Made by a program: the position numbers and the translations under genes
DNA from: Mytilus edulis
Taxonomy: Eukaryota
Assembly: GCF_963676685.1 (NCBI RefSeq)
Contig: NC_092346.1
Span: 99,820,001 to 99,884,000 of the forward strand
Direction: 5' to 3'
Length of the DNA stretch: 64,000 bases
Notes under the pieces: generated by a model
What the model saw: only the letters and a program-made list of their open reading frames with translations
Database searches by the model: none
What the model was told of the DNA's origin: nothing
In this document: positions 1 to 64,000 of the stretch, piece after piece
How positions within the stretch are numbered: position 1 is the first letter of the stretch
Layout of the letters: each line of letters starts with the position of its first letter

Positions 1-63
1 AATTAAAATAAAAAATAAAAAAAAAAATATAGACGACCCAGTTATACTTTCATTTATATTTAG

Positions 64-10562
<10,499 letters not shown>

Positions 10563-10899
10563 GATTTATCAGAAAACTCAAGTATTAACATTAATGGTAT
10601 GGAAAACATATTTTTTTCACATTGTTATAAAATTATAATCATATAGCAATTAACATGTTTTCCTCAAATTTTGAATTGAAGCTAGGTTATCAATAACAAA
10701 ACGAATAACTATATATCCTGAGGATATCAAATGATTTTATTTCCCTCATAACTGTGGTGTTGGTTAACGTAATGGTTCAATTTGTCAAAAGCAGTTCAAA
10801 TTACATTTTTGGACTATCTTCTGGCGTTTATAATTTATTTAGATGATATGTTAAGAAGTGAGCCTTAGGAATTTTGAAACCTTTGCATGCTTTAACTAC

Positions 10900-11600
10900 C
10901 GATATGACAGATCAATCATGATAGAGCCCGAATAGGCTTGCTGTAACTACTGACCTAACAGAGATCATTCATGTTAGAGCCAGAGTAAAACTCGCTCTAC
11001 CTGATATTACAGATCATTCATGGAAGATCTTAAATAGGGCATGTTCTATCTCATGATATAACAGATAACTTTTTGTAGAACTTGAAAAGTACTTGCTCTA
11101 CCTACTAATATCATAAGTTATATGGTTCGCTACTGACCCCCTACGGATCCATAGAGGGTTAGTAAATTTCATAGGAGGGAGGCCGGAGGCCGAATCCCCT
11201 ATTGATTTTATTCACCTTCTATGGTACGTAGGGGGTCAGTAGTTAACCGTATAACGAATTTATCGTACGCTGGACTTTTTCTGCTGTGTTATGTTGAAAA
11301 AAAAACCAATGAAACACAACACCATTAATAGATCACGTCACCATTAATGCGTAATGAACCCCCTATGAAATTTACTAACCCACTACGGTCTTATAGGGGG
11401 TCAATATGTGACGGCGTTAAACCAATCACAACGTGATATTTTACCCGCGGTGCGATAAGATATATAATTCATGGTAGAGCCTGGAAAGGACTTGCTCTAC
11501 CTTCTATTTCCTACTAACATGATATATCATTCACGGTTGAGACTGAATAGGGCTTGATCTACCTACTGATATGACAGATCATGCATGGTACAGCCCTATT
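10900..11600 (+). repeat. Degenerate ~51-bp tandem repeat downstream of the cyclase stop, interrupted by an insertion
   Basis: Recurring acagatcattcatggtagagcc...cttgctctacctactgata at ~10907, 10958, 11009, 11061, then again at ~11461-11595. Confidence 0.7.
11116..11458. mobile_element. Non-autonomous palindromic DNA element
   Basis: ~140-bp imperfect hairpin at 11116-11254 (gttatatggtt..ctactgaccccctacg / cgtagggggtcagtag..aaccgtataac), followed by an inner inverted pair ttatcgtac / gtgcgataa. Confidence 0.65.
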
Positions 11601-12966
11601 TCTAATCAGTTTTCTTCAAATGTGTTTTTGTGCATCAAAATACTTATAACTTTTCTTGTTGCAATATTTCAAAGAAATAGCCTCTGCATGTACACACAGC
11701 TTCATTACTATGGACACTGAAATTTCACTATAAAAGTTTCTTTTGAAGATGTGAATAAAGCACTAGAGTTAATACAGCCTGATTGATCTTTAAAAGTTTC
11801 AATTGCAGGTTGACTGAAACCGATTTAAAACCAACAGTTACCTGCACTGACGGTATTAAAAAAGCCAAAGACTATATGAGGTATGATGGAAGAGAGCTGG
11901 AAACCTGCAAGCTGCGAAACAATCTTTCATTGATGATATACACCATTTCATATCTACTGTCATCACGTTTATATAAACGTTCCCAACTTGAAAATGTTTT
12001 TCGTCTGTAAAGAATTTGTTTATGTGTATCGTACATCTTCTGGCTGTTTAAATGTTATCATTATATAAAGCTCTGCGTAAAATACTGTATTGATTGATAT
12101 ATTGTATTGAAAATTGAAATTGTCGACTGATAGATATTCTATATTCTATGAAGAAGCATTCAATAGTGTTATAGTTTTCAGCTGTCATGACAAATAAAAA
12201 TGCTGTAATGTTTTATTATCATTGATACAATAGTGAGTAAGAACATTATTGATAACATTTATTTATACTTTAATGGTTTTTATATATACAAGAAAGATAA
12301 CAGAAATAGCCAAAAACTTTTGACAATAAAAACCTACATCAAGCACCAAAATCTGACCCTATGATGAGGCATTATTATTTACAATAAACATACCATAGAT
12401 ACAAGGATTGTAATTGTGTATTCCAGACTGGCGTTTCGTCTTCAACAAACTTACCAATGATGTTCAAATAAGAATATCTAAAAAGGCCAAATTCAGTATG
12501 AAGTTGAAGAGCATTGAAAAACTAAAACCATATGTCACAATATACCATTTTAAAGAATAGTTGTACTTATACTCATAAAACTTATATTCAGACAAAGAGG
12601 TTGCAAATACATAAATATATTGTATGAGAGATACCATGTACGATATTTGGTTCAGTTTATGTTTTTATTGTGTCAGAATTATATTCCAAAAATATATGTC
12701 ACCAGTCTAACAATTCGTTCACTTTACACATGATCTTTCTCCGTGAATTCAGCATGCTTATCTATATATCATTAAACCCAACATTGCTTCTAAAAAGGTC
12801 ATGTACCAAGTCAGGAACATGGCAGTTGTTATCAAATAGTTCGTTTCTATGTCTTTTGGCGTTTGTTTTTGCTGCACTTTAGTGTTCCTGTTGTTCCTTT
12901 GTTTTCCTCTTATAGTTGACTTGTTTCCCTCCTTTTTTAGTTTGTAAGCCTGGTTTTCTCTCTCTT

Positions 12967-13513
12967 AGGTAGCACTCTACATTTAGAAAATAAAATTAAA
13001 ATTGAACCACAAAAGGTTTTATCATCTTCCATTACTGGCTTTCTAATACATTATCCTAACTGTTTATGTTATGCATATATATGTAATAAGTAACTTCCAT
13101 AGATTACAACATTTCAACAATTAAAAGGGTTAAATATAATTACTATTTGTGTATCCATGGCAACCTTCTGCATTTATTTACTTTAAAAATTGCAAAAAAG
13201 GGGGGGGGGCGCAAATGTCACATATTCCCCAACAATTTGGATCAACTAGAATTTGAATGCCTTTGAGTGATACCTTTTCAAAAACTGCTGACATTAATCT
13301 ACCTAATGATCAAATAAAAAACGGGTGTCTTCCTCATTTTTTCGTAAAATTTAATCACAAAGTTCATGCGACAAACACATTATGTAACATAGTCTTGATG
13401 TTTATACAAACCCACTATAAAGGCTATTTTAATCTTCAACTATCCAATAAATTAATTTTATAGTACACTACCTCTCATTTTTGAAAAAAAAACCTTACTG
13501 TGGAGTGCTACCT
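12967..13513. mobile_element. MITE with TTAA-like target (Kolobok-type termini), nested in another repeat
   Basis: TIR aggtagcactctaca / tgtggagtgctacct followed by taa. The right flank is the reverse complement of the repeat at 17197-17260. Confidence 0.75.
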
Positions 13514-14039
13514 TAATCCATTCATGACTTTCAAACACCGGTATACTACGGTTGCCTTTATTTTTTAGATCTGTCCCAGATAGTTAAGTAACCAATAACA
13601 GATCCATTTTCCCAAGTTATTCGGTATAAACTTTAAAATTAGATTCAACCATGATTCCATTTTATTTCTACTAGCTTTCCTAAAACTACACATACGATTG
13701 GTTTCAAAGAAGACAACATAGTATAAATAGAACACAGTTTTGCATTTATGCCATCAAGAATATATTTGGAGGGTAAACTGTTAAATATTATATAAATCAT
13801 TATCGGGTTTGTAAATGTCAATGAAAATATAACGACAAAACATATACTAATATATATGAAATAAAAACTCTACGGGGAAAACCCTCTCTATATGAACATG
13901 TTCTTAACTAAATATTTATTAACTATGTATTTACATTGTATCATAGATCAAATTTATTTTTCGTTGTGTGTTAATTTGTGTTATTACTTTTTTTTGATTG
14001 AGTAAAGCAATTCCAAATGATATGTTATAGTGTGACTTT

Positions 14040-14385
14040 CTATGTTATGATGTGATACTATTGTTTCAGAAAAGGGAGAAGGTTTGGTACCATTAAAACG
14101 TTTAATCCCGCTGCAATTGTGTGCAACTGTCCTAAGTCAGGAATCTGATGTTCAGATGTTGTCGTCTGTTTTTGAGGTTCATATGTTTCTCGCTTCTCGT
14201 TTTTATATAGATAAGACTGTTGGTTTTCCCGTTCGAATGGTTTTACCCTTGTAATGTGTGATGTCCTGTATAGCTTGCTGTTCGGTGTGAGCCTAGGCTC
14301 CGTGTTGAAGACCGTATCTTGACCTATAATGGTTTTCTTTTATAAATTGTGACTTGGATGGACTCATACCATATCTCCCTATATA
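14040..14385 (-). repeat. Interspersed repeat, reverse copy of the family at 19345-19855
   Basis: Shares gtcc(c/t)aagtcagga, aatcccgc..caa and ttgacctata..ggtt blocks in reverse complement. Confidence 0.7.
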
Positions 14386-15196
14386 TAATTATTATAAATA
14401 AGAGACGTATTGTGCAAAGCATTGTAAGCATGCCAATAGGTTATTGACATGCGTAATTTACAGAAAGAACATTTTAGTTTCTTTGGTCAGCTGTTAATCT
14501 TTGACATGCGTCACCGCCCATTAATATTACAAACCATATATAGCAACGCCATACTCATTAACACATGAAATGCAACGAAAGCGATTCCATTCTTTAGCCG
14601 TGAACTCGTTAGTTGTTGTTTAATGCAATTTCTTTTTGTTTCTTGGTATTAGCTGCTGATGGCACATCTTTAAAATTCTCTACTTATTCTTATTTTTTCA
14701 CCAATTCTCAGATTCGGGCGAATATTATAAATATGTACCCTTTCTCGATTTTGCAAATTTGGGAATAATTAAGCAAAAAACGGTTCATTATTTCAATCCT
14801 CCTCATGGGCATATACTGGCGTTTAAAATTTAAGAAATATAGAGTAAACTTGAAGACGTTAATTATTATCTGAAGCCTAACACTTACAACACAACACAGA
14901 ATAGCAACACATCAAAAGCAAATAAAAAAGAAATGTAAATAAACTGGGACTTCGTTCATCACATAATCATCGCGACATTAGTTAAATAGTTTTAAAAAAA
15001 AACCACATTTTTAGACCTTATGAAAGAAAAGCACTAATTTTATTAATTTTTTTTTATTGAACGGCTAATATCATACAAACAATCATTGTAGTGGTATGGT
15101 GAACTTAACAATGGCTTTAAAATTTAAGGCTATACAAAATAAGTTCATTTCAATCTTCACATCAGTATCTCCCGTCTTTTTCCTTCTCATCTAATC

Positions 15197-15500
15197 TGCT
15201 GATACTGAGAAGGTAGGTTCCATCTATGTAAATCATCTGTTCTGCTGATACTGGGAAGGTATGTTCTAACCATGTAAATCATCTGTCATTCTGTTGATAC
15301 TGAGAAGGTAGGCTCTTTCCATGTAAATCATCTGTCATTCTGTTGATACTGCGAAGGTAAAATGTTCTAACCATGTAAATCATCTGTCATTCAGTTGATA
15401 CTGTGAAGGTAGGTTCCATCCATGTATATCAACTGTCACGTACACCGCTGATAATGGGAAAGAATGTTCCCTCCATCAAAACCAAGTAGAAGAACGCTGA
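15197..15500. repeat. 49-bp minisatellite in the predicted 3' UTR of six-Cys membrane gene copy 1
   Basis: About 5 full units of ctgttgatactgagaaggtaggttc..ccatgtaaatcatctgtcatt between the stop (15658) and AATAAA on the minus strand (15053-15058). Confidence 0.85.
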
Positions 15501-15657
15501 TACTAGAAGTGTAAGTACACACGAACATTTAATCGCTAGTAACGCAAGTATTAATGTTAATTGTACATTAATTCTACACTTCTTTACGACTTATATCTAT
15601 CCATCTCAAATTCTCCGTGAATATGCACAGTTTGGAATAAAAGATGGAATATACACG

Positions 15658-17504
15658 TTAAACAACGAAATATGGTGGCGAATGATGATTTACACTTTTT
15701 ACGGGAATGGTAGCATGTTGTTTCGCTGGTCTCACTTGTATTTTCTTGTGTTTTATCTCTACAATAAACATGTTGTATGTAAGAACAATATGATATAAAG
15801 AATGAAAATCTTACCACTTAAAAAATATGATTTGTAATGTCAAATAATATACAATTTGGGGGAAGAGGGGGGGAGTGTAGATAAATATTAATGTATTAAA
15901 GTTAACACATTTTGAATTTCTGTTACAAGATGAACCTCCCTTTCAGCATGACTTATTCGAAGCACTGTTATGTCCATTAACCGCTCGCGGTTTGATAGCT
16001 TGGTGAAATTTCTGACAGTTAACTAAAAGTGTGACAAATCCTTTACAAAAGCCTTGTTGTCATTATACGTTGCAAACAGTTTTAAAACTGTATGTTCATG
16101 GTTAAAATGCATATATTAGTGCATGTACTCGTTAGTTACAATATTATTTTGTTTTCTATAAGGTTCCGTTTCTCACTGGGAACTGCCAATAAAGAATATG
16201 TTTGTATGGAATAAAGTCAATACAATAATTGTCGTATGAATCACTTATGTAGATTAAGTATTGTTTTCGTCGAAAATAAACAGCTTTCATTTTATTACAT
16301 TCGTAGAAACAAGTTTTAATAAACGATAAACAATTGAAACTTACCTGTACATTTGGAATAGACGACACAAACAACTGCAAGTAAAATTCCAAGTCCCACA
16401 GATGCCAATATCACCAATACTATCATACCACTGAAATACAAAAACACAGATAATTCGATGCCTTACCTTTTCCATATTTCAATGACCTTATATATTGAAG
16501 AAGGCGTTGGATAAACGCCAATAAAGCAGAAACCACATAATAGGTGCCCATACGAATAACTAAAACAAATTGAAAAAATGTCCATTATAGTAAGAATTAT
16601 CTCAAACATTAGAACATCCATCCTTTAATCCCATATATAAAACACACGCAAAATAGGTGCGACATTTAGTAGAAAAAAAATCACTATCTGTTGTTTTTGC
16701 TGTAGAAATTAACCTGTATTCTTTACATGATGTATAAAGTCAAGAGTCTTACACTTTGAACAGAGACAAGAAGTGCTCGATTAAAAACGTCGACAACTTT
16801 TGAAATGATTTATTACAATTTACCTACTTAATTGATACACATAGAGATGTTCCTGTGCAATAAAGACCCTCCAAACAACACCATGTGCCACCTGTACATT
16901 GATGATAGGTTGCTGGACATTCCTCTTGTGTAGCTGAAAATAAAAATATTATCGATTTTAAAATCGGAAAAAGTAAATTTCTACTCAACTATCGCGTTAG
17001 AGTCGACTTTCTGAAGAAATATTTATATTTATTAAGAATTATGAAATATTAAAAATATCAAATTATCAACTAAAAGCAATTAAACCAACACTGTGTGTAC
17101 CTAATTTATAGTTCATTGGACGTTTTGTTATATGATAAAAAAAAAACAAATAAGAAGGAAAATCTCTTGTATAAAATATAGGTTTCCTCCTATAAATAAA
17201 GGCAACAACAGTATACCGTTGTTCGAAATTCATAAATCGATTGAGAAAAAAACAAATCCTATACACTGTTCGACTCATTCATTACGGGAGAGAAAAATTA
17301 AACCAAGGATCCAAATAACTAATCAATTGTTGACAGCAAAATTAATTCAAATATTGCAGTCCACATGTAATGTTCTAAAGTAGAAAGTGCACCTGAGCAA
17401 AACAGAATTAAACATAGTATATTAGATAACTTACATTGACAAGATACTTCTAATATTACACTGAAGATTGTTAAAAGAAATACGTAAACATATGTAACAT
17501 CCAT
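15658..17504 (-). CDS. Small single-pass type I membrane protein with six-cysteine ectodomain, copy 1 (120 aa)
   Basis: Exons 17504-17435, 16933-16828, 16430-16345, 15758-15658 (70+106+86+101=363 nt, all GT-AG). MDVTYVYVFLLTIFSVILEVSCQSTQEECPATYHQCTGGTWCCLEGLYCTGTSLCVSINGMIVLVILASVGLGILLAVVCVVYSKCTEIKHKKIQVRPAKQHATIPVKSVNHHSPPYFVV*. Exon sizes are identical in all three copies while the introns diverge. Confidence 0.9.
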
Positions 17505-17556
17505 GCCTCTTATTAAAGATATATTTCGGAAATGCTTACATATGATTATATTTTAT

Positions 17557-17564
17557 CTTTTATA
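17557..17564 (-). promoter_or_regulatory. TATA box of six-Cys gene copy 1
   Basis: TATAAAAG on the minus strand ~55 bp upstream of the ATG; conserved at 24721-24728 and 31939-31946. Confidence 0.65.
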
Positions 17565-18623
17565 CCTTTTGCCGATCTTTTTTCAGATTCAGTTGAATTT
17601 ATCAAATACACGGAAATGATATTGTTCCCAATTAGTCGTCTTAAATTTCAGTTAATTTAAATAAAGCAAATTTAAAGTTTGCGTAATCAAGCGTATTGTT
17701 ATATCCGTATATATGAACTTGCTTGATGGAGTGGAAAATACAACGTAATCATTCAAGGGCATTACGATTAATTCCAGTAATGTATGTATAAATAGAATCA
17801 TTTGGAAACCGTCAATCATTTTAATTCAGAGGATTTCATTCATGATTTCGTGAAGAGAATACGTCACTACCACACGGCGTGTTACTGGAACTATAGGTAC
17901 GCTCATGGGAATTATTAAGACAATGTTTTAATGAAGTTTGTATGCTAGCTACCTCAACACAAGGAGTTTTTTATGATAATTTGAACACTTTTCGTGATGA
18001 AGTAAGATGAATAATAAATCGTCTTCAGATCAGTTGTGTGAATTTGAAACTTGTTGAAAAAGAAAACAACGATACGTATTAAGTAAGAGATATTTGAATT
18101 ACAAGTAATCTTAATATAATTTAATCCTGGTATCTATGATAAGTTTATTTCATTGCACTTGTTGAAATTATCAGAATAACATCTTTAAAATAAAGCTTAC
18201 AATAAATTCATTAGAAATGCAAAAGTAACAAAATAAGAGAAAAGAAATGAAAAGTATAACAAAATATTGGAACTAAGCTTTGATGAAAACCTTTACGTTC
18301 AGTTTTATGTATCATTTTAAACTTAAATTAATGACATACACATATTTGTTAGTTATACATTTGAAGCAGCATCTGAGATCATCAAATTATTTTATGTGTT
18401 TTTTTTAACTTATGTGTATAGACTAAGCAGACTGTTTTCTTTTCGTCATTTCCTTTTGCTCAGAGTTTTTTTGTTTTTTTTTCGATTCATTCTCTCTGTG
18501 GCAGATTTTTAACCTTTTTTTTTTAAGTTATGTATGTCCATTTGCATTCCATTTAGCCTTTAAAAAACAAGTGATCCTTTTTTAACTGGAATTATCTATC
18601 TCACAAAATCTAGTATGACACTA

Positions 18624-19246
18624 ACGTAAGGGTACCCAAATTGCACCGAGTACCCAAATTGCACCTATTTAGAAACAATAGCAACGGAAATCTTACAACA
18701 TTTCCTAGAGACTAAACAATTTGTATTTTTTTGATTTTGATACTATGCACGTCTTTCAACATAGGTAAACATATTTAGATATACACAAAACGTTCACAGT
18801 ATTTATCAACAGATGGACTGTTCACTGAAAAAGCAAAATGTTCGAAAACGTCACCGTACGACGTCAACAAAACGTCATCTTTTTTAAAATTAGCAAAAAC
18901 AATATATTATAAGCATCTATTTTGTAAAATATGAAGAGTAAGCATGGACTTATATCCAATTGTTCAAAATATTTGAAGAAATTAAACAAAAGCTCGGTTA
19001 TTAGAATTTTGACGATGTGAATTTAAACATGGATGCAATTTAGGTACTCCTCATAACAGAATCCTGGATAGTTTGGAGGTTGATTCAAACCCATTTTTTT
19101 ATGGACTCAATATGGATTAAAAATCAAACTAGTGTACCTATACAATGAAGAAGGATAGGGCTACAGTATGGACATATTTTACTTGATCATAACAAAACGT
19201 AGGTGAAGAAACTGTCAAAATAGGTGCAATTTGGGTATCGTCACGT
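18624..19246. mobile_element. MITE with TA target duplication, upstream of copy 1
   Basis: TIR acgtaagggtacccaaattgcacc / ggtgcaatttgggtatcgtcacgt flanked by TA. The paralogous empty site is visible near 26650 and 33850. Confidence 0.85.
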
Positions 19247-19344
19247 TAGGCCCAATACTTTAAATTAAATTCAACGATGATTATTTTCAAACATGCTATA
19301 GCTACTGTCCGATATTGATATCTCTAAAGAATAATATTATAAAA

Positions 19345-19855
19345 AAAGAAGATGTGGTATGATTGCCAATGAGACAACTATCCACAAAAGACCAAAATGA
19401 CACAGACATTAACAACCATAGGTCACCGTACGGCCTTCAACAATGAGAAAGCCAATACCGCATAGTCAGATATAAAAGGTCCCGATAAGACAATGTAAAA
19501 CAATTCAAACGAGAAAACTAACGGTCTTATTTATGTAAAAAATAAATGAACGAAAAACAAATATGTAACACATAAACAAACGACAACCACTGAATTACAG
19601 GCTCCTGACTTGGGACAGGCACATACATAAATATTGTGGCGGGATTAAACATGTTAGCGGGATCCCAACCCTTCCCCTAACCTGGGACAGTGGTATAACA
19701 GTACAACATAAGAACGAACTATAAAAATCAGTTGAAAAAGGCTTACCTCATCAGATGGACAAAAATACAAGTGGACGTGGCCCGGTACTTATACATCCCG
19801 ACACAAAAAGACACAATGAACAACTAATAAAAAAATCATGCATCTAAGACTAAAT
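19345..19855 (+). repeat. Abundant interspersed repeat (aagaagatgtggtatgattgccaatgagacaact family)
   Basis: Related segments at 20390-20835, 38606-38740 and 50040-50835, and reversed at ~9940-10060, 14040-14385 and 61240-61450. Confidence 0.8.
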
Positions 19856-22485
19856 CTTACTTTTATATATATCTGCGAACATTCTTTGATACTATGTTAT
19901 TATGTATTTCCACTATTCTGAATTTTTTTGCATATGATATCGAACAGTTATTACACTGATGAGACTGGTACTGTTTAGTCGAAGTCTTTTAATTGTAAGA
20001 GTTATCTCCCAGAACACCTTTCATTGTGGTGAGATCTCTTCCGTAACCGTAAAAGAAAACGAAAAATTCATTTTACCAAATTGCTCTTTATTTCCTCAGG
20101 AATTTTGCTTCAATTTTGACTGAAGCAATACGAAGACTCCATATGAGAGTTATTTCCCCGTATGCATTTGAAATATGTGATATGCATTTAAAACTGATAA
20201 ACCATAAGTGATAGAGATCTAGGGTCTTTTGATTTAAAGTCCTTCGTCCAAACAATAGAAAACTAGGTCAAAGTCAAAGATCAAGGTCATATTCTAATTT
20301 TCTAATTTTTTACTTTTCCTTGTTCTTTGTCCTTTGATCTCATTTGTCACTGTTATAGATATATATAAAAGAACTAGTGCAAATTTTTTTAAAACCAGGT
20401 TCAATCAACCATTTTCTACATCAGATAACCGTACAGCTTTCAATAATGAGAAAAAAAAACGTACTGTATGGCTGACTATAAAAGGCCCCGACATGAAAAA
20501 TATGAAACGATTCAATTGAGGAAACTAACGGCCTAACACTTTACGAAACACAAATAAGAGATGAACCAACGGCAACCACTGTACTACTATTGGCTCCTGA
20601 CTTAGAACAGTCACATACCAAATGTAATGGGGTCTAACATGTTTGTCAGCGCACAACCCTCCCCTTTCCTTTGACAGTGGTGAAACAGTACAGCATAAGA
20701 ACTAACTATAAATATCAGTTGAAAAAGACATATCTCATCAGGTGGATACAAATGAAAATACATCTATATTAAAAATAAAAAGAGTAAATGTGGACGGGTA
20801 CTTAACCATCCCACAATAAAAGTACAATAAGAACAGGTCATATACCATCATCGTTCCCCCTAGGCCTATTAGTCTTTGTTAAATTTGTACTTTTTCAAAA
20901 GGAATTTGCAGAATTTATCTTCATTCTAAATAAGGAAATACTTTGCACGGGTAAATTTTTATCCTGTCCAGCACTAGACAAAAGTTCACATACCAATTCA
21001 TTGCATATAAGATAATAACCATCACTGGAAGTTAACCAATCAAATATTCACTAGTTCTTTTTCCACTTTGACACGTTTTAGTACATGTAACCATGTAACC
21101 TCAAATTTCCAAAATGTTCTATATAAACACAAAATGAAATAAGAATGATGCTTTACAATACCCAGTATGTATGATTATGAAGTGTAAAATATATTTTCTA
21201 CAACAGTCAAATTCAAGGTAATATTTTTATTTGACCCTTTTTTTATGCAACCAGATGTGACCTTCTATGATTTGGTGGTATACACATAAATAAGACTTTG
21301 TTTGTTGAATAACCTGAGTGATTTGTTTTTCATTTAAAATGCTGGTTATTTCACTGTAAAATTTTGTCATAATCTGTTCAATAGTTTAATGAAATCTAGT
21401 ATATTGTAAGACGACATCTTCAGAGATTCGGGCAAATGTGTTCGAATATGTTGTTACAATTTTTTTATTGATAGGTTTTATTTAGAATGAGTTATACTGC
21501 AACTAGTTGTGTTTATTTCCTAAATATAGTAACAACTATATTCTGCGCAATGTCAACTTCATCATGGATCATTTTCTCCACAATTATCAAGGGATGAAAA
21601 TAAATATAATATTTGTGTTTCGATTTAAAAAAAAAATAAAATCCATGTATCAAATTAAGTCGCAGTATAAAAACAATAGTATGTCAATTGGTAAAACGCC
21701 CTTCCCCAGTTTCTTAGCCTCATACAAAAGAGTTTATATTTTTCTAACATTGACCTAGTATTGTATATGAAGATATAGTACAACATAACTTAAGTAGGAG
21801 AAAAAGAACTTAAAGAAAGCAAAACACAAATAGAAAAGAAAAACAATAAAAAAAATATTTCTATGGACTACAGACACAAATGGTAAGTTAACCCAAGTGC
21901 TTCGGATGAATAATGAAGCAGTTCCATTATATGATAAAAACAAGGCAAAAATAAATCGGAAGGTTACCAAGATTGTTTGGATCAATATGCAGTTCCGATA
22001 TACTCGCCAATTATATTATATGATAAAGTGTATAAACATGGCAAAATCCTAATGCCGTATCACACTCGGCCGATATCATCTATTGGGTCTAAAGGCCCTC
22101 GGGCTGATATTGGTATCTCGGGATGGTACGGCATGTGATACGGACTTTGCCATGTATTATTATCTGTGTATCACATGTCAAGGGCAGATAAATACGACGT
22201 ATAGCAACCTCAGACGAAATTCAACATCAGCATTAATTCGACATCATCATCAGTTGAGTAGTTTAATAGCAAACACATTTAAGGCCTAATGAAAAAAGCG
22301 CTAGTTTTGTTATATTTTTTTATTACACATCTAATATTATCAGAAGAGTAATTGTAGTGTGTAGATGAACTTAACACCGGATTGTCCTATCAAATTTAAG
22401 ACAAAACAAACTTAGTTCATCTTAACCTTTTACATCGCAGACATCGATTCTGGTGCTCTCGTCCTTTTCTCTTACTTTAACTGTA

Positions 22486-22800
22486 CTGATGATTCTGGGA
22501 AGGTATGTTCCATCCATGTATAAAATCAACTGTCACACCACTGATACTTATAAAGTATGTTCGATTCATGTAAATTAACTGTCACGCCGCCGATACAGGG
22601 AAGGTATGTTTTATACATGTACAGTAACTGTCACACCGCTGATACTTATAAAGTATGTTCGATTCATGTAAATTAACTGTCACACCACTGATACTGGGAA
22701 GGTATGTTTCATACATGTACATCAACTGTCACACCGCTGATACTTATAAGGTATGTTCGATTCATGTAAATTAACTGTCACGCCGCCGATACAGGGACGG
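22486..22800. repeat. 49-bp minisatellite in the predicted 3' UTR of copy 2 (6 full units, alternating A/B types)
   Basis: Units ctgatacttataaagtatgttcgattcatgtaaattaactgtcac.. alternate with ..gggaaggtatgttt..; only 3 full units remain at 29860-30030. Confidence 0.85.
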
Positions 22801-23020
22801 TTTGTTAATTAACTGCTTATTGTATACAGATGATACGTCAATCGTTGGTATACCCGAATATGTTACCCTAGTAACGCAAGTATTTATGTTATTTGTACAT
22901 TAATTCTTTGTTTTCCTACGATTTATATCTATCCATCTCACATTCACTGTGATTATATCTTTCCATCTCACATTCACTGTGATTATGCATAGTTTTGAAT
23001 AAAAGAAGGAATATATCACG

Positions 23021-24668
23021 CTAAACAATGTAATATGGTGGTGAATGATGATTTCCACTTTTTACGGGAATGGTAGCATGTTGTTTTGCTGGTCTCACTT
23101 GAATTGTCTTGTGTTGTATCTCTACAATTGAAAGGAATCTTGTTTTGAAATGGAATCATTGTTGTTATATTCTAAATTATTCAATGTTATTTTTTTTTTA
23201 GTTGATGAAAGGAAAAATGCTTTACATAAAAAAAATGTTTTGTAATGACAACTTATATACAATTGAAAGCGATTGGTAATTATTAAAACAACAAGATGTT
23301 CTAAGTAAAAACATTTCATATTTCTTTGAAAAGATATATTCCCTTTTAATTTCTAGAGGACATTGTATTTCAATCTTCTGACGCATGAAAGCACTGTTAT
23401 TCAGTTTACAGTGATCGCACTGTGATACCTTAAACACTTCTTTCAGATAACAAAAGTGTGACAATTCATTTATAAAATCTCGTTATCATAATATTTTTAA
23501 AGGTTTTTATAACAGGATACTGATGGAAAAATTGCACATAGCAGTACATACAAAAAAAACGGCTGTGTAAAAATATCAATTTGGTTGTTTAGGAACTGTT
23601 CTTTCATCATTGTTTATCTGTGGTTTACCATTAGAATTAAACGTAGATATTAATATTTGCCGTGTTACATATCTCACTCGAATACAGACAGTTACAAAAA
23701 ATAAATATTAATATGTACGGAAGTCATTATAATAACTGGCTACGTTTTTTACTCGTATACAGCCAGTAAAGAAAATTTTTTACGAAATAAAGATAGTGTA
23801 ATAACTGCCTGTATGATTAATTGACGCAGATAATGTATTTTGTCACAAAAGATACAGAGTGTTGATTTTATCACATTTGTAGAAACTAGATTCAACGATA
23901 AGCAATTTACACCTACCTGTACATTTTGAATAAACAACACAAACAACGGCAAGTAAAATTCCAAGTCCTACAGAAGACAATATCACCAATACTATCATAC
24001 CACTGAAATACAAAAAAACATCATTCAATGCTTTACATACTTCAATTATCAAATATTGATAATATATGACCCAACAGTAACCTTCTGCCATTTTGAAGCT
24101 CTTGGTCGGTTCGCTGTCACCTCGACACATTCCCCATTTACATTATCAATTTCGAAAGAATGCGTGGGGTATACGCCAAAAAAGAAAAGAAAAAAAAGAA
24201 AACTAAACAAACAATCTTACTTATTGAACATAGAGACGAAATGCATGACGGTTCGATAAAGAAAATCAACATTTTTTGAGATTATTAATTACAATTTACT
24301 TACTTAATTGATAAACATAGAGATGTTCCAGTGCAATAAAGACCTTCTGGACAACACCATGTGCCACCTGTACATTGATGATAGGTTGCTGGACATTCCT
24401 CTTGTGGAGCTAAAGTAAAAAATATTGCCGATGTTAAAATCAGGAAAAACTATTGCTTTAAAATTAATCATTTTAGCTTACAAAAATGATGAGAAAAAAC
24501 TAAAATAAACTGAGTTTACCTTTGGTCCAAAGGACATCCGATAATTGTTATTGAAAAATAAAAAAAAATGAATTAAACATATTATATAGATTACTTACCT
24601 TGACAAGATACTTCTAATATTACATTGAAAAAAGTTAAAAGAAATACGTAAACATATGTAACATCCAT
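23021..24668 (-). CDS. Small single-pass membrane protein with six-cysteine ectodomain, copy 2 (120 aa)
   Basis: Exons 24668-24599, 24409-24304, 24002-23917, 23121-23021. MDVTYVYVFLLTFFNVILEVSCQAPQEECPATYHQCTGGTWCCPEGLYCTGTSLCLSINGMIVLVILSSVGLGILLAVVCVVYSKCTEIQHKTIQVRPAKQHATIPVKSGNHHSPPYYIV*. Confidence 0.9.
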
Positions 24669-25519
24669 GTCTCTTATTGAAGTTATTTTTCGTAAATGCT
24701 TACATATTATTATATTTGTTCTTTTATAGCAATTGCCGATGATTTTTTCAGATTCAGTAGAATTTATCAAATACACGGAAATAATATTGTTCTCAATCAG
24801 CCTTTTAAATTTCAGTTAATTCAAACAAAGCTATTTAAATTTTGCGTAATCAAGCATATATTGTAAATATCCGTATATATGAACTTGCTTCAAGGAGTGG
24901 AAAAAACAACGTAACCATTCAAGGGCATTCAATTAATTCCAGTAATAAAGATATAAATAGAAATATTTGGAAACCGTCAATCATTTTATTTCAGAGGATT
25001 TCATTCATTATATCCTGTAAAGAATACAACACCACGACCTGACGTGTTACTGGAACTACATCTCTACTAATGGGACTGCTCAGGATAATATTATGACGTG
25101 TTACTGGAACTACATCTCTACTAATGGGACCGCTCATGATAATATTATGAAATTTGCATGCTTCTTCAACAAAAGGAGCTATTTATATAATTATAAATAA
25201 GTTTTTTATTCTCCGAGATGTAGCAAAATGATTTTTAAATCGTCACCAGATCGGTTGCATTTGGAAACTTGTTGAAAGAAAACAAAGATACTTTTGTGGT
25301 TTTATATATGATCTTCCGCAGTTATGATACTTAACTCGAGATATTTAATTTAACCTAGATGGCATTTAATAACACTTGCTGAAATTATCAAAACACATAT
25401 TATTAATTATATTTAATCTTAATTTTAAGTTCTCTTATAGAGAAATGAGATTGACGGAGCCCCTGAGGTTAGCCTTGATTTGTATGAAGCTCAAATTAAT
25501 TAAGCTTTTGTGTATTAAT

Positions 25520-26090
25520 TTTACTTTCTTTTCTTTCCCTCATTTTTTTTTTGGTTGGAATTTGGTTGTTTTTCGACTCTTTACTTTAATGGTTTTCTGG
25601 ACTGTTTTTATTTTATCTTTTTCTTTATTTTTGTTTTCCAACTTATTGTTTTGCTGGACTGTTTGTTTTTATTTTATCTTTTTCCTTATTTTTGTGTTCA
25701 AACTTATTGTTTTGATGGACTATTTTTTTTCTTTTTGGTCATGATTTTCTTTCAATTTTTTTTTTTATTCAAGGTTTATTTTGTTTTTCTTTTCTATTTG
25801 GTCAGGGTATTGTTTGTTATTCTTTCCATTGTTTTTACTTTTGGACAGGGTATTGTTTGTTTAAAATATTCATTGTGTCCCCCTTTTGGTCAGGGTTTTG
25901 TTTATTTTTCTATCCATTGTTTTAACTTTTGGCCGAGGTTTTGTTTGGTTTTTCTATTCATTGTTCTCTTTTTGATCATGTTTTTTTCCATTGATTTCTT
26001 TTGGTCAGAGTTTAAATTTTTGCTATCCTTTGTTTTCCTTCTGGTCAGTGTATTGTATATTTATCCATTGCACTTTTTTGTTGTTTTATA
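25520..26090. repeat. T-rich degenerate ~40-bp tandem tract (also 32700-33280)
   Basis: Recurring ttggtcagggt(a/t)ttgttt...tccattg in a very T-rich stretch; absent upstream of copy 1. Confidence 0.7.
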
Positions 26091-26979
26091 ATGACCACTC
26101 TCTTGAGTCATATCGCTAAGTCATATGTCTTGTGTTGTATTTTATGGACAGTTTCAATGCCTATTTTATTTTTGCCTTTGGGTTAAGTACCAATGATGTT
26201 TGTTTCTGTTGTACATTTATAGTTTGTATCCCCCTTTTAACAATGTGACGTTTGATTCTTGATTCTTGTTTATTTTTACTGCTATTTTAATACAATACGA
26301 TAAGGCAGAACGACATTTGATAGAAATTCAAACTGTTTAGTTGCTATTTAAAATTTAAAAGCGAAATTTTCATTATCATTGTCCATGATACTTGCGCACA
26401 CTCTTCTTCAGAACTCTTGACTAAGATAATCGTATCATAGAATTGTTTCGATTCAATTAGAATGATACAAAATATTCAAATAATTGGGAATTTTATAGTT
26501 TTTTGTTGTTTGATATCTTTTTCCTAGTAAAATGTCATTCTGACATGGTCTTATCACAATCTTAGCTCAAAGTAGCTTGTAAATCGTTATTCTTAAAAAG
26601 ACCAATTGATTATTTAATAACCGGAAATTTCAACCTCACACAATCTAGTAAGACACTATAAACAATTCTTAAAAATTAAATTAAACGATGTTTATTCTTA
26701 AACATGTCATTAATACTGTCCGATATGTATCTCTCTAGAACAAAACATATTTAACTGTAGATTAATCCGATTTGAAATTATGTGCCAACTGTGTATTTCC
26801 TGATACAGCGATTTAATATTTCCATGTATGTTAAATAAAGGTCTTCATAAAAATCAATATAATATGGTTGGTTAGGCATTCCTATATATATATTATTCCA
26901 TATATGCCAAGTTTAAATTGGACTTATTCCAACATTCAAAAAGCCGCATATGACGCAGGTTTTTGACTGCAAATCTGGC

Positions 26980-26993
26980 ATAATTATAATAAA

Positions 26994-27072
<79 letters not shown>
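26980..27072. repeat. (AAT)n microsatellite
   Basis: Long AAT run; the equivalent position in unit B is the N gap. Confidence 0.95.
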
Positions 27073-27077
<5 letters not shown>

Positions 27078-27203
27078 GAGTATTAATAATAAAAATAAGA
27101 TATTAATAATAATATTAACTATAATTATAAAAGTAAAAATAAAACACCATAATTTGATGATAATTTGATTGTTGCCAATTTGACAACAGAAAATCGACAT
27201 TCA

Positions 27204-27941
27204 TTTTTAGCTCACCTGGCCAGAAGGGCCAAGTGAGCTTTTCTCATCACTTGGCGTCCGTCGTTCGTCGTCGTCTGTCGTCGGTAACTTTTACAAAAAT
27301 CTTCTCCTCTGAAACTACTGGGCAAAATTTAACCAAACTTGACCACAATCATAATTGGGATATTTAGTATAAAACAAATGTCCAGTCACCTGGCCAAACA
27401 ACCAAGATGACCACCATGGCTAAAAATAGAACATAGGGGTAAAATGTAGAGTTTGTCTTATATCTCTTTAACCAAAGTATTTAGAGCAAATCTGACGGAG
27501 TTAAATTGTTGATAAGGTCAAGATCTATCTGTCCTGACATTCTCAGATGAATCGGACAACCCGTTGTTAGGTTGCTGTCGCTGAATTGGTAATTTTAAGG
27601 AAAGTTTGCCGTTTTTGGTTATTATCTTGAATATTATCATAGATAGAGATAATCTGTAAACAGGAATAATGTTCCGCAAAGTAAGATCTACAAATAAGTT
27701 ACAAGACCGAAATGGTCAATTGACCCCTTAAGGAGTTTTTGTCATTTATAGTAAATTGTTTACAATTTTCATAAATTTTGTAAATTTTTACAAAATACTC
27801 CACTGTTACTGGGCCGAGTTCATTATAGATAGAGATAATTGTAAGCAACAAGAATATTAAGTAAAGTAAGACCTACAAACACATCACCGTAACCAAAACA
27901 CAATTTTGTCATGAGTCCACCAGTGTCCTCTGTTTAATATG
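27204..27941 (+). mobile_element. HINE/Helentron-like non-autonomous element, truncated at the duplication junction
   Basis: Starts tttttagctcacctggcc..ggccaagtgagc, then a cgtc microsatellite-like tract; the fuller copy is at 34503-35447. Confidence 0.65.
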
Positions 27942-28184
27942 AGGCCACATTCACTTTTGACAAAAACCATCTAAAAAGTGACGTTTTTTGGCATATATGA
28001 TAGATTTTTCATATTTAAGCTTGAATCAGAGCGTTTTTAATGACTAAATCAGTTCAAATCTTTCACATAAACTAATCGAATCAATTGAAATAGACACTTA
28101 AGTGTTTAAAAAGTGTCCAAAAACTTTCGTTAGATGAACCTGAAATTTGAGGCCAAAATCGGCCCTAACCGGACCTTCTCCTTT
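27942..28184 (-). mobile_element. Terminal fragment of the MITE family at 38775-39360, sitting at the duplication junction
   Basis: Reverse complement of ~38775-39020, ending in the TIR ccggacct(t)ctccttt. Confidence 0.85.
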
Positions 28185-30235
28185 GTACTTTTTCAAAAGG
28201 AATTTGCAGAATTTATCTTCATTCTAAATAAGGAAATACTTTGCACGGGTACATTTTTATCCTGTCCAGCACTAGACAAAATTTCACATACCAATTCATT
28301 GCATATAAGATAATAACCATCACTGGAAGTTAACCAATCAAATATTCACTAGTTCTTTTTCCACTTTGACACGTTTTAGTAAATGTAACCATGTAACCTC
28401 AAATTTCCAAAATGTTGTATATAAACAAGTACATGTAATCATGGAACCTCAAATATCCAAAATGTTCTATATAAACACCAAATGAAATAAGAATGATGCT
28501 TTAAAATACCCAGTATGTATGATTATGACTAAATGTTTTTTTTTCTGCAATGAAGTGTAAAATAAATTTCCTACAACAGTCAAATTCAAGGTAATATTTT
28601 TATTTGACCCTTTTTTATATGCAACCAGATGTGACCTTCTATGATTTGGTGGTACTACACATAAATAAGACTTTGTTTGTTGAATAACCTGAGTGATTTG
28701 TTTGTCATTTAAAATGCTGGTTATTTCACTGTAAAATTTTGTCATAATCTGTTCAGTAGTTTAATAAAATCTAGTATATTGTAAGACGACATCATCAGAG
28801 ATTCGGGCAAATGTTTTCGAATAATTTGTTACTATTTTTTTTTATTGATAGGTTTTATTTAGAATGAGTTATACTGCAACTAGTTGTGTTTATTTCCTAA
28901 ATATAGTAACAACTATATTCTGCGCAATTTCAACTTCATCATGGATCATTTTCACCACAATTATCAAGGGATAAAAATAAATATAATATTTGTGTTTCGA
29001 TTTAAAAAAAAATTCCATGTATCAAATTAAGTTGCAGTATAAAAACAATAGTATGTCAATTGGTAAAACGCCCTTCCCCAGTTTCTCAGCCTCATACAAA
29101 AGAGTTTATATTTTTCTAACATTGACCTAGTATTGTATATGAAGATATAGTACAACATAACTAAAGTAGGAGAAAAAGAACTTAAAGAAAACAAAACACA
29201 ATTAGAAAAGAAATACAATAAACAAAATATTTCTATGGACTACAGACACAAATGGTAAATTAACCCAAGTGCTTCGGATGAATAATGAAGCAGTTCCATT
29301 ATATGATAAAAACACAAGGCAAAAATAAATCGGAAGATTACAAAGATTGTTTGGATCAATATGCAGTTCCGATATACTCGCCAATTATATTATATGATAA
29401 AGTGTATAAACATGGCAAAATCCTAATGCCGTATCACACTCGGCCGATATCATCTATTGGGTCTAAAGGCCCTCGGGCTGATATTGGTATCTCGGGATGG
29501 TACGGCATGTGATACGGACTTTGCCATGTATTATTATCTGTGTATCACATGTCAAGGGCAGATAAATACGACGTATAGCAACCTCAGACGAAATTCAACA
29601 TCAGCATTAATACGACATCATCATCAGTTGAGTAGTTTAATAGCAAACACATTTAAGGCCTAATGAAAAAAGCGCTAGTTTTGTTATATTTTTTTATTAC
29701 ACATCTAATATTATCAGAAGAGTAATTGTAGTGTGTAGATGAACTTAACACCGGATTGTCCTATCAAATTTAAGACAAAACAAATTTAGTTCATCTTAAC
29801 CTTTTACATCGCAGACATCGATTCTGGTGCTCTCGTCCTTTTCTCTTACTTTAACTGTACTGATGATTCTGGGAAGGTATGTTCCATCCATGTATAAAAT
29901 CAACTGTCACACCACTGATACTGGGAAGGTATGTTTCGTACATGTACATCAACTGTCACACCGCTGATACTTATAAAGTATGTTCGATTCATGTAAATTA
30001 ACTGTCACGCCGCCGATACAGGGACGGTATGTTAATTAACTGCTTATTTTATACAGCTGATACGTCAATCGTTGGTATACCCGAATATGTTACCCTAGTA
30101 ACGCAAGTATTCATGTTATTTGTTGTTTTCCTACGATTTATATCTATCCATCTCACATTCACTGTGAGTATATCTTTCCATCTCACATTCACTGTGATTA
30201 TGCATAGTTTTTAATAAAAGAAGGAATATATCACG

Positions 30236-31886
30236 CTAAACAATGTAATATGGTGGTGAATGATTATTTCCACTTTTTACGGGAATGGTAGCATGTTGTT
30301 TTGCTGGTCTCACTTGAATTGTCTTGTGTTGTATCTCTACAATTGAAAGAAATCTTGTTTTTGAAATAGAATCATTGTTGTTATATTCTAAATTATTCAA
30401 TGTTATTTTTTTTTAGTTGATGAAAGGAAACATGTATTACATAAAAATATATGTTTTGTAATGACAACTTATATACTATTGAAAGCGATTGGTAATTATT
30501 AAAACAACAAGATGTTCTAAGTAAAAACATTTCATATTTCTTTGAAAAGATATATCCCCTTTTAATTTCTAGAGGACATTGTATTTCAATCTTCTGACGC
30601 ATGAAAGCACTGTTATTCAGTTTACAGTGATCGCACTGTGATACCTTAAACACTTCTTTCAGATAACAAAAGTGTGACAATTCATTTATAAAATCTCGTT
30701 ATCATAATATTTTTAAAGGTTTTTATAACAGGATACTGATGGAGAAATTGCACATAGCAGTACATACAAAAAAAAACGGCTGTGTAAAAATATTAATTTA
30801 GTTGTTTAGGAACTGTTCTTTCATCATTGTTTATCTGCCGTTTACCATTAGAATTAAACGTAAATATTAATATTGGCCGTGTTACATATCTCACTCGAAT
30901 ACAGACAGTAACAAAAAATAAATATTGATATGTAAGGAAGTCATTATAATAACTGGCTACGTTTTTTACTCGTATACAGCCAGTAAAGAAAATTTTTTAC
31001 GAAATAAAGATAGTGTAATAACTGCCTGTATGATTAATTGACGCAGATAATGTATTTTGTCACAAAAGATACAGAGTGTTGATTTTATCACATTTGTAGA
31101 AACTAGATTCAACGATAAGCAATTTACACCTACCTGTACATTTTGAATAAACAACACAAACAACGGCAAGTAAAATTCCAAGTCCTACAGAAGACAATAT
31201 CACCAATACTATCATACCACTGAAATACAAAAAAACATCATTCAATGCTTTACATACTTCAATTATCAAATATTGATAATATATGACCCAACAGTAACCT
31301 TCTGCCATTTTGAAGCTCTTGGTCGGTTCGCTGTCACCTCGACACATTCCCCATTTACATTATCAATTTTGAAAGAATGCGTGGGGTATACGCCAAAAAA
31401 GAAAAGAAAAAAAAAGAAAACTAAACAAACAATCTTACTTATTGAACATAGAGACGAAATGCATGACGGTTCGATAAAGAAAATCAACATTTTTTGAGAT
31501 TATTAATTACAATTTACTTACTTAATTGATAAACATAGAGATGTTCCAGTGCAATAAAGACCTTCTGGACAACACCATGTGCCACCTGTACATTGATGAT
31601 AGGTTGCTGGACATTCCTCTTGTGGAGCTAAAGTAAAAAATATTGCCGATGTTAAAATCAGGAAAAACTATTGCTTTAAAATTAATCATTTTAGCTTACA
31701 AAAATGATGAGAAAAAACTAAAAAAAACTGAGTTTACCTTTGGTCCAAAGGACATCCGATAATTGTTATTGAAAAATAAAAAAAAATGAATTAAACATAT
31801 TATATAGATTACGTACCTTGACAAGATACTTCTAATATTACATTGAAAAAAGTTAAAAGAAATACGTAAACATATGTAACATCCAT
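30236..31886 (-). CDS. Small single-pass membrane protein with six-cysteine ectodomain, copy 3 (120 aa)
   Basis: Exons 31886-31817, 31627-31522, 31219-31134, 30336-30236. Same protein as copy 2 except GNNHSPPYYIV (His to Asn). Confidence 0.88.
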
Positions 31887-34168
31887 GTCTCTTATTGAAG
31901 TTTTTTTTCGTAAATGCTTACATATTATTATATTTGTTCTTTTATAGCAATTGCCGATGATTTTTTTCAGATTCAGTAGAATTTATCAAATACACGGAAA
32001 TAATATTGTTCTCAATCAGCCTTTTAAATTTCAGTTAATTCAAACAAAGCTATTTAAATTTTGCGTAATCAAGCATATATTGTAAATATCCGTATATATG
32101 AACTTGCTTCAAGGAGTGGAAAAAACAACGTAACCATTCAAGGGCATTCAATTAATTCCAGTAATAAAGATATAAATAGAAATATTTGGAAACCGTCAAT
32201 CATTTTATTTCAGAGGATTTCATTCATTATGTCCTGTAAAGAATACAACACCACGACATGACGTGTTACTGGAACTACATCTCTACTAATGGGACTGCTC
32301 AGGATAATATTATGACGTGTTACTGGAACTACATCTCTACTAATGGGACTGCTCAGGATAATATTATGAACTTTGCATGCTTCTTCAACAAAAGGAGCTA
32401 TTTATATAATTATAAATAAGTTTTTTATTCTCCGAGATGCAGCAAAATGATTTTTAAATCGTCACCAGATCGGTTGCATTTGGAAACTTGTTTAAAGAAA
32501 ACAAAGATACTTTTTGTGGTTTTATATATGATCTTCCGCAGTTATGATACTTAACTCGAGATATTTAATTTAACCTAGATGGCATTTAATAACACTTGCT
32601 GAAATTATCAAAACACATATTATTAATTATATTTAATCGGAGCCCCTGAGGTTAGCCTTGGTTTGTATGAAGCTCAAATTAATTAAGCTTTTGTGTATTA
32701 ATTTTACTTTCTTTTCTTTCCGTCATTTTTTTTTTTTTTGGTTTGAATCTGGTTGTTTTTCGACTCTTTACTTTGATGGTTTTCTGGACTGTTTTTATTT
32801 TATCTTTTTCTTTTTTTTTGTTTTCCAACTTATTGTTTTGCTGGACTGTTTGTTTTTATTTTATCTTTTTCCTTATTTTTGTGTTCAAACTTATTGTTTT
32901 GATGGACTATTTTTTTTCTTTTTGGTCATGATTTTCTTTCAATTTCTTTTTTTTATTCAAGGTTTATTTTGTATTTCTTTTCTATTTGGTCAGGGTATTG
33001 TTTGTTATTCTTTCCATTGTTTTTACTTTTGGTCAGGGTATTGTTTGTTTAAAATATTCATTGTGTCCCCCTTTTGGTCAGGGTTTTGTTAATTTTTCTA
33101 TCCATTGTTTTAACTTTTGGCCGAGGTTTTGTTTGGTTTTTCCATTCATTGTTTTCTTTTTGATCATGTTTTTTTCCATTGATTTCTTTTGGTCAGAGTT
33201 TGAATTTTTGCTATCCTTTGTTTTCCTTCTGGTCAGTGTATTGTATATTTATCCATTGCACTTTTTCGTTGTTTTATAATGACCACCCCCTTGAGTCATA
33301 TCGCTAAGTCATATGTCTTGTGTTGTATTTTATGGACAGTTTCAATGCCTATTTTATTTTTACCTTTGTACCAATGATGTTTGTTTCTGTTGTACATTTA
33401 TTTCTGTTGTACATTTATATTTTATATCCCCCTTTTAACAATGTGACGTTTGATTCTTGATTCTTGTTTATTTTTACTGCTATTTTAATACAATCCGATA
33501 AGACAGAACGACATTTGATAGAAATTCAAACTGTTTAGTTGCTATTTAAAATTTAAAAGCGAAATTTTCATTATCATTGTCCATGATACTTGCGCACACT
33601 CTTCTTCAGAACTCTTGACTAAGATAATCGTATCATAGAATTGTTTCGATTCAATTAGAATGATACAAAATATTCAAATAATTGGGAATTTTATAGTTTT
33701 TTGTTGTTTGATATCTTTTTCCTAGTAAAATGTCATTCTGACATGGTCTTATCACAATCTTAGCTCAAAGTAGCTTGTAAATCGTTATTCATAAAAAGAC
33801 CAATTGATTATTTAATAACCGGAAATTTCAACCTCACACAATCTAGTAAGACACTATAAACAATTCTTAAAAATTAAATTAAACGATGTTTATTCTTAAA
33901 CATGTCATCAATACTGTCCGATATGTATCTCTCTAGAACAAAACATATTTAACTGTAGATTAATCCCATTTGAAATTATGTGCCAACTGTGTATTTCCTG
34001 ATACAGCGATTTAATATTTCCATATATGTTAAATAAAGGTCTTCATAAAAATCAATATAATATGGTTGGTTAGGCATTCCTATATATATATTATTCCATA
34101 TATGCCAAGTTTAAATTGGACTTATTCCAACATTCAAAAAGCCACACATGACGCAGGTTTTTGACTGC

Positions 34169-34395
34169 NNNNNNNNNNNNNNNNNNNNNNNNNNNNNNNN
34201 NNNNNNNNNNNNNNNNNNNNNNNNNNNNNNNNNNNNNNNNNNNNNNNNNNNNNNNNNNNNNNNNNNNNNNNNNNNNNNNNNNNNNNNNNNNNNNNNNNNN
34301 NNNNNNNNNNNNNNNNNNNNNNNNNNNNNNNNNNNNNNNNNNNNNNNNNNNNNNNNNNNNNNNNNNNNNNNNNNNNNNNNNNNNNNNNNNNNNNN
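34169..34395. other. Assembly gap (227 N) over the (AAT)n tract of unit B
   Basis: Run of N; the flanks match those of the AAT tract in unit A. Confidence 0.99.
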
Positions 34396-34502
34396 AAGAT
34401 ATTAATAATAATATTAACTATAATTATAAAAGTAAAAATAAAACACCATAATTTGATGATAATTTGATTGTTGCCAATTTGACAACAGAAAATCGACATT
34501 CA

Positions 34503-35447
34503 TTTTTAGCTCACCTGGCCAGAAGGGCCAAGTGAGCTTTTCTCATCACTTGGCGTCCGTTGTTCGTCGTCGTCTGTCGTCGGTAACTTTTACAAAAATC
34601 TTCTCCTCTGAAACTACTGGGCAAAATTTAACCAAACTTGACCACAATCATAATTGGGATATTTAGTATAAAACAAATGTCCAGTCACCTGGCCAAACAA
34701 CCAAGATGGCCACCATGGCTTAAAATAGAACATAGGGGTAAAATGTAGAGTTTGTCTTATATCTCTTTAACCAAAGTATTTAGAGCAAATCTGATGGAGT
34801 TAAATTGTTGATAAGGTCAAGATCTATCTGTCCTGACAACCCGTTGTTAGGTTGCTGTCGCTGAATTGGTAATTTTAAGGAAAGTTTGCCGTTTTTGGTT
34901 ATTATCTTGAATATTATCATAAATAGAGATAATCTGTAAACAAGAATAATGTTCCGCAAAGTAAGATCTACAAATAAGTTACAAGACCGAAATGGTCAAT
35001 TGACCCCTTAAGGAGTTTTGGTCATTTATAGTAAATTGTTTACCATTTTCATAAATTTTGTAAATTTTTACAAAATACTCCACTGTTACTGGGCCGAGTT
35101 CATTATAGATAGAGATAATTGTAAGCAGCAATAATATTAAGTAAAGTAAGACCTACAAACACATCACCGTCACCAAAACACAATTTTGTCATGAGTCCAC
35201 CAGTGTCCTCTGTTTAATATGCATATAGACCTAAAGAGGGACGAAAGATACCAGAGGGACAGTCAAACTCATAAATCGAAAACAAACTGACAACGCCATG
35301 GCTAGAAATGAAAAAGACAAATAGAAAAACAATAGTACACATGACACAACATAGAAAACTAAAGAATAAACAACACGAACCCCACCAAAAACTAAGGTGT
35401 TCCGGTTACCAAGGTGAGCAACACAGGCTCTTTAGAGCCTCCAGTTT
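34503..35447 (+). mobile_element. HINE/Helentron-like element with a nested repeat at ~35231-35407
   Basis: 5' tttttagctcacctgg; 3' subterminal inverted copy ccaaggtgagc, then hairpin aggctctttagagcct and ttt. Confidence 0.7.
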
Positions 35448-35803
35448 ATCTTACTGGACATTGCTTTATAGTTCAAAAACGCACTGTTAAAAATTTGCTG
35501 TGCTCTTAACTGTCATGATCAAGATGTTTATGTTTAAATATTAAAGGGGCACTTTCTACATATTCGAGATATATAAAAAAAAATATATATGATTGTGCAT
35601 CATTAATAAGAGTGAAATAGTGAAATAATAATTCGCTTAAAGCAACCAGTATGATTCAATTTTGTCAAAATAAGCTAAAAACAGCGATGGTGAATTATTC
35701 ACTTGCAAGTATATGATCGTCGACAGTCTTCAGAGGTCAACTTGAAGGTTAATAAGATGGTGTATAGACTAAAATACAAACGAAACGATGATATATATCA
35801 AAG

Positions 35804-36218
35804 ATAAACTCATCATAGATACCAGGACTAAAATTTTACACTTACGCCAGACGCACGTTTCGTCTACAAAAGACTCATCAGTGACGCTCGGATCAAAAAA
35901 TGTTTAAAAGGCCAAATCAAGTACGGAGTAAGAGAGCATTGAGGACCAAACATTTCTAAATGTTTTGCCAAATACAGCTAAGGTAATCTATTCATGAAGT
36001 AGAAAAGCCTTAGTATTTCAAAATTCAAAGTTTTGTTTACAGTTAATTTATTATGAACATATCAATGATAACTCAAGTCAGCACAGAAGTGCTGACTACT
36101 GTGCTGGTGATACTCTCAGGGAAATAAATCTCCACCAGCAGTGGCATCGACACAGTAATTGTAAATAAATCATCTTGGATACCAAGACTGAAATTTTACA
36201 CTTTCGCCAGACGCGCGT
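35804..36218 (-). mobile_element. Non-LTR retrozyme-like element: 360-nt monomer plus partial tandem repeat
   Basis: Direct repeat acca(g/a)gact(a/g)aaattttacactt..cgccagacgc at 35821 and 36181 (period 360), overlapping hammerhead cleavage sites. Confidence 0.8.
35844..35887 (-). ncRNA. Type I hammerhead ribozyme, intact core
   Basis: Minus strand reads gcgtca-CTGATGA-gtc(ttttgta)gac-GAAAC-gtgc-GTC^tggcgt; predicted cleavage between 35850 and 35849. Confidence 0.88.
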
Positions 36219-36534
36219 TACGAGCCAGTGCCATGTAAATTGGTTATTTTAGACTTTTTATAATTTGGATAAACTGTAAACCAAATTATTTTTGTGGATA
36301 TTGTATTTCACGTTAAGTCCTTCCTAGTCCATTTTACGTCGATTTATATCACGATTTTCACATTTACTAGATGCAACTAAATAAGGAAAGATCCAAGTTT
36401 AACATGTTCGCGACAAAAATTAATCTCTCGCGAAGATTAGTTGGTTAACAGTACGTTTTAACGTTTTTGGAATTTTGGATCCTCAATGCTCTTCAACTTT
36501 GTACTTGTTTGGCTTTATAAATATTTTGATATGA

Positions 36535-36578
36535 GCGTCACTGATGAGTCTTATGTAGACGAAACACGCGTCTGGCGT
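36535..36578 (+). ncRNA. Type I hammerhead ribozyme, intact core, second subfamily
   Basis: gcgtca-CTGATGA-gtc(ttatgta)gac-GAAAC-acgc-GTC^tggcgt; the flanks differ from the 35844 copy. Confidence 0.88.
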
Positions 36579-38102
36579 ACTAAATTATAATCCTGGTACC
36601 TTTGATAACTAATTAGAATGTTATACATCAAATATGAAAATTTGAGTAAAAAAAAGTGAACATAAAAATGACAGCTAATGCCCCTTTGGTATAATGGATG
36701 TGCAGTAAAAACCGACTGGGCTCTTCTTTTTGTCGACATTTTGATTGTTTAAGTTAACGTGGTATGGGAGTATAAAGTAGAAATGATAGAATTTGTTCAT
36801 ACTTCGCCAAAACGTAGGATCTATTTAAATATGTTCAAAAAATAATAATAAAAATGATAAGTTCCGAGCATTTTCTCAAGCTACAGTTTTTGACAAAATG
36901 ACACATGTATGAATTATACGGGAAAAATATCAGTGTATGAATAAAAGCTACACTAAATGATAGACTTGTAAAACAAAATACGAGAAGATAGCTTTTAGAA
37001 AATGCTTTGATTGTATCAAAGAGGGGCGAAAGATAACAGAGGGCATCCAAACTCATAAATCAGAAATAAACTGACAACGTCATGGTTAAAAATAAAGACA
37101 AACAGACAATAAAAAAGGTTCACAAGACGCAACGTAGAAAACTAAAGTCAAAAGAAACGATAGGGTCCCCGTACTTGTATTACGGATAAAATTCAAAATA
37201 GCAAAATTTCATGTAGATTCCTTCAGAAATGCACTATATCATAGTTACATTGTACCTCCTCTTAAAATAGCTCTTCAAACAAACACAAATCAAGCAAAAT
37301 AACCCTAACTTGTAATAATATTTATACTTATAAGTTAAAATATATCAAATGTATTCTTTTAAATGAAATTTCACATTAGTTATTTGCATTCCTCATTTAA
37401 TAATGCTAATTTGATTGACAATCTGGACCTAAGGTTCTCTATTATTTACAATCCAAGATGGCGAAAGACACCTATACTACCTTAAGAATCGAATGTTACT
37501 TTTAGTCAACTTGTTTGGGTGTAAAAGGGTTGACCAAAATACATTTAGTAATTCCGCGTTTCATTTTGAAAATGTGCGCATAGTCAACACTTGAACAACA
37601 CTATAAAATTACTAATAGAAGCATTCGTTACTTATAATAACATTTGTTTGCTAGGCTCAACACAATTTCTATAAGTTCTATGAAGATTTTCTATGATTTA
37701 TCTATGCACTTTATTGTGGAAGCTCGAGACATCATGAATGTTTCATTTCTTTTTGAAATGAAGGTTAATTTCAGAGGATGCGAAATAGATGTCAGCCAAT
37801 CAAAATTACATATAGTTTATACTTGAAATAGAAACTCTTCTGTGTAAATTATTCCTATTTTGAAATCTTATCTAAACACAACTCATTTATTTTTATCAGT
37901 TGAAGCAATTACATATTCCAAAAACAATGCTCATATTACTCTAATCTTACAATGATAGTCAGACCACTAAACAAAACTAAATGTAGGCTACACGTCAATA
38001 AAGCAGGAATTGATGTAAAGACATCTAGAAGGCACAGTTTAGTCAACAAGAACCGAGTCGACTTAACTTGTCACCATAACCAATTTCATTCCACATATTC
38101 CA

Positions 38103-38266
38103 TATCAAATCATTGCAGAAACAGATTTTTACCACTTTAACAATTTTTCTACAATATTTGTCCACTCTCGATGGTTAAATCATATATTTTAAAAACGCCA
38201 TCGAGTGGATGAATATCGTTATAAATGGGGTTGTGTGGTAAAATCTGTATTTCTATTGATTTGGTA
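38103..38266. repeat. Imperfect palindrome downstream of OMT-1
   Basis: acagatttttaccac..tccactctcgatgg versus ccatcgagtgga..gtggtaaaatctgt. Confidence 0.65.
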
Positions 38267-38440
38267 CATTGTAAGTATATATATCGGCCTGGTCTAGGTT
38301 CTCATTAGCAGGTCAGAGATCTATCGTAATCATTTTATTATATTACAGAAAAAGATGTAAAGTCAAAAACAATTTGCAAGAGCAATTTGAAAACTTTTTA
38401 TTGCTACAGACGGCATATTAAAAATGATTGTATCTTATTC

Positions 38441-41400
38441 CTAATCCATGTCCGTTTTTCTTCTTACCAGCATGATCCCATCTCTAACAGGAAGTAGGAC
38501 CTAAAAAAATACAATATATGAAATAACTTATCTTAAAATAGTTAAGTATAGCAGCACATGGTGTCGATTGGTGTCTTTGCAGACTGCTTGAAACATTATT
38601 TACAAAAAAGAAGATGTGGTATGATAGCCAATGAGACAACTCTCCACAAGAGACCAAATGACACAGAAGTTAACAACTACAGGTCACCGTACGGTTTTCA
38701 ACAATGATCAAAATCCATACCGCATAGTCAGCTGAAAAAGAAAATTGAAATTAAAAAAAGTTTGTTATTTCATAAAAGGAGTAGGTCCGGTAAGGGCTGA
38801 TTTTGGCCTCAAATTTCAGGTTCATCTGATGAAAGATTTTGAACACTTTTTAAACACTTAAGTGTCTATTTTATTTGAATCAATTAGTTTATGTGAAAGA
38901 TTTTAACTGCCTTAGTCATAAAAAACACATCAATTCAAGCTGAAATATGAAAAATCTACCAAATATGCCGAAAAATGTCACTTTTCAGCTGGTTTTTGTC
39001 TGAAATGAAAGTGGCCGCATCCGTGTTCATCCTCAACCTTTATATATGCTATGTATTATCGTAAAATACAACTTACATTTCAATATTAAGGATGAACACG
39101 AATGCGGCCACTTTCGTTTTACACGAAAACCGTCTAAAATTTAACTAAAATGCTAGAACTGTGAAGTTTTCAGTAATTTAGCATGACTTAATGGTGCTAG
39201 TACCCGATATATATGTGCATTGTTTTGTCAACAATATCCCATATTTATGTAGCAGAAGCATTTTACTGTGCAATAAATAACTAAAAATTTACATTTTAAC
39301 AATTTGGTAAAACTGCTATATTTTGGGGCCAAAAAGGGGTCTTACTGGACCTACTCCTTTTAATTTAAGACTAACTATTTGTTTACTGATCCTTCAGGAA
39401 GATATAAAATAATTCAGCTTGATATGAGAGTATCCAAGTAGTACGAAGAAGGATGTAAAAATACACCCTGGTCCATATTCAAAGTAATATATATTGAATT
39501 CAATGATCACATATATATAAGTCACTTACATGGTAGATATCCTCTCTTGTCGCTATTGTCTCATTCACATCCTTTATTCCATCGTCGTCGGGCGTATCTG
39601 TCATATACGATCTACCACCGGATAACGCATTATCTAGGGCAATAGTACCTCCTGGTGCCAATAAATTGTTCAGGGCTATCTTCATGAAATATATTATTAA
39701 AGTATTTACCTTTATTTTATGTAATCACTATTCACCTTAAGATTAAAAGAGCTAGGGCCAATTTTCACTGAAATGTTTAAACGATCATTTCTAAAATTCA
39801 TAATAATATGTTTGTTTGTAATCTAACATGTGGTCCACTTATAAGTAGCCACAAATAACTTTTCAGTTCTCTTTGTAGCTTACTATGCGTTATGAGTTTT
39901 GTTCATTGTTGAAGGCCGTAGAAATGGTCCCAATGATAACCATACCAAATCCTCGTATTTTTATATAGAGACAGATTTTTGAATATTTGTATTGTCAATA
40001 AAAAAAACCAAAAATTAGACCATTCTTAACCAAAACTGAAATTTGTTGGGATATATATATATATTCATAAGTACGTCTGAGTCAGTGACAACCCTACAAC
40101 AGATGTATCCATCGGATCGCCATCAATGATGGTGATACATGGCTGTGTACATAATGTATATACAACTCGTCTAAACATCAACCCAACAATGTTAGATCTG
40201 TAAATTTGCTTTCGCAAATTTTTGGTTCTTCCCTCGCCGGGATTCGAACCCATGCTACTGTGATATCGTGACACCAAATCGCCTGCACTGCAGCCGTCCC
40301 GCTAGACCACACGACCACCTGGGCTCTCAAATAAAAGAGCTTTCGGTGGGCATGAGTAAAACACATGCCCACCGAAAGCTCTTTTATTTGAGAGCCCAGG
40401 TGGTCGTGTGGTCTAGCGGGACGGCTGCAGTGCAGGCGATTTGGTGTCACGATATCACAGTAGCATGGGTTCGAATCCCGGCGAGGGAAGAACCAAAAAT
40501 TTGCGAAAGCAAATTTACAGATCTAACATTGTTGGGTTGATGTTTAGACGAGTTGTATATACATTATGTACACAGCCATGTATCACCATCATTGATGGCG
40601 ATCCGATGGATACATCTGTTGTAGGGTTGTCACTGACTCAGACGTACTTATGAATATAATTATTTTCTGTGACTGTATCTTACATTAATTTGTAGGATCC
40701 TTTACTATAGATAATTTAGCTGATCTGTAACAATAACATCTTCATGCCTTATATATCATGTACTGTAGTACGCCGCTAGATTAAAACTGACGTGGAAAGG
40801 TAACACATGCCCACCGAAAGCTCTTTTATTTGAGAGCCCAGGTGGTCGTGTGGTCTAGCGGGACGGCTGCAGTGCAGGCGATTTGGTGTCACGATATCAC
40901 AGTAGCATGGGTTCGAATCCCGGCGAGGGAAGAACCAAAAATTTGCGAAAGCAAATTTACAGATCTAACATTGTTGGGTTGATGTTTAGACGAGTTGTAT
41001 ATATATATATATATATATATATGTCTAGCGGGACGGCTGCAGTGCAGGCGATTTGGTGTCACGATATCACAGTAGCATGGGTTCGAATCCCGGCGAGGGA
41101 AGAACCAAAAATTTGCGAAAGCAAATTTACAGATCTAACATTGTTGGGTTGATGTTTAGACGAGTTGTAAATACATTATGTACACAGCCATGTATCACCA
41201 TCATTGATGGCGATCCGATGGATACATCTGTTGTAGCGTTGTAACTGACTCAGACGTACTTATAAATATAATTATTTTCTGTGACTGTATATTACATTAA
41301 TTTGTAGGATCCTTTACTATAGATAATTTAGCTGATCTGTAACAATAACATCTTCATGCCTTATATATCATGTACTGTAGTACGCCGCTAGATTAAAACT

Positions 41401-44400
41401 GACGAGGAAAGGTAACACACGGCCAGCGAAAGCTCTTTTTTTGAGAGCCCAGGTGTGTGGTCTAGCGGGACGGCTGCAGTGCAGGCGATTTGGTGTCACG
41501 ATATCACAGTAGCATGGGTTCGCATCCCGGCGAGGGAAGAACCAAAAATTTGCGAAAGCAAATTTACAGATCTAACATTGTTGGGTTGATGTTTAGACGA
41601 GTTGTATATACATTGCTCTTTTGATTAAACTTCATTAATTTCGATTTGAGACGTCCTTCTATGCAAAATTCTACAAATACGTTTAAAATTTGCAGTGCTT
41701 AAATGTTTATATCTTATTCAAAATGTTAAAATTGTTGATAATTTTTGTGCGAATACTGTGAAGTATTATATATTTTATTATTTTAAGCTTAAATCATTTT
41801 AAGGTTTTGACAATGTAAGTGAAAAAATATAAGAAGAAATCGGTCCCACCTCAAATATAAATAACGAAAAAATAAATAATCATTAAGGAAAGCATGAGTA
41901 CAAAATTGTTTTCGTACATATATAACTATAAACAAATAAAATTACCAATGAAACATATTGGATGTAAATCTAATATTGTAAGTTTAATATGCTCTGCTAG
42001 AAAAGTCTAATTATTTAAGTTATCACAACATAATAAGGGTAATTTACATTACTGAAAAGCTGTACTATAAAGTACAAAGGTATCTCTATTTAAACCAATC
42101 ACTGTAAATTAAAGTTGGATTATTTGAACAAAATAGCATTAAAGTCTATTTGTTTCATAACACACTGTTGCCAGTATAATAGAATTTTATGCGACTGTGC
42201 GTCATACAAGTGAGAGGTTAAGCTAGTTTTAAAACAAGGTTAAATCCACCATTTTCTAAATAAGGAATTATTACAGTTGTTTTCCATTCGTTAAGATGTG
42301 TTTGAGCTTTTGATTTTGCCATTAATTTGATAAGGGACTTTCCGTTTTGAATTTTCCTCAGAGTTCTGTATGTTGTGATCTTACTTTTTTCTAATGAATT
42401 ATCCATTTAAAGTTGTTCAGTAATTTTGATATTTAGTTTTTAAGTTGATATTTATAGATGCAATCTTACCGAATTTCATCTCAGTAAACTTACATGAAAG
42501 TATTCAGATTTTCCAGGTCTATCAGCATCTATGAAAATGAAATCAAACTGTTCTCCTCTTTTTGAAAGGTCTTTAATTGTGTCTAGTGCTGAGCCTAAAA
42601 AAAGCTAGGTTTGAGAAAATGTTTTATTTGTATGTTTTTGTTTAACGTTAATACCCAAGAGATAAGAGCGATCTTAAACCATTAACCTTTGCTTTTATGA
42701 TTTTTATAATTAATGAAAATCGACATTATTGAGCGCAAATAGGGAATACGAAACAGTTTCAGGGGATGTAATGACGTTGTACCGCAAAGTTTCATTTTTG
42801 GAGACGTCAAACTGCGATATATCGAGTACAATTAACATTTTATGGAGTGAAATTAATCATCAGCCTGAAATCGAGTACTTGTGCACTCTTTTTGAAAATG
42901 ACATTTGACTTGATTTTGTTTGAAGATTGTTTGATCCAATTTTTGTGAGAAAAAAATGTTTATTCTTTGCCGAGATTCGAACTACTGATATTGGGATATT
43001 GGGACAACTCAATGGCATGAGCTCGAATGCCGGCGAGCGACGAACAAACTTTGCTTCCGCAAATTTTCTGATCTAACATTTTTGTGCTGATATTTAGAGT
43101 GATTGTGTACTTTTAATATATGTGTTGTCAGTCGTGTATCAACTTTACTGGTTATCCAATGAATGATCTGTCTTATAGTTGTCACTGGCTTAGACGTAAA
43201 TATTATATAATTATAAGATATTATTTATTACCTATAAGAATTTCTACTTTTTTACCATGAGGTGATCGGTCCGTATAGGTCCTTGCAAGTTTGGCTAGAT
43301 ATGGATCAAATTCACATGTAACAACCGTTCCATCATTTGGCATAACTTCTGCCATTCCTAAAGCACTACATCCCGTAAATAAACCTACTTCTAATACCTT
43401 CTTTGCTTTAGAAGTGTTCACTAAAAACTTCAATACATAACCTACAAAACATACAGTTAAAGTATAGTATAGTATTAGCCATATCATAAAAACGCCTACA
43501 AAACATGAAGTACAGTTAAAGTATAGTAGGAGCCATATTATAAAAACGCCTACAAAACATCAAGTACAGTTAAAGTATAGTATTAGCCATATCATAAAAA
43601 CACCTACAAAACATGAAGTACAGTTAAAGTATAGTATTAGCCATATCATAAAAACGACTACAAAACATCAAGTACAGTTAAAGTATAGTATTAGCCATAT
43701 CATAAAAACGACTACAAAACATGAAGTACAGTTAAAGTATAGTATAGTATTAGCCATATCATAAAAACGCCTACAAAACATGAAGTACAGTTAAAGTATA
43801 GTATTAGCCATATTATAAAAACGCCTACAAAACATGAAGTACAGTTAAAGTATAGTATTAGCCATATCATAAAAACGCCTACAAAACATGAAGTACAGTT
43901 AAAGTATAGTATTAGCCATATCATAAAAACGCCTACTAAACATGAAGTACAGTTAAAGTATAGTATTAGCCATATCATAAAAACGACTACAAAACATCAA
44001 GTACAGTTAAAGTATAGTATTAGCCATATCATAAAAACGACTACAAAACATCAAGTACAGTTAAAGTATAGTATTAGCCATATCATAAAAACGACTACAA
44101 AACATGAAGTACAGTTAAAGTATAGTATAGTATTAGCCATATCATAAAAACGCCTACAAAACATGAAGTACAGTTAAAGTATAGTATTAGCCATATTATA
44201 AAAACGCCTACAAAACATGAAGTACAGTTAAAGTATAGTATGAGCCATATTATAAAAACGCCTACAAAACATCAAGTACAGTTAAAGTATAGTATAGTAT
44301 TAGCCATATCATAAAAACGCCTACAAAACATGAAGTACAGTTAAAGTATAGTATGAGCCATATTATAAAAACGCCTACAAAACATGAAGTACAGTTAAAG

Positions 44401-47369
44401 TATAGTATGAGCCATATCATAAAAACGACTACAAAACATCAAGTACAGTTAAAGTATAGTATTAGCCATATCATAAAAACGCCTACAAAACATGAAGTAC
44501 AGTTAAAGTATAGTATTAGCCATATTATAAAAACGCCTACAAAACATGAAGTACAGTTAAAGTATAGTATGAGCCATATTATAAAAACGCCTACAAAACA
44601 TGAAGTACAGTTAAAGTATAGTATAGTATTAGCCATATCATAAAAACGCCTACAAAACATGAAGTACAGTTAAAGTATAGTATGAGCCATATTATAAAAA
44701 CGCCTACAAAACATGAAGTACAGTTAAAGTATAGTATAGTATTAGCCATATCATAAAAACGCCTACAAAACATGAAGTACAGTTAAAGTATAGTATGAGC
44801 CATATTATAAAAACGCCTACAAAACATCAAGTACAGTTAAAGTATAGTAGTAGCCATATCATAAAAACGCCTACAAAACATGAAGTACAGTTAAAGTATA
44901 GTATTAGCCATATTATAAAAACGCCTACAAAACATGAAGTACAGTTAAAGTATAGTATGAGCCATATTATAAAAACGCCTACAAAACATGAAGTACAGTT
45001 AAAGTATAGTATAGTATTAGCCATATCATAAAAACGCCTACAAAACATGAAGTACAGTTAAAGTATAGTATGAGCCATATTATAAAAACGCCTACAAAAC
45101 ATGAAGTACAGTTAAAGTATAGTATAGTATTAGCCATATCATAAAAACGCCTACAAAACATGAAGTACAGTTAAAGTATAGTATGAGCCATATTATAAAA
45201 ACGCCTACAAAACATCAAGTACAGTTAAAGTATAGTATGAGCCATATTATAAAAACGCCTACAAAACATCAAGTACAGTTAAAGTATAGTATAGTATTAG
45301 CCATATCATAAAAACGCCTACAAAACATGAAGTACAGTTAAAGTATAGTATGAGCCATATCATAAAAACGCATCAAATCATTCATACAATTAATCTAACA
45401 CACGATGAACCCCCGATGATAAGTATATTGTCAAAAATTACTTGCACTTTACAATGACTTTTTTCTGTTAGTTTATACAATTTCAAATTCATCTTAACTT
45501 TGTTTAAACTTTATTTTTGCTTACAAAGTTGTTTGTTTAGGCGATTATTTTTCATGAACAAAACTATAGTTCTAGCATTGTTAATACTACACTGAGAAAC
45601 GATCTACAAAACTATAGTTCTAGCATTGTTAATACCCCACTGAGAAACTATAGTTCTAGCATTGTTAATACCCACTGAGAAACTATAGTTCTAGCATTGT
45701 TAATACAACAATGAGAAACGATCTACATTTGCTATGGTATAAACACCGAGGGATTGAATATTCTGAAATTGACTACTTTAAGACCCTTAATGCAATTATA
45801 TTTTCCATTTAGACCAGTACTGATTTCGTTGACTGAGTGGTAATTGTTTGAAATGTAAACTCTTATTTATGTTCACATGCAGCACAATTAAACAAAAAGA
45901 CAAACGAATGGATAACTGTTCTTTTCCTGATTTGGTACATACATCTTTTTATGTAGAAAATTGTGGATTAAATAGCTAGTTACACCTCTCCCTTGTAGGA
46001 CATATAAGTTATAATCATATGTGTAGTATGTCTTATTCTACATGATCCAATACCCATCAACTATACTAATTGGTCGTTTCTATAGACTATTACCGTACAT
46101 ATCTATAATACAAGTATCGGCTGTGAAATCTTTAGTTGTATCAAGTAAATTTTAAACCAGTCATATTTTGTTAATTTTTTGTCAACAAAAGCTAAGCAAG
46201 ACATTTCACACTGACGTATTAATGGCAAAGCGAAGGGTTTATATATAAAAGTAAATGTGTGTACATGTAATTATTTCTTAACCTTCAAGATTTCCAGACA
46301 TCATTACTGGATTGATGTCCCATTTGGTTTGTTCTTCATTAAAAAGTTGCTTCCATGGATGCTCAAGCGTGTCTTTGATAAGAGCTGCCATAGCTTCACT
46401 AGGTCCTGATGTTTTCTGATCACAGTAGTCATCTCTTTTCTACATGATAATATAAAACCATTACTGAAATTAAAGGATTATTTCTGACACTTCTAATTAG
46501 CACTACGATATCGGGTTTGAGAAGAGACGTTATTTATGAATTTGCGTTATTTATTTGTGTGTTTGGTACCAGATTAATCATTCAAGCAGTTCAAATTTCA
46601 AACGGATGGCTTCAATTTGTTTTTATGCGGTGTTGTTACAATGCTGGCCCATATTGGGGAATGATGAGCGAGCACAAACATCTTTAACCCCGCCTCATTC
46701 GTTATGTGCCTGTTCAGATTCATCAATTTTTAATCAAGTGATGGTCGTTGTTTGATGTCTGTCGTAATAGGTTTATTGTTGCAGCATAAATTAGGAAAAT
46801 GTTTTTCTTTTTTGAATGATTTCACATGTTGCCCATCGAGAATCTTGCATAGCTCTCTACACCGTATTAGTTTTGCACATTAATGGCCGTATATGGTGAA
46901 ATGCAATTGTTCACACCCTTGTCCTTTGGTCTTTATTGACATGACAGTAGATTCATATCATCTTATTGTTTCTATATATATAAAATCAAAGTATCAATTT
47001 AATTTTAATTTTCATGTCATCATTGTATGCTTTATTTTAAAACGAAAAAAAATCGGGCCAAATATAAGTATATAATGTTGCGACATAATGTGTTACATTC
47101 ATAATGTTTACCCAAGCTTTCAAATTTAACTTTCATTCAGCAGTCACATTAAGGTCCGTGGCTTAAATGTTTTTTTTCTGAAAACAAAAATATTGTCTTG
47201 AAGAAAATTATTCTGATTCAAAACTTAAAAGTAAGCTCGTTACCTTCATCAGTTCACCAACCCTTTCTAAACCAGAAATAACAGTCTCTGGAACATCCAT
47301 TGATTTCGCTAATGTAATGACTTCTCTTAGTTTTCTCACAGCTGGGTCGTGGTGGTGTGAACCTGACAT
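38441..47369 (-). CDS. Class I (cation-dependent) SAM O-methyltransferase, OMT-1, MysB/CCoAOMT-like, 267 aa
   Basis: Exons 47369-47244, 46439-46283, 43441-43232, 42594-42494, 39679-39530, 38500-38441 (804 nt). Motifs MMSGNLEG, VLEVGLFTGCSALGMAE, CEFDPY, SPHGKK, FDFIFIDADR, LLAPGGTIALDN, LPVRDGIMLVRR. Internal exon sizes match OMT-2. Confidence 0.92.
38775..39360. mobile_element. MITE (Kolobok-like termini) in the last intron of OMT-1
   Basis: TIR aaaggagtaggtccggtaag / cttactggacctactccttt; internal hairpin aaagtggccgcat / atgcggccacttt. Confidence 0.88.
40051..41614. mobile_element. tRNA-derived (Pol III A/B box) 442-bp repeat unit in inverted plus tandem array
   Basis: A box TGGTCGTGTGG at 40401-40411, B box GGTTCGAATCC at 40468-40478. 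Period 442 (40361 to 40803). 40065-40354 is the reverse complement of 40364-40653. (TA)n at 40051-40064 and 40998-41022. Confidence 0.85.
42955..43205. mobile_element. Old diverged copy of the tRNA-headed element, also with an inverted 5' arm
   Basis: ttctttgccgagattcgaac (reversed head), then gcatgagctcgaatgccggcgag..gcaaatttt..gatctaacatt..gtcactggcttagacgta. Confidence 0.65.
43441..45370. repeat. 54/59-bp satellite, about 35 units, abutting the acceptor of OMT-1 coding exon 3
   Basis: Unit cctacaaaacatgaagtacagttaaagtatagtattagccatatcataaaaacg; the 59-bp variant has an extra atagt. Confidence 0.97.
45561..45728. repeat. Short tandem repeat, 4 units of ~36-48 bp
   Basis: aaactatagttctagcattgttaatac..actgag occurs four times. 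Confidence 0.85.
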
Positions 47370-47934
47370 TGTTCTTTAAAATTACTAAAATTCAGTAACT
47401 ATATATAAAAAAAAAAAAAAGATTTATCAGGACGACAACGGTTTTCGTAGCTTTAAAAAAATCAACGTAAACGCTAATTGACACATCTGATAATATTGTT
47501 ATTATGAAATAAAACAGCAAGTTGTTTTTGCTTTTAATCGTATAAGCCCTTTTTTGAAATATTTAACTCGTGATATATGTTTTGAAGAAAATTGTGCTTT
47601 AAGCACTCGAATGTTACGTTCGGCAAATCACTACCGGTCAAATCATTAACATATTCAGTTGAAAGGCTCCGCTTGCTACAAAGATTACGACTTAGTACAT
47701 TAAAGATTGGCAGATCTTTGCAAGATAGTTTCAGATGTATGAGAATGCACGTGATTGCAGTTAAGGAAATGATTGTACAATTATTCTGAAAGATATGACA
47801 GTTGTTTTCCATTCGTCCAACGTTTAATTTTGTCAGTTTTTATGAACCCCCTTTCCATGCTTTCTGATTTACGAGTTTTATATTTTTTATACTTTCTTAT
47901 GTACATACATAAATGATTAAAACCGTCAAAATCA

Positions 47935-49540
47935 TTAGTATTCCTATTAGTATTCCTATAAGTATTGCTATTAGTATTTCTATTAGTATTTCTATTAGTA
48001 TTCTTATTAGTATTCCTATTAGTATTCCTATTAGTATTCCTATTAATATTCCTATTAGTATTCCTATTAGTATTGCTATTAGTATTGCTATTAGTATTCC
48101 TTTTAGTATACCTATTAGTATTCCTATTAGTATTGCTATTAGTATTCCTATAAGTATTCCTATTTGTATTAGTATTCCTATTAGTATTCCTATTAATATT
48201 CCTATTAGTATTCTTATTAGTATTCCTATTAGTATATTGCTATTAGTATTGCTATTTTTATTCCTATTAGTATTACTATTAGTATTCCTATAAGCATTGC
48301 TATTAGTATTGCTATTAGTATTGCTATTAGTATTGCTATTATTATTGCTATTAGTATTCCAATTAGTATTCCTATTAGTATTCCTATAAGTATTGCTATT
48401 AGTATTGCTATTAGTATTGCTATTAGTATTCCTATTAGTATTGCTAATAGTATTGCTATTAGTATTGCTTTTAGTATTGCTATTAGTATTCCTATTAGTA
48501 TTCCTATTAGTATTCCTATTCCTATTAGTATTACTATTAGTATTCCTATAAGTATTGCTATTAGTATTGCTATTAGTATTGCTATTAGTATTGCTATAAG
48601 TATTCCCATAAGTATACCTATAAGTATTCCTATTAGTATTACCATTAGTATTCCTATTCCTATTCCTATTATTATTGCTATTAGTATTGCTATTAGCATT
48701 GCTATTAGTATTGCTATTAGTATTGCTATTAATATTGCTATTAGTATTGCTATTAGTATTGCTATAAGTATTCCTATTAGTATTCCTATTATTATTCCTA
48801 TTAGTATTGATATTAGTATTGCTATTAGTATTCCTATTAGTATTCCTATTATTATTCCTATTAGTATTGATATTAGTATTGCTATTAGTATTGCTATTAG
48901 TATTCCTATTATTATTCCTATTAGTATTGATATTAGTATTGCTATTAGTATTCCCATTAGTATTCCTATTAATATTCCTATTAGTATTGCTATTAGTATT
49001 CCCATTAGTATGCCTATTAGTATTCCTATAAGTATTGCTATTAGTATTGCTATTAGTATTGCTATTAGTATTGCTATTAGTATTGCTATTAATATTGCTA
49101 TTAGTATTGCTATTAGTATTGCTATTAGTATTCCTATTATTATTCCTATTAGTATTTATATTAGTATTGCTATTAGAATTCCTATTAGTATTGCTATTAG
49201 TATTCCTATTAGTATTCCTATTAATATTCCTATTCCTATTAGTATTCCTATTAGTATTGCTATTAGTATTGCTATTAGTATTGCTATAAGTATTCCCATT
49301 AGTATTCCTATAAGTATTCCTATTAGTATTGCTATTAGTATTCCCATTAGTATTCCTATTAATATTCCTATTAGTATTGCTATTAGTATTCCCATTAGTA
49401 TGCCTATTAGTATTCCTATAAGTATTGCTATTAGTATTGTTATTAGTATTGCTATTAGTATTGCTATTAGTATTGCTATTAATATTGCTATTAGTATTGC
49501 TATTAGTATTGCTATTAGTATTCCTATTATTATTCCTATA
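47935..49540. repeat. 12-bp low-complexity satellite (ATTAGTATTSCT)n, 1.6 kb
   Basis: Alternating attagtattcct and attagtattgct; source of the Ile/Leu-rich pseudo-ORFs. Confidence 0.97.
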
Positions 49541-50039
49541 AGATATAGAATTATATAATTATTTCTTTTACATTTAATAAATTATTAGTATACTATGAGG
49601 TGTGCAGTCCAATAAAGGGACCAGAGTAACAGACAATGGGTCATTTTATGTATTTTTTTTTAATACAAATTGCTTACTTTATTTACGTTTATATTTTATA
49701 TCAATCAATTAAATCAAAATCAATCATATTATGTACTTTGTTTAACCTATTTTTAATTTACTTTACATTATGTTTGAAAATTATGTTGTTATTATTCTGC
49801 TCATTTTGAGCGCCATGATTGGCAAATAAAATATTTGGTTGTTTGTTTGTTTGTGTGTTTGTTGATTATAATCATATTACATAACCAGTTGCTACTAATA
49901 AAACATAATATTCCGAATTAAGCTTTCAGATTTTAAGTTGATGCAAAATAAACGTGAAGTTGGATGTGTCTTTTCAAAGAGGCATTACTCCATAATCACT
50001 CCAAAATATCACACAAATCATGAATAATATATTTAACTA

Positions 50040-50835
50040 TAATAAAATTGAGAATGGAAATGGGGAATGTGCCAAACAGACAACACCCCGACCATAGAAA
50101 AAAACAACAGCAGAAGGTCACCAACAGGTCTTCAATGTAGCGAGAAATTCCCGCACCCGGAGGCGTCCTTCAGGTGGCCCCTAAACAAATATATACTAGT
50201 TCAGTGATAATGAACGACATACTAATTTCCAAATTGTACACAAGAAACTAAAATTAAAATAATACAAGACTAACAAAAGCCAGAGCCTCCAGACTTGGGA
50301 CAGGCGCAAAAATGCGGCGGGGTTAAACATGTTTGTGAGATCTCAACCCTCCCCCTATACCTCTAGCCAATGTAGAAAAGTAAACGAATAACAATACGCA
50401 TATTAAAATTCAGATCAAGAGAAGTCCGAGTCTGATGTCAACAGATGTAACCAAAGAAAATATTTTATAAACAAAATGACAATAATACATAAATAACAAC
50501 AGACTACTAGCAGTTAACTGACATGCCAGCTCCAGACTTCAAGTAAACTGACTGAAAGATTATGATTTTATCATATGAACATCAGGCACAATCCTTCCCG
50601 TTAGGGGTTTAGTATCATACCATCATAACATATATGAGAAGAACATAACCCGTGTCATGCCAACAACTGTTTTTTGAATAAATGTATTTAGTTCCGATGC
50701 AAAGACCCTATAAGTGACCTGACAACAGTATCGTAACTATATCCCTTCTTAATAAGTCTATTCAAAGGTTTTGTTAGTTTTTGAGGTGAATACTGACACC
50801 TTTGTGCTTTATAAAGAATATATCCATAAAAAATT
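50040..50835 (+). repeat. Interspersed repeat (aaaattgagaatggaaatggggaatgtg family)
   Basis: Shares gacttgggacaggc, ggggttaaacatgttt and caaccctcccc blocks with 19345-19855; the 5' end is reversed at ~61255-61305. Confidence 0.7.
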
Positions 50836-52209
50836 ATAAGGCTATACTTTTGTTAAGTTATTTAATATTTATCTGTATTGTTGATATTAAATGCATCTTA
50901 AAGTAAATATAAGTAGATTTTTTTTAACGAGTCTTATTCCTACAAACATAAATATAGAGAGTTACGTGTATACAAAACACACAGACACTTTCACAGGCCA
51001 AACACGTATTTCCTTATATAACCCTTTTTATCCAACTCTTTAATTTACCAGAGTGACCAACCTTACAAGGGTGAAGACAGGAAACCAGAGTACCACGAAA
51101 CCAGAGTACCACCCTACCAAAGAAGGGTGACCAGTAATAACTTTTATTTAACATATTTTTATACATTCTTACTAAAACGTTCGTATAGCAACTCACTAAG
51201 GGATACATATAAATAGTTTAATACTTAGGCCCGACCGCTCAGTTTTCGTTACAGTACCTGGATACAAAACAGAAAGACGAAAGATACCAGATTGACATTC
51301 AAACTCATAAACTGACAGCGACTTGGTTAAAAAAAGAAAAGACAAACAGAAAAATAATAATAGACAAATACAACAATAATAAAAACTAAAGACTGTATAA
51401 TACAAACCCCACAGAAAACTTGGGGTAATTCGGTAAGGTCCTGCTCGTTTTGCTCATATTAGTACACAGCCGGTAATATAAAGTCTAATTCGGTAGGTTA
51501 CATTCGGGAAAAGGGGACAGGATTGTAGCTACGACATTAAAAACATATCCGCTATCACCGGCGAAACGGGTACTAGTATTCCATAATGGTCATGACGGTC
51601 AATTAGGACGGAGGAAGTTGTATGTGCACATTATATAATCTTTACATTGTCACCATTTCGATCCTTTTGTTTCCGCATAATCAAGAATAACTGACAACAG
51701 GAAATTCAGGTGGGTCTTCGCATTATTTATTATGTTGCTCTTTCTAGCGGAAAGTAAGAGAATTATAAAATAAATTACAGATACAATGATATAAAATTTT
51801 ATCTCCAATTTGATTGCAAATATTGATTTTTTTGTTGTTTTCTACATATCAAGTTGTTCTTCTATCGTACAACTGCCCCTTTTCCATGTTTTAGTGATTC
51901 GGGTTCCTGTAATATTGAGTGGAATTTGTACGAACGTTCGTTTGATATTTTTTAAAATAAGTCTTGTTGTCAATCTGTGATGTTTACACATACAGAGTGT
52001 ATTGGGTTGCAGGATCCGAATTATTGTCAAATCAACCTATTGCAGATGGATGCAGTCCGATATTAGCTTGTACAACAGTTAACAAAGAACAGTCATAAGG
52101 AGCTGATACTGCTCTCGAAGTTAACTTTAGAAAAGTAGCCCTGCCAGTAAATTTCATTCTTATAATATCAGACCAGAACTGTTTTTAGGACTGCTAAAAT
52201 GCAGATAAT

Positions 52210-52950
52210 AAATAAACTCATCATAGTCATAGCCGACCGTGCAAGGGCTGAATAGCCAGTCAAGGTCGTTAAAAACTTCCATTTGTTGTTGTAGATACCA
52301 GAATTGAAATTTGGTAATATTCCAAAAAGTTAAAAAGGCAAAATAAAGTACGAAGTTGGAAGAGCATTCAGGACAAATACAGCTAATATATAAGGTAATC
52401 TATTCCGGAGGAAGAAAAGCCTAAGTATTTCAAAAATCAATGTTTTGTAACAGTTAATTTATAATTATGACCATATCAATGATAATTCATGTCACCACAG
52501 AAGTGCTCACTACTAGGCTGGTGATACCATCGTAGAATAAAAACTCCACAGCAGTAGCATCGACCCAGTGGTTGTAAATAAACTCGTCATATTAAGGGAG
52601 CTACCATTTAATTTTTATGGGGGGCTAGGATGAAATTTGAAAAAAATAGGCAGGACAGGAGTTTTGAGTAAAAAAAAAAGGCAGGATGAGTCACTTGCAA
52701 AAAAAAAGTCAGGACGACAATTTAGGTAAAAAAAAAGTCAGGATAAACTAAAAAAAAAAAAAAAAGGCAGGACCGAACAGAGTGAAAAATAAAAAGGCAG
52801 GACAGAGATTACAGCTAAAAAAAATGCAGGACAAAAATTTTCCTCCTAGCCCTCCCATAAAAATCAAATGGTAGCTCCCTAATACCAGGATGGAAATTTT
52901 GTAATTCGCATCAAACGCTGATTTTGTTTTTAAAAAAGACTAATCAGGAT
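52210..52950 (-). mobile_element. Decayed retrozyme-family copy
   Basis: Colinear with 35804-36218 (aaggtaatctattc, agaaaagcct, ccatatcaatgataa, cagaagtgct, gcatcgac.cagt). One hammerhead is deleted, the other degenerate; interrupted by a MITE. Confidence 0.75.
52596..52879. mobile_element. PIF/Harbinger (Tourist-like) MITE
   Basis: TAA|gggagctaccattt..aaatggtagctccc|TAA, ~45-bp imperfect TIR; internal aaaaaggcaggac repeats. Confidence 0.88.
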
Positions 52951-53636
52951 ACAAAACGAGGACAGGTTTCGTTATAAATTTCATGTGTTTAAAGCGCACA
53001 GACAATGTTCAAATTATACTCTACAGTACTATGTACGTAAATCTAATAGGATTTTAATTTTCAAAATTCAATTATGTACATATATACCTTGTGTTTACGA
53101 TGTATTCGTCACGTGTGTCATGTGTGTATCATTGAAGTTTTCCTGTGAGCTATTTATAACTTTATATACAGGTAAAACATGGATATTTTTGTCCATATGA
53201 TATGTTGTCGTATTTGTTTTCGCAGATTTTTATTTTGTTTTTAAAAATCTGAGTAAATAGCTAAAAAAAGCCGAACGAAGCCCGAAAAAAGATTGATACG
53301 AATCTATTTAAAAAGAATAATGATGTTTTACGACTTAACCCGTTAACAATCCGCTTTGATTTGATTGATGGTTTTTGAACGCCACTTTCAGCATTATAGT
53401 ACTTTATCGTGACACTTCTACTTCTACTTAGTTCGACGTTAGTTTTCCTTTTGATAAAATTTTATTTAAATACTAGTATGTACAATAAACAATTCACTAG
53501 ACAGTACTAGATGTCACAAACGGACAGTTAAATGTAGACAGTTAAAATAATTTCAGCATTTTTGCCTGATTATCTTTTACAGTAATAACAGGATTGTCTG
53601 ACATAAAATGTTTTTTTTCTTAAATATAACTATGCT

Positions 53637-54310
53637 AATCTCCATAGTTGTTGTGAGACGTTTAGACATTTGTTACAAACTCTGTATGTAACGCCATTTG
53701 GTCCGGGTATTGATGCTGCTCTTTAAAGTTGGCATCACTTCATGAAGTTTGGGTTCTGACATATCAAACTCTATTGCTGGCTCATCTGGACTTATCAATC
53801 TGTGTTGGTCTTCAATGTCTTGTTCTCTGTCTGGATCACTATAAGTTTCTCTCAAATATTGTTCAACCTCTTCTTTTTGGCGATCTAACCGGTCCGATCT
53901 TTTATCTCCTAAAAGCTTTTTTACAAAGCCAAATGGATTAGGTGTTAATTGTTATGTCTTTCTTGCTCTTTCCCTTTTGTTCATTTTAAGGTTCTCTGCT
54001 CTCCTCAGTGTTTGTATTCTTTCCCTGTTGACATCTCTTAGCTCTTTTAATGCCTTTTGTTCGTGTAACTCTGCTTTCTTTCTTGAGGCACTTTGTTAAG
54101 TTTTGTTGTTCTCTCCTCAGTTTGGCAATGTCACTTTCTCTTCTGTTCTCTTCCATGGCCTGACTCTTAACTTTCTTCTGTTCTTCCATTCCAAACCTGT
54201 CTTTCCCCATTGCGAAGATAATGGTAATCATTGCTTTGATCTTTCTGTCTACATCTCCTGCCGATGCCGATTGTATCTCAATCCACGTCACATTTTGCAA
54301 AAGATAACCA
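53637..54310 (-). mobile_element. Decayed non-LTR retrotransposon fragment (HERO-like, region just upstream of the RT core)
   Basis: Frameshifted translation ENRRESDIAKLRRE.., EEVEQYLRETYSDPDREQ..EPKLHEV.., RAASIPGPNGVTYRVCNKC..LWRL matches the APGPNG..Y..YK.CP..LW motif of non-LTR RTs. Confidence 0.75.
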
Positions 54311-55469
54311 TCATATGTCTTTTTCTTTTCATTTTAGGAAAAACTGCAACGCAGGAAATGGCTATGACAGGGCAAAAAAGTAATTTTAATGTAATGGCTT
54401 TGCAAAATTAAAATTTTAGTCTACAGTTATGCCGGCCCTTTTCTTGATTTGACACTCCACTATTATAGTACTCGGGTTTTACCTTTACAGTTAAAATCTT
54501 CCAATCAATAGGACCGGGTCAAATTATACTGTATTGAATACTTCTATTTGTATGTCAACACCGTCTCATATTTCAATACACTTTTCTTATTTACAAAAGA
54601 ATAACAAACCTGAGGTTATATAAAAGCTTTCGTTCGGCCAAGTATATTAAAAAAAAGTTTGAATAACAAGTTTTATTCCAATGTTGGTATTCATCAATAA
54701 TTTTAATGTGTAATAAATCAGTTTGTCACCCCCCCCCCCCCCCCCTCCCCACTACTACCACTACAATGAAAAAAAATATCATTCAAAAGTGCAATATTTG
54801 AAGTGTTCCAACTCTTAAAAAGGAAATGAAAATTTAAGAAAATTGTAAAAACTACTACCATTCCACCTAATGACTTAATATTCAGTGTATGCGTCATATG
54901 TCATATGATTTATTATCATAAAACACACTATAAATATACAAGGTTAATATTTAGAGCGGCTTTATTGATCTGTTAAAGCACGGGAGAAAAAGGTATGTTG
55001 AAATTAAAGAAAACCATTTACATAATACTGTTACAGTGAAAAAGCCTAAAAAGGACAGATATATGTGGTATTCTGTTATGGAATTTTCACTTGAAAAATA
55101 AAACCGTTTTCTTAAGGAAATTGTGAACATATACATCTAACATATTTTTGCAAACTAACTACAAAATAAAGCTGAGTCAGCTATTTGTTTTTTAAAGAAG
55201 GTGGTGTTGATGGAAGCTGTGTTTAAATATCTGTTAAATTCATTTATGAGTTTGTTTAGATCAATTTTAAGATTGACATATCGTATAGACATTTATTTAT
55301 GATAAAAGTTCATATTTAATATCCCCCCATTTTCATCTTTTATTTATCTGCAGTGTATAAGTATCCTTTTTGTGAGGAAAAGTGGATATATAAGAAGACG
55401 TTATCTATGTTTTTCTGTTTGTTTGCGGTGTTTCATTCACCTTAATTGATCTCTTGGTTTTACAGGAAA

Positions 55470-58400
55470 ATGAGTAAACGTAGCCGTGACCCAGCGATAA
55501 ATAAACTGAGAGAGGTGAAAGCAGAAGCCGAATCCCTGGGAATACCTGAGACAATTATCAATGGGTTACAGGCAGTTGATGATTTGGCAACGGTAATTAA
55601 CATATGAACTTAAAGTGATGATACCTCTAACATGTCCATACATTGTACTTTCTCTAGATTAAATGTCAGCATCGTGTTATTCCGAATAAATCAATAAGGT
55701 TAGTTATTAAAGATTTTGTTATTTGACAAATTGTTAGTTGGCAATCTATAAAGATAAAGCCGCGGTTGTTTTCCTAAAAATATGTTCCTGTTTAATGTAA
55801 TCACTTCTTGGAAAAAGAAAATAAAAGATAGAGGACCTTATTAAAAAAACCAGTTCCTTCAAGTGAGACAAATATTTTGAATATACATTTTCATTTTCTT
55901 TTTGTATTATATAAAAGGATAAGCCAGAATGACACATCGTTCCTTTTAAGTCAAGGATAAGCAACATGGCCAGAACCGGGAGATATATCTTTAAAAGCTC
56001 TTCAATGCAGTGAGAGAAAACAAAACAAATATACTACTAGTCGTGTAGGAAGATACGGTACATTTTTACACAGTATATGTATTTTATGTTCATACATATC
56101 TGAAATCGATTTCTTCACCTGTTTTTTTATTGAAAGGCTCGGGAAGATTATTGCGACAGTAAGACGTCGACAGCAAGTGAGCCAATGGCAGCACTGATAA
56201 AAGATACTTTTGAACATCCCTGGCAGAATGTATACAAAGAAGGGAAAACGACATGGAATATCACCCCTAGAATGATGTCAGGAAATCTTGAGGGTAAAAT
56301 ACAAGCAAAGATAAAAACCAAATAAATCACTTTTTTGGATATCTGAATAGTAGAGCGATACTTCATTGAATTATTGCTTTCGGTTTAATATTAAGCGAGC
56401 GTTACACATACTGAAAAGAAAAAGAAAACGCAAACAGATAAAAAAAGAAACTAGCAATTAAACATAAACAAGCAGAGAGAGCGAGAGAGATGTAGATCAG
56501 TTCCTATTCATTGAATTTGTTCTATGTTTGTTTGGTCCACACTGCATGATTGCTTTTATACATTGCTTTTATCAAGCTTATTATAACAAATGTTGTCATT
56601 CAAAGTTTATGTTTTACCAAATCTAGTAAATTTGAAATGATGTCAATTTCAACTACTAACATTTTCATTTTCTTTTTTTAGGATATGTTTTAAAATTCTT
56701 AGTCAGTGCTTCTAAATCCAAAAACGTTCTTGAGGTGGGTATGTTTACTGGATGTGCAGCCTTAGGAATGGCAGAAGTTATGCCGGATGACGGGAAGGTC
56801 GTCACTTGTGAAATTGATCCATACCTAGTTGACCTAGCTAGAAAATTGATGGACAGGTCGCCACATGGAAAGAAGGTCGAAATTCTTACTGGTAAGGCTG
56901 TGTATACATCAAACAATTAGCTATGGATTCAATGGAAATATTAAAGGCATTAATTTTCTCAATTGCAGGGGCAGATCCAGGATTCTGGAAAGGGGGGCGA
57001 AGTTTTTAAATTCGCCGAGCGGAGCGAGACGGAAAATTTTTCGGACCTTTTTTTGGCTAAAAAAACATGAAATAAGTGTAATATGCACTTTTAAAACGAC
57101 ATTTGGAACACCATTACACGTTCAAAAAGTGTTACAAAAAAGCGTTCAAGCAGTGTTCTATTTATTAACACTTAGATTTACAGTGTGGCGTGGTGCATGT
57201 ATATTTTGTAGTTCCTGAAAGGTGTAAGGGTTGGACATTTTCGATGCTGTATTCTCCTTATTAATTGTTTATCACAAAATGATAGTATGTTTCAAGCTAT
57301 TTACTGATAAATTTGATGTGGGACTTTTCAGTAAAAAAAGACATGGAAAATTCTCGCTGGTTTGCTGTAAGTTAAGTTATGATAACCTCACAGATTTCTT
57401 GGGCTATTCGATAAAATTTACAATACGACGGACACGAGCTAAAAAAGACAAACAAGCAATATTTATCCAAATGTTTGGTTGATATGTTTCACCCAACAAA
57501 ATTAAGGGATGTGAGGGATTCCAAATCAACCAAAAGCTACGAATGAGTCTGAAATCATCGGACAACGATTATATGAAAGACGGTAGAAAAATGTAGACAT
57601 TAAGGCCACTTCCAGCAGCAGGTTGTAGTCTGGTCTTGAAAAAAAATATTCAATATATCATTTCGGCGAAACAGACATTCCGGTCAGACATCGCGGCAAA
57701 CCCCGGCCAAAAAAAAAACTTGAAAACGTCCGTTTTAATCTTTTATGTTCATTTAATGCTTAATAATTCTGTTGGATATTCGTTTCTAATAGCAAAAAAA
57801 TGGACAAGATTATTGTTTTCAATCCAGATATGGCCAGAATTTTTGTTTAATGCAAAGATTAGAGTCAATTTTTTATCTCTCAAATATCTCAGACTGCCTC
57901 CTCAAATCAAATGGTTCGTACCTTAGAATTTAAATCTATCTAGAGATAATACTGACTGGGGATCATTATTCAGCTGTTATTTTAAAATATTATAGGATGC
58001 CGATCATGGGGCGTTACGAGTTAAATAATAACTGAGTGACGTTTTTTCGACGCACTGGTCAACTCCACTATAGTGAATCACATGACTTTCAGTTAGTATA
58101 CACCAGCGAAACATATCTTTTTAAAGTAAAGAATTGTCACATACACGGGAAATGGCAAAGTTCACGTCGTCTAGTCTGATTAATCTTTAAACTTTTACAC
58201 ACAAAAAAAAAAGTCCAAGCAAAAGGGGGGCGGGCGTACGCCCTCTACGCCCCCCTCTGGATCCACCACTGAATTGTATTCAGGGTAAATTAAAACAGGT
58301 GCTGTGTTGCGTTTCCACAAGTTTCACCTCATGATCGTATATTATGAAAATAGGCACGAGCAATTATTTCAGTCTTTTATCTTTTTAATGAAATTTGTGT

Positions 58401-60312
58401 AAAATCAGAAACAATGAATTTGAGAACGTAAAATTGTGCGAACATTGGACACTTCTTGTACATGTTGCTGCATCTTATTCCATTTTGCTATTATTTTGAT
58501 TTGAATGAAGGTGTTTCAAATTATACATGTATCTAATGAAAAAGGCTTTTTACGTTTAAGGAATTGAAAAAAAAATCTAACGATTAATGTTCTATCTATT
58601 TAGAACCTAAACTTGAATCTTGATTTTGTTTAAACATCTTGATAAATTTTAAAACATGTAAATACAGTCATTTCTTTTGTCGTTTAGAAATGAGCAGTCA
58701 ATATATGGTAGTACATTCTTTCTTTTCATGTCATGTTTGTGTTATGTATACATGCTCTAATAATATAAATGTAAAACAGGCATTTCTAACTTCATTTATA
58801 CTGCAATTAGTCGTGTTTATTTTATAATATAGTAACACAGCTTTATTTTGTGCAATGTCAATTTCATCATGGAACACTTTTTCCATAGTCAGGGGTTTAT
58901 TAAGCAATGAAAATAAGTTTGAAATTTGCGTAATAATTCAAAGAGCTATGAATTTATTCATTTATGTTGCAGTATAAAAACAATATTAGGTCAATGTCAG
59001 AACAATATAAACATTTTTGTAATCGGCGCAAAACTGGGGAAGCCATCAATACATTTATCTTACTTCTCTCTATGAATTTGACCTCCCGAATAGTAGAACA
59101 GTTATGATTTGTTTTAACTTTAATAAGTTTTTTCTTACTATATGTCGTTTTAGGTCCAGCAATAGAGAGTCTAAATGGTTTGGCTAAGAAAAATCAGAAG
59201 TTTGATTTCATCTTCATAGACGCTGATAAACCGGGTTATTGTGATTATTTTAATGTAAGTGTATCATGTGTAACAAGGAAAAGATAATTTATAAAGCAAA
59301 ATGAAAAAAACTAACATCATATTTGATACATCGTTAAAAAGATCTAATCATCAAATAATACTTATAGAATGGTCATAATTACATGTGACTTTATTTTATA
59401 AACCGATTTCAGTTTAATATTTGACTTCGTATTTACATTTATGCACCTTTACTTTTTTGTTACAATATAACTTCCATGCCACAGTTCAGATATATGTAAT
59501 TTACATTTATTTGATTATATTTCAAGATATGCTTCTCCGAACTTCTGGCCCCCGGAGGTACTATTGCAATGGACAATGCCTTATTTGGAGGTAAACCGTA
59601 TATGACAGATTCGACACCAAACGAAGGCGTTACCAAGTTTAACAACATGATCGTGACAAGAAAGGATATTTATTATGTACGTAACTATAACTAACTCATT
59701 GTTCAAGGTAAAAAAAAAAATATCAGCAATAAATACTCAAAACCATGCTTTACTCAAAATACATACTATCAGGATGATGTGAATACTTAAATTTTCGAAA
59801 ATCTGCCAGATAACATATAACCAAATGTTTACTCTCCAAAATACCTACAGATATTGTGTTGACGTTTAGTATGCAGTAGATTTAATAAAATTACAATATA
59901 TATGATATGTCATGTCAGAACACGAACACAGACTAGGCTGGTCAAATGCCTCGACCCGGCGTTTGTCATGTCAAAACACGAGTACAGACTACGCTGGTTA
60001 TATGCCTCGACCCAGAGTTTGAATTAAACTATCAAATAAAAAACTTGATGCTGACGTATAGTATAGTCAATGAACTAGATCTATTGAATATTGATGCAAA
60101 CAGGATGGAGTTATAGATGACTTTAAAAAAATTGAACCTGCTTCATTTACATTGTTTTGTTACATCATAATTTTTACACGTGCCTCCACCCCGAATAACA
60201 AAATCTTTAATAACATATATTGGTACTGTCTGCATTTTTGTAGGTTTTGATGCCTATAAGGGATGGTATTATGCTGATCAGGAGAAAAGAGGACATGAAT
60301 GGAACCGTTTAA
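55470..60312 (+). CDS. Class I SAM O-methyltransferase, OMT-2, MysB/CCoAOMT-like, 269 aa
   Basis: Exons 55470-55592, 56137-56293, 56682-56891, 59154-59254, 59527-59676, 60244-60312 (810 nt). Motifs MMSGNLEG, VLEVGMFTGCAALGMAE, CEIDPY, SPHGKK, FDFIFIDADKPGY, LLAPGGTIAMDN, MPIRDG. An acceptor 4 nt before the ATG implies an upstream non-coding exon. Confidence 0.94.
56966..58271. mobile_element. Non-autonomous DNA transposon with a 5-bp target duplication (hAT5-like), in an OMT-2 intron
   Basis: AATTG|caggggcagatccag...ctggatccaccactg|AATTG. Confidence 0.8.
59908..60020. repeat. 56-bp direct duplication in the last intron of OMT-2
   Basis: tgtcatgtca.aacacga..acagacta.gctggt.a.atgcctcgaccc occurs twice. 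Confidence 0.8.
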
Positions 60313-62300
60313 TATAAGCTTATATAAGAGAAAAGAGCAAGCAAGCATTAACTACATGTTGTTAATTGGCACGTATCTTTCAAGCAGATATTGTGTAATG
60401 GTTTTAAGCAACTTGTTTTGCCGTTTAAAAGACGATTTTAGTTTTATATTTTTCTTTTATTAAATGGCTTGTATTAACATTCTGTCTGTAAGTGATAATG
60501 GGATATTGCTACAATAAAAAGAAAGATTACAATTATTTGTTGTTTTTTTTTTTATAATAACACAATGTTGACCTCAATTTCATTTTTACCAATTATGTCT
60601 GTTTGTTTTGTTCTACGTAAGAAAATGCCTAATCATACCAAGACAGGAATCTCAGTTGTTGTCCATTCGTTTGATGTGTTTGATCATTTGATTTTGTCAT
60701 TTAGTTACAGTTTCCGTTTCGTTTTTTTGTTATTTTATTTTTTGTCAAATAATGTCCGGGAACCAGTCTAAATAACTCCGTACCTGACTACAATAGATTT
60801 TGGTGTGGTGTTGTTGAAAATTTAGTCTCACGAGACGTGAGGACGGTGAGGTAGAGGAATCTGTCCCTGTTATTTTCCTATTTTTTGTATGGTTTTTTTT
60901 TTGCAATCTTTTTGCATGATTCTCTATGACTAAATGTTTTCCATTGCCCATTCGAATTAAAATATAGATTTCTGTTTCGTTATACTACATATGAGTATAA
61001 CGTAATCAGGGATCTATATTTTAATTAGAATGTCTATTGCCCTGACTCTCGGAATCTTACTTGCTTTTTTTATCTTAATATTTAGGTGGGTATCAAGATT
61101 TTGTTGCTATATAGATATCAATTGATACAAATCTTAATCATGAAAAGAATATATTAACCTAAGGGTCCCTTTTGGTTTCTTCTATAATTAAAAAAAGTAA
61201 AATAACAAAAATGTATTTTGAGTCATATTGGCGATCATGCATGGTGTCTGCTCTATGGTCGAATTGTTGTCTCTTTGACACATTCCCCATATCCATTCTC
61301 AATTTTGTTTAACAGATTGTGCCCCAATAACTCCATAATACATTTATGAACCTTTCTACATTGACCTACAATGGTTTACTTTTATAAATTTGTTATTTGG
61401 ATGGAGAGTTGTCTCATTGGCACTAACAACACATCTTCCTATATCTATTGTAAGACAATTTTATAAAAAATGCACATTAACAAACAACAGAAAACGGCGA
61501 CAAGGCTAGTAACAGTCCAAAACCAAACGCAGAAAACTGATCAACATTCAACTCATAAAAAAGGGGGAAGCATACTCAGTGAATTCAGATCGTTTCGAAG
61601 GTTTTGCTCAACTACTGACGCTCATGTAAAAAAAAATCCTATCGTTTGATGAGGCGTTATACAACAGACTTTTAGATAAGTACAAATACGTAAAATTAAA
61701 TGAAGGTAGATTAAGAAAAGCGCCTCAAACGTACCATTATAGAGTTACATTGTCATGGTTTGTACTCATATCATGAGTTTGTCAAGTGTTTTCGAATGAG
61801 CTCTACTAAAACTAATGGACGATGCTTTAAAACTTTAAAAAGTAAATTAACAAAAATATCGAGCTCCAAGAGAAATTCAAAACGGAAAGTCCTTCATAAT
61901 GGCAACATCAAAAGTTCAATCACATCAAACAGGCACATTAAACCAGACATATATATACATTTTGTAACACCAGAAAATACTTATAACAAAAAAAATATCA
62001 AAAGAATCTCCAAACCTTTTTAAAAGAGCACCCAATTACCTTGGAAAAACTAATGACGGCAAATCCCCTTTCGAAAAAACAAAAACAATAAAATAAAACT
62101 TTCATAGCCAGATTTGATAAGATATATTTTGAAAATATTGTAGAATAATTATAAAATACTCCACAAGTTTACAGCTACATTTATGTGTATAGTGATTAAT
62201 TAAATTTAGAACAAATGTATACATAATAAAAAGTTAAAAAGGTTATGTCATGCAACTGTATCGGCTCAATCAATAACTTCACATCTGACTTGAAAAATCT

Positions 62301-63424
62301 TCACCCGTTCATATCTTCCTTTCTCCTTACAAGCATTATTCCATCTCTCACTGGCATTAACACCTAAAAGAAATGTTTTTTTTTCTCAATTAGAATTATT
62401 AAGTTGACACCTAGTATACTACATTTTTATCATACGTGGTTCATTTTGTATCGCCAGGCTGTGCAAAAAAAAATAAACAACAAAAAAGGTAAGCCAGAAC
62501 TAAATACATTAAAATTTATTCAAAACTTAATAAATATCTTTAAAAACAATGCGACTCTTTGAATTTACATATCAGTGTTCATTTAGAAAACATATAGTAA
62601 GAAAAAACTTATGAAAACATTTACTCCAACATTTCCTGCTTATATATAATAGATACATTGTAACAAAATAACACGTTCATGTAAAATGTTGTATGTATAT
62701 ATTTTTGTAACTTTCTTAGTCTCTGTAAGTACTTGAAATTTTTACTGTTGATTTTTTTTTTAAACTAACCTGAACAAGTGTTTACAACTTTCACATGTAA
62801 CTTTAATTCATACGTGTACATATGCATTCTCAACAGGAAACATTTACCCTGTCGACTGACCACGCTCGTTTAGAAGTTCATGCAATGTTCGATGTGTTGA
62901 AGACCTATTGGTGGTCTTGGGCTGTTTTCTATAATTTAGTCGGTTAGTTGTCTCTTTGACATGTCCCCCTTTCAATAGTCGGTTAATTGTCTCTTTGACA
63001 TGTTCCCCCTTTCAATAGTCGATTTTAATTACTCCAGTTTTTAGTTTGATTTGTATTTATGCGATGAACTACTGTTGCCTCTCATTTGAAGATCATTTAA
63101 TCTCCATAGATAGCTTTTCATTTGTAATCATATCATTTCTCTTATTTATGTTAAAGTATCCATTTTCTGCGTTCAAATTATGTACATAGGTCAATGCATT
63201 ATTGGTGCATGATAATTTATTCAAATTTCAATGGCAACTTTTTCTTGTTTCACAATTAATGAATGAATACGTACATGATAAACATCATTCCTGGTCATTA
63301 GCATATCGTTAAATCTTTTGATTGGTTCGTCGTCAGGACATTCTTTTAAATACGGTTTTCCATAGTGTAATGCGTTGTCCAGAGCGATAGTACCACCTGG
63401 TGCTAGAAGGTCTTTTATCGATAC
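62301..63424 (-). CDS. Class I O-methyltransferase OMT-3, last two exons (gene continues beyond the window)
   Basis: Exons 63424-63275 (VSIKDLLAPGGTIALDNALHYGKPYLKECPDDEPIKRFNDMLMTRNDVYH) and 62363-62301 (VLMPVRDGIMLVRRKEDMNG*); same phases as OMT-1 and OMT-2. Confidence 0.92.
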
Positions 63425-64000
63425 CTAAAAAATATTTATACAGAGAAATGAAGCATTATGTAAAAATGTATAACATTGCATATATAAAATAAAAAGGCTT
63501 GCGTTTACTCGCTATGTAAAAATAAAAGTTAAATGCCTCTTTTGGGTGACTTCATAGAAATTTAAAAGTCATTGCATTTCCATAAATGACTTTAACATTG
63601 TGGTTAACTTTTTAATCAGGCTGGGACAAAAATAAGCCAACGTTCATACAATCGTTCGTGAAATTACCATTGTAGACGCTATAACTATATATAGCTACAT
63701 ACAAAGATCATTTCCCTATTAAAACCGGTGCTGATTTCATGGACTGACAATCGTGGTTTTTTTTTTAAATGTAAATATTGTTTAATTAGTCTTTGCCATT
63801 TTTTTTTATAGTTTTAGAACGAGAAAAAGGTTTGCCAATTATTTTAACAAACTCCGGACTATGTCAAATTGCCTGTTCCAAGACAAGATCTCAAATAAGT
63901 TTATTTGTTTGTGTTACAAATGTGTATCACATTTGTTGTCTTTGGTATTCTTATTTATTTTATTTGCATTCATACTACAAGCACTTCTCCTCATTTTATG

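What the first reader, a model, noticed from the sequence alone, without database searches (positions are those of the whole stretch)
15658..31886. Triplicated 120-aa membrane-tethered six-cysteine mini-protein that the ORF track never shows whole
Seen: four short exons encode a signal peptide (likely cut at VSC|Q), a ~37-aa ectodomain C-x6-C-x5-CC-x5-C-x5-C, a TM helix with juxtamembrane Cys, and a basic tail ending SPPYFVV or SPPYYIV, with one module per exon. Established: C-C-CC-C-C is the inhibitor-cystine-knot order; CCPxGxxCx5C matches the C-terminal half of granulin repeats; hydrophobic-x-hydrophobic-COOH is a class II PDZ ligand (compare ephrin-B YYKV). The layout recalls Shisa-like/CYYR1/VOPP1 adaptors, but their Cys pattern ends in CC. 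Inference: a natural tethered-toxin-like channel/receptor modulator or small immune adaptor. I cannot assign it to a named family.
Basis: partly seen in the sequence, partly recalled or inferred. Interest (0 to 1): 0.72.

Follow-up and report, generated by a model that had tools for sequence, protein, structure and literature searches.

The report
Bivalve membrane-tethered mini-granulin adaptor family
Three neighbouring mussel gene copies encode a 120-residue membrane protein of an unnamed bivalve family whose small outer domain is predicted to fold like a short granulin and whose inner tail likely recruits ubiquitin ligases that would send partner receptors for destruction, so it is probably a trafficking adaptor rather than a tethered toxin.

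Summary
The genes are real. Three minus-strand four-exon copies give 120-aa proteins; RNA-type contigs join all three introns of the B/C type, and copies A and B equal existing RefSeq Mytilus edulis models (uncharacterized) at 120/120. B and C are 98.4% identical and may be haplotypes of one gene. The copies belong to an unnamed family of mussels, oysters and scallop (about 20 related exons on this chromosome) that comes in six- and eight-cysteine forms. The predicted ectodomain matches only granulin AaE and a granulin-like conotoxin, both weakly (Z 2.2, 2.0); a knot is not excluded. It is acidic and the most conserved part, unlike diversifying toxins. Best reading: a CYYR1/WBP1L-like (STMC6-like) adaptor for NEDD4-family ligases, with a different cysteine pattern, so it works like STMC6 without passing the membership test. 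Copy A has lost the PPxY tyrosine. Partner and function untested. New variant of a known kind; interest 0.4.

The parts
17435..17504 (-). Copy A exon 1: start codon and predicted signal peptide
   Evidence: spliced product equals P0050 (XP_071160666.1) 120/120; no junction contig seen
16828..16933 (-). Copy A exon 2: six-Cys ectodomain C-x6-C-x5-CC-x5-C-x5-C
16345..16430 (-). Copy A exon 3: transmembrane helix with two Cys at its inner end
   Evidence: hydropathy 3.16 over 21 aa
15658..15758 (-). Copy A exon 4 coding part: basic tail ending SPPYFVV (no PPxY) and stop
   Evidence: contigs cover its 3' part and UTR
24599..24668 (-). Copy B exon 1: start codon and predicted signal peptide
   Evidence: joint 24409/24599 in X1; product equals P0051 (XP_071165658.1) 120/120
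24304..24409 (-). Copy B exon 2: six-Cys ectodomain, predicted two-hairpin mini-granulin-like fold
23917..24002 (-). Copy B exon 3: transmembrane helix with juxtamembrane Cys
   Evidence: joints 24002/24304 (X1, X3) and 23121/23917 (X1)
23021..23121 (-). Copy B exon 4 coding part: basic tail ending SPPYYIV (PPxY at 23030-23041) and stop
31817..31886 (-). Copy C exon 1
31522..31627 (-). Copy C exon 2, identical to B
31134..31219 (-). Copy C exon 3, identical to B
30236..30336 (-). Copy C exon 4 coding part, one change from B (H112N), PPxY kept
20884..27941 (.). First unit of the 7-kb tandem repeat that holds copy B
28182..35221 (.). Second unit, holding copy C; 98.4% identical to the first over 6,704 aligned bases: recent duplication or second haplotype

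Best explanation
These are four-exon genes for 120-aa single-pass membrane proteins of an unnamed bivalve family, which likely act as CYYR1/WBP1L-type adaptors: the predicted mini-granulin-like outer domain and the membrane helix would hold a partner membrane protein, and the PPxY motif in the tail of copies B and C would recruit a NEDD4-family ubiquitin ligase to route that partner to endosomes and lysosomes. Shown: gene structure, splicing of the B/C type, family, PPxY enrichment. Predicted: signal peptide, fold. Inferred by analogy: palmitoylation of the juxtamembrane Cys, WW-domain binding, ligase activation, partner degradation. Copy A, with Phe in place of the PPxY Tyr, would be a weaker or ligase-blind version; both ends also read as a terminal YxxPhi sorting signal (motif recalled; not enriched in the family).
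For: Layout signal peptide / small Cys domain / TM / PY tail in 52 of 63 proteins examined for core plus TM, juxtamembrane Cys in 50 of 52. PPxY in 14 of 33 tails of 25 aa or more against a shuffled mean of 1.9, maximum 7 in 2,000; 15 of 41 against 3.2 on a larger set; the window's PPYY falls in the same alignment column as the PPxY of paralogues. Paralogues are auto-named CYYR1-like and one reaches 26.3 bits on Pfam CYYR1, cut-off 31. ESM Atlas feature neighbours are WBP-1, CYYR1, DUF2650 and Shisa clusters, 0.81-0.90 (leads only). Eight-Cys paralogues carry C*C*CC*CC as their first six Cys and share intron phases 1 and 2. CYYR1 has four small exons and binds WWP1/2 through PPxY (PMC1863428, PMC11399591; passages); WBP1L is palmitoylated and binds NEDD4-family ligases (PMC6991692; passages).
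Against: Most family tails lack PPxY (19 of 33), some have almost no tail, and copy A and the M. galloprovincialis relative end in PPYF. There is one motif only, whereas CYYR1 and WBP1L have three and loss of one barely affects CYYR1 binding. The sequences counted are related, so the shuffle test overstates independence. P0050 and P0051 have no Pfam CYYR1, Shisa or WBP-1 match at E 0.05, and the eight-Cys exon alone matches Granulin and WAP weakly, not CYYR1, so the CYYR1 score may come from the hydrophobic parts. The STMC6 Cys pattern is not met in the window. No binding or localisation was tested.
Confidence: 0.52

Rival explanations
1. Tethered toxin-like modulator: the ectodomain is a knottin or toxin-like mini-granulin that binds an ion channel or receptor in the same membrane and changes its gating, anchored by a PDZ scaffold.
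For: C-C-CC-C-C order with loops of 5-6 residues fits the ICK framework; the second fold match is conotoxin MiXXVIIA, Z 2.0; a granulin-fold conotoxin domain binds an acetylcholine-receptor surrogate (PMC10133702, passages); mussel gill expresses many nAChR subunits and Shisa-domain genes (PMC5549309, passages).
Against: Class II PDZ end in only 2 of 42 members. Mature ectodomain charge -3 and family core mean -0.3. Top fold match is a granulin. The same Cys order also gives mini-granulin folds (PMC11035057), so it does not show a knot.
Confidence: 0.14
2. Membrane-anchored growth-factor-like ligand: the granulin-like domain signals to a neighbouring cell or is shed just above the membrane, the tail only controlling its own turnover.
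For: Granulin-like sequence and fold signal; members with tails of about 10 aa keep the full ectodomain; a subfamily has a Ser/Tyr-rich stalk that would lift the domain.
Against: Only about 6 residues separate the last Cys from the TM in the window's proteins, leaving little room for a sheddase; granulin scores are all under the Pfam cut-off; PPxY is enriched.
Confidence: 0.12
3. Small immune recognition receptor or adaptor, expanded for diverse ligands as many mussel immune families are.
For: About 20 related exons in clusters on one chromosome, with broken and very young copies; expansion in several bivalve lineages.
Against: The ectodomain is the most conserved module (pairwise identity 0.48 without shared Cys, against 0.23-0.30 for the other modules; inflated because the family was collected with this domain); A against B gives 16 non-synonymous and 11 synonymous changes on 277 and 83 sites, ratio about 0.4. 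No tissue or challenge data seen.
Confidence: 0.12
4. Copy C (separate question: copy number) is the second haplotype of B placed in tandem by the assembly, so there are two genes, not three.
For: 1.6% substitutions over 6.7 kb, 0 synonymous and 1 non-synonymous coding change; the database cluster lists two M. edulis proteins, equal to A and B; 13 of 21 listed differences of run X1 against B are the C state.
Against: The units are in perfect tandem with a repeat fragment at the junction, as for a young duplication; the family is prone to tandem duplication.
Confidence: 0.4

Closest known systems
STMC6 proteins: CYYR1 (PF10873), WBP1/WBP1L/VOPP1/TMEM92 (PF11669), Shisa-like (PF13908)
   Same: Short type I membrane protein, small six-Cys luminal domain, juxtamembrane Cys, PPxY tail; four small exons as in CYYR1; paralogues auto-named CYYR1-like; eight-Cys paralogues contain C*C*CC*CC.
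   Different: Window pattern is C-C-CC-C-C; no CCSYYAY box; one PPxY (none in A) instead of three; tail short and basic rather than proline-rich; no Pfam match for the window's proteins.
Granulin module (PF00396; zebrafish granulin AaE, PDB 6CKU) and paragranulin
   Same: Below-cut-off match to the C-terminal half of the profile; predicted model aligns to residues 23-56 of 6CKU (Z 2.2, rmsd 2.1 over 33); the six- and eight-Cys forms read like 2- and 3-rung versions of the granulin CC ladder (inferred).
   Different: Granulins have 12 Cys and are cut from a secreted polyprotein; here one 6- or 8-Cys module is membrane-anchored.
Mini-granulin conotoxins (MiXXVIIA PDB 6PPC, Vc7.2, TxVIIB, alphaD-VxXXB C-terminal domain) and ICK peptides of framework VI/VII
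   Same: C-C-CC-C-C order; weak fold match to MiXXVIIA (Z 2.0, rmsd 2.9 over 29).
   Different: Not secreted, no pro-region, conserved loops, longer loops (5-6) than TxVIIB (2-4); no evidence of toxicity or common descent.
MgCRP-I mussel cysteine-rich peptides (PMC4558851)
   Same: Mytilus family with a C-C-CC-C-C array.
   Different: CRP-I are secreted cationic pre-propeptides with CC(X3-4)C spacing, confined to mytilids; these have CC-x5-C, a TM helix, an acidic domain and oyster/scallop relatives.

Membership tests
STMC6 (Shisa-like/WBP1/VOPP1/TMEM92/CYYR1) | Single transmembrane helix after a short N-terminal Cys domain | tested here: met
   (hydropathy); signal peptide by eye only
STMC6 (Shisa-like/WBP1/VOPP1/TMEM92/CYYR1) | Cys pattern C*C*CC*CC (as quoted in PMC5578492 for the majority of members and PMC6991692) | tested here: not met
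   window pattern C-C-CC-C-C; eight-Cys paralogues hold C*C*CC*CC plus two more Cys; the defining paper was not held, so variant patterns it may allow were not checked
STMC6 (Shisa-like/WBP1/VOPP1/TMEM92/CYYR1) | PY ([LP]PxY) motifs in the tail | tested here: met
   copies B and C yes, copy A no; family 14 of 33 against 1.9 shuffled
STMC6 (Shisa-like/WBP1/VOPP1/TMEM92/CYYR1) | Proline-rich C-terminal region | tested here: inconclusive
   Pro+Gln 16-18% in the window's tails, 25-38% in many paralogues
STMC6 (Shisa-like/WBP1/VOPP1/TMEM92/CYYR1) | WY/WF/IW aromatic motif just outside the membrane (PMC6125347) | tested here: not met
   absent from the window's proteins in the alignment
STMC6 (Shisa-like/WBP1/VOPP1/TMEM92/CYYR1) | Profile match to PF10873, PF11669, PF13908 or PF10853 over the cut-off | tested here: not met
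   none for P0050/P0051; best paralogue 26.3 of 31 bits on PF10873
STMC6 (Shisa-like/WBP1/VOPP1/TMEM92/CYYR1) | Binding of NEDD4-family WW domains | not tested
   no complex prediction or assay run
CYYR1 | CCSYYAY box and three PPPY motifs (PMC1863428) | tested here: not met
CYYR1 | Four small exons | tested here: met
   intron phases of CYYR1 not checked
Granulin | 12-Cys motif in a secreted precursor | tested here: not met
   6 Cys plus TM; Pfam Granulin 15.1 of 20.9 bits
Granulin | Stacked beta-hairpin fold | tested here: inconclusive
   AF2 pLDDT 79, four short strands; Z 2.2 to 6CKU; eight-Cys model has no match at Z 2
Inhibitor cystine knot | C-C-CC-C-C framework | tested here: met
Inhibitor cystine knot | Knotted topology | tested here: inconclusive
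   weak granulin-type matches only; not an exclusion
Inhibitor cystine knot | Connectivity I-IV, II-V, III-VI | not testable with these tools
   no coordinates returned; AlphaFold miscalls this connectivity (PMC11035057)
MgCRP-I | C(X3-6)C(X1-7)CC(X3-4)C(X3-5)C, pro-region with KR, secreted, cationic | tested here: not met
Class II PDZ ligand | Hydrophobic-x-hydrophobic C-terminus kept across relatives | tested here: inconclusive
   present in the three copies and the close orthologues but 2 of 42 family members
LDL receptor class A | Acidic calcium-binding DxSDE motif and sixth Cys (motif recalled) | tested here: not met
   absent in the window's exon; present in the unrelated look-alikes L014/L019

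The most novel reading that the evidence does not exclude
The family is a membrane-tethered mini-granulin whose six- and eight-Cys forms are 2- and 3-rung pieces of the granulin disulfide ladder, showing that the STMC6 luminal domain is itself a half-granulin; it would grip an endogenous receptor (bivalve nicotinic receptors are a candidate) with the fold that cone snails use as a toxin, and hand it to NEDD4 ligases.
Probability: 0.12. Interest if true: 0.72.

Novelty: new variant of a known kind. Interest (0 to 1): 0.4.

Why it matters
If right, bivalves have an expanded set of ubiquitin-ligase adaptors with an ectodomain that differs from all named STMC6 patterns. The natural six/eight-Cys pair gives a small, synthesisable test of how the granulin ladder, the mini-granulin conotoxin fold and the STMC6 luminal domain relate; the A/B pair (PPYF against PPYY) is a built-in control for ligase binding. 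Without a partner or phenotype it remains a modest, already auto-annotated gene family.

Tried and rejected
Copy A junctions: none in 8 runs laid; no listed holder is on record as RNA; not evidence of silence. Foldseek on both models: nothing at E 0.001. VIA-align on the eight-Cys model: nothing at Z 2. No ICK chain appeared among the two rows at Z 2 or more for the six-Cys model; this does not exclude a knot. PDB sequence search: one LDLa domain at E 0.22; LDLa origin rejected for lack of the acidic motif. YxxPhi not enriched (14 of 33 against 13.2). Own-genome search with PF10873 gave two sub-cut-off hits and no canonical STMC6 Cys exon in 9.9 kb beside the better one. Repeat proteins P0028 and P0047 and weak hits P0100 and P0101 were dropped as spurious. 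Tree of 42 proteins on 72 columns is poorly resolved and included the trait columns; it needs 2 changes of Cys number but does not rule out 1. No complex prediction was run: a WW-PPxY pair would pass by likeness to solved structures and no ectodomain partner is known. Literature: no paper with 'cysteine and tyrosine-rich protein' plus 'Mytilus' or 'CYYR1' plus 'oyster'; listings show no description of this family; subscription journals are mostly not covered. Earlier scan notes: nothing relevant.
Full report
Observation. A six-frame scan finds C-x6-C-x5-CC-x5-C-x5-C three times and SPPY[FY][VI]V three times, all on the minus strand. The three copies, A (17504-15658), B (24668-23021) and C (31886-30236), each have exons of 70, 106, 86 and 101 nt, GT..AG introns of phase 1, 2 and 1, and a 120-aa frame without stops. 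Copy A has Leu instead of Pro after the CC.

Expression. Contigs of run X1 skip the three introns of copy B to the base, X3 skips intron 2, and X2 and the DNA-type run X19 show none of these joints among those listed. The runs are guessed to be RNA. Because the B and C exons are the same around the joints and only B was in the laid stretch, the evidence is for the B/C type. Copy A showed cover at its 3' end but no junction in the 8 runs laid; the runs had been picked with copy B. Independently, the spliced A and B products equal RefSeq Mytilus edulis XP_071160666.1 and XP_071165658.1 at 120 of 120 residues, and M. californianus and M. galloprovincialis have 120-aa orthologues 104-113 of 120 identical. 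So the models exist in databases as uncharacterized proteins; UniRef calls the M. galloprovincialis one 'Granulins domain-containing'.

Copy number. B and C sit in a 7-kb tandem unit with 106 substitutions in 6,704 aligned bases and one residue change. Of 21 differences between run X1 and copy B that I passed on (104 rows of that table were not shown), 13 are the C state. C is either a young duplicate or the other haplotype; I could not decide.

Family. Searching the own genome with exon 2 gave 27 matches, 20 on contig C3; a second search gave 26, 21 on C3, 22 distinct C3 places in all. Of 20 loci inspected, 17 hold the full Cys pattern, one is broken and two are LDL-receptor class A look-alikes. 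Three loci have an eight-Cys form, C-x5-C-x5-CC-x5-CC-x5-C-x5-C, with the same intron phases around the exon in the one read. Protein searches found 27, 13 and 26 relatives and an exhaustive profile search 32; the named ones are from Mytilus, oysters and Pecten. Word-based searches are of limited reach, so absence outside bivalves is not shown. Both Cys forms occur in mussels and oysters; a poorly resolved tree places oyster six-Cys proteins among eight-Cys ones, apart from the mussel six-Cys group, which hints at repeated loss of one pair without proving it.

Tail. PPxY occurs in 14 of 33 tails of 25 aa or more (42 of 51 proteins had core plus TM), against 1.9 in shuffled tails, maximum 7 in 2,000; on 63 proteins, 15 of 41 against 3.2. 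Relatedness inflates this, and most tails lack the motif. The window's SPPYYIV contains PPxY and aligns with the motif of paralogues; copy A's SPPYFVV does not. A class II PDZ end is found in 2 of 42 and YxxPhi is at chance level. A juxtamembrane Cys is present in 50 of 52.

Ectodomain. Pfam Granulin matches 13 of 18 exons at E up to 1, the window's at 15.1 bits against a cut-off of 20.9, on the C-terminal half of the profile. AF2 models have pLDDT 79 and 76, pTM 0.39-0.40, with four short strands. Foldseek gives nothing significant. Against 48,161 chains the six-Cys model has two matches at Z 2 or more: zebrafish granulin AaE residues 23-56 (Z 2.2, rmsd 2.1, 33 aligned) and conotoxin MiXXVIIA (Z 2.0, rmsd 2.9, 29 aligned); the eight-Cys model has none. 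These scores are weak. PMC11035057 (first three of six parts read) shows that this Cys order can give an unknotted mini-granulin fold, that AlphaFold can miscall the pairing, and that short loops of 2-4 favour mini-granulin; ours are 5-6, so a knot stays possible. My inference: the extra pair of the eight-Cys form (one Cys six places before Cys I, one directly before Cys II) fits the granulin ladder without re-pairing the other six, using I-III and II-V as in PMC7463432 (passages). The mature ectodomain has charge -3 and the Cys core is the most conserved module, 0.48 identity without shared Cys against 0.23-0.30 elsewhere, a figure biased by how the family was collected.

Mechanism. The layout and the PY signal match STMC6 adaptors: CYYR1 binds WWP1/2 through PPxY and sits on late endosomes (PMC11399591, passages); WBP1L is palmitoylated and binds NEDD4-family ligases (PMC6991692, passages); CYYR1 has four small exons (PMC1863428, passages). 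ESM Atlas neighbours are WBP-1, CYYR1, DUF2650 and Shisa clusters at 0.81-0.90, leads only. I therefore read the proteins as adaptors that would bring a NEDD4-family ligase to a partner held by the ectodomain and helix (0.52). Rivals: tethered channel modulator (0.14; a granulin-fold conotoxin domain does bind an acetylcholine-binding protein, PMC10133702, passages), anchored or shed ligand (0.12), immune receptor (0.12). None was tested by binding or assay.

Membership. It works like STMC6 but fails the quoted pattern C*C*CC*CC (PMC5578492, PMC6991692, passages), the aromatic juxtamembrane motif (PMC6125347, passages) and the Pfam cut-offs. The eight-Cys paralogues contain that pattern as their first six Cys, but their exon alone does not match PF10873, so homology is unproven. 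The defining paper by Pei and Grishin was not held; its figures and supplements may already list such variants. It is not MgCRP-I (PMC4558851, abstract and sections 16 and 20), not a full granulin (PMC4527844, passages) and not LDLa. PMC5549309 and PMC11891777 were seen as passages. No supplements were read.

Novelty and verdict. Five targeted paper searches found no description of the family (open-access library only) and the scan's earlier notes hold nothing on it. The genes are real and already modelled by automatic annotation; what is new is the recognition of an expanded bivalve family that joins a predicted mini-granulin-like domain, in six- and eight-Cys forms, to a PY tail. New variant of a known kind, interest 0.4.

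Noticed in passing
window 23043 (copy B), run X1 contig: A G>A difference turns the Ser before PPYY into Leu, which would give overlapping LPxY and PPxY motifs.
   Followed up: partly
P0049 (M. galloprovincialis VDI19203.1): N-terminal part matches copy B, tail matches copy A: a mosaic suggesting gene conversion or recombination between tandem copies.
   Followed up: no
L004/L024, G000:C3:92.80-92.81 Mb: Close paralogue (88% in exon 2) with exon 1 about 3.5 kb upstream; no TM or tail exon found by tblastn in the 4.2 kb downstream that was fetched: long intron, secreted form or fragment.
   Followed up: partly
L010, G000:C3:105.12 Mb: Broken paralogous exon with a stop and loss of the first Cys.
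   Followed up: no
P0029 (M. trossulus), P0001 (M. gigas): Database models with two Cys modules; in P0029 they are in tandem before the TM, like a short granulin chain.
   Followed up: no
L011, L013, L015; P0012, P0015, P0020, P0022, P0025: Subfamily with a Ser/Tyr-rich stalk of 15-28 aa between the Cys domain and the TM.
   Followed up: no
L014, L019, G000:C11:46.85-46.93 Mb: Two near-identical LDL-receptor class A exons whose first five Cys have the same spacing as this family's domain.
   Followed up: partly
window about 4316-7221, + strand: Exons of a receptor-type guanylate cyclase (motifs recognised from recall, no family scan run).
   Followed up: no
window 43224-43559 (-) and 56674-56895 (+): Exon resembling a SAM-dependent O-methyltransferase (motif recalled) and an inverted copy at 74% identity.
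   Followed up: no
window 40052-41614, 43440-45393, 47933-49591: A 200-bp unit repeated in both orientations, a 54-bp tandem array and a low-complexity array that give long spurious open frames.
   Followed up: no
window 15195-15438 and 22490-22806: Short tandem repeats in the probable 3' UTRs of copies A and B; contigs cover parts of these stretches.
   Followed up: no

Follow-up and report, generated by a model that had tools for sequence, protein, structure and literature searches.

A tRNA-Leu-headed tandem repeat family of Mytilus edulis that may be copied from a circular RNA by a Penelope-like reverse transcriptase

Described systems closest to the mussel family

The closest described systems are the non-LTR retrozymes, reported from metazoans including Mytilus galloprovincialis (Cervera and de la Pena 2020, PMC7229834), for which a PLE origin has been proposed (Li et al. 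2026, 10.64898/2026.07.22.740005). They resemble the family analysed here in being short non-coding tandem repeats devoid of LTR features, with a structured RNA and a proposed circular template and Penelope partner. The published clones, compared by description, are 350-390 bp whereas the mussel units are 441-476 bp; furthermore, the mussel family has an internal tRNA-Leu Pol III promoter, a T-run and no strict type I hammerhead, and its partner evidence points to a TA-targeting C-terminal-EN element. The Sm-alpha and Sj-alpha repeats of Schistosoma are likewise tandems combining a Pol III promoter with a hammerhead, of which single truncated copies cannot propagate; in these repeats the ribozyme is active and releases monomers from multimers (PMC6765202), whereas the mussel ribozyme is minimal, mutated or lost and a terminator lies directly beside the mussel start site.

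The EN+ Neptune and Nematis PLEs share with the family 5' truncation, partial tandems, an inverted 5' copy, (TA)n insertion and an alternative 3' extension, the latter ~98 nt in the mussel family versus 30-40 nt in the EN+ PLEs, and non-autonomous Chlamys elements such as MRC1 also form multicopy head-to-tail derivatives (Craig et al. 2021, PMC8557442). The mussel family differs from EN+ PLEs in the absence of an ORF and the presence of a Pol III tRNA head. The minimal hammerheads of PLEs (Cervera and de la Pena 2014, PMC4209133) agree with the mussel motif in lacking helix III and in the palindromic 15.2-16.2, G10.1-C11.1 and short helix I; helix II at the core is 1-2 bp in the mussel motif versus 7-8 bp in the Schistosoma PLE motifs, the mussel helix I, unlike theirs, is all A-U, and a more stable fold overlaps the mussel motif. 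TRIMp3 elements (Helenus, Cassandra; Kojima 2024, PMC10886601) are also short non-autonomous retroelements with a tRNA-derived Pol III promoter, from which the mussel family differs in lacking a pair of LTRs, a fixed 5' end and a duplication of 4 bp. Tandem arrays with a tRNA-derived Pol III promoter are described for bivalve tRNA SINEs (PMC11481361); the mussel family, unlike these, has no LINE-like tail or poly(A) and its insertion end lies mid-transcript. None of the titles and papers covered by a literature search, with Repbase, Dfam and subscription journals outside its scope, described a tRNA-headed Penelope-dependent mussel family, and the family may previously have been named as a SINE.

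Two insertions at one (TA)n target

The letters and coordinates of the 442-bp unit were checked within the window, the 64,000-nt stretch of Mytilus edulis NC_092346.1 that was analysed. The coordinates and motifs quoted in an earlier sequence-only reading were all found at the expected places. One helix that it proposed, cacacggcca/tggtcgtgtg, is a mix of two subfamilies, cacacggcca occurring only at 41416. Unit copies begin at 40411, 40853, 41023 and 41460 (spacing 442, 170 and 437). The head-to-tail copies with an inverted arm of ~290 bp that had been reported were recovered, the arm pair (40055-40357 and 40361-40663) being 303 nt and 99% complementary. The locus consists of two independent insertions with a common (TA)12 target at 40998-41022. 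The young-subfamily insertion spans 40060-41006; the older-subfamily insertion at 41023-41614 is probably dead, and among the 14 alignment positions at which it differs is the loss of 4 nt from its second A box. The features are as follows, with positions in the unit given as u.

40051..40059, no strand: left-flank (TA)n target of the young insertion, read from the sequence
40060..40357, minus: inverted 5' arm, u393 to u248, stopping at the second 3' site; fold-back of the forward arm with 1 mismatch in 298 nt
40360..41006, plus: young forward arm of 647 nt (u392-442, a full unit and u1-154), ending at the main 3' site
40390..40827, plus: predicted Pol III transcription unit, its ends pairing in a 6-bp stem
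40394..40479, plus: tRNA-Leu-derived head, A box 40401-40411, B box 40468-40479
40550..40561, plus: main priming site motif GAGTTGTATATA, recurring at 40992, 41162 and 41599
40651..40658, plus: second TA-like end site, u241-248
40824..40831, plus: T-run junction loop of array-specific sequence; predicted site of both Pol III termination and RNA-end joining
40998..41022, no strand: (TA)12 target common to both insertions
41023..41614, plus: older-subfamily insertion, 5'-truncated at u1, with a T7 junction and the A-box deletion
43015..43214, plus: decayed copy of older sister family C, 72% identical to the unit

The Pol III A- and B-box head proposed from the sequence was confirmed as tRNA-Leu-derived, with 57 of 71 aligned positions identical to genomic tRNA-Leu(CAG) (z 8.3); the proposed unit boundary did not hold, the A box starting upstream of it at 40401. 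ARAGORN found no tRNA gene, and Rfam returned no family at gathering score in the whole window and only hairpin-type chance matches at E<=10 in 40000-41700. Transcription is predicted to start at about 40390-40393 and to end in the T-run at 40824-40831, making 40390..40827 the only complete Pol III unit predicted at the locus.

The 442-bp unit belongs to a young family with thousands of genomic copies, a 19-mer of the unit giving 7,268 exact matches in the genome and a control 0. Units are 441-442 bp with a GC content of 0.41, which is within the size and composition of retrozymes (non-coding tandem units of ~150-450 bp, GC under 50%), and arrays reach 10 units. The sister family B has units of 475-479 bp and a pairwise identity of 97.5%. 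A scan of viral contigs gave 7 matches, none related to the family, and a metagenome scan gave at least 73 stretches that are copies of the related family D or family A mixed with chance matches.

Insertions are circular permutations of the unit with the 3' end fixed in (TA)n and the 5' ends scattered (n = 189). In a position-ordered sample of 104 segments the 3' end lay at u145-165 in 71 and at u241-259 in 16; the 3'-end counts over all loci were 127, 27 and 25 of 179, and in family B 23, 5 and 1 of 29. The breakage at (TA)n and the absence of poly(A) claimed from the sequence were both upheld when insertion sites were tabulated, TA being present at 67 and poly(A) at none of the 71 3' ends. 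Inverted 5' arms stop at the second site ~98 nt on, and in 12 of 18 head-to-head pairs the two arms stop at different end sites, one at each. The boundary between T-run and head was crossed by 50 of 57 copies, even though T7 is the commonest junction (16/36), and among the 87 primed copies 65 do not exceed one unit in length. No 5' end (0/189) fell at u412-416, where a hammerhead cut is predicted. Twelve fell at u419-429 (p 0.003), an excess that a different window of 11 nt surpasses (17 at u236), and in a hazard scan the excess at u222-255 also exceeded that at u419-429. The 5' truncation, partial tandems and inverted 5' copies are those of Penelope-type insertions. The copies do not follow the SINE pattern of transcript-collinear monomers with a LINE-like or poly(A) tail, target duplications being unreadable in (TA)n; nor do they follow that of Helenus, with two LTRs of fixed outer ends and a short target duplication, the 5' ends being scattered and the longest purine run 10 nt.

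RNA ends, junction and candidate partner

The predicted fold of the unit was more stable than all 100 shuffles (z -5.04). The sequence-only reading had envisaged a rod-like RNA; folded as a circle the unit is instead branched, with 11 hairpin loops and 67% of positions paired, and is rod-like only where the two ends meet. Covariation was seen, across 4-5 lineages, in the end-closing stem, which is 93.9% paired and has 3 of 6 pairs in which both bases differ between families. Thus the finding named as adverse to that reading, monomeric SINEs without covariation, does not describe this family, in which poly(A) is absent and most copies cross the head boundary.

The T-run sits just 5' of the tRNA-like head within the covarying stem. 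This junction showed 8 majority states in 16 young arrays versus 1, 3, 2, 1 and 1 at five control sites, and the states recur on different haplotypes, while only 2 of 61 units deviate from the junction of their own array. An array-specific junction loop is what a single joining of the RNA ends, followed by copying around the circle, would be expected to leave. RNA-library assemblies X6, X7, X8 and X13 each contained one cyclic contig of 471 nt (441+30), for which circle, multimer and DNA are indistinguishable, and a back-joint at 442 was present in three of four runs (not X4). Other repeats of the window give many divergent contigs in RNA assemblies. The RNA depth of the family was not above that of its neighbours, adjacent repeats being covered as deeply or deeper in X6-X8. 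The circular-RNA template suggested earlier is supported in the form of a circular or end-joined RNA.

Mobilisation by a Penelope element, also suggested earlier, is supported by shared ends, partial tandems and inverted arms. The same genome contains an intact (TA)n-targeting Penelope-like element of 911 aa with RT and C-terminal GIY-YIG, two copies of which are 99.9% identical. This family has the same two AGAC..TATA ends as the unit; its own ends are separated by 89 nt, compared with 37-40 nt for the TA-targeting families of 784 and 791 aa, and its inverted pairs have one arm at each end site in 3 of 3 cases. Its pLTR was the best of 8 targets for families B (z 7.9) and D (z 4.2); the alignment was not significant for family A (z 1.5) and gave z 0.9 for one C copy. 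The pLTR profile match was weak (E 0.039); none of 200 shuffles reached its score. Since A did not align significantly, the profile match was weak and 150 of 858 endonuclease candidates were scored in the partner search, the true partner may be a relative of the 911-aa element. Proximity to Penelope copies carries no information, since (TA)n is the target of them all. The family is likely to have originated as a Penelope-like element's terminal repeat. The 784- and 791-aa families were rejected as partner, no sequence being significant (highest z 3.0), as was Naiad (Naiad L344 of this genome gave z <=1.0 on either flank); the 3' regions of the published Naiad_Mgal and Naiad_Mcor, compared by eye, did not match the unit.

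The reading that we prefer, with a probability of about 0.5, is that the Pol III transcript of this tRNA-headed family is closed to a circle and copied round by a Penelope-like RT. Pol III would start ~4 nt before the tRNA-like head and stop in the T-run one unit later, so that the RNA would be one unit long, and the short stem, predicted and supported by covariation, would bring the transcript ends together. A putative host ligase would join the ragged 3' tail to the 5' end, fixing a molecule-specific junction. From the shared ends, an endonuclease of Neptune/Nematis type would nick (TA)n, the nicked DNA would prime on UAUAUA at u148-153, and the RT would run backwards round the circle and stop at random. 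The second strand would often be anchored at the UA-rich site ~98 nt away, a step consistent with the observed inverted 5' arms. Only insertions of at least ~610 nt would rebuild a full transcription unit.

A linear RNA with the same Penelope partner and Pol III unit, its ends held together by the terminal stem alone and the RT crossing within one molecule from 5' end to 3' tail on each round, would need no extra ligase and is consistent with terminal stem pair probabilities of 0.84-1.0. It also fits the modestly raised number of stops at u418-436 (hazard ratio 2.9; 4 of 9 on second arrival), and array-specific junctions would follow equally from a 3' tail that is specific to each molecule. 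However, the jumps would have to be ~88% efficient, given the proportion of copies crossing the boundary, and nearly free of untemplated bases, given the rarity of deviating units, and the cyclic contigs of four RNA libraries span the junction; the linear template is considered unlikely.

The hammerhead motif and the meaning of the family

The sequence-only reading held that no canonical ribozyme could be built from CUGACGAG..CGAAA and that any self-cleaving motif would be non-standard. The former stands for the strict type I hammerhead, which a scan detected in other loci but not in families A, B and D or in a single copy of C; both strands of a dimer likewise gave no match to it or to a relaxed HDV-like descriptor. 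The latter does not stand, since the motif can be built in the known minimal Penelope register and a new ribozyme class is not needed.

40783..40828, plus: young-subfamily minimal-hammerhead register with A9U, predicted cut after 40823, core CUGACGU at 40787-40793
41395..41439, plus: complete minimal hammerhead register of the older unit, predicted cut after 41435, equalled in 0 of 20,000 shuffles

By eye, the unit shows no obvious fit to the consensus structures of the twister, hairpin, pistol and hatchet ribozymes. The register of the old unit (AAAA / CUGACGA / G-C / GAAA / GC / UC / UUUU) has every core position, the palindromic AGCU and a 4-bp stem I. It is fully canonical in 7 of 61 sampled motif copies, all in part of the older subfamily. 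In young-array loci 1 of 85 is fully canonical, 74 keep every position but A9, and 69 have a longer stem I of 5-7 bp. Selection for this extension is not supported, 4 of 16 arrays pairing at position 1.6. Substitutions of A9 lower hammerhead activity. A9 is listed in the hammerhead consensus core given in PMC3088659. The GAAA core was absent from all 13 family B arrays, and families C and D break the register. A second register in family C (GUC then UAG), with its first stem-I pair varying between C-G and A-U, was set aside because stem I is only 59% paired and the tRNA-Leu head begins with this GUC. The best reading of these sequences is that the inherited minimal hammerhead is vestigial.

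A retrozyme like Sm-alpha, in which a hammerhead dimer cuts read-through multimers at C413 and RtcB ligates the monomer, would account for the complete core of the old unit, with an architecture reported in PMC4209133, and for the young T4-A junction, which weakens the terminator and lengthens stem I; circularisation of hammerhead-cut retrozyme monomers by RtcB is described in PMC7229834. Against it stand the rarity of the canonical register, its lack in B, C and D, hammerhead helices ~29-39 kcal/mol less stable than the end-closing fold, the variation at u419-421 that a precise cut at 413 leaves unexplained, and the empty u412-416 interval, and it is considered unlikely. An ordinary tRNA SINE, TRIM or satellite with arrays from DNA-level duplication or copying of multimeric read-through RNA, for which the many copies of one unit or less, the tandem and palindromic bivalve SINEs described in PMC11481361 and the mosaic long array L162 (a sign that DNA-level expansion also occurs) can be cited, is very unlikely and largely refuted as the main route, since short copies are circular permutations through the head and not head-to-tail monomers, poly(A) is lacking and 5' ends scatter, dispersed young arrays are homogeneous for private variants, and the junction hypervariability is not seen at control homopolymers.

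Tentatively, and at somewhat less than even odds, the family may represent a retrozyme lineage that replaced its ribozyme: a tRNA-Leu captured by a Penelope terminal repeat would define a Pol III unit, and the triphosphate-ended transcript, covalently circularised by a host route other than back-splicing or ribozyme/RtcB, would be rolled by the 911-aa RT. If true, animals would have a third way of making genome-encoded circular RNA, and a SINE-like family would be driven by a Penelope enzyme, both partners being intact. Penelope tandems and retrozymes have been explained by a proposed rolling reverse transcription of a circle, for which no enzyme-template pair has been named. Here one genome holds a 441-nt template with its priming and second-strand sites as well as an intact, near-identical candidate RT, which makes reconstitution of the mechanism possible. 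In the family series the core is present in C and old A, carries A9U in young A and is missing from B; this would show that the element can dispense with the hammerhead when Pol III sets its ends. Such a series bears on the frequent weakness of Penelope hammerheads and would imply a class of circular RNAs overlooked by ribozyme-based searches.

Layout of the locus and pattern of insertion

The repeats and motifs reported by the sequence-only reading were found at the correct positions, and the locus resolved into the following parts.

Parts of the window locus (u, position in the 442-bp unit numbered from 40411)
40060-40357: inverted arm, u393 to u248, after (TA)n
40360-41006: forward arm, u392 to u154 of the next unit
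Between the forward arm and the second insertion: (TA)12
41023-41614: second insertion, u1 to u155 of the next unit

The second insertion belongs to the older subfamily (14 differences). Folding of the unit beat every shuffle (z -5.04), and the predicted fold is branched. Rfam and ARAGORN searches found nothing for the element. The window also contains a local duplication of ~4.3 kb (21080-25418 and 28428-32638, 94-98% identity), a satellite of 54-bp units (35 copies; 59-bp variants occur) at 43441-45371, a 12-bp minisatellite (135 copies) at 47934-49539, and at 38755-39380 a probable non-autonomous DNA transposon, whose terminal inverted repeats are 59 nt long and which has a further inverted repeat of 75 nt inside. 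A strict type I hammerhead at 35881 (minus strand) lies in an abundant repeat unrelated to the element, also seen in loci L343 and L339.

A 19-nt piece near the unit 3' end had 7,268 exact matches in the genome and the junction motif 4,730, with 0 for each control; arrays that are nearly identical, the longest with 9-10 units, are scattered over the chromosomes. Ends were sampled from position-ordered matches on one contig, C1 (the first 100 listed minus the last six; 63 merged regions). Thresholds of 85% identity and 40 nt, with removal of an internal 35-bp tandem, retained 104 of 124 segments; these were picked by a motif at u122-140, a choice that does not force the observed 3' ends. The 3' ends fell at u145-165 (71), u241-259 (16) and elsewhere (17), and over all loci of the genome (n = 179) at 127, 27 and 25, respectively. 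TA repeats adjoin 67/71 of the main 3' ends and poly(A) none (0/71). The 5' ends are scattered, and 50 of the 57 C1 copies that reach the boundary between T-run and head cross it, a pattern opposed to the monomeric SINEs with a LINE-like tail that the sequence-only reading had set as its counter-case. Copies longer than one unit numbered 22/87 in the C1 sample. Since the 3' ends are fixed, the 5' ends scattered and the boundary so often crossed, the insertions are circular permutations of the unit. Of 18 head-to-head pairs (one being a duplicate locus), 12 have arms that stop at different 3' end sites, one at the first and one at the second. Tandem expansions smaller than the unit in L097/L098 and L099/L100 (35-bp repeats of u301-335; 246-bp repeats) show secondary satellite formation.

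The tRNA-derived head, end stem and junction loop

Alignment of the head to genomic tRNA-Leu genes gave 57/71 positions identical to Leu-CAG (z 8.3), placing the A box start at u433 and tRNA position 1 at about u426. The T-run adjoins the head upstream (T7 in 16/36 sampled junctions, T4-A-Tn in the young subfamily) and is closed by a stem kept with compensatory changes in sister families B (475-479 bp, same genome), C (old) and D (about 462 bp, metagenome loci). In an alignment of 22 sequences from 4-5 lineages, 93.9% of stem cells are paired and 3/6 pairs changed on both sides; the middle helix, which this alignment puts out of register between families, reaches 67%. The T-run is retained in families B and D, and family C has mostly two or three T. 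At locus L380 (C2, 53.80-53.91 Mb), a tandem 1.28-kb repeat with tRNA-Leu(AAG) has over 50 motif matches; a gene on its other strand is called tRNA-SeC by ARAGORN, but its sequence resembles elongator tRNA-Met(CAT) interrupted behind the anticodon by ~18 extra nt, and the gene may be a tRNA-Met with an intron, which would be unusual.

A predicted transcript that starts immediately upstream of the head and stops in the T-run has the length of one unit, and its ends pair. The junction loop has 8 majority states in 16 young arrays versus 1-3 at five control sites, and only 2/61 units deviate there from their own array. Arrays L163 and L176 have two private variants in common and differ at the junction; L175 and L176 have the junction in common on different backgrounds. 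Because states are many between arrays and nearly uniform within them, the likely course is a single rewriting of the loop in each template, followed by faithful copying. The 5' ends show a mild excess at u419-429 (12/189, p 0.003; six at u425), which is weak because another interval holds 17, and none of the 189 lies at u412-416. That the template is linear, its ends held together while the RT jumps between them, is unlikely.

Hammerhead motifs and RNA libraries

A strict type I hammerhead and an HDV-like fold were absent from the element in a scan that detected hammerheads in control loci. A relaxed scan returned a minimal register, of a kind described in PMC4209133 (AAAA, core, G-C, GAAA, palindromic GC, UC, and lastly the T-run, which serves as stem I), satisfied by the old unit and by 0/20,000 shuffles. 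It is fully canonical in 7/61 sampled copies; 74/85 motif copies in young-array loci carry A9U with the remainder intact. The hammerhead helices are computed to be ~29-39 kcal/mol costlier than the end-closing fold. GAAA is absent from family B (13/13). Since this young family forms arrays of the same kind, at least one lineage can complete its life cycle without the ribozyme. The hammerhead of old family A may be active, and propagation by an active dimeric hammerhead is doubtful.

Sequencing runs X6, X7, X8 and X13 each gave one cyclic 471-nt contig representing a single 441-nt young-subfamily variant; X6-X8 are RNA on record, from one study, and the RNA status of X13 is a guess. The 442 back-joint was present in X9 too and absent in X4. 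Other window repeats in X6-X8 gave many divergent, flanked contigs of equal or greater depth. Either a circle or a multimer, derived from young arrays, would account for the cyclic contig. X6-X9 are fish-gut RNA libraries in which mussel repeats in general occur too, and the recovery would fit nuclease-resistant RNA from eaten mussel.

A candidate Penelope partner and the mode of mobilization

Among 150/858 scored candidates of a GIY-YIG search of the genome, several young families that encode an RT and a C-terminal endonuclease end in (TA)n, each with two alternative 3' ends. The distance between these is 37-40 nt for the 784- and 791-aa families (named by ORF length) and 89 nt for the 911-aa family (4 and 7 of 11 ends, each reading AGAC..TATA), in which the two arms of all 3/3 inverted pairs stop at different ends, like those of the window element. 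The 959-aa family has the same two-site layout, weaker. The terminal repeat (pLTR) of the 911-aa family was the best of 8 targets for family B (z 7.9) and D (z 4.2), with only z 1.5 for A, and a four-family profile matched it at E 0.039, above 200/200 shuffles. The aligned block covers both end sites; a second block, less strong, immediately precedes the 911-aa hammerhead, where the window element carries CUGACGA. The 911-aa ORF exists in two copies 99.9% identical and contains a CX2CX4CX2C linker, a feature of Neptune/Nematis elements (PMC8557442). Mobilization by Penelope is judged very probable, and the 911-aa family or a close relative is probably the partner. A Naiad ORF in L344, whose start equals by eye the translated 5' text of Naiad_Mcor (PMC8557442 supplement), marks the host as a Mytilus-type mussel; Naiad was rejected as partner, its sequence not matching the element.

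Variant hammerhead cores occur in 3' UTRs of young Penelope families (L341, L345, L336): CAAGAAGA in the 911-aa family, with CUGAGGA in older fragment L351, CCGAUGA in the 959-aa family and UUGAAAA in the 784-aa family, the last with the U3-A8 swap that PMC4209133 also notes. Decay may have reached the ribozyme of the candidate partner as well. A 755-aa Penelope family (L346, L304, L314, L358) does not end in (TA)n and has a second, C2H2-like reading frame directly after the endonuclease stop.

The insertion pattern, junction statistics, tRNA origin, covarying stem and shared ends are direct observations. We give a probability of about 0.5 to a unit-length Pol III RNA circle copied by a Penelope RT, the ribozyme being vestigial. 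The unit would be transcribed by Pol III, a ligase would covalently close the transcript, and the RT copying it would be of Penelope origin. An ordinary SINE or DNA-level expansion is very improbable. The element shares the head of tRNA SINEs but lacks their collinearity. The element works like the non-LTR retrozymes of PMC7229834 and resembles Sm-alpha (PMC6765202), but falls outside the former on their defining hammerhead, and it is not a member of the 350-390 bp mussel retrozyme family. The most fitting class for it is that of non-autonomous derivatives of Penelope, among which it would form a new type of variant.

What the first reader, a model, noticed from the sequence alone, without database searches (positions are those of the whole stretch)
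38441..63424. Cluster of spliced animal O-methyltransferases resembling the mycosporine (UV sunscreen) enzyme MysB
Seen: three paralogous class I OMTs (-, +, -) with shared intron positions, so they are host genes and not bacterial contamination. The two complete ones have a ~90-aa N-terminal region ending W....EG.T.W...P.MMSGNLEG (OMT-2), plus CExDPY and SPHGKK motifs. Established: cyanobacterial MysB, the O-MT that works with the DDG synthase MysA to make 4-deoxygadusol, is a ~280-aa class I OMT. As I recall it, it carries W...F..G.T....EMLSGHxEG, CEVDPY and SPHGxKI, which plant CCoAOMT and vertebrate COMT/COMTD1 lack. Mussels accumulate shinorine and porphyra-334, usually attributed to diet. 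Inference: this is an expanded MysB-type family that may make or modify mycosporine/gadusol-type compounds, or was repurposed (e.g. for catechols). No MysA/C/D gene is visible in the window, and the MysB comparison is from memory.
Basis: partly seen in the sequence, partly recalled or inferred. Interest (0 to 1): 0.8.

Follow-up and report, generated by a model that had tools for sequence, protein, structure and literature searches.

The report
Mussel MysB-type O-methyltransferase gene cluster
The blue mussel has three neighbouring genes, at least one of them transcribed (plus a fourth elsewhere), for methyl-adding enzymes whose closest relatives make microbial and fish sunscreens, but the genome lacks the partner enzymes, so what they methylate in molluscs is an open, testable question.

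Summary
The window (Mytilus edulis, chromosome-scale contig C3) holds three paralogous six-coding-exon genes (-, +, -). They encode 267-269 aa Methyltransf_3 O-methyltransferases. All 15 introns are GT..AG at identical positions. OMT-2 is spliced exactly as predicted in transcript contigs from four studies. Replacement changes between the paralogs are about 0.2 per site while silent sites are saturated, so the copies are old and constrained.

The MysB link is real as homology. The proteins carry the roughly 95-aa N-terminal extension that, in bacteria, marks OMTs lying beside MysA and MysC (18 of 20 such loci have both; 0 of 60 loci with a short generic OMT have either). A tree puts them with those MysB proteins and with fish/algal MT-Ox, away from generic OMTs (support 100/98). 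Within that group they form a separate mollusc-only clade (100/99) spanning bivalves, gastropods and octopus.

The biosynthetic reading is not supported. Six searches of the 1.37 Gb genome found no sugar-phosphate cyclase (DDGS/EEVS) and no MysC.

These are orphan MysB-type enzymes. Published mussel and pearl-oyster data that probably concern this family link it to tyrosinase and byssus chemistry. The substrate is unknown, and I think a catechol is slightly more likely than a gadusol-type ring. This is a new animal branch of a known enzyme kind, of moderate interest.

The parts
38441..47369 (-). OMT-1 gene, start to stop codon. Six coding exons: 47244-47369, 46283-46439, 43232-43441, 42494-42594, 39530-39679, 38441-38500. 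Product 267 aa. The catalytic-base motif reads DADR instead of DADK.
   Evidence: all introns GT..AG, sum 804 nt. The ortholog P0151 (M. trossulus, 'O-methyltransferase MdmC-like') aligns exon by exon.
47244..47369 (-). OMT-1 exon 1 (ATG at 47369)
46283..46439 (-). OMT-1 exon 2, the second half of the N-terminal extension (HPW...MMSGNLE)
43232..43441 (-). OMT-1 exon 3, SAM-binding core (LEVGLFTGC, CEFDPY, SPHGKK)
42494..42594 (-). OMT-1 exon 4, first metal ligand (FIDADR)
39530..39679 (-). OMT-1 exon 5, the Asp-Asn metal ligands (LDNAL)
38441..38500 (-). OMT-1 exon 6 with stop codon TAG
55470..60312 (+). OMT-2 gene, start to stop codon. Six coding exons: 55470-55592, 56137-56293, 56682-56891, 59154-59254, 59527-59676, 60244-60312. 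Product 269 aa. A further 5' non-coding exon upstream is spliced onto 55464/55465.
   Evidence: All five GT..AG joints appear in spliced contigs of 4 runs from 4 studies, and loose ends lie before 55464.
56137..56293 (+). OMT-2 exon 2, N-terminal extension motif HPWQNVYKEGKTTWNITPRMMSGNLE
56682..56891 (+). OMT-2 exon 3, SAM-binding core. This was the query of the exhaustive protein search.
59154..59254 (+). OMT-2 exon 4 (FIDADK: metal ligand and catalytic Lys)
59527..59676 (+). OMT-2 exon 5 (MDNAL: Asp-Asn metal ligands)
60244..60312 (+). OMT-2 exon 6 with stop codon TAA
62301..64000 (-). 3' part of OMT-3: exon 6 at 62301-62363 (stop TGA) and exon 5 at 63275-63424. Exons 4-1 lie past the window end at window-equivalent 64313-64413, 65047-65256, 66136-66292 and 66797-66922 (locus L001). 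Product 268 aa, equal to RefSeq protein P0153.
   Evidence: Every exon translation is an exact substring of P0153.

Best explanation
SHOWN.
- The stretch holds a tandem cluster of three intact Mytilus edulis genes. They are old duplicates under purifying selection. OMT-2 is shown to be transcribed and spliced. A fourth paralog lies on contig C2.
- Each gene encodes a stand-alone enzyme of about 268 aa from the SAM- and divalent-cation-dependent class I O-methyltransferases (Pfam Methyltransf_3).
- They belong to the N-terminally extended branch of that family, which also holds bacterial MysB (the 4-deoxygadusol O-methyltransferase of mycosporine clusters) and the methyltransferase half of vertebrate and algal MT-Ox (gadusol synthesis).
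- Within that branch they form a separate clade found across molluscs.

INFERRED MECHANISM. As in the solved relatives, Asp187, Asp214 and Asn215 (P0153 numbering) would hold a metal ion that chelates two neighbouring oxygens of the substrate. A Lys in the DADK motif would deprotonate one hydroxyl, which then takes the methyl group from SAM. In OMT-1 that Lys is Arg. The extra N-terminal helices pack onto the Rossmann core and probably shape the substrate pocket.

INFERRED ROLE. The genome has no detectable sedoheptulose-7-phosphate cyclase (DDGS/EEVS) and no MysC, so the genes do not form a de novo sunscreen pathway. They are orphan MysB-type enzymes. My best guess is that molluscs use them on an endogenous catechol or enediol tied to tyrosinase/DOPA chemistry (byssus, periostracum). 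A gadusol-type cyclohexenone obtained from food or microbes is the main alternative.
For: Gene structure and splicing.

Constraint: pN 0.18-0.21 against pS 0.72-0.74 between the paralogs.

Family: PF01596 matches. The AF2 model (pLDDT 95.6) has cation-dependent OMTs as its nearest solved structures (SafC, SynOMT, CCoAOMT; TMq about 0.7), leaving the first 40-50 residues unmatched. The metal-ligand columns D187, D214 and N215 are invariant and K190 is nearly invariant in 40 sequences.

Branch membership:
- Careful ML tree: 100/98 for N-extended against generic OMTs, and 100/99 for the mollusc clade.
- 41% identity over the full length to context-verified MysB and to fish MT-Ox.
- Bit-score ranking across groups.
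- 46 positions are conserved identically in the mollusc clade and in verified MysB, including Y47, S56, T66 and W71 of the extension.
- Of the 20 bacterial loci whose OMT has a full-length extension, 18 have MysA and MysC alongside. None of 60 loci with a shorter OMT has either.

Mollusc-wide spread: Mytilus, Crassostrea, Ostrea, Argopecten, Pinctada, Solemya, Haliotis, Lottia, Littorina, Pomacea, Gigantopelta, Octopus.

No partner enzymes: PF01761, PF24621, TIGR01357, the MysA protein, the MysC protein and NF005315 all came back empty in the 1.37 Gb genome. The same MysA query finds targets down to 27-39% identity in bacterial genomes.

Precedent for an orphan: the L021 OMT, which carries the extension only from about query residue 31, sits in an unrelated neighbourhood in a cyanobacterial MAG with no DDGS-level match.

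Catechol lead:
- These four genes are the only PF01596 matches in the genome.
- An 'O-methyltransferase MdmC' (MG163580.1) rises at mRNA and protein level (log2FC 2.78, 12 peptides) together with a tyrosinase-like protein in M. galloprovincialis foot during byssus regrowth (PMC12607631).
- A Pinctada 'caffeoyl-CoA O-methyltransferase' unigene is listed with tyrosinase in the tyrosine pathway during larval shell formation (PMC4445274).
- The family occurs in a deep-sea vent snail and a freshwater snail, where a UV role is not obvious.
Against: No enzyme assay exists, so the substrate is pure inference.

Every characterised member of this branch (MysB, MT-Ox) methylates a cyclitol-derived ring, not a catechol. 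The N-terminal signature residues are as conserved in molluscs as in MysB, with only one position that is conserved but different between the groups. That argues against a large change of substrate.

The identity of the genes in the two expression papers with this family rests on their annotation names and on the absence of other PF01596 genes, not on sequence.

The genome searches read six frames exon by exon, so a cyclase split into very short exons, or lying in unassembled sequence, could be missed. Only M. edulis was searched.

COMTD1, COMT, plant CCoAOMT, and cnidarian, dinoflagellate and fungal MysB could not be put in the tree because no tool returned their sequences as usable ids.
Confidence: 0.45

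Rival explanations
1. The enzymes still work on mycosporine or gadusol chemistry. They would methylate a desmethyl-(deoxy)gadusol-type cyclohexenone supplied by food algae, gut or gill microbes, or an undetected host cyclase. In that case mussels finish or remodel sunscreen and antioxidant compounds themselves.
For: The genes sit in the clade whose characterised members all act on such rings, and 18 of 20 bacterial members with a full-length extension lie in mys clusters. The extension's signature residues are conserved between molluscs and MysB. The closest scores are to fish MT-Ox and to MysB. According to PMC6971080, 4-deoxygadusol and many mycosporines occur in a giant clam, their origin is unsettled, and no clam biosynthetic genes were known.
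Against: No cyclase and no MysC were found in the genome. Mycosporines taken up from food already carry the methyl group. The unmethylated intermediate is not known to accumulate in food organisms (my own knowledge). The family is kept in vent and freshwater snails and in octopus. It is induced in mussel foot alongside tyrosinase.
Confidence: 0.3
2. The genes are ordinary animal COMTD1, COMT or CCoAOMT-like housekeeping O-methyltransferases, as their database names ('probable caffeoyl-CoA O-methyltransferase 1', 'MdmC-like') suggest, with no special relation to MysB.
For: They share the Pfam family and fold. Public annotation uses those names.
Against: phmmer bits are only 80 to CCoAOMT, 71 to COMTD1 and about 35 to COMT, against 178-212 to MysB and MT-Ox. 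None of the solved relatives aligns with residues 1-50. Generic OMTs are split off at 100/98 in the tree.
Confidence: 0.04
3. Bacterial contamination, a recent unexpressed insertion, or decaying pseudogenes.
For: The nearest non-mollusc relatives are bacterial and algal.
Against: There are five spliceosomal introns per gene at shared positions. The composition is AT-rich like the host. The genes lie on a 107 Mb contig between animal genes. Spliced transcripts exist. The reading frames are intact and pN is far below pS. Orthologs occur across molluscs.
Confidence: 0.01

Closest known systems
MysB, the O-methyltransferase of bacterial mycosporine-like amino acid clusters (mysA-mysB-mysC-mysD/E)
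   Same: Length of about 270-280 aa. The same roughly 95-aa N-terminal extension with Y47, S56, T66 and W71. The same metal-ligand and SAM-binding motifs. 41% identity over the full length to the Anabaena sp. 4-3 enzyme that lies between a DDGS-type cyclase and an ATP-grasp ligase. Same branch of the tree.
   Different: The mussel genes are intron-bearing animal genes in a separate mollusc-only clade. They do not lie beside, or share a genome with, a detectable cyclase or MysC. They have multiplied to four paralogs, one of which has Arg at the catalytic Lys position.
MT-Ox, the bifunctional methyltransferase-oxidoreductase of gadusol synthesis in fish, other vertebrates and some algae (Osborn et al. 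2015, PMC4426668)
   Same: It gives the highest score of any non-mollusc relative: 212 phmmer bits and 41% identity across the whole MT domain including the extension (P0026 Channa striata, P0041 Vitrella).
   Different: MT-Ox carries a C-terminal short-chain dehydrogenase domain and, according to the paper, lies next to EEVS. The mussel proteins stop after the MT domain, and no EEVS was found. The paper lists MT-Ox only in vertebrates and two algae.
Cation-dependent class I OMTs with solved structures: SafC (Myxococcus), SynOMT (Synechocystis), plant CCoAOMT/PFOMT, Legionella 3R3H
   Same: Same fold (TM-score normalised to target 0.82-0.89), same metal site and the same likely catalytic mechanism on vicinal hydroxyls.
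   Different: They are 210-250 aa and lack the first two long helices. Sequence scores are half as high or lower. They fall outside the N-extended clade.
Human COMTD1 (PDB 2AVD) and COMT
   Same: Animal members of the same Pfam family. These four mussel genes are the only PF01596 matches in the genome, so they could fill a COMT-like role.
   Different: Only 71 bits (COMTD1) and about 35 bits (COMT), aligned over the core only. There is no sign of orthology.

Membership tests
Pfam Methyltransf_3 (PF01596), cation-dependent class I O-methyltransferases | Profile match above the curated cut-off | tested here: met
   Exon 3 alone scores 45.7-62.7 bits against a cut-off of 22. The genome-wide scan recovers the exons of all four paralogs. 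The full-length bivalve homolog P0013 scores 125.8 bits.
Pfam Methyltransf_3 (PF01596), cation-dependent class I O-methyltransferases | Metal ligands (Asp of DADK, and Asp-Asn of xDNxL) and the catalytic Lys | tested here: met
   D187, D214 and N215 are invariant and K190 is at least 90% conserved in the 40-sequence alignment A2. OMT-2, OMT-3 and the C2 paralog have DADK. The OMT-1 lineage has DADR. The assignment of roles to these residues comes from solved COMT and CCoAOMT structures (my own knowledge).
Pfam Methyltransf_3 (PF01596), cation-dependent class I O-methyltransferases | Rossmann-type class I fold | tested here: met
   AF2 model with pLDDT 95.6. The top Foldseek hits are SafC, SynOMT and CCoAOMT at E about 1e-18.
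MysB/MT-Ox-type (N-terminally extended) branch | N-terminal extension of about 95 aa with conserved Tyr, Ser, Thr and Trp ahead of the MxSGxxEG helix | tested here: met
   Alignments A1 and A2. Y47, S56, T66 and W71 are at least 80% conserved both in the mollusc clade and in context-verified MysB.
MysB/MT-Ox-type (N-terminally extended) branch | Groups with context-verified MysB and with MT-Ox, excluding generic OMTs | tested here: met
   Careful IQ-TREE run on 77 rows: the split has support 100/98, and two quick runs gave 99. COMTD1 and CCoAOMT were not in the tree and were compared only by score.
MysB (functional: 4-deoxygadusol pathway) | A sedoheptulose-7-phosphate cyclase (DDGS/EEVS) beside the gene or elsewhere in the genome | tested here: not met
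   PF01761, PF24621, TIGR01357 and the Anabaena MysA protein gave no match in the 1.37 Gb genome. The same protein query finds targets at 27-100% identity in three bacterial genomes. The flanks hold guanylate cyclase, EGF-repeat and kringle/VWD genes.
MysB (functional: 4-deoxygadusol pathway) | An ATP-grasp MysC in the genome | tested here: not met
   The Anabaena MysC protein and NCBIfam NF005315 (which scores MysC at 568 bits) gave no match.
MysB (functional: 4-deoxygadusol pathway) | Methylates desmethyl-4-deoxygadusol | not testable with these tools
   This needs an enzyme assay or complementation.
MT-Ox (gadusol) | C-terminal short-chain dehydrogenase domain fused to the MT domain | tested here: not met
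   The reading frames end at 267-269 aa with stop codons in exon 6. P0026 and P0041 carry adh_short, while the mollusc proteins carry only PF01596 and related methyltransferase profiles.
COMTD1 / CCoAOMT / COMT | Closest similarity to those proteins | tested here: not met
   71, 80 and about 35 bits respectively, over the core only, against 178-212 bits to MysB and MT-Ox.

The most novel reading that the evidence does not exclude
Molluscs run a split sunscreen/antioxidant pathway. A cyclohexenone precursor made by food algae or associated microbes would be O-methylated by these host MysB-type enzymes. Part of the mycosporine/gadusol pool of mussels, long ascribed to diet alone, would then be finished or remodelled by the animal. 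The four paralogs would have different ring substrates.
Probability: 0.2. Interest if true: 0.8.

Novelty: new member of a known kind. Interest (0 to 1): 0.5.

Why it matters
Whether marine animals make, finish or only accumulate mycosporine- and gadusol-type sunscreens is a long-standing question. The searchable literature places the MysB-type or MT-Ox-type methyltransferase only in cnidarians, vertebrates and microbes or algae. A 2020 giant-clam study states that no such genes were known in clams.

This report shows a conserved, constrained family of that enzyme type across bivalves, gastropods and cephalopods, hidden under generic names such as 'caffeoyl-CoA O-methyltransferase' and 'MdmC-like'. 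That gives four concrete mussel proteins to express and assay.

If they act on gadusol-type rings, the dietary-only view of mollusc sunscreens falls. If they act on catechols, this is a clean case of a sunscreen-pathway enzyme repurposed after losing its partners. It would possibly feed into DOPA and byssus chemistry, which matters for bio-adhesives. Either way the public annotations mislead about the family's nearest relatives.

Tried and rejected
1. Joined spliced protein model. I searched exon by exon. For full-length work I used database proteins that the tools returned, chiefly P0153, which holds all six OMT-3 exon translations exactly.

I stopped that step and used coordinates only from then on.

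I therefore could not view the gene neighbourhoods of the mollusc, fish and algal homologs. Bacterial context came from the search for related loci instead.

4. The exhaustive protein search was used early. The word search cannot take a 69-aa exon and return full-length kin, so it was the only way in.

5. NCBIfam on the exons gave only weak generic methyltransferase hits, and NCBIfam has no MysB model.

6. The word search with Anabaena MysA returned only cyanobacterial cyclases in its top 120. It confirmed that the neighbour gene is a demethyl-4-deoxygadusol synthase but said nothing about molluscs.

7. Paper searches for mycosporine or MysB together with mussel or mollusc found no report of these genes.

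8. A local metabolic gene cluster was rejected. About 38 kb upstream, 28 kb downstream and the flanks of the C2 paralog hold unrelated animal genes.

10. The sister group of the mollusc clade, and hence a donor or a vertical origin, is unresolved (support 53/78). I make no claim of horizontal transfer.
Full report
**What is there**

The window is G000:C3:99820001-99884000 of a 1.37 Gb animal assembly. It is AT-rich throughout, with GC about 0.30-0.34. The RefSeq protein P0153, 'probable caffeoyl-CoA O-methyltransferase 1 isoform X2 [Mytilus edulis]', comes from a contig of exactly the length of C3, 107,021,180 bases. So the genome is the blue mussel.

ORF listing and tblastn with window-derived exon pieces show three paralogous genes on the -, + and - strands. 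Their pieces match Pfam PF01596 Methyltransf_3. Exon 3 alone scores 46-63 bits against a cut-off of 22.

Codon-level reading of the borders gave these six-coding-exon models:
- OMT-1 (-): 47244-47369, 46283-46439, 43232-43441, 42494-42594, 39530-39679, 38441-38500.
- OMT-2 (+): 55470-55592, 56137-56293, 56682-56891, 59154-59254, 59527-59676, 60244-60312.
- OMT-3 (-): 62301-62363 and 63275-63424 in the window, then four more exons beyond the window end in locus L001.

All 15 introns are GT..AG. Exons 2-5 are 157, 210, 101 and 150 nt in all three genes. The coding sums are 804, 810 and 807 nt.

**They are live host genes**

I laid contigs of four runs from four studies on 55400-60400. Each run has one spliced contig of about 0.6-1.0 kb that carries the predicted GT..AG joints: 55591/56136, 56292/56681, 56890/59153, 59254/59527 and 59676/60244, with the stated cut offsets. 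Loose ends before 55464 show a further 5' non-coding exon.

All six OMT-3 exon translations are exact substrings of P0153. Transcript-sized Logan contigs encode close orthologs of OMT-1 (P0152), OMT-2 (P0154) and a fourth paralog (P0156).

That fourth gene lies on contig C2 and has the same motifs. These four genes are the only PF01596 matches found in the genome. That count is a lower bound by the tool's own caveat.

Between the three clustered paralogs, pN is 0.18-0.21 while pS is 0.72-0.74, which is saturated. I computed this over exons 2-5, exon by exon, without building a joined model. The duplicates are therefore old and kept by selection.

**How I searched, given the rules**

I did not build or search a joined spliced model. 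Because the word-indexed search cannot return full-length kin for an exon, I gave OMT-2 exon 3 (69 aa) to the exhaustive search.

It found 1192 proteins at E<=0.001. The best full-length ones are 266-286 aa with the match starting near residue 100, so they share a long N-terminal region.

Among the hits were two proteins of about 550 aa with Methyltransf_3 followed by a short-chain dehydrogenase domain. One is from the fish Channa striata and one from the alga Vitrella. That is the MT-Ox architecture of gadusol synthesis (PMC4426668).

A word search with the full-length bivalve homolog P0013, plus three cluster look-ups, named the animal relatives. All are molluscs: Mytilus edulis and M. trossulus, Crassostrea/Magallana, Ostrea, Argopecten, Pinctada, Solemya, Haliotis, Lottia, Littorina, Pomacea, Gigantopelta and Octopus. 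They are annotated as 'caffeoyl-CoA O-methyltransferase', 'O-methyltransferase MdmC-like' or uncharacterised.

**Is it MysB-type?**

I needed true MysB sequences defined by context, not by name. A scan of one genome per bacterial species with an alignment of the long forms returned 80 loci.

The Anabaena sp. 4-3 locus reads: DHQ-synthase-like cyclase, OMT, ATP-grasp, NRPS-like enzyme. The Nostoc NIES-4103 locus reads: cyclase, OMT, ATP-grasp, D-Ala-D-Ala-ligase-like enzyme. These are the two canonical mys cluster layouts (my own knowledge). The cyclase is named sedoheptulose 7-phosphate cyclase or demethyl-4-deoxygadusol synthase by NCBI, UniRef and JGI.

I built small HMMs for MysA and MysC from these loci and scanned all 80:
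- Of the 20 loci whose OMT carries a full-length extension (L003-L020 and L022), 18 have both MysA and MysC alongside.
- L011 has MysC only. L016 has MysA only, and its contig ends at the OMT.
- None of the 60 other loci has either. All but L021 of these hold short, about 210-220 aa, generic OMTs.

In bacteria the extension is thus a good marker of MysB.

The mussel protein P0153 aligns from residue 17 to 262 with the Anabaena MysB (41% identity, 197 bits). It aligns from residue 2 to 262 with the fish MT-Ox (41%, 207 bits).

In one scoring scheme (phmmer bits), P0153 gives:

| Target | Bits |
|---|---|
| Fish MT-Ox | 212 |
| Vitrella MT-Ox | 192 |
| Context-verified MysB (median) | 178 |
| Generic bacterial OMTs (median) | 125 |
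| Best solved structure (Legionella 3R3H) | 103 |
| Alfalfa CCoAOMT | 80 |
| Human COMTD1 | 71 |
| COMT | about 35 |

No solved relative aligns with the first 50 or so residues.

A careful maximum-likelihood tree was run on 77 rows and 281 columns under LG+C20+F+G4, with two long-branch rows left out (P0109 and P0188). Support values are ultrafast bootstrap / SH-aLRT:
- N-extended group against generic OMTs: 100/98.
- All mollusc sequences as one clade: 100/99.
- Mytilus cluster genes plus close bivalve kin: 100/96.
- The same with the C2 paralog added: 100/98.
- Bacterial mys-cluster OMTs: 92/96.

Two quick runs agreed. The order of the sub-clades inside the N-extended group is unresolved (53/78 and lower). 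I therefore cannot say whether molluscs are nearer to MT-Ox, to algal forms or to bacteria, and I make no claim about transfer.

The Anabaena MysB has EMLSGHIEG, CEVDPY and SPYGAKI. However, MxxG..EG and SPHG.KI also occur in a generic 210-aa Kangiella OMT (P0167). The diagnostic part is the upstream extension. Y47, S56, T66 and W71 are conserved at 80% or more both in molluscs and in verified MysB. They are among 46 positions conserved identically in both groups, against a single position that is conserved but different.

**How it probably works**

An AlphaFold2 model of P0153 built on 40 aligned relatives is very confident (pLDDT 95.6, pTM 0.92). It shows four N-terminal helices (9-23, 28-50, 57-68, 71-76) ahead of a standard Rossmann-type core.

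Foldseek's best solved matches are cation-dependent OMTs: SafC, SynOMT, Legionella 3R3H, PaMTH1, CCoAOMT, norbelladine OMT and COMTD1. They cover about 220-240 of the 268 residues. The first two helices have no solved counterpart, and no MysB or MT-Ox structure is in the library.

The columns that correspond to the metal ligands (D187, D214, N215) are invariant. The Lys of DADK is nearly invariant. The roles of these residues are taken from COMT and CCoAOMT structures (my own knowledge).

The inferred chemistry is this. A metal chelates two neighbouring oxygens of a catechol or enediol. A base deprotonates one hydroxyl, and SAM donates the methyl group. The OMT-1 lineage (M. edulis, M. trossulus, P0152, P0013) has Arg in place of that Lys. 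This conserved change hints at a different activity in that paralog.

**Is there a pathway?**

No. The whole genome gave no match to any of the following:
- PF01761
- PF24621, where the only hit had E 4.9
- TIGR01357 aroB
- the Anabaena MysA protein
- the Anabaena MysC protein
- NF005315, the model that scores MysC at 568 bits

As a positive control, the same MysA query found targets at 100%, 39% and 27-29% identity in three bacterial genomes. The same six-frame method found the 33-70 aa OMT exons of the mussel.

The neighbourhood is unrelated. A receptor guanylate-cyclase-like gene and a duplicated segment lie upstream. EGF-repeat genes lie downstream. VWD, TIL and kringle genes lie beside the C2 paralog.

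An orphan state has a bacterial precedent. The OMT of a Pseudanabaenaceae MAG (L021), which matches the extension only from about residue 31, sits among unrelated genes. Its genome shows only an AroB-level match (28%) to MysA. The MAG may be incomplete.

**What it may do instead**

The searchable literature has no report of these genes as mycosporine-related. A 2020 giant-clam study says that no such genes were known in clams (PMC6971080). Osborn et al. list MT-Ox only in vertebrates and two algae.

Two expression papers use the generic names:
- In M. galloprovincialis foot regrowing its byssus, 'O-methyltransferase MdmC' (MG163580.1) rises at transcript and protein level (log2FC 2.78, 12 unique peptides), together with a tyrosinase-like protein (PMC12607631).
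- In Pinctada, a 'caffeoyl-CoA O-methyltransferase' unigene is listed with tyrosinase among tyrosine-pathway genes that change during larval shell formation (PMC4445274).

These are probably family members, because no other PF01596 gene was found in Mytilus and Pinctada has members of this family. That identification is an inference, not a sequence match.

The family is also kept in a deep-sea vent snail, a freshwater snail and octopus. Taken together, this tilts me slightly towards a catechol/DOPA-type substrate (about 0.45) over a gadusol-type ring from food or microbes (about 0.3). The strong conservation of the MysB-type extension is the main argument for the latter.

**Verdict**

- This is a new, phylum-wide animal branch of a known enzyme kind, mislabelled in public annotation.
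- Interest is moderate (0.5).
By its description it is not MysC-like. I did not test it.

Noticed in passing
window 42494-42594 (OMT-1 exon 4): The catalytic-base motif DADK reads DADR in OMT-1. The same change is present in M. trossulus P0151, P0152 and P0013, so it is conserved in that lineage. OMT-2, OMT-3 and the C2 paralog keep Lys. A Gigantopelta copy (P0018) has DAGA at this motif.
   Followed up: partly
G000:C2, about 88675675-88688290 (L002 1675-5221 and L086 4077-4286): A fourth, unlinked paralog with the same N-terminal motif (HPWNDLFQEGKIKFNMKTSMMSGNVTG, CDFDPY, SPHGTK). It is sister to the C3 cluster in the tree and spans more than 12 kb.
   Followed up: partly
window 43500-45400 (OMT-1 intron 2): A long minisatellite of roughly 54-nt units. 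The unit repeats the sequence that lies just upstream of the exon 3 acceptor, and it produces many false ORFs on both strands.
   Followed up: no
window 40065-41624 (OMT-1 intron 4): A GC-richer block (0.38) of inverted and tandem copies of one element. Mirror-image ORFs at 40178-40450 (-) and 40268-40540 (+) encode nearly the same 90 aa (one residue differs). It looks like nested MITE-type repeats.
   Followed up: no
window 47900-49600: A very AT-rich (GC 0.24) simple-repeat tract in the 8 kb spacer between the divergently oriented OMT-1 and OMT-2 genes.
   Followed up: no
window 23200-26100 and 30400-33300; N run at 34169-34395: A segmental duplication about 7.2 kb apart, with identical ORFs at 23843-24130 and 31060-31347 and near-identical ones at 23222-23464 and 30393-30680. 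An assembly gap follows.
   Followed up: no
window 4322-4633 and 6898-7224 (+): Exons of a receptor guanylate-cyclase-like gene (catalytic-domain motif [14 protein letters not shown]). It is unrelated to the OMTs.
   Followed up: no
window 55464/55465: The OMT-2 transcripts carry extra 5' sequence spliced onto the acceptor just before the ATG, so there is an upstream non-coding exon that I did not map.
   Followed up: no
L021 7959-8744 (Pseudanabaenaceae MAG): A stand-alone OMT carrying most of the N-terminal extension (aligned from about residue 31). It lies among lipoate ligase, ABC transporter, TPR, NYN and P-type ATPase genes. Its genome has only an AroB-level match to MysA. It is a bacterial orphan of the MysB-type branch.
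   Followed up: partly
L003 5368-10106 (Nonlabens antarcticus, Bacteroidota): An unusual mys cluster: a 572-aa cyclase with a long N-terminal extension, then a HAD-family hydrolase between the cyclase and the OMT, then a MysC-like gene with no Pfam hit. L007 and L012 each carry two tandem MysC copies.
   Followed up: no
P0001, P0069, P0072 (eukaryotic transcriptome and metatranscriptome proteins): Other architectures of the N-extended OMT. P0001 is a tandem double OMT of 533 aa. P0069 (858 aa) and P0072 (691 aa) have long N-terminal regions that hit no Pfam family. They probably come from protists.
   Followed up: no
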